From Schmidtea polychroa (lineage: Eukaryota): DNA of 64,000 nucleotides. The DNA is taken from NCBI GenBank assembly GCA_044892525.1, contig CM097886.1, forward strand, positions 1,488,001-1,552,000, written 5' to 3'. The notes below the pieces were generated by a model. It was not told where the DNA came from, did no database searches, and saw nothing but the letters and a program-made list of their open reading frames with translations. Of this stretch, positions 1-64,000 are shown in pieces (position 1 is the first letter of the stretch; the number at the start of each line of letters is the position of its first letter). Both the position numbers and the translations under genes were made by a program.

Positions 1-1267
1 AAATATCAACTTCAATGGCAAAAATGTGTCGGAGCTTTTACAGATGGCGCTCCAAGTATGAAAGAAAATTGAAAGGACTCGCGGCTTTGGTTCGTCTTGT
101 TAGCCCTTCAGTCACCATCACACACTGTATAATTCACCGAGAAGCCTTGGTTTCAAAGTAAATTCCTTCACAGCTCCTTATTGTCATGAATCAAGTCGTC
201 TCGATCGTCAACATTATCAAGTCAAAGCCTTTGAACTCCAGAATTTTCGGCCTCTTTGCGATGCGATGGATTATGATTTCAAAACTCTGCTCTACCACAA
301 AGAAGTTCGATGGCTGTCCAAGGTAAAATTTCTTGAGCGTGTTGTACACCTCAAAACTGAAATAATTTCATTTCTTGAAGTTGAGGATATCACACTCGAT
401 TTTGATTTTCGAGACAGTGACCGGTGGTTGAAGGTATCATTACTTAATGATCTTTTCAACAGATTCAATGTTCTTAATAAGAGTCTTCAGGGATCAGGTG
501 AAAAAATTATGACAGTAACATCAAAGCTTCTTTCATCCAAAGAAAAACTTCACTTGTTCATCAGAAAAATCAAGGAAAAAAGTTTCGATTTTCCCCCCAC
601 AGTTTATAAATTCGGTAATAAGGATGAAATTTCTGAGCTTGCTCTCCAAACCATGGAAATGCTTTTGAAAGCACTCGACAATTATTTCTTTTCCTTAAAC
701 GCCAACCTTTATCAGTAGATTTTGAATCCATTTGGAACAAACGAATGTCTTGAATTTCCACGAAAGAAGAAGAACGGCTTATTGATTTGAAAAACGACAT
801 CGTCAACAAAATTAATTTTGAACAAAAAGGACTGGAAGAGTTTTGGATTTCTCTAGGCAAGGATTATCCCGAGTTGAGCATCAAAGTTTTAAAATTATTG
901 CTTTCGTTTTCTACATCATACTTATGTGAACTTGGATTTTCGGCACTGGTTGAGATCATATCAAAGAAACGTGAAAGATTGCAGACAATTGATGAAGAAA
1001 TGCGAGTTAGTTAGTCGTCGCTTTGCCTCGTTTCGATAGTGTTTTCTCAGAACATCAAGCACATCCATCACATTGAAGTTTGAGAAGGAAAAAATAAATA
1101 AAAATAACTTGTATTAATTTTTTTTTCTCAAACCCGCAAGTTAAACGGCATTAAACTTTCATAAAATATAATGCAAAATTTTACATCGAAAATATTTGTC
1201 AAAGATGTCGCGAAATATTTTTTAAGTGAATGGGGTGTCGCCATCGAAAAAAGTATAGAGAACACTG
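1..1267 (+). mobile_element. 3' half of a defective hAT (Buster/Charlie, ZBED8/SCAND3-like) DNA transposon; duplicate of 3421-4687
   Basis: The translations LLYHKEVRWLSKVKFLERV and LLLSFSTSYLCELGFSAL match Buster transposase motifs (hAT dimerisation domain). The element ends in ...gagaacactg at 1267, followed by atttaaac. Frames are broken by stops and frameshifts. Confidence 0.9.
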
Positions 1268-1415
1268 ATTTAAACAAGAGGTTTTCAAACACTGTGCCGC
1301 GACACTTTTATGTGCCACGAAATTTTAGATATATAATATATCGAAATAATTCCAAATAAATGCATTATTAATAACTTATAATTAATTCTTAACCCTTAAA
1401 CCACTGAAATAGAAT
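1..1415 (+). repeat. Direct duplication of 3421-4835 (offset 3420 bp), no differences seen by eye
   Basis: Line-by-line identity; the ORF track gives identical peptides at 266/3686, 787/4207 and 1171/4591. Confidence 0.95.
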
Positions 1416-1419
1416 AAAA

Positions 1420-1499
1420 GGTCTCGTTGGTAATGTCGTTGTAGAAATTGCTGTTGATGTCGTAGATTGTGTGGATGTTGGTGTCGAGGAAGAACTTGT
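1420..1499 (-). other. Displaced ~80-bp fragment of the mucin PTS exon (TSSSSTPTSTQSTTSTAISTTTLPTRP)
   Basis: ggtctcgttggtaatgtcgttgtagaaattgctgttgatgtcgtagattgtgtggatgttggtgtcgaggaagaacttgt matches 7324-7402 and 15512-15590 with two substitutions. Confidence 0.9.
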
Positions 1500-2250
1500 A
1501 TATATTTGAGTTTAAAAAAAACCATTTTGGATTCTATAGTTGCTCAGATCTTTTTTCAGACTTCTTCGGATAGTTGATACTAACATTTTTTATTGAAAAT
1601 CGGAAATTAAAATAAAGACTTAATAATTGTAGAGACATACAACTAAATCGAATAAATATTTTATTCAAAAGAACATTAAAATAAATAATTTATATATCTG
1701 CTCCAATAGTCAATGTACCAACGAAAGCACGGACACTTGATCTGACGATTCTATGGAGATTGTTGAAGATCTTGACCATCATCAGAGAGATCATAGCTAA
1801 TAAAACGAAGACTTCAGTTTCTTGGTTCTGACGAGATTTAATGATTGGGAAATTGAAAGATTCATTAATTGTTTCTTTATATTGAATTTGATTTTTTGAA
1901 AAAAAAGTCAAGATTATTTAAACAATGATTTTGATTTGATTTAGTTATAATTAATTTAATTAATTTAATAATATATTTTAAGTCCAATTATTAAATTGAT
2001 AAAATTGAGAGTCAGAGACACTACAATATTATTCTCCTTTTCAAATTGTTGTTAAGAAATTTGAATTTACTCAATAAAATTGAATGACAAAAAAATTAAG
2101 TTTAATATTTTACATTAATTTTAATTTTAGAGATAACGTTAATGACAGAAATCTATTTCCATATAATACAAATATATTTTTGAAAATATTTTATTAAATA
2201 CAATAAAATTAAGGTACAATTTGTAAATAATTATAAAGTTTGATTTAAAC

Positions 2251-4687
2251 CAGTGTTCTGGGTGTCATGTAGGATTTTTTGGGTGTCGCGTAGGATTTTT
2301 TGGGTGTGGCGAGATTTCTTAAAATTCCATAAAAATTTCAGCCAAAATAATCTCAGGAATTTCTACTGAGATTGTTATTTTTTATTAATCTGAACGTTCA
2401 TTTTATTTTCAAAGAGTGATCTTAAGTGATTGAAGACGACTAGAAAAATATTATCTTTCTCTAAGTTGTTTAACTTCTATTTTGGAAAAACGACTTTGGG
2501 AAAAATGTAAATTATCATTTTAAACACAACATAAACAAAAGAAAATATAAATTTGATTAAAAAGTGCAAAAAAACATTATTTCCATAAGAAGGTAAAGTA
2601 GTAACCTCCAATTTGTGCTATTTATCAAGTGAAAAATTGCATGTTTTAAGTAAGTTTTACTAGATAAATTGTAAATAATAATATAATCGAGTTTATTTTT
2701 TATTAGGATGGATAAACTTTTGTTGAATAAATCAGTTAAAACACCAAATTCAGTGACCAAAAAAATCGAAAAGAAAAGAAAATATGCTGAAGACTTCATC
2801 GACTGAGAAAAATGAACAGGAGTTTCCTTTTTGTCTGATGTGTAATGAGAAATTGTCAAATGCGTCAATGGTTCCCAAAAAATTGATTAGACACAAGGAA
2901 ACTAAGCATCCAGAGCTATATTCAAAATCAAAACAATATTTTGAAACTCTGCGAACACAAAGAGAAAAACAAGCGTTTAAGATGAAAAATTTCTGCAAGA
3001 TTCCTGAAAAGGCTCAGATTGCAAGGTTCCAAGTAGCTTATTTACTCGTGAAAAAATGAAAACCACACACAGAAGCTGAAAGTATTATTGCTCCTGCAGT
3101 TTCGATTATTGTTAGCACAATGCTGGGATGTGAAGAATGTGCCATTGTCAGCAAACTCAATTTCAAGAAGGATTCAATACCTATCAAACAACATTGAATC
3201 TCAAATCATCGAGAATTTTCAGAGCTAGGAGAAGGATCTTTCCAAATTGTGATCGCTGCAAGTTGACGAAACCACCGACATCAGCGGAAAAGCACAGCTC
3301 ATTACATTCATCAGAATCGTTCACGGTACAGAAGTAATGAACCAATATTTGTTCTGCCAGGAGTTGACTGAAACAACGACAGGAAGAGATATTTTCAACT
3401 TGATCGACGACAATGTGAAGAAATATCAACTTCAATGGCAAAAATGTGTCGGAGCTTTTACAGATGGCGCTCCAAGTATGAAAGAAAATTGAAAGGACTC
3501 GCGGCTTTGGTTCGTCTTGTTAGCCCTTCAGTCACCATCACACACTGTATAATTCACCGAGAAGCCTTGGTTTCAAAGTAAATTCCTTCACAGCTCCTTA
3601 TTGTCATGAATCAAGTCGTCTCGATCGTCAACATTATCAAGTCAAAGCCTTTGAACTCCAGAATTTTCGGCCTCTTTGCGATGCGATGGATTATGATTTC
3701 AAAACTCTGCTCTACCACAAAGAAGTTCGATGGCTGTCCAAGGTAAAATTTCTTGAGCGTGTTGTACACCTCAAAACTGAAATAATTTCATTTCTTGAAG
3801 TTGAGGATATCACACTCGATTTTGATTTTCGAGACAGTGACCGGTGGTTGAAGGTATCATTACTTAATGATCTTTTCAACAGATTCAATGTTCTTAATAA
3901 GAGTCTTCAGGGATCAGGTGAAAAAATTATGACAGTAACATCAAAGCTTCTTTCATCCAAAGAAAAACTTCACTTGTTCATCAGAAAAATCAAGGAAAAA
4001 AGTTTCGATTTTCCCCCCACAGTTTATAAATTCGGTAATAAGGATGAAATTTCTGAGCTTGCTCTCCAAACCATGGAAATGCTTTTGAAAGCACTCGACA
4101 ATTATTTCTTTTCCTTAAACGCCAACCTTTATCAGTAGATTTTGAATCCATTTGGAACAAACGAATGTCTTGAATTTCCACGAAAGAAGAAGAACGGCTT
4201 ATTGATTTGAAAAACGACATCGTCAACAAAATTAATTTTGAACAAAAAGGACTGGAAGAGTTTTGGATTTCTCTAGGCAAGGATTATCCCGAGTTGAGCA
4301 TCAAAGTTTTAAAATTATTGCTTTCGTTTTCTACATCATACTTATGTGAACTTGGATTTTCGGCACTGGTTGAGATCATATCAAAGAAACGTGAAAGATT
4401 GCAGACAATTGATGAAGAAATGCGAGTTAGTTAGTCGTCGCTTTGCCTCGTTTCGATAGTGTTTTCTCAGAACATCAAGCACATCCATCACATTGAAGTT
4501 TGAGAAGGAAAAAATAAATAAAAATAACTTGTATTAATTTTTTTTTCTCAAACCCGCAAGTTAAACGGCATTAAACTTTCATAAAATATAATGCAAAATT
4601 TTACATCGAAAATATTTGTCAAAGATGTCGCGAAATATTTTTTAAGTGAATGGGGTGTCGCCATCGAAAAAAGTATAGAGAACACTG
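2251..4687 (+). mobile_element. Full-span but defective hAT Buster-family transposon (2437 bp)
   Basis: Termini cagtgttct.../...agaacactg. The 8-bp TSD atttaaac sits at 2243-2250 and 4688-4695 and fits the Buster nnnTAnnn pattern. Subterminal gggtgtcgc-type repeats are present. The BED-like finger FCLMCNEKLSNASMVPKKLIRHKETKH, the catalytic region and the dimerisation region all carry stops and frameshifts. Confidence 0.92.
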
Positions 4688-4695
4688 ATTTAAAC

Positions 4696-5221
4696 AAGAG
4701 GTTTTCAAACACTGTGCCGCGACACTTTTATGTGCCACGAAATTTTAGATATATAATATATCGAAATAATTCCAAATAAATGCATTATTAATAACTTATA
4801 ATTAATTCTTAACCCTTAAACCACTGAAATAGAATTAAGAGGCTCCGAAGTTTTCAACCAAACTGACCGTTACAAGTAAACCATGAGTTTCATCGTTTTC
4901 AAACCTGCAAATTGTGGTATGGAGTTTTACAAACGAAAAACGGTCTTACAGGTTGGAACGCGAAAATGTTTTGATTTGAATTGAATGGCGTTTTTATGAT
5001 GACCGTCTGTAAACGATTTTAGTTGTGAAAGGCTTAATAAACGTTTTGTTATTTTTTAATACATACTATTTTATTTCGCACATTTAAAATTTTTATCCTA
5101 AGCTATTTGATGAAGTTGTTAAAGGTAAGTAAATAATTTTTAAACTTATCTTTTTCTTTGTATGCCCCAAATTTCGAAATCATTAAAAGTGTGCCGCAAC
5201 AAAAAAGGTTAAAAATAACGG
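4696..5221. mobile_element. Degenerate non-autonomous hAT (Buster/Charlie-type) MITE
   Basis: Flanked by atttaaac at 4688-4695 and 5222-5229. The ends aagaggttttcaaac and ggttaaaaataacgg resemble cagtggttttcaacc-type TIRs. The subterminal motif tgtgccgc appears near both ends. Confidence 0.55.
4813..5033. mobile_element. Possible piggyBac-like MITE nested in the hAT MITE
   Basis: TTAA at 4809-4812 and 5034-5037. Imperfect TIR cccttaaaccactgaaa versus reverse complement gcctttcacaactaaaa. Confidence 0.4.
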
Positions 5222-5394
5222 ATTTAAACACTTTGACAGTCTCATTCTCATCATTAGATAGAACGGGAAAACTAGATATTATAAATTAATTAGAAAATAA
5301 TTTAAAATTTTTATTTAAACATAAAAATTATTTATTTATTTGGCTAGAATGTATACATCAGATGGTAAGATAAATAAAGGTAAATAAATTTGAT

Positions 5395-5810
5395 TGATAT
5401 TACCGTACTCGGAAGGATATAAAGATTATAAAAGGAAGATGAGCAAGCAGTTGCGCACTTTAAATTATGTTATTGTTTCTAATTCGTGTAAAGTTAGCAA
5501 TATGTTTATTATTAAATCTCAAATACTGGATTAATTTGTTGTCATATTTTGTTTATAAATTTTCATTTAATAGGTGTAACACCATATACATTAGACAGAC
5601 TTCCGTTATCTCTGTACTGCAGTTCTAGAACATTGTCAGCATAATAGATTTATCAATATCAGTAAGCATAAAAAAGGATGTGTGAGTCAAACAAGCATGT
5701 CTGATCTTTATTTTAAACATGTGATTTGTGAAGTGCTATTGATAAGTTAGTTTTATCCGAAAATTAATGTACAAAATGCTGTTTACTTCTGTGTGTTTGA
5801 ATGTTTGAAA
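5395..5810 (+). mobile_element. Decayed Penelope-like element (PLE) GIY-YIG 3' fragment, same family as 53692-54369
   Basis: Manual translation across frameshifts gives LPYSEGYKDYKRKMSKQLRTLNY, VYKFSFNRCNTIYIRQTS, RYLCTAVLEHC and [18 protein letters not shown]. These align with [52 protein letters not shown] and [21 protein letters not shown]. Confidence 0.8.
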
Positions 5811-6797
5811 TAGATTGTTAATTAAGTGGAAAGTATGTGGATTGTTATTTTTTTCAAGTGTATTGAATGGCTAAATTAAAATTTAAAATAATATTGTTTT
5901 AAAATTTATTGTTTGTTTATTAAAATAAAAATGAAAAATATTTTGGGTGAGAAAGATAAGGATATAAGTTATATTTTATGTTGAAATAAAAAGTTAATGA
6001 TACATGAATGAGTGTGTGTGTGTGAAAGGAGTGAAGTAAGAATGTATGAGATCTGTATCAATAATATTGCTTAAATTAATAATATTCGCTTTTCAAGCTT
6101 AAGCCACCGGAAGAATTCTAATTAGGATTTCATTAAAAATTCTTGTTTCGAATTTCTTAAATAAAATTTTAATACAAAATATCCTAACAATGATATGGTG
6201 AAATATATTGCAAGATAAAGGATTGAGTGGTGTTTTTTATTAATTACATCATTGGCACGTTTATTTCATTATTCATTAATGATATTCATTAATATTATAT
6301 TCACTACAAATAAACAAATATTACTGATCCACAAAAATCTGAAATGATACTATCAAATAATATACTGGATTTTATGTATATTCGTACAAACTACGAGAAT
6401 TAGTCCATTTGTATAAAGAGTTTCGAAATAAGAAAAACCTAAAATATTTTTATATAGATTAGCAAATATTTCAATAAAATAATTAAGAAATAATCATCTC
6501 TTTATATATATATCCGTTTTTTGATGTTTTTTACATGTTATTTATTTTTGACCTTTCTACTAATTCTACATTTTTAACGAATTTCCTTATAAAAACATAT
6601 TTTGTTGAATTTGTCTTTCAATAAATCTTATAATGCTTACTTTCTGAAAATTATTTTATACAAAATCTGACACTAATATCCTCTACATAATACAGAAAAT
6701 GTTGGTAAATATAAAACCAAAGTATTTTTGAATCAATGAAGTGAAAATATAAGTGAAAGATGCATATTTTAAAGAAATAAATAAATAGTAAACTTAC

Positions 6798-7310
6798 CTG
6801 ATAATATTTCCCGTCCAAAAAGCACCCGGTTATATTCTTGAAGCACCCAATCACTTCTAAATCTACAAATTTCTTGCTAGCTACGTCTTCTTTTTCGATG
6901 ATAATTTCCACAGAAATCAGATATAGACCGATATCAATTGTAAGCTCCTTTTCATCCGATTGATAAGACTTTCTGGACATATTTCGCTTTTCGTTTATAA
7001 AGATCAATTCAACCGAATGAAGCTGCTTTCCAATGATCAGCTGAATTCAGGAATGTTTACTAATAATAACAATAATTGACAATAATATTTCTACTTGATG
7101 AATAAATGGAATTTCTCTATTTCCATTGTCGGTTAAATCAATCTTGATCGCTGTCGTCTCTTTTGTAGTTATTTCCAATCCAGACGAGTCAGATTTGCGC
7201 AATTTATATACATTATTAATATTATTATTATTGTTATCCGATTTGCTGTTGATAGAGATTTGATGGTCAGCAATGAAAACGTTTGATACCATTCCATTAA
7301 CCAATTTGCA
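6798..7310 (-). CDS. F5/8 type C (discoidin)-like domain, distal copy, split by a 54-nt intron (7041-7094)
   Basis: Starts CKLVNGMVSNVFIADHQIS (compare FA58C C..LGM.SG.I.D.QI.ASS) and ends DLEVIGC (compare LRLELYGC). Splicing joins PFIHQ to LIIGKQLHSVELIF in frame. Confidence 0.6.
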
Positions 7311-10300
7311 TGGGGCAGTTGTAGGTCTCGTTGGTAATGTCGTTGTAGAAATGGCTGTTGATGTCGTAGATTTTGTGGATGTTGGTGTCGAGGAAGAACT
7401 TGTCGTTACTCTTTCTTTTGTTGTTGATGATCCAGTTGTTGTTGATCCAATTGTTGTTGTTGATTTAGTGGTTGTTGATCCAGTTGTTGTTGTTGTTGGC
7501 CCAGTTGTTGTTGTTGTTGGCCCAGTTGTTGTTGTTGATTTAGTGGTTGTTGGTCCAGTTGTTGTTGTTGATTTAGTGGTTGTTGGTCCAGTTGTTGTTG
7601 ATCCAGTTGTTGTTGTTGGCCCGATTGGTGTTGTTGATTTAGTGGTTGTTGATCCAGTTGTAGTTGTTGTTGATTTAGTGGTTGTTGGTCCAGTTGTTGT
7701 TGATCCAATTGTTGTTGTTGATTTAGTGGTTGTTGATCCAGTTGTTGTTGTTGTTGGTCCAGTTGTTGTTGTTGATTTAGTGGTTGTTGGTCCAGTTGTT
7801 GTTGATCTAATTGTTGTTGTTGATTTAGTGGTTGTTGATCCAGTTGTTGTTGTTGTTGGTCCAGTTGTTGTTGTTGATTTAGTGGTTGTTGGTCCAGTTG
7901 TTGTTGATCCAGTTGTTGTTGTTGGCCCGATTGGTGTTGTTGATTTAGTGGTTGTTGATCCAGTTGTTGTTGTTGGTCCAGTTGTTGTTGCTCCAGTTGT
8001 TGTTGTTGTTGGCCCAGTTGTTGTTGTTGATTTAGTGGTTGTTGGTCCAGTTGTTGTTGTTGATTTAGTGGTTGTTGGTCCAGTTGTTGTTGATCCAGTT
8101 GTTGTTGATCCAGTTGTTGTTGTTGGCCCGATTGGTGTTGTTGATTTAGTGGTTGTTGGTCCAGTTGTTGTTGTTGGTCCAGTTGTTGTTGTATGTCCTG
8201 TTGTTGTTGATTTAGTGGTTGTTGGTCCAGTTGATGTTGATCCAATTGTTGTTGTTGATTTAGTGGTTGTTGGTCCAGTTGTTGTTGTTGTTGGTCCAGT
8301 TGTTGTTGTTGTTGGCCCAGTTGTTGTTGTTGATTTAGTGGTTGTTGGTCCAGTTGTTGTTGATCCAATTGTTGTTGTTGACTTAGTGGTTGTTGATCCA
8401 GTTTTTGTTGTTGTTGGTCCAGTTGTTGTTGTTGTTGGCCCAGTTGTTGTTGTTGATTTAGTGGTTGTTGGTCCAGTTGTTGTTGTTGATTTAGTGGTTG
8501 TTGGTCCAGTTGTTGTTGTTGATTTAGTGGTTGTTGATCCAGTTGTTGTTGTTGGCCCGATTGGCGTTGTTGATTTAGTGGCTGTTGATCCAGTTGTTGT
8601 TGTATGTCGAGTTGTTGTTGTTGATTTTGTGGTTGTTATCGATCCACTAGATGTTGTTGACTTTGTGGGAGTTGTTGGTGAAGAAGTTGTAGGTAAAGCT
8701 GTTGATTTTATCGTTGTTGTCGGTGAAGAAGTTGTAGGTAAAGTTGTTGATTCTGTGGTTGTATTTGATCCTAAAGATGTTGTTGACTTTGTGGGAGTTG
8801 TTGGTGAAGAAGTTGTAGGTAAAGCTGTTGATTTTATCGTTGTTGTAGGTGAAGAAGTTGTAGGTAGAGTTGTTGATTTTGTGGTTGTTATCGGTCCAGT
8901 TGTTGTTGGTCCAGTTGAAAATGGTCCAGTAGTTGTTGTTGATTTAGTGGTTGTTATACGTCCAGTTGTTGTTGTTGGTCCAGTTGTTGTTGTTGGTCCA
9001 GTTGTTGTTGTTGGTCCAGTTGTTGTTGTTGGTCCAGTTGTTGTTGTTGATTCAGTTGTTGTTGTTGGCCCAAGTATTGTTGTTGATTTAGAGGTTGTTA
9101 GTCCAGTTGTTGTTGTTGGCCCAATTATTGTTGTTGATTTAGAGGTTGTTAATCCAGTTGTTGTTGATCCAGTTGTTGTTGTTGGCCAGATTGGTGTTGT
9201 TGATTTAGTGGTTGTTGATCCAGTTGTTGTTGTTGATTTAGTGGTTGTTGGTCCAGTTGTTGTTGATCCAGTTGTTGTTGTTGGCCCGATTGATGTTGTT
9301 GATTTAGTGGTTGTTGATCCAGTTGTTGTTGTATGTCCAGTTGTTGTTGTTGATTTAGTGGTTGTTGGTCCAGTTGTTGTTGTTGGCCCGATTGGTGTTG
9401 TTGATTTAGTGGTTGTTGATCCAGTTGTTGTTGTTGGCCCGATTGGTGTTGTTGATTTAGTGGTTGTTGATCCAGTTGTTGTTGTTGGCCCGATTGGTGT
9501 TGTTGATTTAGTAGTTGTTGATCCAGTTGTTGTTGTATGACCAGTTGTTGTTGATCCAGTTGTTGTTGTTGACCCGATTGGTGTTATTGATTTAGTGGTT
9601 GTTGATCCAGTTGTTGTTGTTGGACCGATTAGTGTTGTTGATTTAGTGGTTGTTGATCGAGTTGTAGTTGTTGGCCCGATTGATGTTGTTGATTTAGTGG
9701 TTGTTGGTCCAGTTGTTGTTGTTGACCCAATTGTTATTGTTGATTTAGTGGTTGTTGCTCCTGTTGTTGTTGTTGGTCCAGTTGTTGTTGTTGGCCCGAT
9801 TGGTGTTGTTGATTTAGTGGTTGTTGATCCAGTTGTTGTTGTTGGCTCGATTGGTGTTATTGATTTAGTGGTTGTTGCTCCAGTTGTTGTTGTTGGCCCA
9901 ATTGGTGTTATTGATTTAGTGGTTGTTGATCCAGTTGTTGTTGTTGACCCAATTGTTGTTGTTGATTTAGTGGTTGTTGATCCAGTTGTTGTTGTTGGGG
10001 TGATTGGTGTTGTTGATTTAGTGGTTGTTGATCCAGATGTTGTTGTTGGCCCGATTGGTGTTGTTGATTTAGTGGTTGTTGATCCAGTTGTTGTTGTTGG
10101 CCCGATTGGTGTTGTTGATTTAGTGGTTGTTGATCCAGTTGTTGTTGTTGGCCCGATTGGTGTTGTTGATTTAGTAGTTGTTGATCCAGTTGTTGTTGTA
10201 TGACCAGTTGTTGTTGATCCAGTTGTTGTTGTTGACCCGATTGTTGTTATTGATTTAGTGGTTGTTGATCCAGTTGTTGTTGTTGGACCGATTAGTGTTG

Positions 10301-13300
10301 TTGATTTAGTGGTTGTTGATCGAGTTGTAGTTGTTGGCCCGATTGATGTTGTTGATTTAGTGGTTGTTGGTCCAGTTGTTGTTGTTGACCCAATTGTTAT
10401 TGTTGATTTAGTGGTTGTTGCTCCTGTTGTTGTTGTTGGTCCAGTTGTTGTTGTTGGCCCGATTGGTGTTGTTGATTTAGTGGTTGTTGATCCAGTTGTT
10501 GTTGTTGGCTCGATTGGTGTTATTGATTTAGTGGTTGTTGCTCCAGTTGTTGTTGTTGGCCCAATTGGTGTTATTAATTTAGTGGTTGTTGATCCAGTTG
10601 TTGTTGTATGTCCAGTTGTTGTTTTTGATTTAGTGGTTGTTGCTCCTGTTGTTGTTGTTGATTTAGTGGTTGTTGATCCAGTTGTTGTTGTTGGCCCAAT
10701 TGGTGTTGTTGATTTAGTGGTTGTTGATCCAGTTGTTGTTGTTGGTCCAGTTGTTGTTGATCCAGTTGTTGTTGTTGATTTAGTAGTTGTTGATCCAGTT
10801 GTTGTTGTTGGCTCGATTGGTGTTGTGGATTTAGTGGTTGTTGATCCAGTTGTTGTTGTTGGCCCGATAGATGTTGTTGATTTAGTAGTTGTTGATCCAG
10901 TTGTTGTTGGCCTAGTTGTTGTTGTTGATTTAGTGGTTGTTGATCCAGTTGTTGTTGTTGATTTAGTGGTTGTTGATCCAGTTGTTGTTGTTGATTTAGA
11001 GGTTGTTGGTTCAGTTGTTGTTGATCTAGTTGTTGTTGTTGACCCAATTGTTGTTGTTGATTTAGTGGTTGTTGATCCAGTTGTTGTTGTTGGGGTGATT
11101 GGTGTTGTTGATTTAGTGGTTGTTGATCCAGATGTTGTTGTTGGCCCGATTGGTGTTGTTGATTTAGTGGTTGTTGATCCAGTTGTTGTTGTTGGCCCGA
11201 TTGGTGTTGTTGATTTAGTGGTTGTTGATCCAGTTGTTGTTGTATGTCCAGTTGTTGTTGTTGATTTAGTGGTTGTTGGTCCAGTTGTTGTTGTTGATTT
11301 AGTGGTTGTTGATCCAGTTGTTGTTGTTGGTCCAGTTGTTGTTGATCCAGTTGTTGTTGTTGATTTAGTAGTTGTTGATCCAGTTGTTGTTGTTGGCCCA
11401 ATTGATGTTGTTGATTTAGTGGATGTTGATCCAGTTGTTGTTGGCCTAGTTGTTGTTGTTGATTTAGTGGTTGTTGATCCAGTTGTTAATGTTGGTCCAT
11501 TTGTTGGTCCAGTTGTTGTTGATCCAGTTGTTGTTGTTGGCCCGATTGATGTAGTTGATTTAGTTGTTGTTGATCCCGTTGTTGTTGTTGATTTAGTGGT
11601 TGTTGGTTCAGTTGTTGTTGATCCAGTTGTTGTTGTTGACCCAATTGTTGTTGTTGATTTAGTGGTTGTTGCTCCTGTTGTTGTTGTTGGTCCAGTTGTT
11701 GTTGTTGGCCCGATTGGTGTTGTTGATTTAGTGGTTGTTGATCCAGTTGTTGTTGTTGGCTCGATTGGTGTTATTGATTTAGTGGTTGTTGCTCCAGTTG
11801 TTGTTGTTGATTTAGTGGTTGTTGGTTCAGTTGTTGTTGATCCAGTTGTTGTTGTTGACCCAATTGTTGTTGTTGATTTAGTGGTTGTTGCTCCTGTTGT
11901 TGTTGTTGATCCAGTTGTTGTTGTTGGCCCGATTGGTGTTGTTGATTTAGTGGTTGTTGATCCAGTTGTTGTTGTTGGCTCGATTGGTGTTATTGATTTA
12001 GTGGTTGTTGCTCCAGTTGTTGTTGTTGGCCCAATTGGTGTTATTGATTTATTGGTTGTTGATCCAGTTGTTGTTGTTGGTCCAGTTGTTGTTGATCCAG
12101 TTGTTGTTGTTGATTTAGTGGTTGTTGCTCCAGTTGTTGTTGTTGGCCCAATTGGTGTTATTGATTTAGTGGTTGTTGTTCCAGTTGTTGTTGTATGTCC
12201 AGTTGTTGTTGTTGATTTAGTGGTTGTCGCTCCTGTTGTTGTTGTTGATTTAGTGGTTGTTGATCCAGTTGTTGTTGTTGGCCCGATTGGTGTTGTTGAT
12301 TTAGTGGTTGTTGATCCAGTTGTGGTTGTTGGCGCGATTGGTGTTGTTGATTTAGTGGTTGTTGATCTAGTTGTTGTTGTTGGCCCGATTGGTGTTGTTG
12401 ATTTAGTGGTTGTTGATCCAGTTGTTGTTGTTGGCCCGATTGGTGTTGTGGATTTAGTGGTTGTTGATCCAGTTGTTGTTGTTGATTTAGTGGTTGTTGA
12501 TCCAGTTGTTGTTGTTGGCACGATTGGTGTTGTGGATTTAGTAGTTGTTGATCCAGACGTTGTTGTTGATTTTTTGGTAGTTACCGGTTTGTTAGTCGTT
12601 ATCGAAATGAATGTTCTAGATGTTGTACTTTCTTTCGGTGTTGTTCCACATGTTGATTCATCAACTGTATATGACATACATTTTGCATTTATGACAATTC
12701 TTGTTTTTGATTCAAATTTTTCTTCATATGTATCAATGAATGATTGATAACCGCTTTTACAAACACATTCCGTTGCATTCTTAACGATTTCTACCTTGCC
12801 CCAAATATCACTTTCATCAAGACATTGTCCACAATGAGGATTACAGAGATAATCTATTTGGCAATATGAATTTGGCTTATCTGGTAAACAATTGCAACAT
12901 TCGAGATTTTCATTCACGTTTGAACAAACCTTTATCTCCTCCTATATTAGAATTATGAAATTATTTCATGTTATGTTAAATTTGATGTAAATACCTTTCC
13001 ACATGTTTTAGTTGGATTCTGAGTTCGGCAACTGATTTTATTGTCAGAACAGTAGCAGATTTTGGACGAGCATTCCTCCTTAGTCATTGTAGTATTCAAT
13101 GTTTGATGATTCTGAAATATAAAAGATTTATCTAACAGTAATGAGTTTCAGTCAATTCTCATGTCAAATATCTATATAAAATTTGAGCCTTTCATATTTA
13201 ACATAATACTGATAAAAACGTTGACTGGATTTTTCTTGGCAAATGTTTTATTCTGGATCGAGTGACAGAAAGGATCTTATTTACTGGATATTTATGAGTG

Positions 13301-16300
13301 TATATATAAATAAAACTTTCGTATACTTGTATTATCCTAATTCCACATACGAAACCGAGCAAATGAATACAAATTGAGATAGTTCTTTTTTACTTTATTT
13401 ATTATTTAACCACATATCATAATATTTGGTAAGAAATTTTGGATCATGTAAAAAATCGTCAACTCTTGAAATATAAATAAACAAAATAAAATATTAATAA
13501 AATATAAATTGAAAATATATTAAATCTTTTATTTAAAAGATTTTGAAATTTTTGTTTATGTGAATCATTATTGTTGTTAACCAAAGGCAAGGATGCTGCA
13601 ATTTACTTGGAATGACGATGCCAAGTAAAAAATTGTATACGCTATAATAATGGCACTAGTTTATAAAAAAATGGTTTTTTGAAAACATATGCCTTCCGTT
13701 AGAGAAAATTTAAAGATATTGATATAATGGCCACAAATTTGAAACCAGCATGAAATATCTAAATTTGTAAAAGTGTCACGAACAACACATCAAAAAATAC
13801 GACAATTATTTATCGAAAGAATAAAAATTTATTTTCAAAAAAATCCCATTCGCCTTGATGGTCCTGATGTCTTTGTTAAATGTGATGAGACAATGTTAAA
13901 TCGCAAAGTAAAAAGCCATCGTAGATGTAGTCTGATAGAAAAAACATGGGGGTTCGTTATTATTGACACTTCGACTACACCAGCTTTGGGTTATATTGAA
14001 ATTGTTCAAAATCAGTCAAGGAATATTTGATTGCCCATTATCAACAGTATTGTTAGAACAGGTTTTATAATTCCACACTGATTAATGGCTACTTTATGCT
14101 AAAGTAAATTCCGTAATTTGTTTGAACATGACGCAATTACTCACAAATACCATTTGGTGTGTCTGATTAAGGGAGTGCATACTCAACACGTTTAACAATA
14201 AGCTTTAACAATCAGATAATGGGAACAAGAAAGGAAATGAAAGGGTTATATGATGTTGGTAGTAAAGATTTTGCTGTTGAATTTTGGTTTTTGGACAAGT
14301 TCAAATTTTTGGCATACAATAAAATGCCTAAATTATTGGCTTAAGATTATTTTTAATTTTTTCTCTTCTAATTGATGTAGCTTAACATTTTATTTATTTA
14401 AAAGCTTGACTATGAATCAGTAAATTTATCGATGTTTTTATTTGATATTCATGAAAAAGGCAGTGGCGGAAATTCGGGAATATTAAAAAAAATGTGAATA
14501 TATTTTCTGATTCACAGTCAAACTCTTCAATAAATACAATGTCAATTGAAAAGAAATCAGTGATGAAAATTGAATAAGTGTAGCTTAAATTGTTATTGTT
14601 TAATATATTCGTTTTTGATGTTCTGTTAAATGTTGTCTATTTTTGACATTTTTACATGATCCGAAAGTTCAAGCAGAACGAAGCCTGTTTCTGACATTTA
14701 TTTCAGATTTAAAAATTACATTATTCGATCACATTCAGATTATTCTACTAATTCTACATTTTTAACGAATTTCCTTATAAAACCATATTTTGTTGAATTT
14801 GTCTTTCAATAAATCTTATAATGCTTACTTTCTGAAAATTATTTTATACAAAATCTGACACTAATATCCTCTACATAATACAGAAAATGTTGGTAAATAT
14901 AAAACCAAAGTATTTTTGAATCAATGAAGTGAAAATATAAGTGAAAGATGCATATTTTAAAGAAATAAATAAATAGTAAACTTACCTGATAATATTTCCC
15001 GTCCAAAAAGCACCCGGTTATATTCTTGAAGCACCCAATCACTTCTAAATCTACAAATTTCTTGCTAGCTACGTCTTCTTTTTCGATGATAATTTCCACA
15101 GAAATCAGATATAGACCGATATCAATTGTAAGCTCCTTTTCATCCGATTGATAAGACTTTCTGGACATATTTCGCTTTTCGTTTATAAAGATCAATTCAA
15201 CCGAATGAAGCTGCTTTCCAATGATCAGCTGAATTCAGGAATGTTTACTAATAATAACAATAATTGACAATAATATTTCTACTTGATGAATAAATGGAAT
15301 TTCTCTATTTCCATTGTCGGTTAAATCAATCTTGATCGCTGTCGTCTCTTTTGTAGTTATTTCCAATCCAGACGAGTCAGATTTGCGCAATTTATATACA
15401 TTATTAATATTATTATTATTGTTATCCGATTTGCTGTTGATAGAGATTTGATGGTCAGCAATGAAAACGTTTGATACCATTCCATTAACCAATTTGCATG
15501 GGGCAGTTGTAGGTCTCGTTGGTAATGTCGTTGTAGAAATGGCTGTTGATGTCGTAGATTTTGTGGATGTTGGTGTCGAGGAAGAACTTGTCGTTACTCT
15601 TTCTTTTGTTGTTGATGATCCAGTTTTTGTTGATCCAATTGTTGTTGTTGATTTAGTGGTTGTTGATCCAGTTGTTGTTGTTGTTGGCCCAGTTGTTGTT
15701 GTTGTTGGCCCAGTTGTTGTTGTTGATTTAGTGGTTGTTGGTCCAGTTGTTGTTGTTGATTTAGTGGTTGTTGGTCCAGTTGTTGTTGATCCAGTTGTTG
15801 TTGTTGGCCCGATTGGTGTTGTTGATTTAGTGGTTGTTGATCCAGTTGTTGTTGTTGTTGATCCAATTGTTGTTGTTGATTTAGTGGTTGTTGATCCAGT
15901 TGTTGTTGTTGTTGGTGGTCCAGTTGTTGTTGATCCAGTTGTTGTTGTTGGTCCAGTTGTTGTTGGCCCGATTGGTGTTGTTGATTTAGTGGTTGTTGAT
16001 CCAGTTGTTGTTGTTGATCCAGTTGTTGTTGTTGGCCCGATTGGTGTTGTTGATTTAGTGGTTGTTGATCCAGTTGTTGTTGTTGGCCCGATTGGTGTTG
16101 TTGATTTAGTGGTTGTTGGTCCAGTTGTTGTTGTTGATTTAGTGGTTGTTGATCCTGTTGTTGTTGTTGTTGATCCAGTTGTTGTTGTTGTTGATGCAGT
16201 TGTTGTTGGTGTTGATTTAGTGGTTGTTGGTCCAGTTGTTGTAGTTGGCCCGATTGTTGTTGTTGATTTAGTGGTTATTGATCCAGTTGTTGTTGTTTGT

Positions 16301-19300
16301 CGAGTTGTTGTTGTTGATTTAGTGGTTGTTGCTCCTGTTGTTGTTGTTGGTCCAGTTGTTGTTGGTCCAGTTGTTGTTGGTCCAGTTGTTGTTGGTCCAG
16401 TTGTTGTTAATTTTGTGGATGTTGGTGTCGAGGAAGAACTTGTAGGAGTTGAGCCACAATTAGTTTCCACCTTTCCTGCACACAATATGTACGTTTCATT
16501 CTTGAATATCTCTGTTAGTGAATTTTTACAAAAGAAATTTTTACAGTCTTCTCTCCATTCATAATTCAAACAATTTTTATTACAAGTGTAGACTGAACAA
16601 TAACCATAAATACAGACTTTCCGTGTCGTTGATGTTCTTTTAGTTGAAATCGTTGAAGACTTTTCTGTTGAAGAAGAAATGGATAAACTTTGAGTAGGAG
16701 TGACACCCGGTGTTGTTACTGTTGATGAAGAAGTGGTTTTTTTTGGTCTCGTAGTAGATTCTGTTAATGTTGATGTCACGGTAGACGTTGTTGTTGAGTT
16801 CGGACTTCCAGGAGAACCACTGGTTTTCAATGTCGCTGTGATAGTTGTTTTAGGGGTAGTAACTGAGAATGTTGGAGATTTTGTAATAGTTGATGAAGTA
16901 GTGCTAATATATGGTGAATATATTGTTGTTGATTTAGTCGTTGTTGAAATAGTTTGACTTGAAATTGTTGTAGATGGTGTTGATTCTGTACTCGCCTTTT
17001 TAGAAGTTACAGAAATAGTTGGTAATGAAACCGATGTCGTGATTATTGTTGAAGTTGTTATTGTAGATTTTGTAGTATCTCCTGATATTGTTGTAGTTGT
17101 GGTAGGTGGAGAAGCAGTTGATGTTTTGGTTGATTCTGAAAATGTTGTAACTGTACTTGTTGTTTCTTTTGATGTTGATATGCAATTTTCTTGTTTAATC
17201 CGAGTACAAAATATTATGGTTTCATTTTTAAATGCTACTTTCAATTTACTAGAACAAACTAGATTATTACAATTTTGAGCTCTTCCTTCCTTATTTAGAC
17301 ATTCATTTTCACAAGTATACTCTGAGCAGAACACAAATGTGCAAATATTTGGAGGTTTGCTTGTAATTTTTGTTGATATGGAAGATGTAGTAGATTGTGT
17401 TGATGTAATTGTCACATATTTTGTGGACGTTGTAGTTTCATTACATGAGCATACAGGACAGCATTTATTTCTCTCTTCCAATATGGTTTTAATGCATCCT
17501 TCAGGACATTCTAAAATGGAACATTCTTTTCGTATTTCTTTGGTTTCTATTTCGTTTCCTTTACATAAATGAATTCTGCATTCATCTGTTGCGTCTATCC
17601 ATGATTCCCCAACCTTAACAAATTTTATAATTGGAAATATCATTAATATCATAAAACTTTAAAATNNNNNNNNNNNNNNNNNNNNNNNNNNNNNNNNNNN
17701 NNNNNNNNNNNNNNNNNNNNNNNNNNNNNNNNNNNNNNNNNNNNNNNNNNNNNNNNNNNNNNNNNNNNNNNNNNNNNNNNNNNNNNNNNNNNNNNNNNNN
17801 NNNNNNNNNNNNNNNNNNNNNNNNNNNNNNNNNNNNNNNNNNNNNNNNNNNNNNNNNNNNNNNNNNNNNNNNNNNNNNNNNNNNNNNNNNNNNNNNNNNN
17901 NNNNNNNNNNNNNNNNNNNNNNNNNNNNNNNNNNNNNNNNNNNNNNNNNNNAGTTTTCATGAATTAAAAGTCTTACTTTAAATTCTTTTCTAGTAATTGG
18001 ATCTAAGCATGGGCATTCTTTGACATTGATGCAATCTGTTCCATTAAAAACAAGAGGTTCTTTGCATTCACATATAGATCCATCACACAAGCCGTCTTTC
18101 AAACAATTTTCCTGGAATTTGAGGCAAATTTGTTTTCTGCAAGTTTGTAAAACTGATTCTTCAACGACTTTTTTACATGTAGTTGGACATATAATAGATG
18201 TTGTTGTTGCCGTTTTTGTTGTCGTTGATGCACTAAAAGATTATTTCAGTAAATTGGCTTATCAATCTTCAATTTACCAGTTGTCATCCCTCATGCATTT
18301 AAATCTGCCATTAATGAGACATTGGCAATAACTACACGGAATCTCAGTACCATTACTTGTTAACTGGGGCACACTTTCACCGGCCTAAAAACGATGTTAG
18401 CTTATAATTCAAGGTAATTTTCACAACTTTAATTTTCTTTCCATTAACTTTACAGCATGCACCAAGACAGTATTGAATGCCTGTGGCGATATCAACGTGG
18501 CGAAAATCGGTAGATGGACATTCACCGCAAATAAGATTGCTGAGATTGCAATAATTTCTAAACTGATTCAATTCCAAGTTTTCCAAATCTCCAATGTCAC
18601 AAGGCAAATCACACTTGTAGCTATATGTTGAGCACGGGGTTGGGGGAATACTGGATGATGGCAGACAATTACATTCGCAGATACACTTTTCATTCCTCGG
18701 CACAATCAATCCGTCACACTATGATTATATTATTGAAGTATGTATACAATAATTTAAAATTATTTGAAAATAAACCACGCATATAATTTTAAACCAATGA
18801 GGATTAATGAAATATCTATATATTGAATAAAATTCATTTTAACGATTTTCATTGGTTTGATTTTCAAGAAATTCTTTATTTTGATATATTTATCTAAAAC
18901 AAGTCTGAAATTAATTTTACAAAAACATTAATTGCAACAATATAAAGAATTATTTTATTATAAAAAGTATAAATGAAATTCGTTTTTTAGATAAAATTAT
19001 AAGATATATTTGGTGATATCGGCAAAAAGATGAAATATTAGGAATATTATTAGTCACAAAAAAAATCTAATTAAACAATGGCTGATAAGACGCAATAAAA
19101 ACTTTAAATGTACCTTTTTAGATGAACAACTTTCTTTGCAATTTCGAAGTTTGTCTCCATTTCTTGTACAGGTTAATGCTCCGTTTTGGTTGCAAACACA
19201 AGTGTCATCCTCGCAAAAGTCAACTTTTCTTATTATTGTTTCGCCAACCTGATAACCCAATTTCATTTTCCAAATAATTTTAAAAAATTCAACATACTTG

Positions 19301-22300
19301 TAAAGTTTGATTTTCAAACTTGCATACTAGAAAAACCATGATAATAAATTAAAAACGAAAAAGAAAAGTGTAATTGAAACTTACCAGAAATACGAGTAGT
19401 AGTTGTAGTTGACGTTAAGTTACAGACCATGCAGCAATCTATCATTACTTGGTTTTCAATAGGCTAGAAACAACTAAGTTGTCGATATAACTATAACACA
19501 AGTTCTTACGCAATTCAGAGGTACAACTTTACAATCATTGAATAGTTGTTTACTCAAAATACCATCGCATACATATTTCTTGCAATTTATTGTCCATTTT
19601 TCACCATTCTAAAATTCATTAGTTATTATTATTTAAAATAATGTATATATGCCCCAATATGTTCCCCTTTCCAGTCATTAACGTATTTTCGTGAAAATTA
19701 GTCACACATGCGTATTGAAGAGTTAGCAAAAAGTTAATAACCATTCAATTAGACTTCTAACAAATCTTTCAAAGTACATCGACAGTGGAAAAAATAGTTA
19801 ACTACCAGAATGTATACGTTCACAAAAACAGAAAGAAAAAAACATCCACTATATGTTCAGCTTTGCAAAGGGATTCTCGATGCATGATATCAAGTCACAC
19901 TAAAAATTGTTCAAAACGGCTTTAAGAGAACTAAACTCGTCATTTAAAGCAAGAATGCTAGTAAGAGCGAAGAATATTTTGAATCTAATAATAAATATCT
20001 TATTGAATTCGATACTGGATGAAGCTTGTGTGACGGAATCATTGAACCTTTGGAATAGCACGACTAACTAAACCAGTGTTGAATATCCTAAAAATAATTT
20101 TTCTCTTCGGCATCCTCAGATACAACAAAAAACAACAAATTTACTGCAAATCTTATTAAGAAAATATCAGTTGATTAATGCTTTGCAAATATAACGACAA
20201 AATGACCTGAGATTGTTTCTTGTTGCTAACTACGTTTATGCGAGGCTCAATTCCAGACAAGGTCGTTATTATTTCATTAATTTACCTTCCGTTAACGCTG
20301 AACATCGACGATTACAATGATATGATCTTCCGGATGGTAGAAGCGATTCTATCAATTTCTTGCTTAACTGTGAATAATACGCTACCATACATATTAAAAA
20401 TTCTGAGTTTTTTTATTCGTATGATATTTAATATGAAATGGCTTTATGCAAACTTTAAAAACTTAGTTTGAATACGTTTGAATTAAGTATTAAAAATAAG
20501 ACCTTACCTTTCTAATTCCACCATTTTCGTCTAAGCACATGCATTCTTTTCTCGAGACACAATCTTTGCCGTTGAAAAACAGGTTTTCAGGACATTCACA
20601 TCCAGGTCTAATAAATGTAATAATCATCGTTCAAGAATTGACTAATTTTTGTACTTGCACTCTTGTCGAGAACAATTCGAGAGTTGTTGAGCTTCGCACA
20701 TGGATTCACAAGTTGGCTTTACACAGAATGTATGGATCAATGGTGGTTTGCAAAATGGAGTGGTTGTCATTACAGTTGTGGTTGTTCGGATTGAAATTGT
20801 AGAAATGGGTAAACATTCGCAGCATTGGTTATCATTTTCAACCAATTTGTGAGTTTTCTAAATTCAACATTAACAATGTAAGATACAGAAATGAGTATTT
20901 TGAAAATCTTCTTCAAGTAAACCAAACTAAAAACTATTAAACTACCATACATTACTGGAGATGTCAACCGGGAATAAGATGTATAGCGGTTTAGAATTTA
21001 GAGAGCGATTCTCGGAAAAACAAAACAGTGGAGTAAATAAAAATGTGTAAACATGGAAATCCAACAAAGATTGTGGAAGACATAAATCATTGCTTGAAAT
21101 TTACACAGTAAATGAGGATTGCTAAACGTGGAGTTATTAATATGTTTACAAAAAAAACATTTCGTAGTCACTTATTTGAAGGGTTTAAAAAGTTTTAAAA
21201 ATTCTGTTTTTTAAATCGATAAACAATTCAAATATTAGATTGAAAAATATATTCTGTCCGCTGCCTGTAGCGATAAGATTAATCATGTTTCATATAATTA
21301 TTATGCAATAGTTTGCCAAATAAAATCTTATACCAGCGTTCGCAGAAAAATTTTAAAATCTCGTAACGGGCCGCGGTCAAAAAAGTTTAAGAAACGCTGC
21401 TTTATACGTTATTTCGAAAAACAAATAAATAAAAATTAAAAAGGTTATTTCTTAATTATAAATAAAGTAAGATGCCGTAAAAATCTCGCTATTCAAATCT
21501 AATGTACATCATTAAATACAAAATTTCGTGACTAAATTAATCCTTTATATTTGATTCATGAAATAATCCCATTAAGTACCAACTTTTTGCTGTATTGTTA
21601 GACAAAATTTTTACAGAATGTATACAATACGGAGAACATAAAAAAATAATATAAAAATTATTTAACCAAATAAAACTGCAAGTATTTCGCAAGTATATTT
21701 GTTCTCAAATGGGAACTTTGGGACTTAAAACATAAAAATATACATAATTGAGTTACATAAATGTATACATAATTGTTTCAACTTCTTCAACAAAATTTTC
21801 AAAGTAGTAAAAATTCTTTGAAATCATCGTTTTGTTCTTGAATTCATCTCTATCAAGTTTCTTCAAGATGCAAGGCTGAAAATTATGAAAATGAAAACTG
21901 TAATGTTTTATTTAGCAAATCTAGTTTTTACTGATGATATAAAAGTAACCGAATATAGTATATAAACTGCAATTCTGAAATATTCTTTAACCCTATGACC
22001 GCATAATTCGACTAAAGTCACACGAATTTTTTCCCTTTCGGCGCGTAAACCGACTATTGTCCATGGCTTGTAAAGAACGTTACCTTCGGACGCGTTAGTC
22101 AACTTTTGTGGCCTTGCATTCATAAACTGTGATATCAATTAGCATTTTCAGATCCAATTTTGTTTTTCGTTTAACGCTTTCAAATGGTTAATAGTTTCAC
22201 ATTATATATTCGTATATCCACAATTTTATGATTTATATTTTATATATACATATAATAAGAATATTAGGAATATTTTACAAATTACTTCAGCCAGTTAAAA

Positions 22301-25300
22301 ATGGGGTTTCCAAAAAAAATAAAATTAACTACTTTTGATTCTGATTTTATAATTTTATTCGAATTTTGAATATCTTTTATTTAATAAAAGGTTTTTCAAA
22401 GTTAACCAAACAGCTTGATATTTATCTAAACAAACAAAGAGAAATGTGCATAATTCTTATTGCAATTAAGATCTCTTTAGAGAAAATGCAGCATGATAGT
22501 CAATTGGTAAATAGTAAAACGAGATACAAATTAAAAACTAACCTCAGAACAGGTCAATAAACAGACTTTACGATGGGTCCAGGTGCCATTGATGCATTTC
22601 TTCATTAAGCAGTTGGTAAGGATGTCGGTAGTGTCTTCTTTGCATACAGATGTCGTGACTTCCTGTGTAGGAGTGGATGTTTCAGTTGTTGTTACTATAT
22701 ATGAGAAATATTACTAACAACCGTTTAAATGTTAATCTTTACTCACCGCTCTCATAACAAACTTTCACTATCAAATTCTTCACTGTCAAAGGCTTTCCAT
22801 CAATTGTAATGATCGATACTTTCACATATTCAAATTGTTCTCCGTTTTTGTCAGTTTTGTTGAAATAAAATTTAACAGTTTCAGTGCCAGTTGTTTTCTA
22901 ATGGAAAATATCAAAATTGTTCCTCACCGCAACTTGCAACTTACATATTCCGGTTGAATTATCTCTTCACTCTTCTTTCCGAATGTAACTGTCACAACTG
23001 AGTTTGTGTTGACATTGATTTCTAGGTTGACAATGTTCACTTCGGTGTTTGATTTCGGTGTCAATTTGATTACAAAACTTATTTCATTCTTGTTTGAGTT
23101 CCATTCTTTTTCACCTTTATACGGATCATTTAACTAATATCATAAATTCAATCTCTCAATACTTGTCAGTATCTTTTCCACATCTGTCACACTTCCGTTT
23201 GTCACGTTTTGTATTTCTACTTTCATCTTTTCGTTCTTTGTCAGAGTTACAACTTCTTTTGCACAAATCTCTGGAGTTGTTATTGTGGGTTGTGGAGATT
23301 TCGTAAATGTAGCTTGAGACGTAGTTGGAGTTGGAAAGCTTGAAGTAGATACTGAAAGAAGTCATTATTTCAAACAGTTTTACATCTAAAACTTCACTCA
23401 CCGCTCTCATAGCATACTTTCACTATCAAATTTTTGACTGTCAGAGTGTATGCAATGCTTGTTTGGATCAACACTTTCATGTATTCATATGGTTCTCCAT
23501 TTTTATAGGTTTTGTCGAAATTAAATTCCAACTTTTCTGAGCCCCTTGATTTCTGAAATAAACATTAAAATTGATAAAAAATGAATACATTTTCATTTTA
23601 TTATTACATATTGTGATTCAATTATCTCTTCACTCTTCTTTCCGAATGTAACTGTCACAACTGAGTTTGTGTTGACACTGATTTCTAGGCTGACAATGTT
23701 CACTTCGGTGTTTGATTTCGGTGTCAATTTGATTACAAAACTTATTTCATTCTTGTTTGAGTTCCATTCTTTTTCACCTTTATACGGATCATTTAACTAA
23801 TATCATAAATTCAATCTCTCAATACTTGTCAGTATCTTTTCCACATCTGTCACACTTCCGTTTGTAACGTTTTTTATTTCTACTTTCATCTTTTCGTTCT
23901 TTGTCAAAGTTACAACTTCTTTTGTACAAACCTCTGGAGTTGTTATTTTTGCAGTTGTTGAAGTCGTCACTTGAGTTGGTGTTGTTACTGAAATTCAGAG
24001 ATTATTACTTACACATTTCTATCTCAATCTTTACTCACCGCTCTCATAACAAACTTTCACTATCAAATTCTTCACTATCAAAGGCTTTCCATCAATTGTA
24101 ATGATCGATACTTTCACATATTCAAATTGTTCTCCATTTTTGTCAGTTTTGTTGAAGTAAAATTTAATAGTTTCAGTGCCAGTTGTTTTCTAAAAAGTTC
24201 ATACGATAAATATCGTATATTTTTGTTATAAATAATTAAGTCAAAACAATCACATTACTTTTTATGTTTATCTTATTTATCCTATTTAAAGGTCTCTCAT
24301 TCTACTCGTTTATAAGACCTCTTACTTCACCAAATCAACTATGAATGATGTCGACGAAAATATTTTAAGATGTTGGATATCAGTCTGACCTTAAACAATG
24401 AATATTCAAAGTTATTTTTTTTAATCAGTTTATAAGACAATAAGTATTCCATATTCATTAGTATTCATTAGCCAATTACTAGAAATTAACTTCTACTTAT
24501 AATGTATACCTATTTTTACCGCCGTTACTTATACTTGGTATTGACAAGTAATTACACGCAACCTGTACATCATATTTCCATAAAATCCAAAACACAAGCT
24601 TATTAAAATAGCTAATTTATACTAGAGATCAAATAAATTTGCAGATCAGTGAAATTTAAAGATGTTTCAAATATGTAAGTACAGAATATTTTAATGAAAT
24701 TATTCTGTTCTTCTATTTAACAAGACTAATTTATCATTTAGTTTTGGAGTAAAAAGGTCTGATTAACTGCCACTTTTTATTGCGGTAATATTTTATGATT
24801 TGGATTAATTATGATGAAAGAATTAAAAATTTTAAAAAACAACAATTAGCCTCCACTAGATTTTTCAACATCCATTTGTATACTACAGAATCATATAAAC
24901 CAGACGTTTAAAAAAATTATTGAAGAAGTTAATTGAATTTTTGAGATAATGCAGATATACCAAGAACTCAAACCAACAATTATGAAGGCATTTTTTATCA
25001 ATAGAGGCAGTAAAGAAATATGAAAAATGAGAACCAGTGAAATATTAGAAGAACCACACAGAAGTTCCATTTAAGAAACTTCCAAATTTAGCCTCACATT
25101 TGAAGATTGCTTTATCTGATAGAAAAAGTAAGGACTTTGCAGTCGAAATTTCTAGAATAATTGTCAAATTGGCCATTGGAGTTATATGTCCTACTATCAT
25201 AAACTGTATTCTTCTTTATCTGACATTTACTTCCATTTCTAATATTGCTTTACCTTTAGTTTCTAAAAATACTATCACTTACACATCTCAGTGTATTCAT

Positions 25301-28300
25301 TTCCTGACATTTACTGTAGTTCCCCTAACGAGTAAACATTCCATTTTCTGATCTAATAGTCACATGTTGCCTGTCTTGCATTTAATCATATCTGATATTG
25401 CCATTTCCTTATTCATCTAATGTCAGTATTTGTATTTTTTCTTTTTCTCATTTTTTAAAAATCTGTTTGGTTTCCACATTATACAATTATCATCTTTAAG
25501 ATCTTTATTTTGTGAATCAGTATAGTTGTCCGATACACTACTCTGAGAATTTTCTCTTCTATTGAAGCGTTAATTTGGTAGTATTCTCTGAATCCATCTT
25601 CTGTTCTTTCGTAACTTGATTTGTCTATAAATGTCACAAATCTCTTGTTCGCTGGTATATCATATCTGTCGTTCCTTGATAACCAGTATCTCCTTCATAT
25701 TGTCCATCTTGCTTTCTGAAATTTTCATTGGTTCAACTATATCTTATTCTCTCCAAATTTATTCGACAAAAAGCCTATATATGACCACCCAAGTTATATC
25801 CTTGCACCTTATCTCTTGACTATTTCTTTATAAGTGTTATAAAGCATCTAAATAATAGCACGTGAATACTTTTTCTACGCGTGTGGACATTCATTTTTAC
25901 ATTTATCTGTCTTCATGTTCAAAACATGTAACTGTTTACAGGTTCTAATAAATGCCCTAACTTGTGACATGTCCAACATTCGATTAAATATGTATTTCTT
26001 CTCGATATTCTATCAGCTTATTACATCTCGTTATAACCAAATTTTTATAATGTTTTAGAAAGTTATAAATATAGATAATTATAGAGTAGAAATAGTAGAA
26101 ATAGAAAATTTATTATTAACATGTTGAATCATGTTTAAAAATTAAATATTATTTTGGTATTAATACAATTTTAGATATTGCTTAAACCTTCAAGTTTACC
26201 AACTGTGAGCAATGTAGAATATGTTGTAGTAATATTTAACATGGGGTTCACATATTTTGAATTATTCATAACGTAAGTATTTCCATGCGATTTTCGTAGA
26301 TTTGATTAGGTAGAAGCAATTTTTGAAGAACGTAAACAGTATTTAAAGTGTGGAAATGCTAAATTTCAAAAAATAAGATAAAACGGTCAAATTATAAGTC
26401 GATAAGAGATAAGAAAAATGTATAAATGGGTCAAAGCAAACATCAAGTATTATAAGGAAACGCTACGAAAAGAATTAATAACGAAAAAATCATTAGAAGC
26501 TGATTAGCAATCATCTTTGGCTTATAAAGAAACGAGCGAGAAATCAAAAACTATTTTCAATCATAGACGGTTTAGTAGAAAATATTGGAACGCGAATCAA
26601 AAAAAGAAGTTTTATCAGAATGTCAATTAATACATTTTGTTACCAAGAAAACTTTGAGATAATAGTTGCAAATGAGAGTTCAAATTAAGCAAAAAATCAA
26701 GAAGTTGCAACAAGAAATATTAATCACAAAGATATGGTGCACAGAATGCAATACTTCCAGAATGATGACTACAATATAATGTTTGCATAGCAGCTTTTTT
26801 ATTTTAGCACTTTTATTTACACTGAGACAACAAAAATGATATGAAAACTTACATATTCCGGTTGAATTATCTCTTCACTCTTCTTTCCGAATGTAACTGT
26901 CACAACTGAGTTTGTGTTGACATTGATTTCTAGGTTGACAATGTTCACTGCGGTGTTTGATTTCGGTGTCAATTTGATTACAAAACTTATTTCATTCTTG
27001 TTTGAGTTCCATTCTTTTTCACCTTTATACGGATCATTTAACTAATATCATAAATTCAATCTCTCAATACTTGTCAGTATCTTTTCCACATCTGTCACAC
27101 TTCCGTTTGTCACGTTTTGTATTTCTACTTTCATCTTTTCGCTCTTTGTCAGAGTTACAACTTCTTTTGCACAAACCTCTGGAGTTGTTATTGTGGGTTG
27201 TGGAGATTTCGTAAATGTAGCTTGAGACGTAGTTGGAGTTGGAAAGCTTGAAGTAGATACTGAAAGAAGTCATTATTTCAAACAGTTTTACATCTAAAAC
27301 TTCACTCACCGCTCTCATAGCATACTTTCACTATCAAATTTTTGACTGTCAGAGTGTATGCAATGCTTGTTTGGATCAACACTTTCATGTATTCATATGG
27401 TTCTCCATTTTTATAGGTTTTGTCGAAATTAAATTCCAACTTTTCTGAGCCCCTTGATTTCTGAAATAAACATTAAAATTGATAAAAAATGAATACATTT
27501 TCATTTTATTATTACATATTGTGATTCAATTATCTCTTCACTCTTCTTTCCGAATGTAACTGTCACAACTGAGTTTGTGTTGACACTGATTTCTAGGCTG
27601 ACAATGTTCACTTCGGTGTTTGATTTCGGTGTCAATTTGATTACAAAACTTATTTCATTCCTGTTTGAGTTCCATTCTTTTTCACCTTTATACGGATCAT
27701 TTAACTAATATCATAAATTCAATCTCTCAATACTTGTCAGTATCTTTTCCACATCTGTCACACTTCCGTTTGTCACGTTTTGAATTTCTACTTTCATCTT
27801 TTCGTTCTTTGTCAAAGTTACAACTTCTTTTGTACAAACCTCTGGAGTTGTTATTTTTGCAGTTGTTGAAGTCGTCACTTGAGTTGGTGTTGTTACTGTA
27901 ATTCAGAGATTATTACTTACACATTTCTATCTCAATCTTTACTCACCGCTCTCATAGCATACTTTCACTATCAAATTCTTCACTATCAAAGGCTTTCCAT
28001 CAACTGTAATGATCGATACTTTCACATATTCAAATTGTTCTCCGTTTTTATCAGTTTTGTTGAAATAAAATTTAACAGTTTCAGTGCCAGTTTTCTTCTA
28101 ATGGAAAATATCAAAATTGTTCCTCACCGCAACTTGCAACTTACATATTCCGGTTGAATTATCTCTTCACTCTTCTTTCCGAATGTAACTGTCACAACTG
28201 AGTTTGTGTTGACATTGATTTCTAGGTTGACAATGTGCACTTCGGTGTTTGATTTCGGTGTCAATTTGATTACAAAACTTATTTCATTCTTGTTTGAGTT

Positions 28301-31300
28301 CCATTCTTTTTCACCTTTATACGAATCATTTAACTAATATCATAAATTCAATCTCTCAATACTTGTCATTATATTTTCCACATCTGTCACACTTCCGTTT
28401 GTCACGTTTTGTATTTCTACTTTCATCTTTTCGTTCTTTGTCAAAGTTACAACTTCTTTTGCACAAACCTCTGGAGTTGTTATTTTTGCAGTTGTTGAAG
28501 TCGTCACTTGAGTTGGTGTTGTTACTGTAATTCAGAGATTATTACTTACACATTTCTATCTCAATCTTTACTCACCGCTCTCATAGCATACTTTCACTAT
28601 CAAATTCTTCACTGTCAAAGGCTTTCCATCAATTGTAATGATCGATACTTTCACATATTCAAATTGTTCTCCATTTTTGTCAGTTTTGTCGAAATAAAAT
28701 TTAACAGTTTCAGTGCCAGTTGTTTTCTAATAAATTGTATAATAACTATCTACTCCGTAATTAGATTTTATAAGATAGTTTACAAAAGTGTATTTATCTG
28801 AATTAGAGCTATCCAGAAAACAACAAGCAGATCACCTATGGATTTTGATTTTTGCGCATGAAAAAATTAAACTTTTTAAATCAAATGGTATTAGATTTTA
28901 TCTATACTCTGAATGTTGGTTTTTTTAATGTATTTTCTTGTCACTGAAGGTTTTTTTTAAAAATTAAATTATGTTGCTGACTGTAAATCTTTTGTTTGTT
29001 ACGCAGCCACAGTACCATCAAAGATAATTTTGCCTCTATGTAGAACGTATATGACGTTGGGACAATTTTATCTATGTATTCATGAACAACAAGAATATGC
29101 ATGTACGCATATGCGCATATACACGGTCATATACATATGTTTAAAGAAAGAACCTCTCAAACCGATAGAAACTTAATGAATTGATACGACCTTTTATGGA
29201 AAATACATTACAATGCTCTAACTGAATCAGGCGCTGGTGTTGCTGGATCATTCGAATTGTGTCGCTGCTATATACCGAATTTCTACATAAGCTTTGCGAT
29301 ATATTTCTATGTTATCTTTAGTAATTTCTTTCTATTTAATATATCCTATAACTGCTTATCAATAAACGACAAAGTCTAACAAAAAAAGCCTGTATAAAAC
29401 TGAGTGAAATCAACATCATTTGATTAAAAAAAACAATAAATTCGATGTTTTGTTTCCATGTAGATTTGGTCAGTGCATAAAAATGAAATAGGAAATGATA
29501 CTACGCTGCATTTCACATTAAAACATGTAATATGTATATTGAAGAATTAAGAATCACCATTATTAGAGTACATAAAAACTGGTGAACCAAATCAGTTTTT
29601 TGTAAAAACAGCAATGCACAAATGAGGATTGGGTTTAGTGAATATAAAAAGGTTTTACGTAACGGTATGATGGTGAAGAAAGGTGGAATTGAAATGGCAA
29701 AAAACAATAGATTAAGTCAATATTTAATGGCAAGTATGAGTCAATGACATTATCTCCTTAAATCCTTATATGGGGTGTAGAACAAACGAAATGCTGTTTT
29801 CAATAGCAAAATGTGAGTAGTTTTCATTGTATTTAGAATAAAAGACTGATCAACTTTACAACATTATGAACTATTCAGGAGGACTTTACAATAATTGAAT
29901 AACTGTTCAGCCTCATATCTCTGTATGGGACTTCTAGAATGAATAACATTGTCAAATTAGTTTAAAACTGTAATTATGAATGTTTCGGTAAATGTTGCTG
30001 TATAGTTACAGATGGAGTCAAAGCTTTAACAGAAACTAGAATAGGCATTTGAGGACAAATTCAATAAATTAATAGTAACTGTCCTTAATTTCACTTATTC
30101 ATTCGTCAAGAATCATTTTTTGACAACTATCTATATCAAGTCAATGCCAGGTAAAATGCTACAAAATATACTAATATTATAAGAAGCGATAATAAATCTC
30201 TGATTCTTAACACTATCCTCGGGCGCCTTTTTAAATAACTTTTTATAATAGTTATAATGATTATATTAAAAGGATATAAAAAGAAAACTGAAAATTCTAG
30301 AAAAAAGTTGCTTTTTATTAATTTTTAGAGTACATAAGGGAAACTTGATTACCGCAGTCAACAGTGAAATGATAAGACAACTTTCATGATGCCTAAATAT
30401 CCTAAAAATGATATACAACGCGATAATAGCGTACCCCGCGAATTGTAAAGAAAAAGTGAAACGCGATATTCACGTTTTCGATATTCGAGGCTAAATGGTT
30501 AATAAGATTTATTAGTTCTTTAGCGCAATTGACATGGCATTTTTGTTTTTGGTATTCTCTGTTTCAGGGTTTGAAAATGTCTGGAACACCCTTTATGATA
30601 TTCGGAAAGAAATGCCTATACTGCCTAAAATCATTTTCAAGTATGACACAAGAACCCTTGGAAGTTTATTGCAAGATCTTCCGATTAAAACAAATATTAT
30701 TAATCATTTGAATGAAGTGGTCTAAAAACTGCGGTACAAATAGTAGAATTTTGCAGTATGAATGACTTTATAAGTAAACGGAAACTTTTTAAACGATTAT
30801 TCGGTAACAATATTTTTACAATTTTTCGCGATTTCAAAGAACATTTTGAAAAAATGAATTATTATGATGTAACATCGTTTTCACCTCATGTAAAATGTCT
30901 TGAAACAAACATAGAACATTATGAGAAGGCAGTTGGCGGTTTCCAAGAAATTGAATATGCCTCATGTCATACTAGGCCTTCGCCATCAGCATTGAAAATT
31001 TAATAATCAGACCGTTTTCATAATGATAATGGAAAAAGGAAAAAAATTCCATAACGTTTACTGTAATAGTGAACGATCTAAAAATGAGAAATTTCCGCTA
31101 AAGGATTTGCTGAATGCTAACACTTCTTTAACCCTCTCCGTGTAAAAAATAATGCTGATATTTATAGTGACCCGTTCTATTCCCACAAAAACGGTTACAA
31201 AATGTGCCTTCAGCTTCATCCCGATGGATTCACAGCTGGAAAAGGGACACATCTTTCTGTTTTCTTTTTCATAATGCGCGGTGAAAACGATGTACTTTTG

Positions 31301-34300
31301 CAATGGCCTATGAAACTGGAAGTGACATCTTGCTTTAATGTTGAATATATTCGACAAATATACAGAGAGGGTTAATGAAATTCATTTTATCAAAGAACAG
31401 ATATGTTCAGTAACAAATAAATCTCTTTCAAATTCATTATGATGCTTAACTTCAATAATCAAATTGATGTGCAAATGATGAAAAATTATCAGCGATCTCG
31501 TAAAAATAAAATAAATAAATATTGTATCCTGTCTATACCTTCAAAAAAACTTGACTTTTTCTTTATGACAAAATTTTAAAATTATTTACTCAAACTAACT
31601 GACGAAGGCCACTACAGCTAAGTAAAAAAATTTCAATAATTGTAATTATCAGAAATTAAAACAAATAATATAAATGATATGAAAACTTACATATTCCGGT
31701 TGAATTATCTCTTCACTCTTCTTTCCGAATGTAACTGTCACAACTGAGTTTGTGTTGACATTGATTTCTAGGCTGACAATGTTCACTGCGGTGTTTGATT
31801 TCGGTGTCAATTTGATTACAAAACTTATTTCATTCCTGTTTGAGTTCCATTCTTTTTCACCTTTATACGGATCATTTAGCTAATATCATAAATTCAATCT
31901 CTCAATACTTGTCAGTATCTTTTCCACATCTGTCACATTTCCGTTTGTCACGTTTTGTATTTCTACTTTCATCTTTTCGCTCTTTGTCAGAGTTACAACT
32001 TCTTTTGCACAAACCTCTGGAGTTGTTATTGTGGGTTGTGGAGATTTCGTAAATGTAGCTTGAGACGTAGTTGGAGTTGGAAAGCTTGAAGTAGATACTG
32101 AAAGAAGTCATTATTTCAAACAGTTTTACATCTAAAACTTCACTCACCGCTCTCATAGCATACTTTCACTATCAAATTTTTGACTGTCAGAGTGTATGCA
32201 ATGCTTGTTTGGATCAACACTTTCATGTATTCATATGGTTCTCCATTTTTATAGGTTTTGTCGAAATTAAATTCAAATTTTTCTGAGCCCCTTGATTTCT
32301 GAAATAAACATTAAAATTGATAAAAAATGATTACATTTTCATTTTATTATTACATATTGTGATTCAATTATCTCTTCACTCTTCTTTCCGAATGTAACTG
32401 TCACAACTGAGTTTGTGTTGACACTGATTTCTAGGCTGACAATGTTCACTTCGGTGTTTGATTTCGGTGTCAATTTGATTACAAAACTTATTTCATTCCT
32501 GTTTGAGTTCCATTCTTTTTCACCTTTATACGGATCATTTAGCTAATATCATAAATTCAATCTCTCAATACTTGTCAGTATCTTTTCCACATCTGTCACA
32601 TTTCCGTTTGTCACGTTTTGTATTTCTACTTTCATCTTTTCGTTCTTTGTCAAAGTTACAACTTCTTTTGTACAAACCTCTGGAGTTGTTATTTTTGCAG
32701 TTGTTGAAGTCGTCACTTGAGTTGGTGTTGTCACTGTAATTCAGAGATTATTACTTACACATTTCTATCTCAATCTTTACTCACCGCTCTCATAACAAAC
32801 TTTCACTATCAAATTCTTCACTGTCAAAGGCTTTCCATCAATTGTAATGATCGATACTTTCACATATTCAAATTGTTCTCCGTTTTTGTCAGTTTTGTTG
32901 AAATAAAATTTAACAGTTTCAGTGCCAGTTGTTTTCTAATGGAAAATATCAAAATTGTTCCTCACCGCAACTTGCAACTTACATATTCCGGTTGAATTAT
33001 CTCTTCACTCTTCTTTCCGAATGTAACTGTCACAACTGAGTTTGTGTTGACATTGATTTCTAGGTTGACAATGTTCACTTCGCTGTTTGATTTCGGTGTC
33101 AATTTGATTACAAAACTTATTTCATTCTTGTTTGAGTTCCATTCTTTTTCACCTTTATACGAATCATTTAACTAATATCATAAATTCAATCTCTCAATAC
33201 TTGTCAATATCTTTTCCACATCTGTCACACTTCCGTTTGTCACGTTTTGTATTTCTACTTTCATCTTTTCGTTCTTTGTCAAAGTTACAACTTCTTTTGC
33301 ACAAACCTCTGGAGTTGTTATTAAGGATGAAGTTGTCGGCTTAGTTACTGGGGGTGTTATGATAGTAGTACCTATTGCATTGTCATACTTGGTATAGTAA
33401 TTAAAATGATTTATTGAATACCTATCTTATAACAGACCCAAAGAATAAAGTTTCGCATTTCTAATTCTTCGTTATTTTGGCTTTCTATTGTAAATTTTAT
33501 GAATGGAAAACTTTCCCCATCTTTGCTTAGTGTTTGGAATAATTTTGCAACGTTTCCTTGTCCAATTACAGTCTAGAATTAATTAAATTAATTTTAACTT
33601 TTAAATTAACTTTTAATTTTATTTAGTTTGAAAATCGCAATACTTGATAAAGTTTATGATAAATTAACAAAATAAATATGGAAATTGCGAGAAATTTCAT
33701 CATGAAACCTTTATAGTTATATAATACAATTCGAAATTTAACTTTGTCCTAAATAAATTTTTATGAAGTTAACATTTCGATTAATACACTAATCCAAAAT
33801 AATTTTCCTGAAAATTTTCATTATTAAGTTTCCCCGGTGTTTATATATTCATAATATTCCTATTCTTGATTTTATTCAATTATTTGTATCACTTACATAT
33901 GGATTCAAATCGACTTTGTTCTCTTCGTTTCCGAAACTAACGAGAAGCTTGAATGGTTTAGTAATATTAATCTGGAAACCAACGATGATGAGTTCAGTTC
34001 CAGTTAGAGGTTGAAGGCTTAGAGTAAAACTTGCATTTGTATTTATAGCTATCCAACTTTTACCATNNNNNNNNNNNNNNNNNNNNNNNNNNNNNNNNNN
34101 NNNNNNNNNNNNNNNNNNNNNNNNNNNNNNNNNNNNNNNNNNNNNNNNNNNNNNNNNNNNNNNNNNNNNNNNNNNNNNNNNNNNNNNNNNNNNNNNNNNN
34201 NNNNNNNNNNNNNNNNNNNNNNNNNNNNNNNNNNNNNNNNNNNNNNNNNNNNNNNNNNNNNNNNNNNNNNATTATTATTACTTCACCGATTTTTGTATAA

Positions 34301-37300
34301 TAAACTGGGGGTCCCGATAATGAACAAGTATTATTATTCGCAGCAAAAGGCTTAAATTATCATTTAATTGTTTTAAAATAATAATAAAAAGTTAATTATA
34401 AAAATTAATAATGAAAACTAAGAAAACGATTAATAATAATAATAAATGGCTGCCTCTGCTGTAAGTCTGGAAATAAATAATCCATACCTTCCTGGCTCAT
34501 TAAATTTATAAAATCAACCGCAATGTAACTCTTACTGGTAAAGATATTTGCAACATCAGTCTCAGTTCCACCTCGAACGTTCACAATTTTCACTGACGAA
34601 CTTTCTGATGTCAATTCTGCTTGCTTCTTTTCACATTTTTCAAAAACTGTTGTTGTGTGAGATACTGTCCAAGTTGTTGATGCTGAATAAATGAAGCCGA
34701 TAATTGACATTTGACCAATTCAATAACTCACAGATCAACTGGCATTCACAACATTTATCCGAGTAAAGCTTCAACACGTAATTCGGTTGACAAGTTCTAT
34801 CACAGTGTTGGTTGATCTCGATAGTAAGGCTATCTTTGCAGATAGCAGACTGGCAGAATTCAAGCTTAATCACTTCACCAATTTCCATTATTCGTCCTTT
34901 GTAAATACAATGCGGTTGAGTTGTCGTTGTCGGTATAGTTTTCGATTGCGTTGATGTACAGTTTGCTTCATCACTGCCATCGCTGCATTCCGGGACTCCG
35001 TTACAGATTCGAGCGCAAAGGCCATTTTCACATGTCTTCAATTTGCTACCGATACAGTCTAGCAAATGAATAGAAATCATGTTGTGGAATTAGATTAAGA
35101 ATAATGTTTACAAGATGACGTTGAGGTTATGCATTTCGGATCGGATAGACACTTGAAATTGTTCTCGTTGCAAACACTGAAATTAGAGCATTAGAAAAAG
35201 CGAGCTGGAAATCATAATTCATTACCAAATGAGACAGTTTTCTCTGATTGTATCTCCTGGCAGGTATTTTTTATCGCTGTTTGGTAACTTACAGAAGCAT
35301 TCGTTTTCTTTAACGCATTTATCTTTTAAATGGAATTTATTATTAAAGAAATAGAAATGATTTAGTTGTTTTACTCGATCCCTCTGCCTCGATATATTCA
35401 GTAGGACATGAGCAACCTTCCACGCAATTCTTTGCACAATTTTCGAGAACCGTGTTATTCAAATTGGACTTGAAGCACTTTTTCGGGCAATCATTGATGC
35501 ATGTCTTAAATGTCTTTTCAGGTGGACACATGACGGCTGGATGAAACAGTCAGCATTTTCGAAAGCAGATATTCACTTACGACAAAGTTCATTTGATCTC
35601 CAAGAGTAATCGATTCCGTATTTCTTACAAGCGGAATAAAATGCAGACAACGCGGTGCACAAACATTCACAGTCTCCCCCTCGATCACAAGAACAAGTGT
35701 CTGACAAACATTTTTGATAATACAATTCTGTATCGACAACTTTCTGACAGTCGGAAAACTTTTTGTCTTTCATCGTTCGACACATTTTATCTGCCCATGC
35801 TTGACGTTCGTGATTAGATTTACACATGTCTGGAACATCCTTAGCAGCCGGACAGTTGACTCTTGACTTCCAACTGTCAACGAAAGCTAAAATATTATTC
35901 TCATAGTTGCCGGCTTTGGACCTGGAAATTTTGAATATAAATTATTTTTTTAATTTGTATATTTCATTTGGGAAATATATCTATTAATAGAAGTAACAAA
36001 ATGATAACATCTACATTTTGTCAATCGTAGATGCATAAGGAATAATACGAGGAATAATGAGCTTTTCTGAATTATACAGCTAACAAGAAATAAGTGGTTA
36101 AAAAAGAGAATAATGTCAAGTCCCATAGAAAACAAAAAAATTTATTAATGGTAATTAAATAATTTTGCTATTTCATAGTTAAAAAATGGAAATCATCATA
36201 CGCAGTATAATATCTACTATATAAAATTACAAATGAAGCTGATAAAGATGGCAAAACATAAAGATAAATTTTACATAATATTTTACTTATCATTTGTCAG
36301 TAAAACATTACGATAACTTTTTCAAAATATTTTAGAATTTTTATTGTAGAATTAAATAAAAGTTCAGTAAAATAAAATATTGTAATGTTATTTTTTGAAA
36401 TTTTAATTGTAAAAAATTACTATATCAATATTAGGAGCTTTCAGTCCTAGTAATTAAATGAAATATCAAATAGGATAATAACACTTGAAAGCATAGACAA
36501 TAATCGAATTGTTTAACAGATGAAGGAAAATGAAAGTGTAAATAAAATTATACCGAAAGTGTAAAGATCAATAAAATTAATAATTTACATTTTTCTGTCA
36601 GTGAAACCATATATCACGATATATAATATTTCGTAGTGAAAGATCATTTTTCTACTATGGATATTATTGCCAACACTATAAAAATTCCTCCTAAAGTGAA
36701 CTATCCATAAAAAATAAGAAAATATTTCCTAAGCTTCAAAAAATACAAAGCAGGAGGAAAAGTAAAATGGAATATATTTCTAAATATCGCTTAGTACCTC
36801 TCGAAAAAGTGCAAATATAATCAAGTATATTAGCGTTATCATTAAAAGTTGTGAAAATTTAAATAAAATATGACGCTCAATATATTTTTCAATGTTCATT
36901 TATTTATCGTATATTTTGCGAAAACAAGTGGAAATCAAGGCAAAATTCAAATTAAAGTATAGCTACATATTAGATTAAATAAAATAACTGAGAAACTTAT
37001 TAAACTTTGCAGATCTTCTCTATAAACCCATTCCCCAATTATTTAATCCCAGGAACGCCACTGGTAATTTCTGCAAATTGTCTGTTGTTTGTTAGATTTT
37101 TTTCTACTTGTTGCATGGGCCGTATATGTTGAAAATTTATTCTCAAAAATAAATGAATTTCCATTATTAATAATTGATGGAAACTGTAAAATCCATTTAA
37201 ATGTACATCTATCAATATGTGAAAAGATTTATTGAATGTTTCTAATAAAAATAATATTTGAATATGCATAATTATGGAAATTAGGTTTATATGTTTAAAA

Positions 37301-40300
37301 CAATGCTTCAATTTCAAAATATCCCACAGGTTAGCTCTTGAATAATTGTGCATAAGTCTTTTATTCTTATTACTATTGTATAGAATATATAGCAACACAA
37401 TAGGTTGTTGAAAGGATTTCAATAGGTTTATAAATGAATAGGTTTACAAATACAAGGAAAAATACTTGAAATCGTTATTGAGATTTTGATCGAAATTGCC
37501 GCACAATCCACAAACTTGATTCTGATATTCTGGTGGTAAAACAATCTCTATTGACAGACCTTTATCCCAATAAAGAATGATGTCACTGTCAGTGAAGATA
37601 ATCAACTGGCTGACTAGATCTCTGAAAGATATTCGTCCTTTAACTCTATCTTTCGGGTAGTTCTCATTTTCTATCAGTTTTGGGCTTACTCCTCTGATCA
37701 GTTGCACCACCTGGTTCCGATAATAGAAAAAGATTGATTTCGTGCAAGATGTTCCTTTGTTGCCACATTCAATATTTTCAGTTACCAATTTGAAAAATCC
37801 AATTCCTTTCGCACAATCATTATCAACCATTACATAGGAGCATTTAGAAACAAAATCGAAATATTTCCCATCAAATGTTTTATAATGAGCATCACCCCAA
37901 GATTTGCAACTACCGACGCATTTTTGTTCTTGCTCACATCCCCATTTGCCTTCATTACATGTGCTGAATAATTAAACGTATTTTCTTTCCAATGAATAGC
38001 TAGAACAATTTACCATTTAGATAAACAATTAGTAGGACCGGTGTAAATGACAGATTGATTTAGATAACTTTTATCGGACCACAAACAAGGACATTTATGT
38101 TTCGGGACACAAGTTTTATTGCTAAGCAAATAACCATCTGGACAGAAACAGCCAGATTTACAGCCTTTTTCCAAGCAAAATCCGTCTTGATTTTCACATG
38201 TTTGATCACAATGGCCACATTCTTTCCATTCCTTTCCGGGTGGACAAAATGTCACATCTAAATATTAGAAACAAGTCCACAGAGTCAAAAAGTAAAAAAT
38301 TGATTAAAGCATTGAAACCATTCGAAAAATATACATGGATATTTGTAGACTATTGAAAGAAACTTTTACTAGGGAAAACTGTATTTACATTAAAAGAAAG
38401 ATAATTCTCTATCACTAATAAGTACAACTATAGATATTGAAATTTAGCTTACCAAAAGAAACATATACCATAAAAGAATTGGTAAAAACGGAATGAAATG
38501 AGTTAATATTATCAAATCAGTACTTTTTCTAATTTTTATATTCATCTGCTCGATGCAATCATAATGCTCCATGGTGATCCTTAACTTGTGCCAAACTCTT
38601 TTCTAGCTTCTCTGGCATTATCGCAGCATTGAAATTTAATAATATTAATCAAAATCAGTGGCGGATTTAGATTTTGGTGCGTGAGGGGCAAGGAAAATTT
38701 TCAGGGGGCGCCACAAATTATGAAGATGGTACTACTTATTTTCGCGAGTATTGAGTGAATACTATTATTATTAAAAAGCATTATATTCAGTAAATTTATT
38801 CTAGTAAATTTATTGATGTAACAAACATACAAGTTTATTTATTATTTAAATTGCTTCCTGCGTGATTTCATTGAAACAAAACGATTTATAGTCGATTCAA
38901 AGTCAATGTTCTCAGCCAGTTCGCGTTCTATTGAAATTAATACTAATCCAGACAGACGTTCGTTTGTCATTGTTGATCGCAAATAATTTTTGATGATTTT
39001 CAGTCTACTGAAACTTCTTTCGGCAGTAACAGATGTAACAGGAAGAGTCAAGTATATTTTATAGAGAATTGCCAAATTGGGAAGCCTGGCGCCATCTGTT
39101 TTTCAATCAAGAAAGGCAGCACCTCTTTAAGTTGTAGTTCACAAGATAGTAATAGGTGTATTGATGCATACACATATTTGATGTATCATATTCTAGGATT
39201 GCTTCTTCAATATTAATATCATTTTTGTAAATGTCGCAAAAATTTTGAAAAGATTCTGATATTTGTGATGGATATTTGTGATGGATCAAGACAGGAGAAT
39301 AAAGCAACAGTGTTATGAAAATCATTAAAACCTTCATCTAGTAGTGTTACAAGTGTATCCAAGACAGTGAAATACGTTTCACATTTGAAGCGTGTAGTTC
39401 GATCATCAACCCTTTCATCTCTGTTAAGTTCACCTGCCATGCGTTTCCTTTTTGCAACTCGCTTTTCTTTAAATTCTGTTTCAACATCTAGTAAGGAACA
39501 ATTTTTGATAATAAATGATTTTACAGCAACATTTAGACTTTCAAAAGCTTTATCACTTCTCATATCAGCAAACTTCTTTCTGGCAACATAAATCAATTGT
39601 TTTGCAAACACAATTTTAAACAATTATATGATAATTTAAGCCTTTTGCAGCGAATAAAATCAATAACCCTTGACAAGGACTACCTTATAGTTGAAAATTT
39701 TTTCATTTGAATTAAATTATTTAATTCAAATGAAAAAATTTTCAACTATAAGGTAGTCCTTGTCAAGGGTTATTGATTTTATTCGCTGCAAAAGGCTTAA
39801 ATTATCATTTAATATCAATCAAAATATTATATTAAAATGCTGAAGTTTCAGAGTTATCATAAGATATGATAATTTAGAATATTAATAATAATTAATAATA
39901 ATTAAGAAAAATTAAGAATTACAACGTAATTGTACATTAGCTATCTGTAAAAAATATCTTACTTGAACAATCATTCTTTGTACAGGACCACACGCCGTTG
40001 GTACAGTTGCAGTCGTTGCATTTCTCTTTTCTCGAGCTTCCAGATGGATAATATGTATTCTCATGCAAGCATTGGCATTGTGAAATGTTGACGCATTGAT
40101 TTATCCCAGTGTCATATACCATATTCTGAATTATTTACTCATTAATTTCCAGATTAGCAATATATATATAATCTTATACTTCTTTGCATTGACATCCGTC
40201 GATGCATTCTGTAGCGCAATTTGTTTGTGTTAAAGAGAAACAACTAACAGAACAGAGGTTTTTGCATTCCATGTATTCCATTCCATTAGGACATTTTGGG

Positions 40301-43300
40301 TCTATGTTTATAAAAAGAAAATCATATTGTTTTGATGTCTAAACCAATCGATTTACCGCATAAAGAACTAGATCTCCACTTGAGAGTTAAGCCATTTTTC
40401 ATGCAAGCTCTTGCGTACGATGCCATAGATTCACAGGCACAGTTGTCTCGTTCGTTTCCACCGCATAGGCATATGTCGTGTTCACATTGTTGAATGAATG
40501 GGTTAGGATCAACTGACATGTGGCACGAATTGAAGGGTTCTAATTAACGGTGGGCTAATATTGATTTTATTAATTCACTCAATCACCATATAATAATCTC
40601 TGACAGAATTCTTTTGCAAATTTTTCGTATTCATAACTCTTGGCACATACTCCCAAATAATTTAATGATAAGGTGCTTTTGCATTCCGCTGTTGCCCATG
40701 ACACTGCTAACTCATTGTCATTGGTAGTTAGTTCTCCGCTGGATTTCGTAGCATCATCTTCAGAATTTCCGTTGTAATTTCCACACAAACCTTGAACCTA
40801 GGTAATTTAAACTTTGCATTCCTTTCAAGTTAAAAACTGCCGGCAGAACGATAAAAATTGAAATAAGATTATTGTATTTTCAGTTTTTCACGTAATTATC
40901 GATATTTAACAATAACCAATTCTTTATATGATATGGATGGGATAACTTAATAGGGTTCAGTGTCTTAAGTTTAAACAGGATTTAATCGCAAAATGTTGCG
41001 CGTGTTACTGGTAATATCAACAGTATCGACACATTTAAACATCCAACTGATATAATTTTGCAATAATTATGTCCACGATTACAATAAAAGGTTTTTCTTA
41101 TAATACGCATACATATATATATTTCAGTGGTTTTCGGCCATGTGGAATAGTTTACAAAATATTAATAATTTTAATTTTACCTTTAAAAGTTGGAGCTTAT
41201 TAAATATCTAAGAACTTATTTAATGTCCAATAATGTGCATTTATTTTATAGAAATGTTTTGAAAAGTGCTTGTGTGTATGAATTTATTTTTCTTCTCTCA
41301 ATGATTTTTTCTATTTGCCGATAGCAGCTGTACTCAACCTTTTCAGATCATTAGAACTCTATAATCAACAAATTATACAGATTGCCTTAATTTAAAAAAA
41401 AAGCTTTAAGTTGCCTAATGTAACAAGTTTAGGCATCCGTTTTCAGTGGAAATTCATATAATGTCCACTTTTATATATTTAGACTAGAGCAAATAGTCTC
41501 ATAAAAGCCGAATTTTCAAGATAATTGGTCTTTTTGAATGTATAGAATGTTTCTGGAGCCCCTCAAAAGATTACGGAACTACAGTTGAAGCACCTTGATC
41601 TATAATATTTGCGCTCATTTAATGTTACTCTTGTCAGTGACACGCATACGCACCCATTTATAATTGGTTAGTTTTATTTATATTATTGAAACTCTAAATT
41701 AATGTCATCTAAACTCTAATCAATGGCGCTTTGGTAGACCAAAGAAATTATATTCGATCGATAGAAATTTATTCTGAAAATTTTTTGTGGAATTTAAAAT
41801 CGATATTTATTTAGATTTTGGTATTTTGGAATTAAATAAAGATTTATTTGGAATATTTATTTTTTTCACCTAGGGAACTTGACATAATTTCAAATTGTAT
41901 TTGAAAAGAAAGAACTGTTATTCCTTTCCTGTTATCCAGATCAGTGATATTGAGACTTGGACATAAGATTTAAAAAATACATAAATTCTAATTATGAAGA
42001 AGGAAATAAAAAATTAAAAAATTAAGATTTGTTGGTGTACAGTGTGATTGGATTCCACTGGGATGTTCCTGGAAAAGTCGAGAAATTTATCAAAACAGTA
42101 AATTTATTATATAATTTCTGAGAAAATTCTACTTAACTATTTCGAATTAACTTTTAAAATCTACTCGACACAATCGCGTCGTTTTGCAAAAACAAAGATG
42201 ATTAAATGAAAATTAGAAAGAGAAAATATAAACTCAATGCTTACTTGGTCCTGATAGAATTCCGGAAGTGTTATTTCTATTTGCGTTTTTTGATGCCATA
42301 AAATGCGGATTCCATTATATGATTCGATAAGGACAGTGTCGTGAGCAACTTCATGGATTGTAATTGGTAAGGGATCATTGATATGCAGAGGCAATTTATT
42401 CGGGATTTTGTTGACAAGAATATCTTTGGTTGTTACTAATCNNNNNNNNNNNNNNNNNNNNNNNNNNNNNNNNNNNNNNNNNNNNNNNNNNNNNNNNNNN
42501 NNNNNNNNNNNNNNNNNNNNNNNNNNNNNNNNNNNNNNNNNNNNNNNNNNNNNNNNNNNNNNNNNNNNNNNNNNNNNNNNNNNNNNNNNNNNNNNNNNNN
42601 NNNNNNNNNNNNNNNNNNNNNNNNNNNNNNNNNNNNNNNNNNNNNNNCTGTATAAAGGTATTTTTGTCAGTGTCTCCAAATTGTAATGATAGCGATTTTG
42701 TACAGTAAGCATCGCTCGATTTCATGCAATGAGTATTTTGCACCCATATTTTCAAAACTTTGTTCCCAGTGATCGACGGCTTGGTAGTTACCATTGTATA
42801 GAAACAGCTACCTTCAACATAGATATGGCGTTTGTCGAATGTTGTATAATGTGGATCTCCGCTGATGACGCATGTTCCACTACACCCATTGATTTTAGTG
42901 CAGTTAAACACTCCGCCTTTCGAGCATTCACTAAAGTTATTTTGTGATATATTGACATGAAATATATTTTCAGTAATTAAAATTTTATTACAACAGATAA
43001 AAAATGTATAAACCTATTTTTAATACTCTATAAAACTATTTATTCGAAGAAAACGAATTCGTTATAAAAAATGTTAATATTTGGAAAAGTCCAATTATCA
43101 ATTGAAATTTATTTTTTTCATGATCATAATTGTTATTATCTTGATATAAATGTAGGTGAGAACGAAAAAGTATACCGCATTGCAAAACCTCCATTAAATA
43201 TACATATGATGTAATCGAACAGAATAAAAATAATACAAAAAACGATATCCATTCACTCTCCAAATACCCTCTGACACGGCCAGCTTTACAAGCTATCATT

Positions 43301-46300
43301 TATTGATTTATCTGTGTGATATAACGATTGCTAATAATAAAATTTACCATATTTCACAATCTCTCTTGAATGACATTCCTTGATGATAGACGACCATACT
43401 GTTACCATTCTTTCTGATACATGGACACTGAGGTTTCGGCACACAATATGTTCCATTCCAAAATCGATCTGAAATGATATTTAACCCCTTAGCAATTTGG
43501 TCATTTATATAATTACACACCCTTCGGACAAAAACATCCGGCTGTGCAGAATGATTTGCAATTTTCATCGGTAATTAGATCTTCACAGTTCTGAGAACAA
43601 CTATTTCCACACTCTGAATATTCTTTATTGGCAGGGCATTCGCGAGGAGCTACAAAAACGAGAAATATTGCATAATTTAGTTAACTAAAATTTACCACAG
43701 AGCTGGCTTCTCCAGTTGATCAATTTTCCGTACAACGTGCACTGGTACGATTTGTAGCTGCCCATGCTGCATGCAATGTTGGCACAGACACTTATATTCT
43801 GCCCGGAATTCAAGCAGTGGCACAATTCACTGCGGCATATCGATTGATAGGGAGTAACCGCTGGAATGGAACATTGGGATAGGTCTCCACCAAATACATC
43901 CTGGCACATGTTGTTAGCCTTAATGGGAGAGGATTATTGAAAAATAGCGGAGGATTCAAAAATTTACTGTTGTTACTAAATCGTTATTCAACCCAGTGCA
44001 TAAATCGCGACCATTAGTATAATATACGTTGGGATCAATCGGATCGGGATTTTTCCAGTATTTCATGAATTCTGTCACATTTTCAATAGATTCTCCGTTG
44101 ATGTTTTTAAATTCTGAACTAATTGAACTGTTTCCATCGAAGTATCCACAAAGACCACAAACGCCATTCTTCATTGTTGATGGTGCAAAAATGAAAACGT
44201 TCCTTTTTCCGTCATACAAAATCTCTAGCTCTACATGACAATGTGATATATAATTTTGTTTTTTTAGTTCATTAAGATTAATATTAACAATATTTTAAAT
44301 ATTCCGCAAAAAACAAAAAAATAATAATATTGTATACTTGGCTTGGTTTATACTCCTCATTTGTCACTATTCTATCAAAATGTATTGAATTTTTTCCAGG
44401 GATATTTGGCTTGGTTTATACTCCTCACTACTCTAATGAAGTATAATTATTATATAAGAGGTCAAAGGTCAATTATTGTGTAAGGGGTCAAAAGTTAATT
44501 ATTATTTAAGAGGTCAATTATTGCGTAAGGGGGTCAATTATGACGTAAACCTAAAAAATCAATCGTTACATAATCAAAAATAAAATTACGTCATTTTACG
44601 TATGATTATGTAACTTTACAAAATTATGTAATACCACATCCCCTAGGGTACCAATACAAATATTATGTACTATTGTATATTTGGCTTGGTTTATACTCCT
44701 CACTTGTCACTACTTGTCACTTCAGAATATATTATTAAATATATTATTTCACTCGAAAAATTTTTACAATAAAACTATTTTATTTAATAAAAATGAATTT
44801 ATTATTCGTGGGAACTGCCTTATTAATATGCACCAACGAACAATTTCACATTAAAAGTAGCTTCAAAAGTATGGACAGGAATTGTATGGAAAGGATAATT
44901 TTTGAATAAATAGTAAATAAATTTTTGATAAAATAAATTAATCAGGAAATTATACTATTAATTCTAAATATTATTTGAAATATTGGGATTGAATTTCTTC
45001 CAATCGCATTTATTTCTCAATAAATTAAAATAATAAAAATAAATAAATATAAAATTAATAAAATAATAATAAGTAAAATTGAATATAATAAACATTGACA
45101 TATATTTACTGATTCATAGTCAAGTTTTTTAATAAATACAAAGTAAAATTAAATAAAAAAATAATAAATTAAAATTATAAAATATTAAATTAGTTATAAA
45201 AACTAAATTAAATTAAATGATAAATAAAAATAATAAAATATTAAAATAATAATAATAAAATTTTAATTAAATAAAACAATAATAAGTTAAAATTATTCAA
45301 TAATTATTAATAATAAAATAAAATAATAATTCTATTAAATATAATTAATTAAANNNNNNNNNNNNNNNNNNNNNNNNNNNNNNNNNNNNNNNNNNNNNNN
45401 NNNNNNNNNNNNNNNNNNNNNNNNNNNNNNNNNNNNNNNNNNNNNNNNNNNNNNNNNNNNNNNNNNNNNNNNNNNNNNNNNNNNNNNNNNNNNNNNNNNN
45501 NNNNNNNNNNNNNNNNNNNNNNNNNNNNNNNNNNNNTTTTATCAAAGTTTAAATTTAAAAATTATTTATTTAAAAAATTTTAATTAGTTAATTAATACCT
45601 CCGATTCCTTTAATTTGATTGAAATCCCCAATATTTTTATGTTGAATTGAACTGATATAATTCCTGTTAGAACTACCAGAAGAATTAGATAATCCCAGAA
45701 ATGTGACCGATTCGGATGCAGTTTCAATCTATAAAGAACACTTTGAGAATGTATATGAATAAAATGTTACCATCAATGAAGTGTCACAATTGACAAAATC
45801 TTTGGTCGGACAATTGTAACTACTGTTGAAGAAAATTCGATAGCTCGGTTTTCGACTTAAACAGTCAATGACGAGTATGTTTGAACCTCTCAGTGGGTTT
45901 TCTATTGAGACTCCATCGAATGTCGTAACGTAGCTCCCACCCATTATCGAACATAATTTATAGTCTTTGTATTTGGTGTTTATTACATCTAAATGTTCAG
46001 TTGTTTCCCTTTATGAAAATATATATATTAAATTCCACCTGATATTTTAAGATTAGAAGTGTTGGGTTCCCTGAAAAAAGTTTCGCAATTTCTTCCTCGA
46101 AAATTCTCGGGACACTGGCAGACATTTGGTTCAACACAAATGCCAGTTCCGCAACCATACCGACAAAATGCTATTATAAACAATGAAAATGATCTGAATT
46201 TTTTGTTATAAATAACATAACTAACCTCTATCACATCTTTCACCTTCATAACCCGAATCACAGATGCAGTCGCCATTTTTACACTTTCCTCTAATGCAGC

Positions 46301-49187
46301 CTTGAATGCATGGTTTCTCGTCGGCTAGTTTTATTAGAATTTTATTTATGAAGAGTAAAATTATGTGAAGAATCATTAAGAAAGAAAATGAAATTGTACA
46401 AATAAAGTGGATTGTTAAAATAATTTAACAATACACTTGATTTCTGAGAAAGAAACTTTAAATTCTGTTTTTTTAATTTTAATAATTTCAAATATAAATG
46501 TCTGTAATTTGAAGGGGTCAAATAATTTGCAATTGCCATAGTTGAGTCACTTAACATTTTATATCCTCTTTATCATTAATCTATTATTTTCATTATCAAT
46601 TGAATTTTATCTTTACTTCAAAGATAGATCAATAATTTTTCAGTTCAGTGAATAAAAGAAAATACTATTTATTAGAAAAAGAAATATATTTTAAGGATAT
46701 GGTTCTCATCTTCAGTCCACCATCAAATTTTTTGTCTATATAAAGAATAGGTTATTACTTAACAGAATTATAACACAAAAATTTGTATAAATATTTGTTG
46801 AATTGTATTAAATCAGCCATGGCCAACCGGTGGCCCGCGAAGCGTTTTGATGTGGCCCGGACACAATTTTAAACATCAAATCAATAATTGTCTTTTTTAG
46901 AATTCATATTCGAATTAAGCATGTTATTAATTTAAAAAATTGATTCTAAGTTTACTTGAATCGTAAAAACGAGTTATATTTATTTAAATGAATTTATTGT
47001 GACCCGTGATAGTATTTTTCCGAAAATTTGGCCCTTCGATTGATTTGGGTTGGCCACCACAGTATTACATAATACTCTCCCAATAATTATCAAAACCCTT
47101 ATACAGAATTTGTTATTTCTCTACAATTTTTTCTGTATTCATTATTATTGCTTATGCCTTTCAATCTAGTTTAAAGATTGGCTGTACACCTATTAAATAT
47201 AAATTTATAGGCTAAGTCTGACAACTAGACGATTGGAATTTAAGATTTTTTTTTAAATAAATTACATGTTTTCATAAACTTTGACTCTGCTTTAAAAGTA
47301 TGGTTATGTAAAATATTCAAAATAGAATGCTTGAAACTTGTATAGCCTTCACAATAAGGAACAACCAGCACACGCAATTTGGTATCATTACCAGTTTTAT
47401 AGCGAATACAACTATTTTCATTTGATATTATTAAAATTCGACTTTTTTATAAAATTTTGGAGTAACCATTTTTTATTCAAAGGAATAAAAGTTCCACTTG
47501 TACTTTTATCAGCTTTAATAAATGTTGATCGCAATTATATACTACATTATTCTGTTTAACACTCCGTTAAAATTCTCTGTACAAACAAATCCAAAAACGT
47601 TTCCTAGAATATTCTTTATTTGTGTCAATAAATGACTTAGAATCTAATGACTTCTTATTCGGATCATTTTAATGTTGTAGATTATTAATTGAAAGGGAAA
47701 TTAGGAAATTAATATATTTATTTTTCAGATTCAAAATAATAAAATAAGAAATTTTTAAAGAAAAATGAGAAAACTTGATAAAATAAAAAAAATGATAAAT
47801 CTTCGCGTCTCCTGCATGGTACTGATGAGAGCCAAAAGCTTGAAACTAGTCTACTATTGGATTTTTGCACTGGATATCACAAAGCTTGTGCTGTTTATAC
47901 TATTCAAAACATCGGGGGAAAATGTACACCGTCACTTTATAAATATATATTAGTAATAATTTTAATTTAACCCTGTGAATAACCCATTCCATACTGAAAG
48001 ACGTTTGATTTTTCAACTGATGTATCAATTAGACTTTACAAATCTACCAAAATATTTTTACCTTCATTATCAAAATGCATTAAATGTAATAATAATAAAT
48101 AATTAATGAAATTTAAAAACATCACTTATTCTTAATAATTTTACATAATAAACAATTATTTATAAAGATGTCCCAGATTAAATTTAAATATATAAATAGT
48201 TTGTTGGATTGTTTTGTAAAACCTAGCGATAAAATCATCAAATAAATAATAAAGAGAAATAGTATTTAACTAAAGAAAATAATTCTATTATCTAACAAAC
48301 AAAACGAACTTTAAACACATCCTTTTCCAAATTGAACTATTTGTATATTCTTTAAAAATTGAATAATCATTACTACTTTTAATTTTTTCTTTCGAAGCTT
48401 TAATATACAACAATAATTATTTCTATTGAATATAGAAAATCGAATTAACTAATAATTTCAAAAAAAGTGCCTTTCGAATAATATTTGATATACTCACAAA
48501 TTTAAACATTTCATTTTATGAAATATATTTCGTAAATTTGATTTTAATTAACTGAAATTTAATAAATAAATTATTTATTAGACATTTTCGGATACTTTAA
48601 ATTTAATTAAAATTAGCAATTAATAAATTTAATATACCGATTCTGAATGAGCAATCGTCACCAGAAAACTTAGGATCACATTGACATCTATTTGGCTCTA
48701 TGCACATTCCACCGTTTTTACAAGGCTGTTGGCATATTGCTAAACAGAAGTTTTTATAGTTTTTACTTATAATTCTAAAGAATTACGAAATTGGCAATCG
48801 GTTCCTGTCCATCCGTTGCAGCATTTTCTTTTATATCTTCATTCGAAAAAATAATTAGAAAAAATTATAAGAAATCTATGCTTTACCGTCTAATTTGGCA
48901 TTGGTCACCTTCCATTACAAGTTGATCATTGTCCTTAATAGATTCTTTAGCAACATCACAAGGCTGAAAGGGTTCTCTAACGAAGGATTCGCCACAAAAT
49001 CGATTGTATTCTTCAGCCAAAATTTGAATGCTGAAATAGTGCAAGTGAAATTCACATAAATAGCAATAAATAAAATTAAAAATGAAAACCATCAGTTAAA
49101 GATAACTTTCAACAATTATATTTTTCTGGTCAAAAAAATTTACCTGAGAGACAAAACAAACCAAATGAAGATCTGTACGAGCTTCAT
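6798..49187 (-). CDS. Giant multi-exon secreted gel-forming mucin / hemolectin / SCO-spondin-like protein (3' end not found in window)
   Basis: ATG at 49187. Spliced signal peptide MKLVQIFIWFVLSLSIQILA. EGF repeats, three VWD-C8-TIL assemblies, LDLa, a tandem beta-module array, TIL/VWC-like exons and two PTS exons follow. The GT-AG junctions checked by hand keep phase (for example exons 6798-7040, 7095-12941, 12995-13111, 14986-15228, 15283-17613). N-gaps hide some exons, and one apparent frameshift lies near 48666. Confidence 0.88.
7095..12941 (-). CDS. 5847-bp single exon: short Cys-rich lead-in plus a very long Thr/Ser/Pro/Gly mucin (PTS) tandem repeat
   Basis: Open 1949 codons. The dominant unit is GPTTTTGSTTTKSTTPI (17 aa, 51 bp) with variants. 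Acceptor at 12942-12943, donor at 7093-7094. Confidence 0.95.
9370..10600 (-). repeat. Higher-order 663-bp tandem duplication inside the PTS exon
   Basis: Rare variants (gtatga at 9535 and 10198, ggaccgattagt, gatcgagttgtag) recur at a 663-bp offset. Antisense ORFs 9595 and 10258 begin with identical peptides. Boundaries are approximate. Confidence 0.85.
13690..14340 (+). mobile_element. Decayed Merlin / ISXO2 (IS1016-like) DDE transposase in a mucin intron
   Basis: RLDGPDVFVKCDETMLNRKVKSHR..TWGFVII..VQNQSRNI*LPIINSIVRTG..HDAITHK..GVHTQH matches the eukaryotic ISXO2-like motif series GPG..VEIDES..KRK.HRG..WVFG..NR..TL.PII..NH..G.HTQ. Multiple stops; TIRs not identified. Confidence 0.8.
14743..15850 (-). 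repeat. ~1.1-kb internal duplication (offset 8188 bp from 6555-7660): PTS end, F5/8-like domain and ~240 bp of intron
   Basis: Identical translations at 6651/14839 and in the C-termini of ORFs 7047 and 15235. Only a few substitutions seen, including in the introns. Confidence 0.95.
15283..17613 (-). CDS. 2331-bp exon: VWC-like lead-in, two related Cys-rich spacers, ST-rich segments, PTS repeat and first half of an F5/8-like domain
   Basis: Open 777 codons. Spacers ICTFVFCSEYTCENECLN..FCTRIKQENC and VCIYGYCSVYTCNKNCLN..LCAGKVETNC. Acceptor ttaag at 17614. Confidence 0.92.
17970..22698 (-). CDS. Mucin exons encoding TIL- and VWC-like Cys-rich linkers with short Thr tracts
   Basis: For example PGCECPENLFFNGKDCVSRKECMC, ICECKEPLVFNGTDCINVKECPC and FCEDDTCVCNQNGALTC. 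In-phase junction WTHRKVCLLTCSE / KTHKLVENDNQCCEC. Confidence 0.8.
20074..20400 (-). mobile_element. Highly decayed 3' end of a Buster-type hAT transposase
   Basis: The minus strand gives LLPSGRSYHCNRRCSALTEGK and TLSGIEPRINVVSNKKQSQ, resembling the Buster C-terminus LLPF.T.YLCE.GFSAL..IK..L..IEP.I..L...KQ.Q. cagtgttg at 20074 may be the terminus. Confidence 0.45.
22747..34690 (-). repeat. Array of nine three-exon, Cys-bracketed ~140-aa modules (eight near-identical, one diverged) separated by short Thr-rich linkers
   Basis: Spliced unit: C(A/T)KEVVTLTKNEKMKVEIQNVTNGSVTDVEKILT/SEKEWNSNKNEISFVIKLTPKSNTEVNIVNLEINVNTNSVVTVTFGKKSEEIIQPEY/KTTGTETVKFYFNKTDKNGEQFEYVKVSIITIDGKPLTVKNLIVKVC. The diverged copy at 33405-34690 (CEKKQAELTS..TDVANIFTS / GKSWIAINTNASF..NPY / TVIG..FILWVC) has the same splice positions. 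Confidence 0.88.
31121..31375 (+). pseudogene. TRAF-family MATH domain fragment, antisense inside a mucin intron
   Basis: IYSDPFYSHKNGYKMCLQLHPDGFTAGKGTHLSVFFFIMRGENDVLLQWPMKLEVT matches the TRAF signature IYSPPFY..GYKMCLR.YLNGDG.G.GTHLSLFF.IM.GEYDA.L.WPF. Bounded by in-frame TAA at 31118-31120 and 31373-31375. Not in the ORF track because there is no start codon there. Confidence 0.85.
34950..35180 (-). CDS. LDL-receptor class A-like repeat(s) of the mucin gene
   Basis: VCNENNFKCLSDPKCI and CENGLCARICNGVPECSDGSDEANC, with the LDLa acidic motif C.G..DC.DGSDE..C. Confidence 0.8.
35225..38260 (-). CDS. TIL' plus third VWD-C8-TIL (D3-like) assembly
   Basis: CKSWGDAHYKTFDG..CGLCGNFDQNLNNDF (VWD). 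CLSDTCSCDRGGDCECLCTALSAFYSAC..WRSNELC (C8, very close to the MUC2/VWF D3 motif). TIL exons flank it on both sides. Confidence 0.92.
38656..39627 (-). mobile_element. One-ended hAT (ZMYM1/Ac-like) transposon remnant in a mucin intron
   Basis: Terminus cagtggcggatt at 38656. Dimerisation domain FPNLAILYKIYLTLPVTSVTAERSFSRLKIIKNYLRSTMTNERLSGL. Upstream KRVAKRKRMAGE..RFKCETYFTVLD segment. Frameshifted. Confidence 0.9.
39628..39808. repeat. Perfect 181-bp palindrome (two 90-bp arms, 1-nt centre at 39718)
   Basis: 39628-39717 is the exact reverse complement of 39719-39808. Confidence 0.95.
39945..42940 (-). CDS. Second VWD-C8-TIL (D2-like) assembly
   Basis: CVISGDPHYTTFD, GLCGNYNGNSEDD, CEHDICLCGGNERDNCACESMASYARAC..WRSSSLC and TIL CPNGMEYMECKNLC. 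Partly interrupted by an N-gap. Confidence 0.92.
43345..45950 (-). CDS. First VWD-C8-TIL (D1-like) assembly
   Basis: MGGSYVTTFDG, GVCGLCGYFDGN, CRSELCHC..NWRSQLC and TIL CPANKEYSECGNSCSQNC..GCFCP. An N-gap hides part of the VWD. Confidence 0.88.
44329..44718. repeat. Three ~30-45-bp direct repeats (ttggcttggtttatactcctca) bracketing a ggtca-rich segment
   Basis: Copies near 44338, 44406 and 44681. The segment between them has ggtcaaaggtcaattat, ggggtcaaaag, aggtcaattat and gggggtcaattatgacgt. Confidence 0.8.
46060..49187 (-). CDS. 5' exons of the mucin gene: signal peptide, Cys-rich (EMI-like) segment and EGF-like repeats
   Basis: Exon 49144-49187 MKLVQIFIWFVLSL. RKCCNGWTGTDC, ICQQPCKNGGMCIEPNRCQC, PCIQGCIRGKCKNGDCICDSGYEGERC and CRYGCGTGICVEPNVCQCPENFRGRNC. 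Confidence 0.8.
46814..47062. mobile_element. 249-bp hAT Buster/Charlie (MER5-like) MITE
   Basis: TIRs cagccatggccaacc and ggttggccaccacag. Subterminal tggccc motifs. 8-bp TSD tattaaat/tattacat (7 of 8 match, nnnTAnnn). Confidence 0.8.
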
Positions 49188-50726
49188 GTTTGAATAAAAA
49201 TGATTTCTTTGAATATTATTATGAATTTTATTTGTAATATATTTAATCGAATGTAATGGAAACTAAATTTCCGAAAATGTCTTGACTTCTTGAAAATTAT
49301 TGTTTTATACCATAAAATGTGTGCAGTCAGCATAATTTTGCCGAAAATTCACTTATTTTGACATGTGTAAATAGGCCCCACTTGCAAATGATATGTGGTA
49401 TGTCGTTGCAATATGGAGCTTTGTTGACGAGTCAATATTTTTGATCACTTTTGATCGTAAATTAATAGTATAGATTTTTCTAAACGATCAATGTTGTGAT
49501 TAGTTAAGAATATATGATGGACTCTGTGAATTTGGGCAATCTAATTTTTATGGAAATATTTTGAAATATTTACATTTTTAAGACTTACTACTGAAAGGGA
49601 ATAAATTGATCAACGCTACATTTAAAAAAATTAATTTATAGAAATATATTTAATTATACTATGTGAGTAGTGTATGGTTTTTCATCTTTTTATTTTAACA
49701 TTACTCGATAGTTTCAATTTTTTTCAGTAGAATTCACATAAAATTTTTAACTGGTATTTTTATATAATAATATTTCTGTCTCATCTTTTTGCAATGATTT
49801 ATCAAACATAAAATTTACGACGAAATCAAACTGTATTTCCGGAATTTTCTATCCTGTATATGTACTAAAAATAACACCTAATGAAACTAATAAGAGTATA
49901 CAGGACTTGAATTTAATAAAATATGTTTAAAATATATATCCTTAGAATTCAGCTTAAATAATATTGTTGAATTTTAATGTTTAATTGAACATCGGTTATT
50001 TATAAATTTGATTCATCGTATTCAATAAATAAGTAAATAAGAATCAACATTTCCAACGTATTTTATTATTAAACAAAATATTCGTTTATGATAATAACCT
50101 CTTTTTTACAAAGATCAACACAAAAGTTTTCAATCTTCTTTAAATTTATTTCTTAAATATTTTCCCTTCTCCTTTTCTACTCTCAGTTTCTTCATCCTTA
50201 CCTGAGGCAAAAACCCAATTACTTTAATTAGTTTAATTATGACTATAATTAATTGCTTTCTTTTTTTTGATACTATTCATACAATAAATTCCTTAACTGC
50301 CATCTGAAAATTATTTAATATTTATATTGGAAAATCCAAATTCAAAAATCCAAATTTTTTACTTTTTTACTTGTTAACACAACTCCAAATTAATAATTAA
50401 ATTAGAATTTTTCATATTATACAAATTTGTGCTTATCATACTCTCCACGTAGACTTTGGGACAAAATCATCTCCACTATCTCGGACCCGCTTTTCAGTTT
50501 CAACATCAAACATTTATTCATTTATTATTTTTTTACAAATTTGTGTTTATCTACCTTTCTATCTAAATATGCATTTTTTAAACTTTGTTTCCATTAAATT
50601 TCATTACATATTTAAATATATGTATTTAATTTGGTTTCCATTCAATTATTTTGAATAATTTTAATTTAACAACCTTAACAATATACAGTAAAACTTCATC
50701 GAAAAGTCCCAGAGAGTTGACCCTCA

Positions 50727-51113
50727 TTAGCCATTTCTCTCAATGTCGGCCAGTAAGTCTTCTAATTCGAAGATGTTGTACCTGAGTGCCAGGAGTAATT
50801 CCGGCTGTGACAGTTCGAGATCGAGTTCCGGTGGGTTCAAGTTATCACATAGTTGACTCAATGTCACTGCTTTTCTTTTGCGCTTCTTGGTATTGCGATC
50901 GAATCTCGATAGATTCCGCCGATTGGGTTTAGACGCTTGGCGCAGTGATGAGATTGTCAATTGATTTGGCTAGTGTTGGGGTAGAGAAGTTTGTCGCCAC
51001 ACGATCGGCATCATTTCTGACGTTATGTGATGCGCTGGAAAAAAACATTGGACTTCTCGGCGGCCCTGAGTCCGTATATACGCATCTTGAGCTCGACTTG
51101 GTGCGATTTTCAT
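50727..51113 (-). pseudogene. Unidentified 128-codon frame with one internal TAG, in a GC-enriched island
   Basis: ORFs 50970-51215 and 50727-50960 are in the same frame, separated by one TAG (50970-50972). ATG at 51113. Contains KKRKRK. No family recognised. Confidence 0.35.
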
Positions 51114-51485
51114 GCCATATTTTTCCGTTTTATTCAAACACTCAAAATTCCATCTCTGGCCTAACATATGACTTGTCCGCAGTTGAAGCCCAAAATGAAA
51201 TACGAACTTAATCAAAGACTAAAAAGCCAGAAGTAATTAGTTAAGCGGTATGTACTATGATATGCATAATTTTACTTTTATAATTAACTGTATTATTAAT
51301 GCCTACATAAGTTAAGGGATGTGAGAATCATGATTTTCTATAAAGTAAATTTGATTTCATTAGTGTTTATCTCCGCAAAAAACATCTAGTTGTTTACAAG
51401 TCATTTCAATGAAGTTTGTAACTGTAAAAAAGTACGAGACAAGATATTTTAACATAAAAAAAAACTAGGTTTGATCTTGTTCAAC

Positions 51486-52565
51486 CCGTTTCATATAATA
51501 CAAATTATATTATATTTTTATTTGTTAATTATATCATTGAATTTTTAAATATTTTCATTTTATTACTTAATATTTTCATTTATTATATAATGAAAATATA
51601 ATAAATAATATAAATTTAATAAATATCCAATAAAAATACAAATATAGTATAATTAACAAATAAAAAATAAATAATAGTAATAAAATAAAAATTAATAATA
51701 TATTAATATAAATATTAATTTTAAAATAAAAATATAATAATTAGTAACAAAGAGACAAGATATTTCAAACCGTTTCATATAATACAAATTATATTATATT
51801 TTTATTTGTTAATTATATCATTGAATTTTTAAATATTTGCATTTTATTACTTAATATTTTCATTTATTATATAATGAAAATATAATAAATAATATAAATT
51901 TAATAAATATGCAATAAAAATACAAATATAGTATAATTAACAAATAAAAAATAAATAATAGTAATAAAATAAAAATTAATAATATATTAATATAAATATT
52001 AATTTTAAAATAAAAATATAATAATTAGTAACAAAGAGACAAGATATTTCAAACCGTTTCATATAATACAAATTATATTATATTTTTATTTGTTAATTAT
52101 ATCATTGAATTTTTAAATATTTTCATTTTATTACTTAATATTTTCATTTATTATATAATGAAAATATAATAAATAATATAAATTTAATAAATATGCAATA
52201 AAAATACAAATATAGTATAATTAACAAATAAAAAGTAAATAATAGTAATAAAATAAAAATTAATAATATATTAATATAAATATTAATTTTAAAATAAAAA
52301 TATAATAATTAGTAACAAAGAGACAAGATATTTCAAACCGTTTCATATAATACAAATTATATTATATTTTTATTTTATTACTTAATATTTTCATTTATTA
52401 TATAATGAAAATATAATAAATAATATAAATTTAATAAATATGCAATAAAAATACAAATATAGTATAATTAACAAATAAAAAATAAATAATAGTAATAAAA
52501 TAAAAATTAATAATATATTAATATAAATATTAATTTCCAAATAAAATATAATAAATAGTAACAAA
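51486..52565. repeat. AT-rich tandem array, 284-bp unit, about 3.8 copies
   Basis: ccgtttcatataatac recurs at 51486, 51770, 52054 and 52338. The fourth copy is internally deleted. Units contain internal inverted repeats. Confidence 0.95.
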
Positions 52566-52682
52566 ACACATCATCATATTTATCGAAGACTCAACAACGT
52601 TACAACTTCTATTTATTTATTGAAAATATGGATAATGTCTGCAATCAGTCGAGCAACAAACACAGAACACAAAGAGCGCGCA

Positions 52683-54957
52683 TCAATCAATCATATCCTC
52701 GGTAATCTCGTGAGGATTCAAAATTCCAGGAACAGAAGCTTTTATCCGTTGTTTCTCTTCTTGAGCTTGCCTGATTTCGGTCTCTTTTTCTTCCAAAAAC
52801 AAATCTGATAAATCATCGCCAGCAAATTCACGAATCTGGACTAGAAAATCTCTCATGTTCTCTCGGAATCTGCCCAAATCTTGATTGAAAGAAAACAAGC
52901 CTTCGATAAAAACTTTAATTTGAGGATCTTGGAGTTGAGGAAATGCTTGTTTGAGAAGAGCTGCAAGGGAATTCTGTACATACAGCACATTGTCTTGAGG
53001 ACTGGCCAACAGTGGCCCGTTTTGGGTGACCGATAAGTTGATAGTGATTTTCCCATCTTCAAGACACTTGAACATAGAACTCAGAATCGTGCATTGTAGA
53101 GTAAGATCTAAAAAAACCGATAAAGGAAAATCCCCACGTCAATTCAGCTAATTTACTTCCAGCGTGAGAAGAATCCGTGACAACGGAAAACATGTGATGC
53201 AACACCTCAAGGAAGAAGTTCTTATAAAAGACTTGTTTAGCTTCTTGCTCCATTATAGTTTCGACATTTTGCAGCAAATTTAATAAGATATTCAAACCAG
53301 TTTCGCTCACCTTAAATTGAAAAGATATGAATAAAAAATTTTCCATTTCTCACGAATTGTACTGAGGATTTGTTTTGTATATTAATAGCAGAGATATTTA
53401 TTCACGGGGTTAATAATAACAGCAGGCATATTTTATTAATATTTTCAGGGTTTAAATTCATGACTTCATTTTGGATTTTAGAAATTTTGAAAGAAGGCAA
53501 ACAGTGAAAATAGGTATTTAAAAAATCCATATTTATTTATTATTAATTATATATAAAAAATTTTTTTACTTTATAAAAAAAATTATTATTTATTTTAAAA
53601 TTTTAACATTTAAAATTTAATTTAATAATAAAAAAAATTATTTAATTTATTTAATTTAACACAACAATCAATACATAGAATATAAAAAAACTTATTTAAA
53701 AACGCTCAAAACACAATTATTTACTGCATTCTGCACATTAATTTTCGGATTCAATGATTTTATCAACAACGCCTCACAAATCACTCGTTCCCAATAATTA
53801 TCGAAATTTTTTAATAAAATTTTAAAATCTATTTTAATCTTACAGCCCTTATTGTGCTCACCAATATGGGTCAAAGCCTTCGGTCTACAATGTTCTCGAG
53901 CTCGAATACAGAGATGACGGGAAGCCTCTCCAATGTATGTGGCATTACACCCATTACATGTAAACTGATAAACGAGATCGGAACACAATTCAACCGGAGT
54001 TTTTGACTTATTAATAAACATATTGCGTACTTTCCATGAAGTTGACACTATCCTATAGTTTAAATTCCCTAACTGCTTTCTTATCTTCACTTTATAATCC
54101 CTAAAACCTTCTGAGTACGGCAATACTAACACAAATTTAGGCTCATCATCCTTGCTCACGCTATTTAATTTATTTAACTCATCAGACTCACACATCTCAA
54201 CAAGATCACCCCCAAATTTTCTCAAACATGGATCCTTAGGATTTTTAATAAATTTGTCAACAGTCTCTTTCACCATAATTACTAAAATGGATTTTGAATA
54301 ACCGTTCTTCATTAACAGTTCAACCAATATGTCAACACTTTTAACTGAATTTTTAAAAGTAGGAGACAAAGACCATTGGAGAGACTTCCCGTCATCTCTG
54401 TATTCGAGCTCGAGAGCACAATAAGATTAAAATCATTGAATCCGAAAATTAATGTTCAGAATGTAGTAAATAAGTTTTTAAATAGGTTTTTTTATATTGT
54501 ATGTATTGATTGTTGCATTAAATTAAATAGTTAATAAAAATTTTTTAAATTATTAAATTAAATTTTAAATGTTAAAATTTTAAAAAATAATATATTAATT
54601 TAAGTATATTTTTTTAAAAAATAATTAAATGTTTTTATAAAAAAAAATTTTTTTATATATAACTAATAAATTTGTAAAAAATCCATAATTTAATGAGTTA
54701 TTATATCCCACCTGATGACAGGAAAACTGTCGAAATATATCGTGAAAAGAATGTTTGATTGGCGTTATCGTATTTTTATTAAAATTATTATATCTTATTT
54801 TAATTATTTCTTATTATTTTTATTTTTTTATTATTTATCATAATTATTATTATTTATTACTATTTTTATTAATATTATTATTTCTAATTTATATTATATT
54901 TTTATTATTTATATATTTTATTATTTATTAACCTTTTTTATTAACATTATTTATTAA

Positions 54958-55026
<69 letters not shown>

Positions 55027-58000
55027 CGTGAAAAGAATGTTTGATTGGCGTTATCGTATTTTTATTAAAATTATTATATCTTATTTTAATTATTTCTTAT
55101 TATTTTTATTTTTTTATTATTTATCATAATTATTATTATTTATATATTTTATTATTTATTAACCTTTTTTATTAACANNNNNNNNNNNNNNNNNNNNNNN
55201 NNNNNNNNNNNNNNNNNNNNNNNNNNNNNNNNNNNNNNNNNNNNNNNNNNNNNNNNNNNNNNNNNNNNNNNNNNNNNNNNNNNNNNNNNNNNNNNNNNNN
55301 NNNNNNNNNNNNNNNNNNNNNNNNNNNNNNNNNNNNNNNNNNNTGATTGGCGTTATCGTATTTTTATTAAAATTATTATATCTTATTTTAATTATTTCTT
55401 ATTATTTTTATTTTTTTATTATTTATCATAATTATTATTATTTATTACTATTTTTATTAATAATATTATTTCTAATTTATTTTATATTTTTATTATTTAT
55501 ATATTTTATTATTTATTAACCTTTTTTATTAACANNNNNNNNNNNNNNNNNNNNNNNNNNNNNNNNNNNNNNNNNNNNNNNNNNNNNNNNNNNNNNNNNN
55601 NNNNNNNNNNNNNNNNNNNNNNNNNNNNNNNNNNNNNNNNNNNNNNNNNNNNNNNNNNNNNNNNNNNNNNNNNTGATTGGCGTTATCGTATTTTTATTAA
55701 AATTATTATATCTTATTTTAATTATTTCTTATTATTTTTATTTTTTTATTATTTATCATAATTATTATTATTTATTACTATTTTTATTAATATTATTATT
55801 TCTAATTTATATTATATTTTTATTATTTATATATTTTATTATTTATTAACCTTTTTTATTAACANNNNNNNNNNNNNNNNNNNNNNNNNNNNNNNNNNNN
55901 NNNNNNNNNNNNNNNNNNNNNNNNNNNNNNNNNNNNNNNNNNNNNNNNNNNNNNNNNNNNNNNNNNNNNNNNNNNNNNNNNNNNNNNNNNNNNNNNNNNN
56001 NNNNNNNNNNNNNNNNNNNNNNNNNNNNTGATTGGCGTTATCTTATAATCAAATCATTGCCATGAATGTTTAACTATTTATTATAATATAGTCTGTTTTT
56101 AATTAAATATGCCATAATATCGGAATGGTAAAAAATATATATTACAGATTGACATTATTTTTAAACATTGTAAACTGCAAAATCGTATATAAAAATGGCG
56201 GGTGACCTACAACAAGTAATTTTTAAATATGAAAAAAGTTATTTAAAAAATGTATCGTTTTCTTTTAAAAACCTTCAAAAAGCCTTCATATGTATATATT
56301 GTAAATTCACTGGTAAGGTTTCCGTGTTTAATCTCGATTTGTCAATAATGCTCCAGAAATCAATAATAATTGAAAATAATTCGGTTTTCGCAGTCCAGTG
56401 AGAGGATTGATAATATCTTGATTTTTACATCTGTTTCTTATTTATGTAACCCCAGCACAGAAAAAAAACTATTTTAATTACCGATTAATAAACCAAAATT
56501 TTAATTTAATAAAGAATAACAAACAAGTGACAAAAATAATTTTTTATGATTTCTCCATTTCAGTCGATTTTCAGAAAAGATTTTAAAAAGATCAAAATTC
56601 GATAATATTTAAATAAACATGTCACGTTATTGATCAAATAATTAAATTAAAATTAGGATGAAAAGTTACAGCGGAATCTAACAAATTATAAAGCCTCCTC
56701 CCCTTCACTGGGGTGATTGTTGATGTTAAATGTGTTAAATGTGCCAGATTTAAATATAACACCTAATATAAGCAATAAAATAAAATAATCGATTTACCTG
56801 TCTCATCGTGTGTTTTACCGCCCAAATAATCGAATCAAGAAGCAATTTGAATTTTTCCGCTGGTAAAACGGTAAATGCGATGAAGCTTTTCTGGTTAACA
56901 GCTTCAAGAAGAGTGAAAAAATTCGTTCTATGTTCCGGATATTCTTCCATATCTTTATTGATCATGTTCAAGGTGCATTCGAAAACTGCATCCAAAATCG
57001 TCGGTATATGCTCATTGATGTGTTGATGCAACCGGTTGATAATTGTTGCAATAGAACTGAGTACTTCCGGTTCTCTTGCTGGGGCAATGTTTCGTTGGTA
57101 ATCGAACAAAATAGCGTCGAGCATCGGTGGAATAAAATTCTCAGCGACAATTGCTGGATCAACGGATTTTTGAACCCAACTCGAAATGATTTTTAAAGCT
57201 TCTTTTTTCACCGCCCGCATCGCACGAATAACCGGTTGCTTGGCAATTTGTTCCCCGTGATTAGTGACAGCAATATTGATATTTTCCGAAATCACCTTGT
57301 ACACATTGAGCATGTCCATATAAATGTGACTCAACTGCTGGACATATGAAGCTCCGAGAGATTTGCACGCGCTGTAATTGGTTTTCATAATATTGACGAT
57401 TTGTTTGACGACTTCGGGATTTTGAAGAATCTCAATGTTTTCGTGGGCCTGAGTGATGATATCATCCCATACTTGGTTTGGTAGGTAAAATAGTTTATTG
57501 ATTAATTCACTCTGTACGACTGTGTCGGTTTCAGCGGCGACAACCATTCCCATTGCCTCATAGAACGTATGGACTTGTTGTGGGTGTAAATCGCTAATTA
57601 TGTTATTTATACCACCAAGAATTTCATCTACAAACGTGTACATTTCACCAGATTGCAACGTGACGAATTGTCGACGACATTTAACGGCAATCTTAATGAA
57701 CGTGTCACAGGCCATATCTTGAACACCGTCGTGGGTTTCGTGCATGAACTCAAACAGTTTCGTTATGACGGTTTTCAAAAATCTCCAATGGGCTTTTAGA
57801 AATCTCGGATATTGCCCGACAACATACATGATATTACTAGCGACTATAGCTTTGTTGTCTTTGCCACGTTTTTGTTCACATAAACTCAGTAAATCTCTGA
57901 TGGCAACAACAAGAAATCGTCGCTCATCATCTTCATGCATTGAACCAGAAATACTACCGATAGCCCAACAGAGGGTGTTTAGATTTTTCCATGACCACTC

Positions 58001-61000
58001 TGAACCGTCCATTTGATGCCCCAATTTATCAGTCATTATTTGATCTGTATCCTGAGAGTTGTAGTAAAAGAAAATTGAATAACATCATTAAAATTGATGA
58101 GAAAATAAAGTACAGATTGAAATGAAAAAAGAATGACATTCCCATTAATAATTCAAAGCATCAGCAATTTATTTATATAGATATAAATCTCAGTTCTGGA
58201 ACAATAGATGAATATCAAAGTAATTGAATATACGCTTTTCTCAGAAAAAACTCGAGATCACATTCAAATTTTCTACGTGTCCATCAAAGAACAAAAGAAG
58301 CTTCTCACAAATCGCATAGTTACAGATTTCAAATCCGGTAAAGTCCTCAACTCAAAGTGCGAAACGAAATATATGAACCAATACAATGGAATTTACAATT
58401 TACAAAATAGCATTAGAATGGAACATAAATCGGAATTTTCTTTGACAAGTCAAGATTTAATATATTCTCCCAAGGTGACAATAGCGAGAAAGAATTACAA
58501 CTCTTGGGCTCGCAAGAAATCAAATCTATACAAATCCTCAAAAATATCATGACATTTTTCATAAGAGTTTTATTTGAAAAATAAATTGATTTGTTGGTAA
58601 TCCTCGATATTATTAAGTTCGGAAAGATCGATTTTTTGTGGTATTTAAGTGTTTCAACTTGAGATATTCGATATTTTAATTGCAATCTTTATGCAGGAGC
58701 TAAGACTTAGTTGAGCCAGAAAATATATTTGGCACTACCGATTATTATTACAAATCAAATTTTAGAAAGTAATTTAATTTTTTTTCATGTTTTCATTACA
58801 AACGATGAGTTTCAAAAAAAATAATTTTAGCTATAATTTTGCAATATTTGGGTAGGTAGAAGGTACGGTTTGTAATGAAAAAGTTTTTCGTCGATTATTA
58901 TGGAATCATATTTATTGGCTTAATATGGTGAAATATAAAGCTCTTCGGATTTAATAATCGATAAAATGAAAATCTGAGATATTCGGCATCTTAATTACCA
59001 TCTTTATGACAACAATCAATATAATAATTTAGTTGGAAATATATTGGGCACTATCGATTATTTATATTATTTTTCCATGTCACTTATCAACCGGTAACTT
59101 CCGAAAATAATTCAACTAAATTGTGCAGGTACTTACTTAGTTTTATTAAGTATATATTCTGTCTGGATTACCATCATATATAGATGATAGAAAAATAGAT
59201 ATATAATCATTTAAACGAGTAACGAAAAGATATGAGCGGAAAAACGTAAAGTATCGTAATAATTTATAAAAATTAGCCTCGGGAACTTCTTACGTCTAAA
59301 AACGAGACTTTTCCATTAATATTGAACTTGAATAGATTATTAATGTTTTTTTCCTGTCTTTCGTCCAATAAAATTTATTTGAAATATAAAATGTTAATTT
59401 TTTGTTTTGTCAATTAAAAAACATTTGCGTAGGATACTAGAAAAGAATTTCCAATAACGGGAATGTCTAGGCTGAAAAAGGTTTCTATCAGGTAACTTAT
59501 TGCCCTTTCCCAACCTTGACCAGGCCTTAAAGTTAACATCAACAATTTTAACTCTTTGATTGGATGCCTGGAACCATCGCACCGCCTGTCACTCCCAATA
59601 TCCTTTTTGAACCTAGCAATTCACACAACTATCATTTAACGGGAAAATCGTAAAGGTAACATATCAGGGTGTTGAACAGAGTAATTAAATCGATTTCATA
59701 TATTTCTAGAGAACTATTTAAAATCGACTATTTTCGACATATTTTATGCATATTTGGATGCATTTCCTCATAATAAGATTAATCCAATTTATACGATAAT
59801 TATACATAAATAAAATGTGAAAATCATTCTCAAATGCAATCAATATCATTACAATTTCACCTCTATGACTGATGTATACGTCATCAACATATGCATTACA
59901 AACCGCATAAGACGAATGAAAATATATCATAGAATTACTTTTGTTAACATATTATCCAATAAGATATTATTTTATTTTTTGTAACCCTATGTAACACTAA
60001 ATACGCTAGCGGATAACAAAACTCGCCGCTGAGGAGTGCATTTCGTTTGACGAAATAAACCACTAAAAAAGGAAGCTACTATATCGATTTTATATGGCAT
60101 AAATTTCTCCATCATTATTATAATAATTTTTATAACACCAAAAAATCAATAAATAAGTGTAATGTTCTGTAGAAATTAGGCAATTAATATTTGGCAGTTA
60201 AAATAATTTAATTACTTCGAATACTTACAATACAAAATATAGAGGCCATTATTTAATCAAAAAAAAAATAATCAATATATCACTCAGTTTCAGTGCAAAA
60301 TAAGAATCAATACTAACATGGTAATCCAAATGAGTCAAATAAACCAAGCATTCTCTCATGTTCTTATACAGGTTTATACTGTCGGTATCTTTCATGAATT
60401 CCCGGACAACTTCTCCTTGCTCATTCTCAACAACGAGCACTTCTTCGGGTCGAGCCATTCGAGAAATCATAATTTTTCTCAGCTAAAATTCCGATGCAAT
60501 TCACAGATGGAGCCCATATGAAACACTTACCCTACTCAATATCGGGGCATAGAATACATTTCTCTGGGGAATATCGATATTGTGTTGGTTCATGTTGTAA
60601 TTCAATTCCTGGTTTTGTCGATATAAATCTGAAACAATATGATTCCACAGTTCGAGGCAGATTTTGAAAATTTCCGTTTCCTCGACTTCCGATATGTTAA
60701 GCATATACTCAAATGCGTCAATGAGTTGAGATCGCAAACTATCTTTCGATTCGATCAACTGCAAATGATTCATGAACAAACTGGAATAGAATAATGACAT
60801 GTTTTGGATGAATTTCTGTTCATCGTCTTGTCCGTACATGTAGGCCTCTTTGATATTCGTTTGTGGGGCTAGCATCTAATGGGAAAAAAACATGGGTTAA
60901 AATTTGTCGTTTTCCCTACAGTTTATTTTCTCACTTCTTTCAAGACGTTTGTGGTATTTTCAAAAATGTCGATGAAAACGTTGACATACTCACTACCGGA

Positions 61001-64000
61001 TACGTTGGCTAAAAATAACAAAAAAAAAGATAAAAGAAAATAGAAGAATCAATTTTTATTTAATATTAACCAATCATTTTATTTGTTGTCTAAGATGTGA
61101 TTGAGGAGTAATAAAATCAAAACTAATTCAGCTAAATTTCCCGAGATTAAATCAAGAAACAATCTAATAAGGAAATTAGAGTTTTTGGAACTTTTAGTTA
61201 TTTTAATTCATTACAGTAATTAGATATTTTTGAGCTCTTAATCTAGACATAGCCAGAATTGAGAATATTCAACATTTTCCCTTCAGTGCATATATATATA
61301 TATATATCGTTTCTTAACCTGGTTTAATATGTGGATGTGAATATTATATTTATGTTGGATATATCACAACGAATTCTTTTGACTTCTTTATATATTTTGA
61401 CACGTATTAGATACATGTATCAGCTTTATCAAAATTCCAGTAAAAATTTTCATTTATTAAATGAATTGGTTAATATTCACTGATACAATTCTACCAGTAC
61501 CGTTCGATTTATAGGCTGCGAACATAAATAAATGGAAAAACCAATAATAAACCTTTGGAATCCGTGGTAAATTTTATAGTATTATTTCATTTAATATTTC
61601 AGAACTTAACATGAGGACGTCAGTAGCAGCATATGAGTAACCAATGCCCACTCCGTATTGATAAAATTGAGGTACACTCCCGTATAAGCCATGTTTTTTA
61701 TTTTATTAATCGATTTCATTTATATTATGATTCATTCTACCCAGCTCCATGAATACTGTATACGTTCGGTAACCTTATTGTTTAGGTTAACCATACTCAA
61801 CCTGTGGCTAGCCAAGGTGTAATTTGCGGCCCTAAACACGTTTATTATCAAGGAATGACATAAAAAAAAGAAATCTGGTATTCTAAATTTCGTATATCGT
61901 GAGAATCTTTTTGACTTACACGGACAGCTAGTGACACTAGAGGATTGTCATTTTCCCGTCATATCAGTAGTGTTGCTACTTGCGTAACTTTACAAATATA
62001 TGTATTTGGCCCGAAAAAATGGCTGAGTATCGTCAGTGAGTTTGTACTGAGATATCGTTACGTAATGAATGCTTGACTCAAATTGATTAAAACGCACACT
62101 GAAAGTAGAAACAAAACGATTATCTATGTTTGTTCAATATAGGTGCTCGTCATCATTATTCAATAAATATTGGAGGAAAGGAAGTAATGTCGTACTGGCT
62201 TCAAATAAAAAATTAGTGATTTTTGATTGGTTTATTATAAAGCATTTTTAACATAATGATGGCATATCAATGTGATGTAGAATTTAGCAGAAATTGTTTC
62301 ACGTGTAGTGTTATCGGTTGATTAAAACTATTTAACAGAATCTTCTTTAATTCTTGGTAACACATATCGTTACATTTTGAATGTCGGAAACATAGAAATA
62401 TTTTATGTGAACATTTATACTATTTCAAATATTTGAGCAAATGAGGAGTTATTTTTCTTGTGTTTTAGTGATGAGGTAGAAATCGATAGTGTAATAATTT
62501 ACTTTAAGTGAAAACGTAACTGACTCCTGGAGAGCAGCTGAGATAAAAGCGTTTTGGTACAGCGGTATAATGGGATATTTTAAACAGTTCTTTAATCGCA
62601 TTTTAATAAAATTGTAGCAAAATAGCAGCTCCTTCCAATGGACCGTGACGTTGCATATTGGAATATTTTGGACAATTCCAAAATAAAAACGTAACTACAT
62701 CTTCGATGGCTTTATTCATAATGCATAATAGAGCTAATTAAATAAGTATACCAATTTCATCGTTGGAGCGGATGGTTTTGGCGTACTACTGCGCTTTGTA
62801 TTGCCGGTATTTGGGTGATGTTACGCAAGTTTCATCATACCCCAAAAGATATGAAACTGAATTTATATTCCAGTAAAATTTTTCATTTATTAAATGAATT
62901 GGTTAATAAAGTTGTATATTAATCCTTTGAAATCAAATATTAATATATTCAAAAATAGCTCGGTTGAAACAACGTTCCATGAATCAATAATTATGTTGAA
63001 ATAAATTCACAAATTATTTAAAAAATTTTTAAATATATATCAAATTAATTTACCCATTTCCGTTAAACATTGCAACGTGACATTCCTAAACATCGGAACG
63101 TTGAGAAATTTCGTTATAAGTGTCTGATTGAGATTTGTTTCAAAAATGTATCCCAGTGGAATCCAGTGCATAAATTTCAATAATGTTTCCAGCGTCGACA
63201 CAACAAGCATAGCATTTTGTGAATGAAACAACACATATTGACACAATTGGAAAATATGAGAAAATTCACTGCACATTGAATCTTTCAAATGTTTTATTTT
63301 CGTTTGTGTCATTTGACCGAGCGAAAAATCAAACACTTCTTCACTCAACAATTTCATAATAACCATGTTATTTTGACACAACGCCTCGTTGCTGCGACTA
63401 CTGCCAACAATATCTTGAATAAATGTCGGCCAATTTTTAGGCCATTCATGCTTGAGTATCTAAAATTAATTAAAAATATATATAATTGACTCATTTAAAT
63501 TCTGTTTTTAAATTTATAAAGTTGATAATTAATTTTATTAAGAAACTAAAATTTTGAAAAAAATTAGTCGGTAATCGAATAATCTCAATTGATATTTGAC
63601 ACCACCTACCTGAACTAAAATCATATTAAGCTTTCCTAGATAAACCTTTTCATTTTCCAACATTTGCATATTACTAGATGTCTTAATTATTAATCCTACG
63701 ATATACTTTTTAATCCCTAAAATAGAATTACTATTTTAAAGTTCCACAGAGATCCTCACCTTCACATTGTACTCTTGGCAAAACTTTCCATTTACATTTA
63801 ATAACATTTTCTAAAATTTGCAAAGCGTAATATTTTGTTTGTTGGTTATTGCTGCATTCAAGAATTGAATCAACGCGAATCCAAGCGTCAGGATGTTCTT
63901 TTAAAGTAGTTAAAATCTTTTCCGCCATCTTTTGTTCAGATCCAGTTCCTGTGTACATACAATCAACTACAGCATCAAGAAGACTTATGTCAAGTTTTTG
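52683..64000 (-). CDS. XPO1: Exportin-1 (CRM1), 5'-partial; exons 63760-64000, 63610-63716, 63054-63459, 60935-61008, 60531-60875, 60318-60482, 56798-58051, 53157-53310, 52683-53107
   Basis: Signature peptides [98 protein letters not shown] and [11 protein letters not shown]. All junctions are GT-AG and phase-compatible by manual check. Confidence 0.97.
53532..54369 (-). mobile_element. 5'-truncated Penelope-like retroelement (RT C-terminal region plus GIY-YIG endonuclease) in an XPO1 intron
   Basis: [58 protein letters not shown] is the PLE GIY-YIG pattern. An AT-rich 3' tail follows. Confidence 0.92.
54376..54675 (+). mobile_element. Inverted, internally deleted copy of the PLE 3' end (inverted pLTR)
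   Basis: 54376-54417 is the reverse complement of ~53892-53935. The ~54430-54670 segment mirrors the stop region and AT-rich tail at 53532-53765. Confidence 0.85.
54709..54744 (+). ncRNA. Minimal type I hammerhead-ribozyme-like motif associated with the PLE (possibly inactivated)
   Basis: cac CTGATGA caggaaaactgt CGAAA tatat C gtg. Stem I is cac/gtg, stem II is (ga)cag/ctg(tc) with a GAAAA loop, stem III is the palindrome ATATAT, and the cleavage triplet is AUC. It is in sense orientation with the inverted pLTR. Confidence 0.7.
54736..56042. repeat. AT-rich repeat (first period 286 bp, including an (ATT)n tract) continued in three gap-bounded pieces
   Basis: tatatcgtgaaaagaatgtttgattggcgttatc at 54736 and 55022. 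tgattggcgttatc restarts at 55344, 55674 and 56029, each after an N-gap. Confidence 0.8.
61434..62907. repeat. ~41-bp direct repeat bracketing ~1.4 kb of an XPO1 intron
   Basis: attccagtaaaa(a)ttttcatttattaaatgaattggttaata at ~61434-61474 and ~62867-62907. Confidence 0.75.

Follow-up and report, generated by a model that had tools for sequence, protein, structure and literature searches.

The locus is best explained, with a probability of about 0.7, as one very large flatworm gene whose product is secreted, mucin-like and heavily O-glycosylated; the flatworm would probably be a free-living planarian. In the window (the whole stretch of DNA analysed, 64,000 nucleotides), a curated splice model on the minus strand runs from an ATG at 49187 to a splice donor at 6798 and comprises 67 exons, about 6,377 amino acids and 0 in-frame stops. 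Its mini-introns are uniform at about 50 nt, 48 of the 62 introns in the model being 40-58 nt long. The exon chain was curated by hand using an orthologue fragment (P0011), a Macrostomum protein and the consistency of the repeats, and spurious automatic exons in long or transposable element-bearing introns were removed. The model begins with a signal peptide, a Cys-rich N-terminus, three EGF domains, D1-D2-D'D3, a sub-threshold LDLa-like module and a VWC module; these are followed by nine modules of about 144 amino acids (termed X), a TIL/VWC-rich stretch, a first PTS tract (PTS1), a domain termed Y, a Cys-rich stretch, a second PTS tract (PTS2) and a second Y. Among the exon-sized pieces Pfam identified three EGF, three VWD, two C8 and four TIL domains, a third C8 being recognised by homology only. 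The domain order given in the original prediction is essentially right; its LDLa remains below threshold and its F5/8 domains are not seen by Pfam. The minus-strand exon chain of more than 6,000 amino acids that it described is likewise real, stop-free up to the last exon at 6798, the coordinate at which the prediction also ended. That 49187-6798 is one continuous gene of this size is likely, not proven, because no stop or further coding exon follows 6798 and because the block 6555-7661 repeats 14743-15849.

The N-terminal part, from the signal peptide to the end of the D3 assembly, contains the following features.

49144-49187, minus strand: exon 1, with the ATG and the signal peptide MKLVQIFIWFVLSL, then a gtaaat donor (direct sequence reading).
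48787-49030, minus strand: exons 2-3, a Cys-rich N-terminal region ending in CCxGWxGxxC (junctions in the DNA; aligns with Macrostomum residues 75-87).
46039-48739, minus strand: three EGF-like exons at 48739-48638, 46324-46226 and 46170-46039 (Pfam EGF_PEAR1L, EGF_2 and EGF_TEN).
43968-45988, minus strand: VWD1, with its N part at 45988-45771, its C part at 44230-43968 and CGLCG at 44159-44145 (Pfam VWD in both pieces; homologue alignment and ORF inspection).
43348-43918, minus strand: a C8-1-like domain, TIL-1, then a Cys-rich E module (Pfam TIL; C8-1 by tblastn with mucin homologues).
40587-42930, minus strand: VWD2 in three pieces, 42930-42648, 42439-42245 and 40797-40587, with GDPH at 42860-42849 (Pfam VWD; gap-edge sequence).
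39963-40539, minus strand: C8-2, TIL-2 and a VWC/pacifastin-like E2 module (Pfam C8 4.6e-20, TIL, VWC/Pacifastin_I).
38258-39962, minus strand: a 1.7-kb intron with a hAT transposon remnant, its dimerisation domain at 39102-38845 (Pfam Dimer_Tnp_hAT).
37466-38257, minus strand: the D' TIL and VWD3, with CGLCG at 37512-37498 (Pfam TIL 3e-10, VWD 2.1e-29).
35112-35921, minus strand: C8-3, TIL-3 and E3 (Pfam C8 7.9e-18, TIL).

The best match of VWD3 is the D3 of mucins, and 12 of 12 cysteines of C8-3 align with those in the D3 structures of MUC2, MUC5AC, MUC5B and VWF. The D3 exon shows a pN of 0.15 and a pS of 0.75 against a relative and, as judged by sequence comparison, is under purifying selection. 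At 92% identity, the orthologue fragment P0011 has the same exons spliced; it directly joins the exons on either side of the hAT-bearing intron 38258-39962. Where the window has this 1.7-kb intron, only about 30 nt stand in L001, a related genomic contig. An N-terminal EMI domain was considered and rejected: the region is EMI-like by the motif CCxGWxGxxC only, and Pfam finds no EMI.

The order of parts recurs in a flatworm protein. The VWFD domain-containing protein A0A1I8G0U9 of Macrostomum lignano (GenBank PAA50248.1), uncharacterised and 3,824 amino acids long, is collinear with the model: residues 68-1398 of the model align with Macrostomum residues 108-1494 at 35% identity over 1,418 columns (864 bits), and residues 2926-3510 align with 1957-2562 in a second HSP (E 1e-30). 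Common to both are the signal peptide, the Cys-rich N-terminus with CCxGWxGxxC, EGFs, D1-D2-D'D3, an LDLa-like module, VWC, an X-type module followed by the motif C..C..C.NG.W, TIL/VWC spacers with short PTS linkers, and the discoidin-fold Y; the Macrostomum model is also without CTCK, and none was found in the window. They differ in copy number and detail. Macrostomum has four EGFs, one X module and eight Y domains with short PTS linkers, whereas the window has three EGFs, nine X modules and two Y domains, which are preceded by PTS tracts of about 350 and 1,750 amino acids; the VWD2 of Macrostomum has GDPTY and no GDPH, while that of the window has GDPH.

A flatworm, probably a free-living planarian, is the most likely host as far as sequence can tell. 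The adjoining XPO1, whose identity to its database matches reaches at most 69-70%, groups with that of the flatworm (schistosome) Heterobilharzia at 100/97 support. The original prediction had considered a myxozoan host, in which retention of a giant glycoprotein would point to a spore mucous envelope, attachment or immune shielding. This is extremely improbable. The AT-rich composition and the short introns, all that would suggest it, are unspecific; the XPO1 grouping with a flatworm (100/97), its 67-69% identity to bilaterian XPO1 and a best collinear, full-length relative from Macrostomum leave the myxozoan idea unsupported, and long introns and intergenic DNA so rich in transposable elements do not point to genome reduction. 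The framing in terms of a parasite should be dropped. A Hydra or other cnidarian host was rejected on the same flatworm affinities of XPO1 and of the closest full-length relative, and no RefSeq-type full-length orthologue was found.

Behind the D assemblies lie an LDLa-like module and the X array.

34739-35056, minus strand: the LDLa-like module (35056-34958, with DGSDE), a short T-rich linker and a VWC-like module at 34912-34739 (Pfam sub-threshold; motifs).
22747-34682, minus strand: nine X modules, about 144 amino acids from Cys to Cys, three exons each, with introns of 47-52 nt and short T/S/P linkers.

The LDLa-like module has six cysteines, DGSDE at 34981-34967 and a shortened C3-C4 loop; it scores 19.3 bits with Pfam Ldl_recept_a (PF00057), below the cutoff of 24.1, with profile positions 8-37 covered. 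The first X module is divergent and spans the gap 34067-34270, and is related to the other X modules with an hhalign probability of 98. X4 and X7 are interrupted by introns of 2.96 kb and 2.66 kb, respectively, and X blocks are 98.3-98.7% identical to each other. The X modules match no Pfam family, either as exon pieces or as the contiguous Macrostomum X at E<=1. In a Pfam search at E<=1 with the contiguous X, Y, N-terminal and LDLa-like regions of Macrostomum, together with the P0112 domain, only EGFs were found, and neither X nor Y had a significant match among the 155 best VWD proteins by BLAST, HMM or phmmer. Structure prediction of the Macrostomum X, with the C-type exons of the window as alignment, reached a pLDDT of 49, too low for use; Foldseek with this low-confidence model gave weak jelly-roll, CBM and discoidin-like matches (E>=0.014), which are no more than a hint, and no link of X to discoidin was detectable. 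X can tentatively be proposed as an unclassified extracellular domain family (about 144 amino acids, beta-rich, Cys at each end), apparently common only to the window and one Macrostomum module at the same position. With the divergent discoidin domains and the apparent absence of CTCK, the same tentative proposal would place the protein in a flatworm-specific class of polymeric mucins with an N-terminal D assembly only and lectin-like cross-linking. X offers a repeated, unclassified module open to structural characterisation.

The remainder of the model alternates between Cys-rich stretches, PTS tracts and Y domains.

17977-22694, minus strand: 11 exons forming a Cys-rich stretch, in which short PTS linkers join VWC-like, TIL-like and unclassified modules (weak Pfam TIL; collinear with Macrostomum 1957-2562, E 1e-30).
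15505-17613, minus strand: the end of a VWC module, Cys-box modules at 17343-17182 and 16614-16456, and PTS1, with 51-nt units at 16408-15604 (ORF translation, TRF).
14986-15504, minus strand: Y1 in two exons, 15504-15283 and 15228-14986, with a 54-nt intron, ending with a VWC-like start and a gtaagt donor (alignment with the Macrostomum Y, hhalign, fold of the homologue).
12648-13111, minus strand: VWC-like and Cys-rich modules, encoded by exon 13111-12995 together with the opening 98 codons of the big exon (gene model, translation).
7317-12647, minus strand: PTS2, about 1,750 amino acids, Thr-rich, with about 101 degenerate 51-nt units (composition; TRF, 76% matches).
6798-7316, minus strand: Y2, the second discoidin-fold copy, in exons 7316-7095 and 7040-6798, running without a stop codon to a gtaagt donor.

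PTS1 comprises about 0.35 kaa, in which TRF finds the 51-nt unit about 15 times, and the ORF 12941-7050 (1,964 aa), which contains PTS2, consists of 51% Thr, 12% Ser and 7.5% Pro. Pfam detects no F5/8 type C domain (PF00754) among the pieces of the window at E<=0.05, and at E<=1 it detects none in the Y array of Macrostomum either. A weak TIL apart, the pieces of the C-terminal Cys-rich exons likewise gave no Pfam match. The Y domains of the window do align with the Y modules of Macrostomum (hhalign P 1e-4), and Y1 has terminal cysteines in APCKLV (15504-15487) and VIGCF (15042-15028). An AF2 model of a Macrostomum Y module has a pLDDT of 85, and the top Foldseek matches of this model are the discoidin domains of CASPR2, FVIII C2, neuropilin b1 and DDR2 (probability 1.0, TM 0.6-0.68). 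In hhalign, the Y profile matches an FA58C profile built from hemocytin-like matches with a probability of 96.8 (E 2e-10); with the window Y as master the probability is 96 (E 4.5e-9, 82 columns). Y would on this comparison be a remote homologue with a divergent discoidin (F5/8 type C) fold, the fold model being that of the Macrostomum homologue, to which the window Y is linked by alignment. Used as a database query, the Macrostomum Y array found nothing outside Macrostomum, the word filter of the search being too coarse for such divergence. The putative F5/8-type domains of this gene escape standard Pfam annotation.

The 3' part of the model holds one further feature.

6555-7661, unstranded: a near-identical duplicate of 14743-15849, with 2 mismatches in 1,107 nt, 243 nt of intron included.

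The two PTS-Y ends of about 1.1 kb are 99.8% identical and the X blocks about 98.5%, and therefore copy numbers and total length may depend on the assembly. After 6798 the minus strand shows no stop codon and no further coding exon, and 1-6700 contains no Cys-rich ORF. A 42-nt terminal exon at 6117-6076, proposed by the automatic model, was rejected as it had no support. Within the window no VWD follows D3 by tblastn with 12 mucin homologues, and no CTCK was found. The distal unit 12941-6798 (PTS2 and Y2), or part of the X array, might be an assembly artefact: alleles or collapsed repeats may have been set one after the other, or a stretch that is transcribed separately may have been included, so that the product would be shorter or end differently. 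We consider this rather unlikely. The duplicate with its intron included, the similarity of the X blocks, the 5 kb of 51-nt repeats in PTS on a gapped and apparently short-read scaffold, and a last exon that ends at a donor speak for such an artefact. However, each PTS tract shares a single ORF with the unique Cys-rich sequence that leads into it, exon 13111-12995 continues in frame the VWC-like module started at the end of Y1, and the two mismatches mean that the copies are not literally identical sequence. The eight serial Y modules of the Macrostomum homologue, moreover, indicate that several PTS-Y units are the norm of the family.

With MUC2, MUC5AC, MUC5B and VWF the window shares D1-D2-D'D3 with CGLCG and the full Cys set of C8-3, and long PTS tracts, and its D3 is 37-44% identical to that of vertebrate mucins. 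It differs from the vertebrate gel-forming mucins and VWF in that no CysD, D4 or C-terminal VWC-CTCK was found, and in its extra EGFs, X array and discoidin domains. CysD (Mucin2_WxxW, PF13330) is found by Pfam in no window piece, whereas the vertebrate matches have it. Of the features by which gel-forming mucins have been defined (Lang et al. 2007/2016), D1-D2-D'D3 and long PTS tracts are present; CysD, a common though not universal trait, and the D4/VWC/CTCK end are not seen, the 3' end of the gene lying beyond what the window resolves.

SCO-spondin, one of the proteins whose traits the original prediction saw combined here, resembles the window in three VWD domains followed by an LDLa-like module, in TIL/VWC modules, in an EMI-like motif at the N-terminus and in one FA58C-type domain, to which the putative discoidin-fold Y would correspond. 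The window differs in its long PTS tracts and in that no CTCK was found. Instead of an LDLa cluster after the VWD region, a trait of SCO-spondin, there is only one sub-threshold LDLa-like module with a single DGSDE. TSP1 repeats, the defining feature of that family, number 0: neither WxxWxxC nor CSxxCGxG occurs in the 6,377-aa model, and no piece gives a TSP_1 Pfam match. Kinship with SCO-spondin is not upheld.

The original prediction also drew on traits of insect hemolectin, and the combination of EGF, three VWD and discoidin-fold domains, together with hemocytin-like proteins bearing FA58C arrays among the VWD3 matches, could suggest a clotting or immune factor of the hemolectin/hemocytin type (protostome VWF-like) rather than a mucus component. 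Flatworms are not known to have circulating haemolymph, which counts against such a factor, and the closest relative of the protein is the flatworm protein and not a hemocytin. Several VWD3 matches among the lophotrochozoan and arthropod F5_F8 VWD proteins, hemolectin/hemocytin included, carry 2-7 tandem FA58C; these proteins have Pfam-detectable FA58C, often CysD, two more VWD ('3+2') and CTCK, whereas the discoidin-fold domains of the window are too divergent for Pfam. In the window three VWD were found, and neither the fourth and fifth VWD units nor the CTCK that mark hemolectin and hemocytin; its putative discoidin-fold Y lies after the PTS tracts, far from D3. F5_F8 domains have been linked to protostome VWD proteins (Lang 2016, PMC4948705), a point in favour of the hemolectin type; insect proteins, however, have a very small PTS in some cases and none in others (PMC4948705), against about 2,100 amino acids of Thr-rich PTS here. 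A hemolectin-type factor is on balance quite unlikely. The hybrid architecture seen in the original prediction is not without precedent: the collinear Macrostomum protein is already in UniProt/GenBank, F5_F8 domains are given as characteristic of the mucin-like VWD proteins of Lophotrochozoa (Lang et al. 2016, PMC4948705), and three planarian gel-forming-mucin-like genes have been published (PMC7117911). The gene is real, and of this known lophotrochozoan VWD/F5-8/PTS kind.

A VWD-C8-TIL 'glue' protein of flatworm temporary adhesion has to be weighed as well, since VWD-C8-TIL, EGF and LDL-like domains and glycosylation recur in aquatic adhesive proteins, Macrostomum ap1/ap2 included (PMC8621496), and discoidin domains could bind substrates. 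Mlig-ap1, however, has a C-type lectin, a single VWD-C8-TIL core and Lys/Arg/Gly-rich repeats (PMC8621496), none of which is present here. No C-type lectin and no basic low-complexity repeats were found in the window, where the repeats are Thr-rich, and the full D1-D2-D'D3 set is typical of polymeric mucins and VWF. A bioadhesive function accordingly carries little probability.

As a mucin, the protein most likely would form a structural part of flatworm mucus, of the body surface or of the pharynx and gut, as judged wholly from its domains. It would enter the secretory pathway, and its D assemblies would link it into multimers through N-terminal disulfides, as happens in VWF and MUC2. The PTS tracts, densely O-glycosylated, would swell on release into a hydrated gel, in which the discoidin-type and perhaps the X domains may serve as cross-linkers or anchors of a lectin-like or ligand-binding kind. 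The C-terminal dimerisation that classical gel-forming polymers need is unsupported, because no stop, fourth VWD or CTCK was found downstream.

Three planarian gel-forming-mucin-like genes, Smed-muc-like-1, -2 and -3 (dd_Smed_v6_17988_0_1, 18786_0_1 and 21309_0_1), have been described as expressed in peripharyngeal secretory cells of Schmidtea mediterranea (Forsthoefel et al. 2020, eLife, PMC7117911). They share with the window three N-terminal VWD and Cys-rich and TIL domains, without VWA or TSP1 (PMC7117911), and one of the three may be the orthologue of the gene in the window. Only N-terminal domains are given in that paper; the X array, the discoidin domains and the PTS lengths are not described there (PMC7117911). 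Flatworms depend on mucus for gliding, adhesion, feeding and protection, yet little has been described of its structural proteins beyond such N-terminal domain lists. If confirmed by cDNA, the locus would provide the near-complete architecture of one giant flatworm mucin.

The gene holds four assembly gaps, two of them within VWD exons, and the frame across them cannot be read because the gap lengths are estimates. The gap 17666-17951 is intronic, its flanking exons being adjacent in the homologue alignment, and 34067-34270 falls where exons B and C of the first X module meet. In VWD2, 42442-42647 interrupts the exon with about 5-8 residues missing, and 45354-45536 conceals about 30-45 residues of VWD1. 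On both sides of three of the four gaps (17666-17951, 42442-42647 and 45354-45536) the sequence follows the order of the Macrostomum protein, in each case within one BLAST HSP.

The window gene, which lies downstream of the exportin-1/CRM1 gene (XPO1) on the same strand, is genuine and very large; it is mucin-like and belongs to a kind already known from Lophotrochozoa. The window is AT-rich (GC about 31%) with seven N runs, and in six-frame inspection its minus strand shows, from 49.2 to 6.6 kb, a long run of open segments that are rich in Cys, made of repeat modules or rich in Thr. The ATG, located exactly at 49187, opens a sequence typical of signal peptides, and a gtaaat donor comes next. 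The gene was modelled with a splice-aware dynamic-programming predictor and then curated manually, guided by the orthologue fragment P0011, the homologue from Macrostomum lignano and the agreement among repeats. Predicted exons within the hAT-bearing intron and two long introns were removed, and the wrong frame proposed at 48836-48787 was replaced. The curated model contains 67 exons and encodes 6,377 amino acids plus gap-hidden residues, with no internal stops. Most introns (48 of 62) are 40-58 nt long, with a median of 51, and the remainder extend from 0.1 to 3 kb, at least one of them carrying a transposon remnant; this bimodal pattern may aid identification of the host genome. The frame cannot be read across assembly gaps because gap lengths are estimates. 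The gaps are as follows:

17666-17951, gap 1, between donor 17977 and acceptor 17613; flanking exons adjacent in the Macrostomum alignment, 0-2 residues unaccounted for
34067-34270, gap at the B-type/C-type exon boundary of the first copy of the repeated module X
42442-42647, gap 3, interrupting the VWD2 exon; coding sequence enters from both sides, about 5-8 residues absent relative to the Macrostomum homologue
45354-45536, gap 4, probably concealing an exon of about 30-45 residues in the middle of VWD1

Gaps 4 and 3 are crossed by one BLASTP HSP (model residues 68-1398 against Macrostomum 108-1494, 35% identity, 864 bits) and gap 1 by a second (2926-3510 against 1957-2562, E 1e-30).

The hybrid architecture of the original prediction is largely correct: in stop-free pieces of the gene, Pfam identifies three EGF and three VWD domains, C8, TIL and one VWC/pacifastin-like module. 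The exceptions are the F5/8 domains, invisible to Pfam, and the LDLa-like module, which scores 19.3 bits against a cutoff of 24.1 and possesses six cysteines and a DGSDE motif. The D1-D2-D'D3 set is complete, with CGLCG in both VWD1 and VWD3, and all 12 cysteines of C8-3 align with those of the solved D3 assemblies of MUC2, MUC5AC, MUC5B and VWF. Comparison of the D3 exon with a related genomic contig (L001) gives pN 0.15 and a saturated pS of 0.75, which indicates strong purifying selection. GDPH, an autocatalytic Asp-Pro cleavage motif in some VWD domains, occurs only once, in VWD2 (42849-42860, minus strand); the Macrostomum homologue has GDPTY at the equivalent site. The N-terminal Cys-rich region (48787-48887, minus strand) ends in CCNGWTGTDC immediately 5' of the first EGF, an EMI-domain-like pattern. 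Such patterns occur in EMI domains, as in MEGF/PEAR1, and SCO-spondin also has an EMI-type N-terminal pattern. Pfam finds no EMI domain in the Macrostomum equivalent of this region. A hAT transposase remnant (38845-39623, minus strand; Dimer_Tnp_hAT, 1.2e-13) resides in the 1.7-kb intron separating the exon of E2 from that of the D' TIL; at this position contig L001, from a related species, has just about 30 nt.

An exhaustive search by phmmer, with the VWD3 exon as query, retrieved 2,106 proteins, and no full-length orthologue is found among the best 150 of them. The closest relatives are two fragments, P0011 (482 aa, 92% identical, UniParc only) and P0022 (74%), taken from a Logan contig of genomic DNA. 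A paralogue fragment from a related species, P0112, is 50% identical and carries at residues ~440-560, right after the D3 TIL, a different FA58C-like domain (hhalign against the FA58C profile: probability 73, E 3e-5); the lineage thus possesses several VWD/discoidin mucin-like genes. The best long relative is the Macrostomum protein (PAA50248.1 / A0A1I8G0U9), which shares with the window gene a signal peptide, an N-terminal Cys-rich region with CCxGWxGxxC and EGFs, followed by D1-D2-D'D3, an LDLa-like module and VWC. A single X-type module and the C..C..C.NG.W motif also seen in the window gene come next, and the C-terminal part consists of TIL/VWC spacers and an array of C-to-C Y modules, counterparts of the discoidin-type domain Y, with Pro/Thr/Ser-rich (PTS) linkers in between.

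Module X is the most original feature of the gene, a repeated module outside classified families. Each of its nine copies spans about 144 aa, has a cysteine at both ends and is spread over three exons, whose introns measure 47-52 nt; T/S/P linkers some 20 aa long connect the copies. X1 is divergent yet clearly akin to the other copies (hhalign probability 98), and these eight form three blocks with 98.3-98.7% DNA identity. X corresponds to no Pfam family, and no link with FA58C or Y is detectable, including by hhalign profile comparison. In Macrostomum, the one module in the collinear position does align with X, at 23% identity over 137 columns (P 0.0014). The predicted structure of that module is unusable (pLDDT 49), and its weak Foldseek matches, to IFT25, CBM4/6/32 and NRP2 b1 (E at least 0.014), give a hint of a possible jelly-roll fold.

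The discoidin-type domain Y follows each PTS tract:

15504-15283 and 15228-14986, minus strand, two exons of Y1
7316-7095 and 7040-6798, minus strand, two exons of the second copy, Y2

Pfam has no match in the X modules or the two Y domains, and misses F5/8 in the Macrostomum Y array even at E<=1. Window Y aligns over its full length with the Macrostomum Y modules, with common motifs IDLT.GG and EVIGCF (hhalign P 1e-4, 120 columns). An AlphaFold2 model of one Macrostomum Y module, built with this alignment, reached pLDDT 85, and its Foldseek PDB matches are all discoidin domains: CASPR2, factor VIII C2, neuropilin b1, DDR2 and lactadherin C2 (probability 1.0, TM 0.6-0.68). An FA58C profile, built from hemocytin-like proteins among the VWD3-search matches, matches the Y profile with probability 96.8 and E 2e-10, or 96 and 4.5e-9 when the window domain serves as master. 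The F5/8 call thus probably holds at the fold and superfamily level.

The two PTS tracts, of about 350 and 1,750 aa, are both built of degenerate 51-nt units translating to TTTKSTTPIGPTTTTGS-like repeats; Thr makes up 51% of the ORF carrying PTS2. Antisense plus-strand ORFs over the PTS2 exon, 7273-9540 (755 aa) and 10258-12747 (829 aa), exist because the complement of the PTS repeat, in GTT-rich units, has no stop codons; it is highly improbable that they are genes. Downstream of Y1 the frame continues via exon 13111-12995 into a 5.9-kb exon. Y2 is followed only by a gtaagt donor at 6797, and neither a stop codon nor a Cys-rich exon was found on the minus strand of the final 6.7 kb. Except at two mismatches, block 6555-7661 is identical to 14743-15849, 243 nt of intron included; this could reflect recent duplication, gene conversion or an assembly problem.

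Lang et al. 2016 (PMC4948705) present F5_F8 domains as a hallmark of the mucin-like VWD proteins of Lophotrochozoa; such proteins being already described, and the part order recurring in Macrostomum, the architecture is not unique as had been proposed. Membership of SCO-spondin fails because no TSP1 repeat is present, and that of hemolectin, a 3+2 VWD protein (Lang et al. 2016, PMC4948705), because two additional VWD units and CTCK were not found in the window. Flatworm adhesive proteins differ in their core. Peripharyngeal secretory cells of Schmidtea express three gel-forming-mucin-like genes, each with three N-terminal VWDs (Forsthoefel et al. 2020, PMC7117911). By analogy with VWF and MUC2, the product would enter the secretory pathway and multimerise there via N-terminal disulfides, its Thr-rich tracts would be densely O-glycosylated and swell upon release, and its discoidin-type domains may bind ligands or glycans. 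Classical end-to-end polymerisation is less certain because CTCK, D4 and CysD were not found in the window gene; the Macrostomum model likewise lacks all three.

XPO1 occupies the minus strand from 64000 to about 52686 and extends beyond the right window edge (Pfam Xpo1, CRM1_repeat, CRM1_repeat_3, CRM1_C). Its fragment shares 67-69% identity with XPO1 of bilaterians and, in an IQ-TREE phylogeny computed without cnidarian sequences, groups with the schistosome Heterobilharzia (support 100/97). Together with the collinear flatworm homologue, orthologue fragments present only in UniParc, the GC content of about 31% and the introns of about 50 nt, this placement points to a flatworm host, probably a triclad planarian, and argues against the myxozoan host once suggested. 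Just 3' of the mucin-like gene, 1-1425 and 3421-4845 on the plus strand are 99.8% identical, owing to two separate insertions or to duplication in the assembly; their frameshifted ORFs look like hAT-type transposase in sequence, and Pfam has no match for the one ORF searched. Tandem repeats are located at 51480-52565 (period about 284 nt), between the two genes, and in an XPO1 intron at 54600-56100 (period about 290-330 nt, broken by three N gaps). Between the CRM1_C-coding exons, a 244-codon open segment with 11 cysteines and no Pfam match (53695-54426, minus strand) is possibly a mobile-element remnant.

Follow-up and report, generated by a model that had tools for sequence, protein, structure and literature searches.

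The window, that is, the whole 64,000-nucleotide stretch of DNA that was analysed, carries on its minus strand (34682-22747) an array of nine three-exon units in the middle of a gel-forming mucin gene. We consider it likely that the array encodes nine beads of galactose-binding fold, separated by linkers and serving as multivalent binding units, in one expressed, planarian-like gel-forming mucin. The initial annotation had described nine three-exon modules of about 140 aa at this place, each with two terminal Cys, a conserved Trp (SEKEW or GKSW) and several sequons; exon reading and the open spliced frame bore out the modules, and the three sequence marks were found in all nine. The features of the gene within the window are given below, where contigs are termed RNA-like because their source runs are presumed RNA.

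35346..46010, minus strand: N-terminal mucin head with three VWD-C8-TIL units (Pfam VWD, C8 and TIL on exon ORFs; VWD also from the genome search)
34732..35089, minus strand: LDLa and Cys-rich (VWC-like) exon (Pfam Ldl_recept_a weak, 19.3 bits), spliced to M1 exon a
34536..34682, minus strand: M1 exon a, with a short Thr-rich lead-in, the first Cys and the first strands; contig boundary at 34682
34067..34270, no strand: assembly gap, an N run within the M1 a/b intron that conceals the exon b acceptor
33897..34066, minus strand: M1 exon b (GKSW...NPY), retrieved by an exon-b profile search of the own genome
33422..33572, minus strand: M1 exon c (...ILWVCYKI, second Cys), from translation; an RNA-like contig spans 33475-33572 and ends at the predicted acceptor
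32785..33371, minus strand: M2, exons 33371-33201, 33152-32983 and 32935-32785; both internal junctions in contigs from four runs
32148..32733, minus strand: M3, type B exon c, exons 32733-32572, 32523-32354 and 32298-32148
28576..32097, minus strand: M4, exons 32097-31909 and 31860-31691, an intron of 2964 nt, and exon 28726-28576
27947..28524, minus strand: M5, exons 28524-28363, 28314-28145 and 28097-27947
27310..27895, minus strand: M6, type B, exons 27895-27734, 27685-27516 and 27460-27310
24039..27259, minus strand: M7, exons 27259-27071 and 27022-26853, an intron of 2663 nt, and exon 24189-24039
23402..23987, minus strand: M8, type B, exons 23987-23826, 23777-23608 and 23552-23402
22747..23351, minus strand: M9, exons 23351-23163, 23114-22945 and 22897-22747
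6654..22710, minus strand: downstream part of the gene in the window, with Cys-rich/TIL-like exons and PTS blocks at 17658-15238 and 12941-7050, each block followed by a second type of Cys-bracketed domain

Splicing of M2 to M9 gave a single frame of 1318 aa with no stops, from exons of 162, 171 or 189 nt (a), 170 nt (b) and 151 nt (c). Every intron in these eight modules is GT-AG and 47-55 nt long, except for the b/c introns of M4 and M7, both of which are unique sequence. The long intron of M4 contains a MATH-domain ORF on the plus strand. A Thr/Ser/Pro linker opens each module, and a domain of about 138 aa with two Cys makes up the rest. In all nine modules the Cys number exactly two and lie 137 residues from each other, as they do in P0001 (an independent database gene model of 1390 aa) and in a paralogue at C2:22.02 Mb. 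There are two to three N-X-S/T sequons per module, the linkers that precede the modules are 20-29 aa long with a Ser/Thr/Pro content of 60-66%, and the conserved Trp lies in SEKEW in M2 to M9 and in GKSW in M1. At the DNA level the repeat amounts to eight copies of 300 nt with 92-100% identity, far above chance. The modules fall into two types, A and B, that are distinguished by exon c, type B being M3, M6 and M8.

The earlier claim that the array exons are spliced together with the mucin exons was supported by junctions in RNA-like contigs from four runs, both between modules and from the LDLa exon into M1. These contigs show the predicted joints 32935/32983, 33152/33201 and 34682/34732 along with one c-to-a junction; at 34682/34732 the LDLa exon is joined to M1 exon a with 49 nt skipped, the skipped stretch having GT..AG ends. 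P0001 is spliced identically to the array, and its modules are 87-93% identical to those of the array. Sub-ranges of P0001 (for example, P0001:90-260) took the place of spliced array modules as queries to the search and structure tools.

The position of the array in the middle of a gel-forming mucin, as initially annotated, likewise held. Besides the three VWD-C8-TIL units of the head, the downstream part contains PTS tandem repeats (7418-12570 and 15604-16408) and T/S/P-rich open frames of 1964 and 807 aa, and further PTS blocks lie outside the window. Some 16-18 kb past the start of the window, the same strand carries a TIL-TIL-VWC-cystine knot series, with scores of 33.8 bits for TIL, 30.6 bits for VWC, 22.5 bits for DAN (cut-off 22) and 23.4 bits for Cys_knot (cut-off 24). 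Judging from strand, order and the recurring PTS blocks, the distal VWC and cystine knot would belong to the array gene, which then shows the features by which Lang et al. define gel-forming mucins: three VWD-C8-TIL units, long PTS repeats, and a C-terminal VWC and cystine knot. For the second Cys-bracketed domain, found after the PTS blocks, neither Pfam nor Atlas offered a lead, and its hhalign comparison with the module returned E 0.09, on which we claim no kinship between the two. A VWD match in a 5277-aa frame on C3 was set aside as a mucin candidate, since its translation, judged by eye, looks like an apolipophorin/vitellogenin-type lipid-transfer protein.

On sequence grounds, M1 is a diverged module of the array. 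Its exon a aligns to exon a of P0001 with 43% identity, and its exon b matches that of M2 at 27% without gaps. The a/b intron of M1 has the exon a donor at 34535 on one side of the gap and exon b on the other. If exon b starts at 34066 it is 170 nt long, as in the other eight modules and in L035, and the phases across the join fit (1 nt + 2 nt), so that both flanks of the gap could belong to a single module in frame. The 81 nt examined on its high-coordinate flank (34320-34400) are part of a dispersed repeat, for which the genome has 743 or more candidate copies. No contigs or reads spanning 34067-34270 were found, and no contig from the RNA-like runs covered M1 exon b, the gap or the junction from M1 exon c to M2 exon a. 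With the acceptor hidden in the gap and no contig across it, we regard the continuity of M1 as no more than plausible.

The family has a narrow distribution. An exhaustive search of 1.84 billion representatives matched the module only to P0001 and one metagenome fragment, a word-based homologue search with three modules recovered only P0001 itself, and the module profile had no matches among PDB sequences. In the own genome the family was found in only two genes. These results, together with the lack of a significant Pfam match on a single module, agree with the initial description of an unrecognised, lineage-specific module. The Pfam matches of whole P0001 to RASSF8-10_RA, DUF3048_C and DUF3157 were rejected as summed weak repeats that on a single module gave E 0.005-0.05, under the cut-offs. 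At C2:22.02 Mb, the paralogue carries a single module behind its LDLa repeat, split into three exons as in the array and with identical phases (hmmsearch E 1.4e-8, hhalign 91%), and in the paralogue at C1:23.3 Mb a domain downstream of VWD and C8 scores 0.94 to F5_F8_type_C clusters. M2 to M9 are 93-100% identical to one another, introns included, which shows the amplification to be recent for eight of the nine copies. Introns within a module type are 96-100% identical. Exons a and b have a pS of about 0.03, and exon c compared between types A and B has a pS of 0.43 and a pN of 0.20, which points to purifying selection. The ancestral gene would have had a single module behind its LDLa repeat, like the C2:22.02 Mb paralogue; unequal crossing-over would then have multiplied two or three modules as a block, and gene conversion may have kept the copies uniform.

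We evaluated the fold with an AlphaFold2 model of the module that had a pLDDT of 82.9 and a pTM of 0.81, with five concordant models, from a shallow, 12-row alignment in which several rows were exon fragments and which included the diverged M1 and L035 exon pieces. An earlier AlphaFold model made from near-identical copies only had a pLDDT of 67 and fold matches at background (Z 7-9). VIA-align, whose stated background for a best match is Z 7-8, returned 83 chains with Z of at least 8; the best 50 rows (Z 12.8-9.0) cover residues 4-146, and we take them to be galactose-binding-like domains. Among the matches were HERC2 DOC (Z 12.8), IFT25 (12.1), CBM32 (11.6), a sialidase Gal-binding domain (10.8), the muskelin discoidin domain (10.7), discoidin I (9.2) and a Bacteroides F5/8C domain (9.1). 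Foldseek with the module model gave a TM of 0.63 and E 3.5e-4, and the language-model neighbours of the module were F5/8C and galactose-binding clusters. The module is, as modelled, a galactose-binding-domain-like or discoidin-like beta-sandwich, the outcome that had been anticipated for the structure search. By analogy with discoidin domains, a single disulfide between the two Cys of each module would probably link its N- and C-terminal strands.

Membership in the F5/8 type C family is a separate question from the fold. PF00754 (curated cut-off 28.2 bits) was absent from an hmmscan of P0001:90-260 at E up to 10, and a six-frame genome search with it gave 0 matches within the array gene; the same hmmscan gave DUF7402 at 10.8 bits, a family that co-occurs with F5/8C in Atlas clusters. 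With shallow alignments of low power, hhalign returned E 0.24 for the module against the F-type-lectin-like PF00754 domains of the genome and E 0.3 against the F5/8C-like domain of the C1 paralogue. The PF00754 matches in the genome were discarded as relatives of the array, as they are single-exon F-type-lectin-like genes outside VWD genes, with no hhalign signal. Without an HMM match, and with the nearest structures being DOC, IFT25 and CBM32 as much as animal discoidins, F5/8C membership is not established. Of the earlier proposal of a strongly diverged discoidin or galactose-binding array, the fold class therefore stands, by the model, and the family assignment does not. It is possible, if on the unlikely side, that the module is an independent planarian-specific galactose-binding-like family that shares only its place in the mucin with F5/8C. 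The missing HMM and profile-profile signal to PF00754-type sequences, the animal discoidin domains not being top structural neighbours, and the restriction to two genes of the genome and two very close outside sequences would fit such a family. Against it, the position equals the F5/8C site of protostome mucin-like proteins (PMC4948705), the terminal Cys bracket is as in F5/8C, and VEKILTSEKEW matches VEQILTESGWEP in the F5/8C-like domain of the C1 paralogue, a local, non-significant match with 42% identity over 31 columns. We find it much less credible that the copy number of nine is an assembly product, the real array being shorter or longer through collapse or over-expansion of near-identical 0.63-kb units. 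The 93-100% identity of the units with their introns, the gap inside the array region and a duplication of the downstream PTS block (93% identity) are what such an error could produce; however, in P0001 six modules are complete and one more is partial, with the type alternation and long-intron position unchanged, the two unique long introns anchor the blocks, and diagnostic substitutions tell the copies apart.

For the nine galactose-binding-fold beads that we favour, we propose that the Thr/Ser/Pro linkers are probably O-glycosylated and that the beads would act as multivalent low-affinity binding units, cross-linking the mucin network or holding the mucin to prey, microbes or substrate, and would take the architectural role held by CysD domains in vertebrate mucins. 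By analogy with most extracellular domains of the fold, the chance that the beads bind glycans approaches even; non-glycan self-association or cross-linking seems appreciably less probable. The modules could alternatively be inert spacers or protein-protein cross-linkers, rigid N-glycosylated beads that stiffen the region between head and PTS or self-associate like CysD with no sugar bound, a reading that we rate as unlikely. It accommodates the top structural matches, which are protein-binding members of the fold (HERC2 DOC, APC10, Cullin-7/9 and IFT25) and not lectins, the lack of a recognisable conserved ligand motif, and the mostly alternating hydrophobic core positions of the residues common to M1, M2 and the paralogue. 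To our knowledge, however, binding of glycans, lipids or peptides via the loop end is a property of nearly all extracellular members of the fold (CBM32, discoidins, F-type lectins and neuropilin b domains), which counts against an inert spacer, and the upkeep of two module types by purifying selection suggests a role beyond that of a spacer. More doubtful still is that a planarian-specific family was recently amplified to a nine-valent pharyngeal-mucin lectin rod in which types A and B recognise different glycans; if so, the mucus would capture prey or microbial surfaces actively, beyond lubrication.

The general picture of mucin evolution is unchanged by these results. They do offer a testable case of invertebrate mucins gaining globular binding beads, from a single discoidin-like domain behind a polymerising head to nine copies in a short evolutionary time, and the function that they suggest can be assayed: the beads would bind glycans, or cross-link the mucus of the pharynx or body. 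For planarian annotation, they cover a previously unrecognised 1,450-residue portion of one of few genes for gel-forming mucins, and present HMM libraries miss two families, those of the module and of the second Cys-bracketed domain that follows the PTS blocks.

Among planarian proteins, the nearest by description are Smed-muc-like-1, -2 and -3 of Schmidtea mediterranea, for which three N-terminal VWD with C8/TIL, and expression in peripharyngeal gland cells, are reported (Forsthoefel et al. 2020, PMC7117911). They match in number the three paralogues here (C2:1.5 Mb, C2:22.0 Mb and C1:23.3 Mb), and the methods and one results paragraph of that paper make no mention of a module array. The initial annotation had known no named mucin with nine such units, which put the novelty too high: a placement of F5/8C domains behind the third VWD unit is described as characteristic of lophotrochozoan mucin-like proteins and occurs in protostome mucin-like proteins too (Lang et al. 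2016, PMC4948705). In sea-urchin Nectin, six discoidin domains stand in tandem, and combinations of VWD, EGF and discoidin domains recur in temporary adhesives (PMC10057474). The flatworm adhesive Mlig-ap2 has a VWD, C8, TIL and LDL head followed by long tandem protein repeats (PMC8621496), and these repeats (221 and 255 aa) had no similarity to the module in the exhaustive search. Nectin lacks the VWD head and PTS, and the array gene, in contrast to both Nectin and Mlig-ap2, would end mucin-like in VWC and cystine knot. In layout, hemolectin and mucin-like proteins of protostomes, with their F5/8C domains, come closest (PMC4948705): within a VWD/PTS protein, these domains and the array both follow the third VWD-C8-TIL unit, and both domains are about 140-150 aa long with a Cys at each end, a galactose-binding-like beta-sandwich and small adjoining PTS stretches. 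Unlike F5/8C, the module has neither a PF00754 match nor an ASS-type motif, and the array has nine tandem copies with mucin-like linkers and an LDLa repeat ahead. Hemolectin/hemocytin has two F5/8C domains. No two further VWD units were seen after the array, so the gene does not have a 3+2 layout. Structurally, the module is matched best by CBM32, IFT25 and DOC/APC10 (Z 11-12.8, 116-127 residues at 2.4-2.6 A), but these are bacterial enzyme or intracellular protein-binding domains with 9-14% identity and no terminal Cys pair, and the likeness, as modelled, is one of fold, not demonstrated kinship. CysD domains of MUC2, MUC5AC and MUC5B are, like the module, small globular domains among the O-glycosylated tracts of a polymeric mucin, an analogous architectural role in which they are thought to give non-covalent cross-links; they are about 110 aa long, with a different fold and ten Cys compared with two, and the module is not a CysD. 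We conclude that the array gene is a diverged, recently amplified version of a described invertebrate mucin layout and not a new kind of protein.

In the window, the mucin gene runs on the minus strand, where the ORF listing and direct reading gave short stretches of coding sequence with GT-AG introns of ~50 nt between them. Repeat finding returned a 300-nt unit in eight copies of 92-100% identity, with spacings of 663 nt, 629 nt and about 3.2-3.5 kb. Modules M2-M9 were delimited by template alignment and frame tracking, and each consists of exon a (162, 171 or 189 nt), exon b (170 nt) and exon c (151 nt), with introns of 47-55 nt except between exons b and c of M4 (2964 nt) and of M7 (2663 nt). 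Every M2-M9 module has a length divisible by three, and the joined frame of 1318 aa contains zero stops. A ninth, diverged module (M1) lies ahead of M2-M9 and aligns to the other modules without gaps at 27-43% identity.

34682-34536, minus strand: M1 exon a
34066-33897, minus strand: M1 exon b
33572-33422, minus strand: M1 exon c

Each module opens with a linker of 20-29 aa (60-66% Ser/Thr/Pro), and the domain behind it contains exactly two Cys spaced 137 residues, one Trp and 2-3 N-glycosylation sequons. For transcript evidence we used contigs of four small runs from the same organism labelled probable RNA. Three stretches, each with GT..AG ends, are skipped in these contigs: 32936-32982 (47 nt), 33153-33200 (48 nt) and 34683-34731 (49 nt). 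Further contigs run from the end of an exon c straight into an M3/M5-type exon a. The contigs thus link the LDLa exon to M1 and modules to each other. The initial annotation had described a nine-copy array at 22747-34690 and had named RNA-seq as the check on its junctions; description and coordinates were correct, with nine modules read on the minus strand, and the predicted joints, including that of the LDLa exon with M1, are present in the RNA-like contigs.

We considered whether the array might be an assembly product. The two long introns, in M4 and M7, are unique sequence and therefore anchor the module blocks, which argues against a purely artefactual array. The M4 intron also carries plus-strand ORFs at 30529-31375, among them a TRAF/meprin MATH-domain ORF (E 6.5e-11); they represent a TRAF-like gene fragment, either nested or decayed, inside the mucin intron. 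M1 is interrupted by an assembly gap.

34067-34270: assembly gap in the M1 a/b intron, past the exon a donor (34535) and stopping exactly at the exon b coding start

If exon b of M1 starts at 34066 it measures 170 nt, as exon b does in M2-M9 and in L035, a metagenome contig. The phases across the gap agree as well (1 nt + 2 nt), which makes the flanks compatible with one in-frame module. The gap would then hide intron sequence and the exon b acceptor only, a reading compatible with the sequence but unproven, as is the continuity of M1, since no RNA-like contig from the four runs covered exon b or crossed the gap. A test of 81 nt next to the gap (34320-34400) assigned them to a dispersed repeat of ~55-70 nt that has at least 743 candidate copies across the genome, at 89-100% identity. 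In one RNA-like run, depth here reached 5860 compared to about 10-30 on exons, and both flanks differ. The repeat accounts for the break in the assembly as well as for the spike in depth.

In order, the gene encodes EGF repeats, three VWD-C8-TIL units, an LDLa with a Cys-rich stretch and then the nine modules, followed by TIL-like and Cys-rich exons and by repeated blocks of a Cys-rich exon, a Pro/Thr/Ser-rich (PTS) tract and a second Cys-bracketed domain. Judged by strand, order and the repeating PTS blocks, the gene ends in L036, a stretch of the source genome (G000), and has a complete gel-forming mucin architecture.

L036 4136-2007 (G000:C2:1470007-1472136), minus strand: TIL, TIL, VWC and cystine-knot/DAN, gene end, ~16-18 kb past the window start

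Just upstream of these domains, L036 4504-4187 gave a weak F5_F8_type_C match (E 0.12; ...SDDGKTY...LKLIVSGC). A RING/zf-TRAF ORF (L036 1179-541, minus strand) lies just beyond the mucin 3’ end. Within the window, 51480-56030 contains tandem repeats of AT-rich sequence and several gaps in the assembly.

The second Cys-bracketed domain (~137 aa) follows each PTS block, is rich in beta-strand-like pattern, ends in ...DLEVIGC, and is encoded by two exons with a 50-54-nt intron. Its four copies all lie in the mucin gene, three identical and one 27-50% identical; the block itself is present at least four times, two copies falling in L037, another stretch of the source genome.

Window 7313-7095 + 7040-6798: second domain
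Window 15501-14986: second domain
L037 about 5330-4815: second domain
L037 1190-694: second domain
Window 14743-16408: whole block
Window 6555-8238: whole block
L037 7452-4670: whole block
L037 2974-879: whole block

Between the two window blocks identity is 93%, and it is 100% over 131 translated residues that reach into the next intron; the near-identical PTS blocks are either a recent duplication or assembly redundancy. Searches of Pfam and of the Atlas (a protein cluster collection) with the second domain gave no lead, and hhalign against the nine-copy module was colinear but not significant (E 0.09). The second domain may be another diverged discoidin-like bead.

For the nine-copy module, Pfam on a single copy returned nothing significant, and PDB sequences searched with a profile gave no match. 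Its language-model neighbours were F5/8 type C and galactose-binding clusters (0.81-0.88), which we treat as a lead only. A first AlphaFold model with near-identical copies as input was mediocre (pLDDT 67). Adding the diverged M1 and the L035 exon pieces (alignment A4) raised the pLDDT to 82.9, with a pTM of 0.81 and five models spanning 78.7-82.9. Compared with 48,161 PDB representatives, the A4 model matched 83 chains at Z >= 8, the best 50 of them at Z 12.8-9.0 with 112-130 residues aligned at 2.4-4.0 A. As far as we recognised the entries, we take these 50 to be galactose-binding domain-like sandwiches, including HERC2 DOC, IFT25, CBM32 modules, the Micromonospora sialidase galactose-binding domain, the muskelin discoidin domain, a SUN domain, galactose oxidase domain 1, discoidin I and a Bacteroides F5/8C domain. 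Foldseek was concordant (HERC2 DOC, TM 0.63, E 3.5e-4), and AFDB and Atlas matches fell in the same fold class. With good confidence, the modelled fold is settled as a galactose-binding domain-like sandwich, as the AlphaFold and Foldseek check proposed in the initial annotation had anticipated. The annotation’s wider suggestion of a diverged discoidin or galactose-binding-fold array is supported for the fold class, and kinship with F5/8 type C specifically is a candidate reading. Local hhalign of the module against the genome’s own PF00754-type (F-type lectin-like) domains gave zero signal.

In the source genome the exon-b profile found only ten exons, nine in the array and one in a paralogous mucin gene at C2:22.02 Mb. 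The third gene with a VWD, at C1:23.3 Mb, carries a Cys-bracketed domain of its own.

L044 (G000:C2:22019001-22029000) 4386-2144, minus strand: C2 paralogue with LDLa, shared Cys-rich stretch and single module
L044 3910-3770, minus strand: exon a of that module
L044 3077-2901, minus strand: exon b
L044 2809-2639, minus strand: exon c
L043 (G000:C1:23317001-23327000) 5492-5686 + 5727-5930, plus strand: Cys-bracketed domain of the C1 gene

The C2 module has the phases of the array and a long a/b intron, and the Cys-rich exons downstream are homologous to window 22710-20645. Against the array module it scored E 1.4e-8 by hmmsearch (2000 shuffles peaked at 10.9 bits) and 91% by hhalign, so that the kinship of the two is significant. 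The C1 domain lies downstream of VWD, C8 and then a small Thr-rich exon, has exons a and b fused, and bears the motifs SISASS, GWEP and IEGCG. In the Atlas, scores of the first half of this domain against F5_F8_type_C clusters were 0.92-0.94, and the similarity of the domain to the array module was local and not significant (hhalign, E 0.3). The simplest history would be that a single discoidin-like domain stood behind an ancestral mucin head, diverged strongly in two paralogues and was recently amplified in the array gene.

Over M2-M9, exons a and b share 95-100% identity (pS about 0.03), and introns are 96-100% identical within module types. Exon c, in contrast, exists as type A (M2, M4, M5, M7, M9) and type B (M3, M6, M8), which share 75% identity (pS 0.41-0.46, pN 0.20-0.22). 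A block holding both types was therefore probably duplicated, and conversion probably then homogenised exons a and b across copies. The two exon c types are older and under purifying selection.

An exhaustive exon-b profile search of 1.84 billion representatives yielded two real matches only. P0001 (UniParc UPI000601561C; 1390 aa), a database gene model, has six complete modules and one partial, spliced identically to our reading; its modules share 87-93% identity with the window modules, which places it in a close relative or another strain. P0002 is a 72-aa fragment from the 797-nt L035. Positions 1-381 of that contig (ENA ERZ27257134, contig k141_2607769) encode exons a and b of a homologue that has diverged further, shares the intron position and lacks the Trp, with ENEVKVN where window modules have EKEWNSN; its source is presumably another triclad in an environmental sample.

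Extracellular domains of the galactose-binding-like fold usually bind ligands via loops at one end of the sandwich. Glycan binding is the most likely function that we can propose for the modules, albeit tentatively; the target could be the mucin’s own glycans, microbes, prey or substrate. Nine modules on short glycosylated tethers, carried by a mucin whose polymers form via the VWD head and cystine knot, would make a highly multivalent binder. Self-association or cross-linking of a non-lectin kind, analogous to the role of CysD domains, is the second likeliest and a weaker candidate, and a plain spacer role is the least likely. One study (PMC7117911) places expression of planarian muc-like genes in peripharyngeal gland cells, and combinations of VWD with discoidin recur in temporary adhesives (PMC10057474, PMC8621496).

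The initial annotation knew of no named mucin with nine such units in tandem. The overall layout is of a known kind. What stands as new is the module, too diverged for HMM libraries, its confinement to two genes and very close relatives, and its recent amplification to nine copies behind the LDLa repeat. Protostome mucin-like proteins carry F5_F8_type_C domains, called characteristic of Lophotrochozoa, behind the third VWD-C8-TIL unit (Lang et al. 2016, PMC4948705), and the nine-module array occupies the place of those domains.
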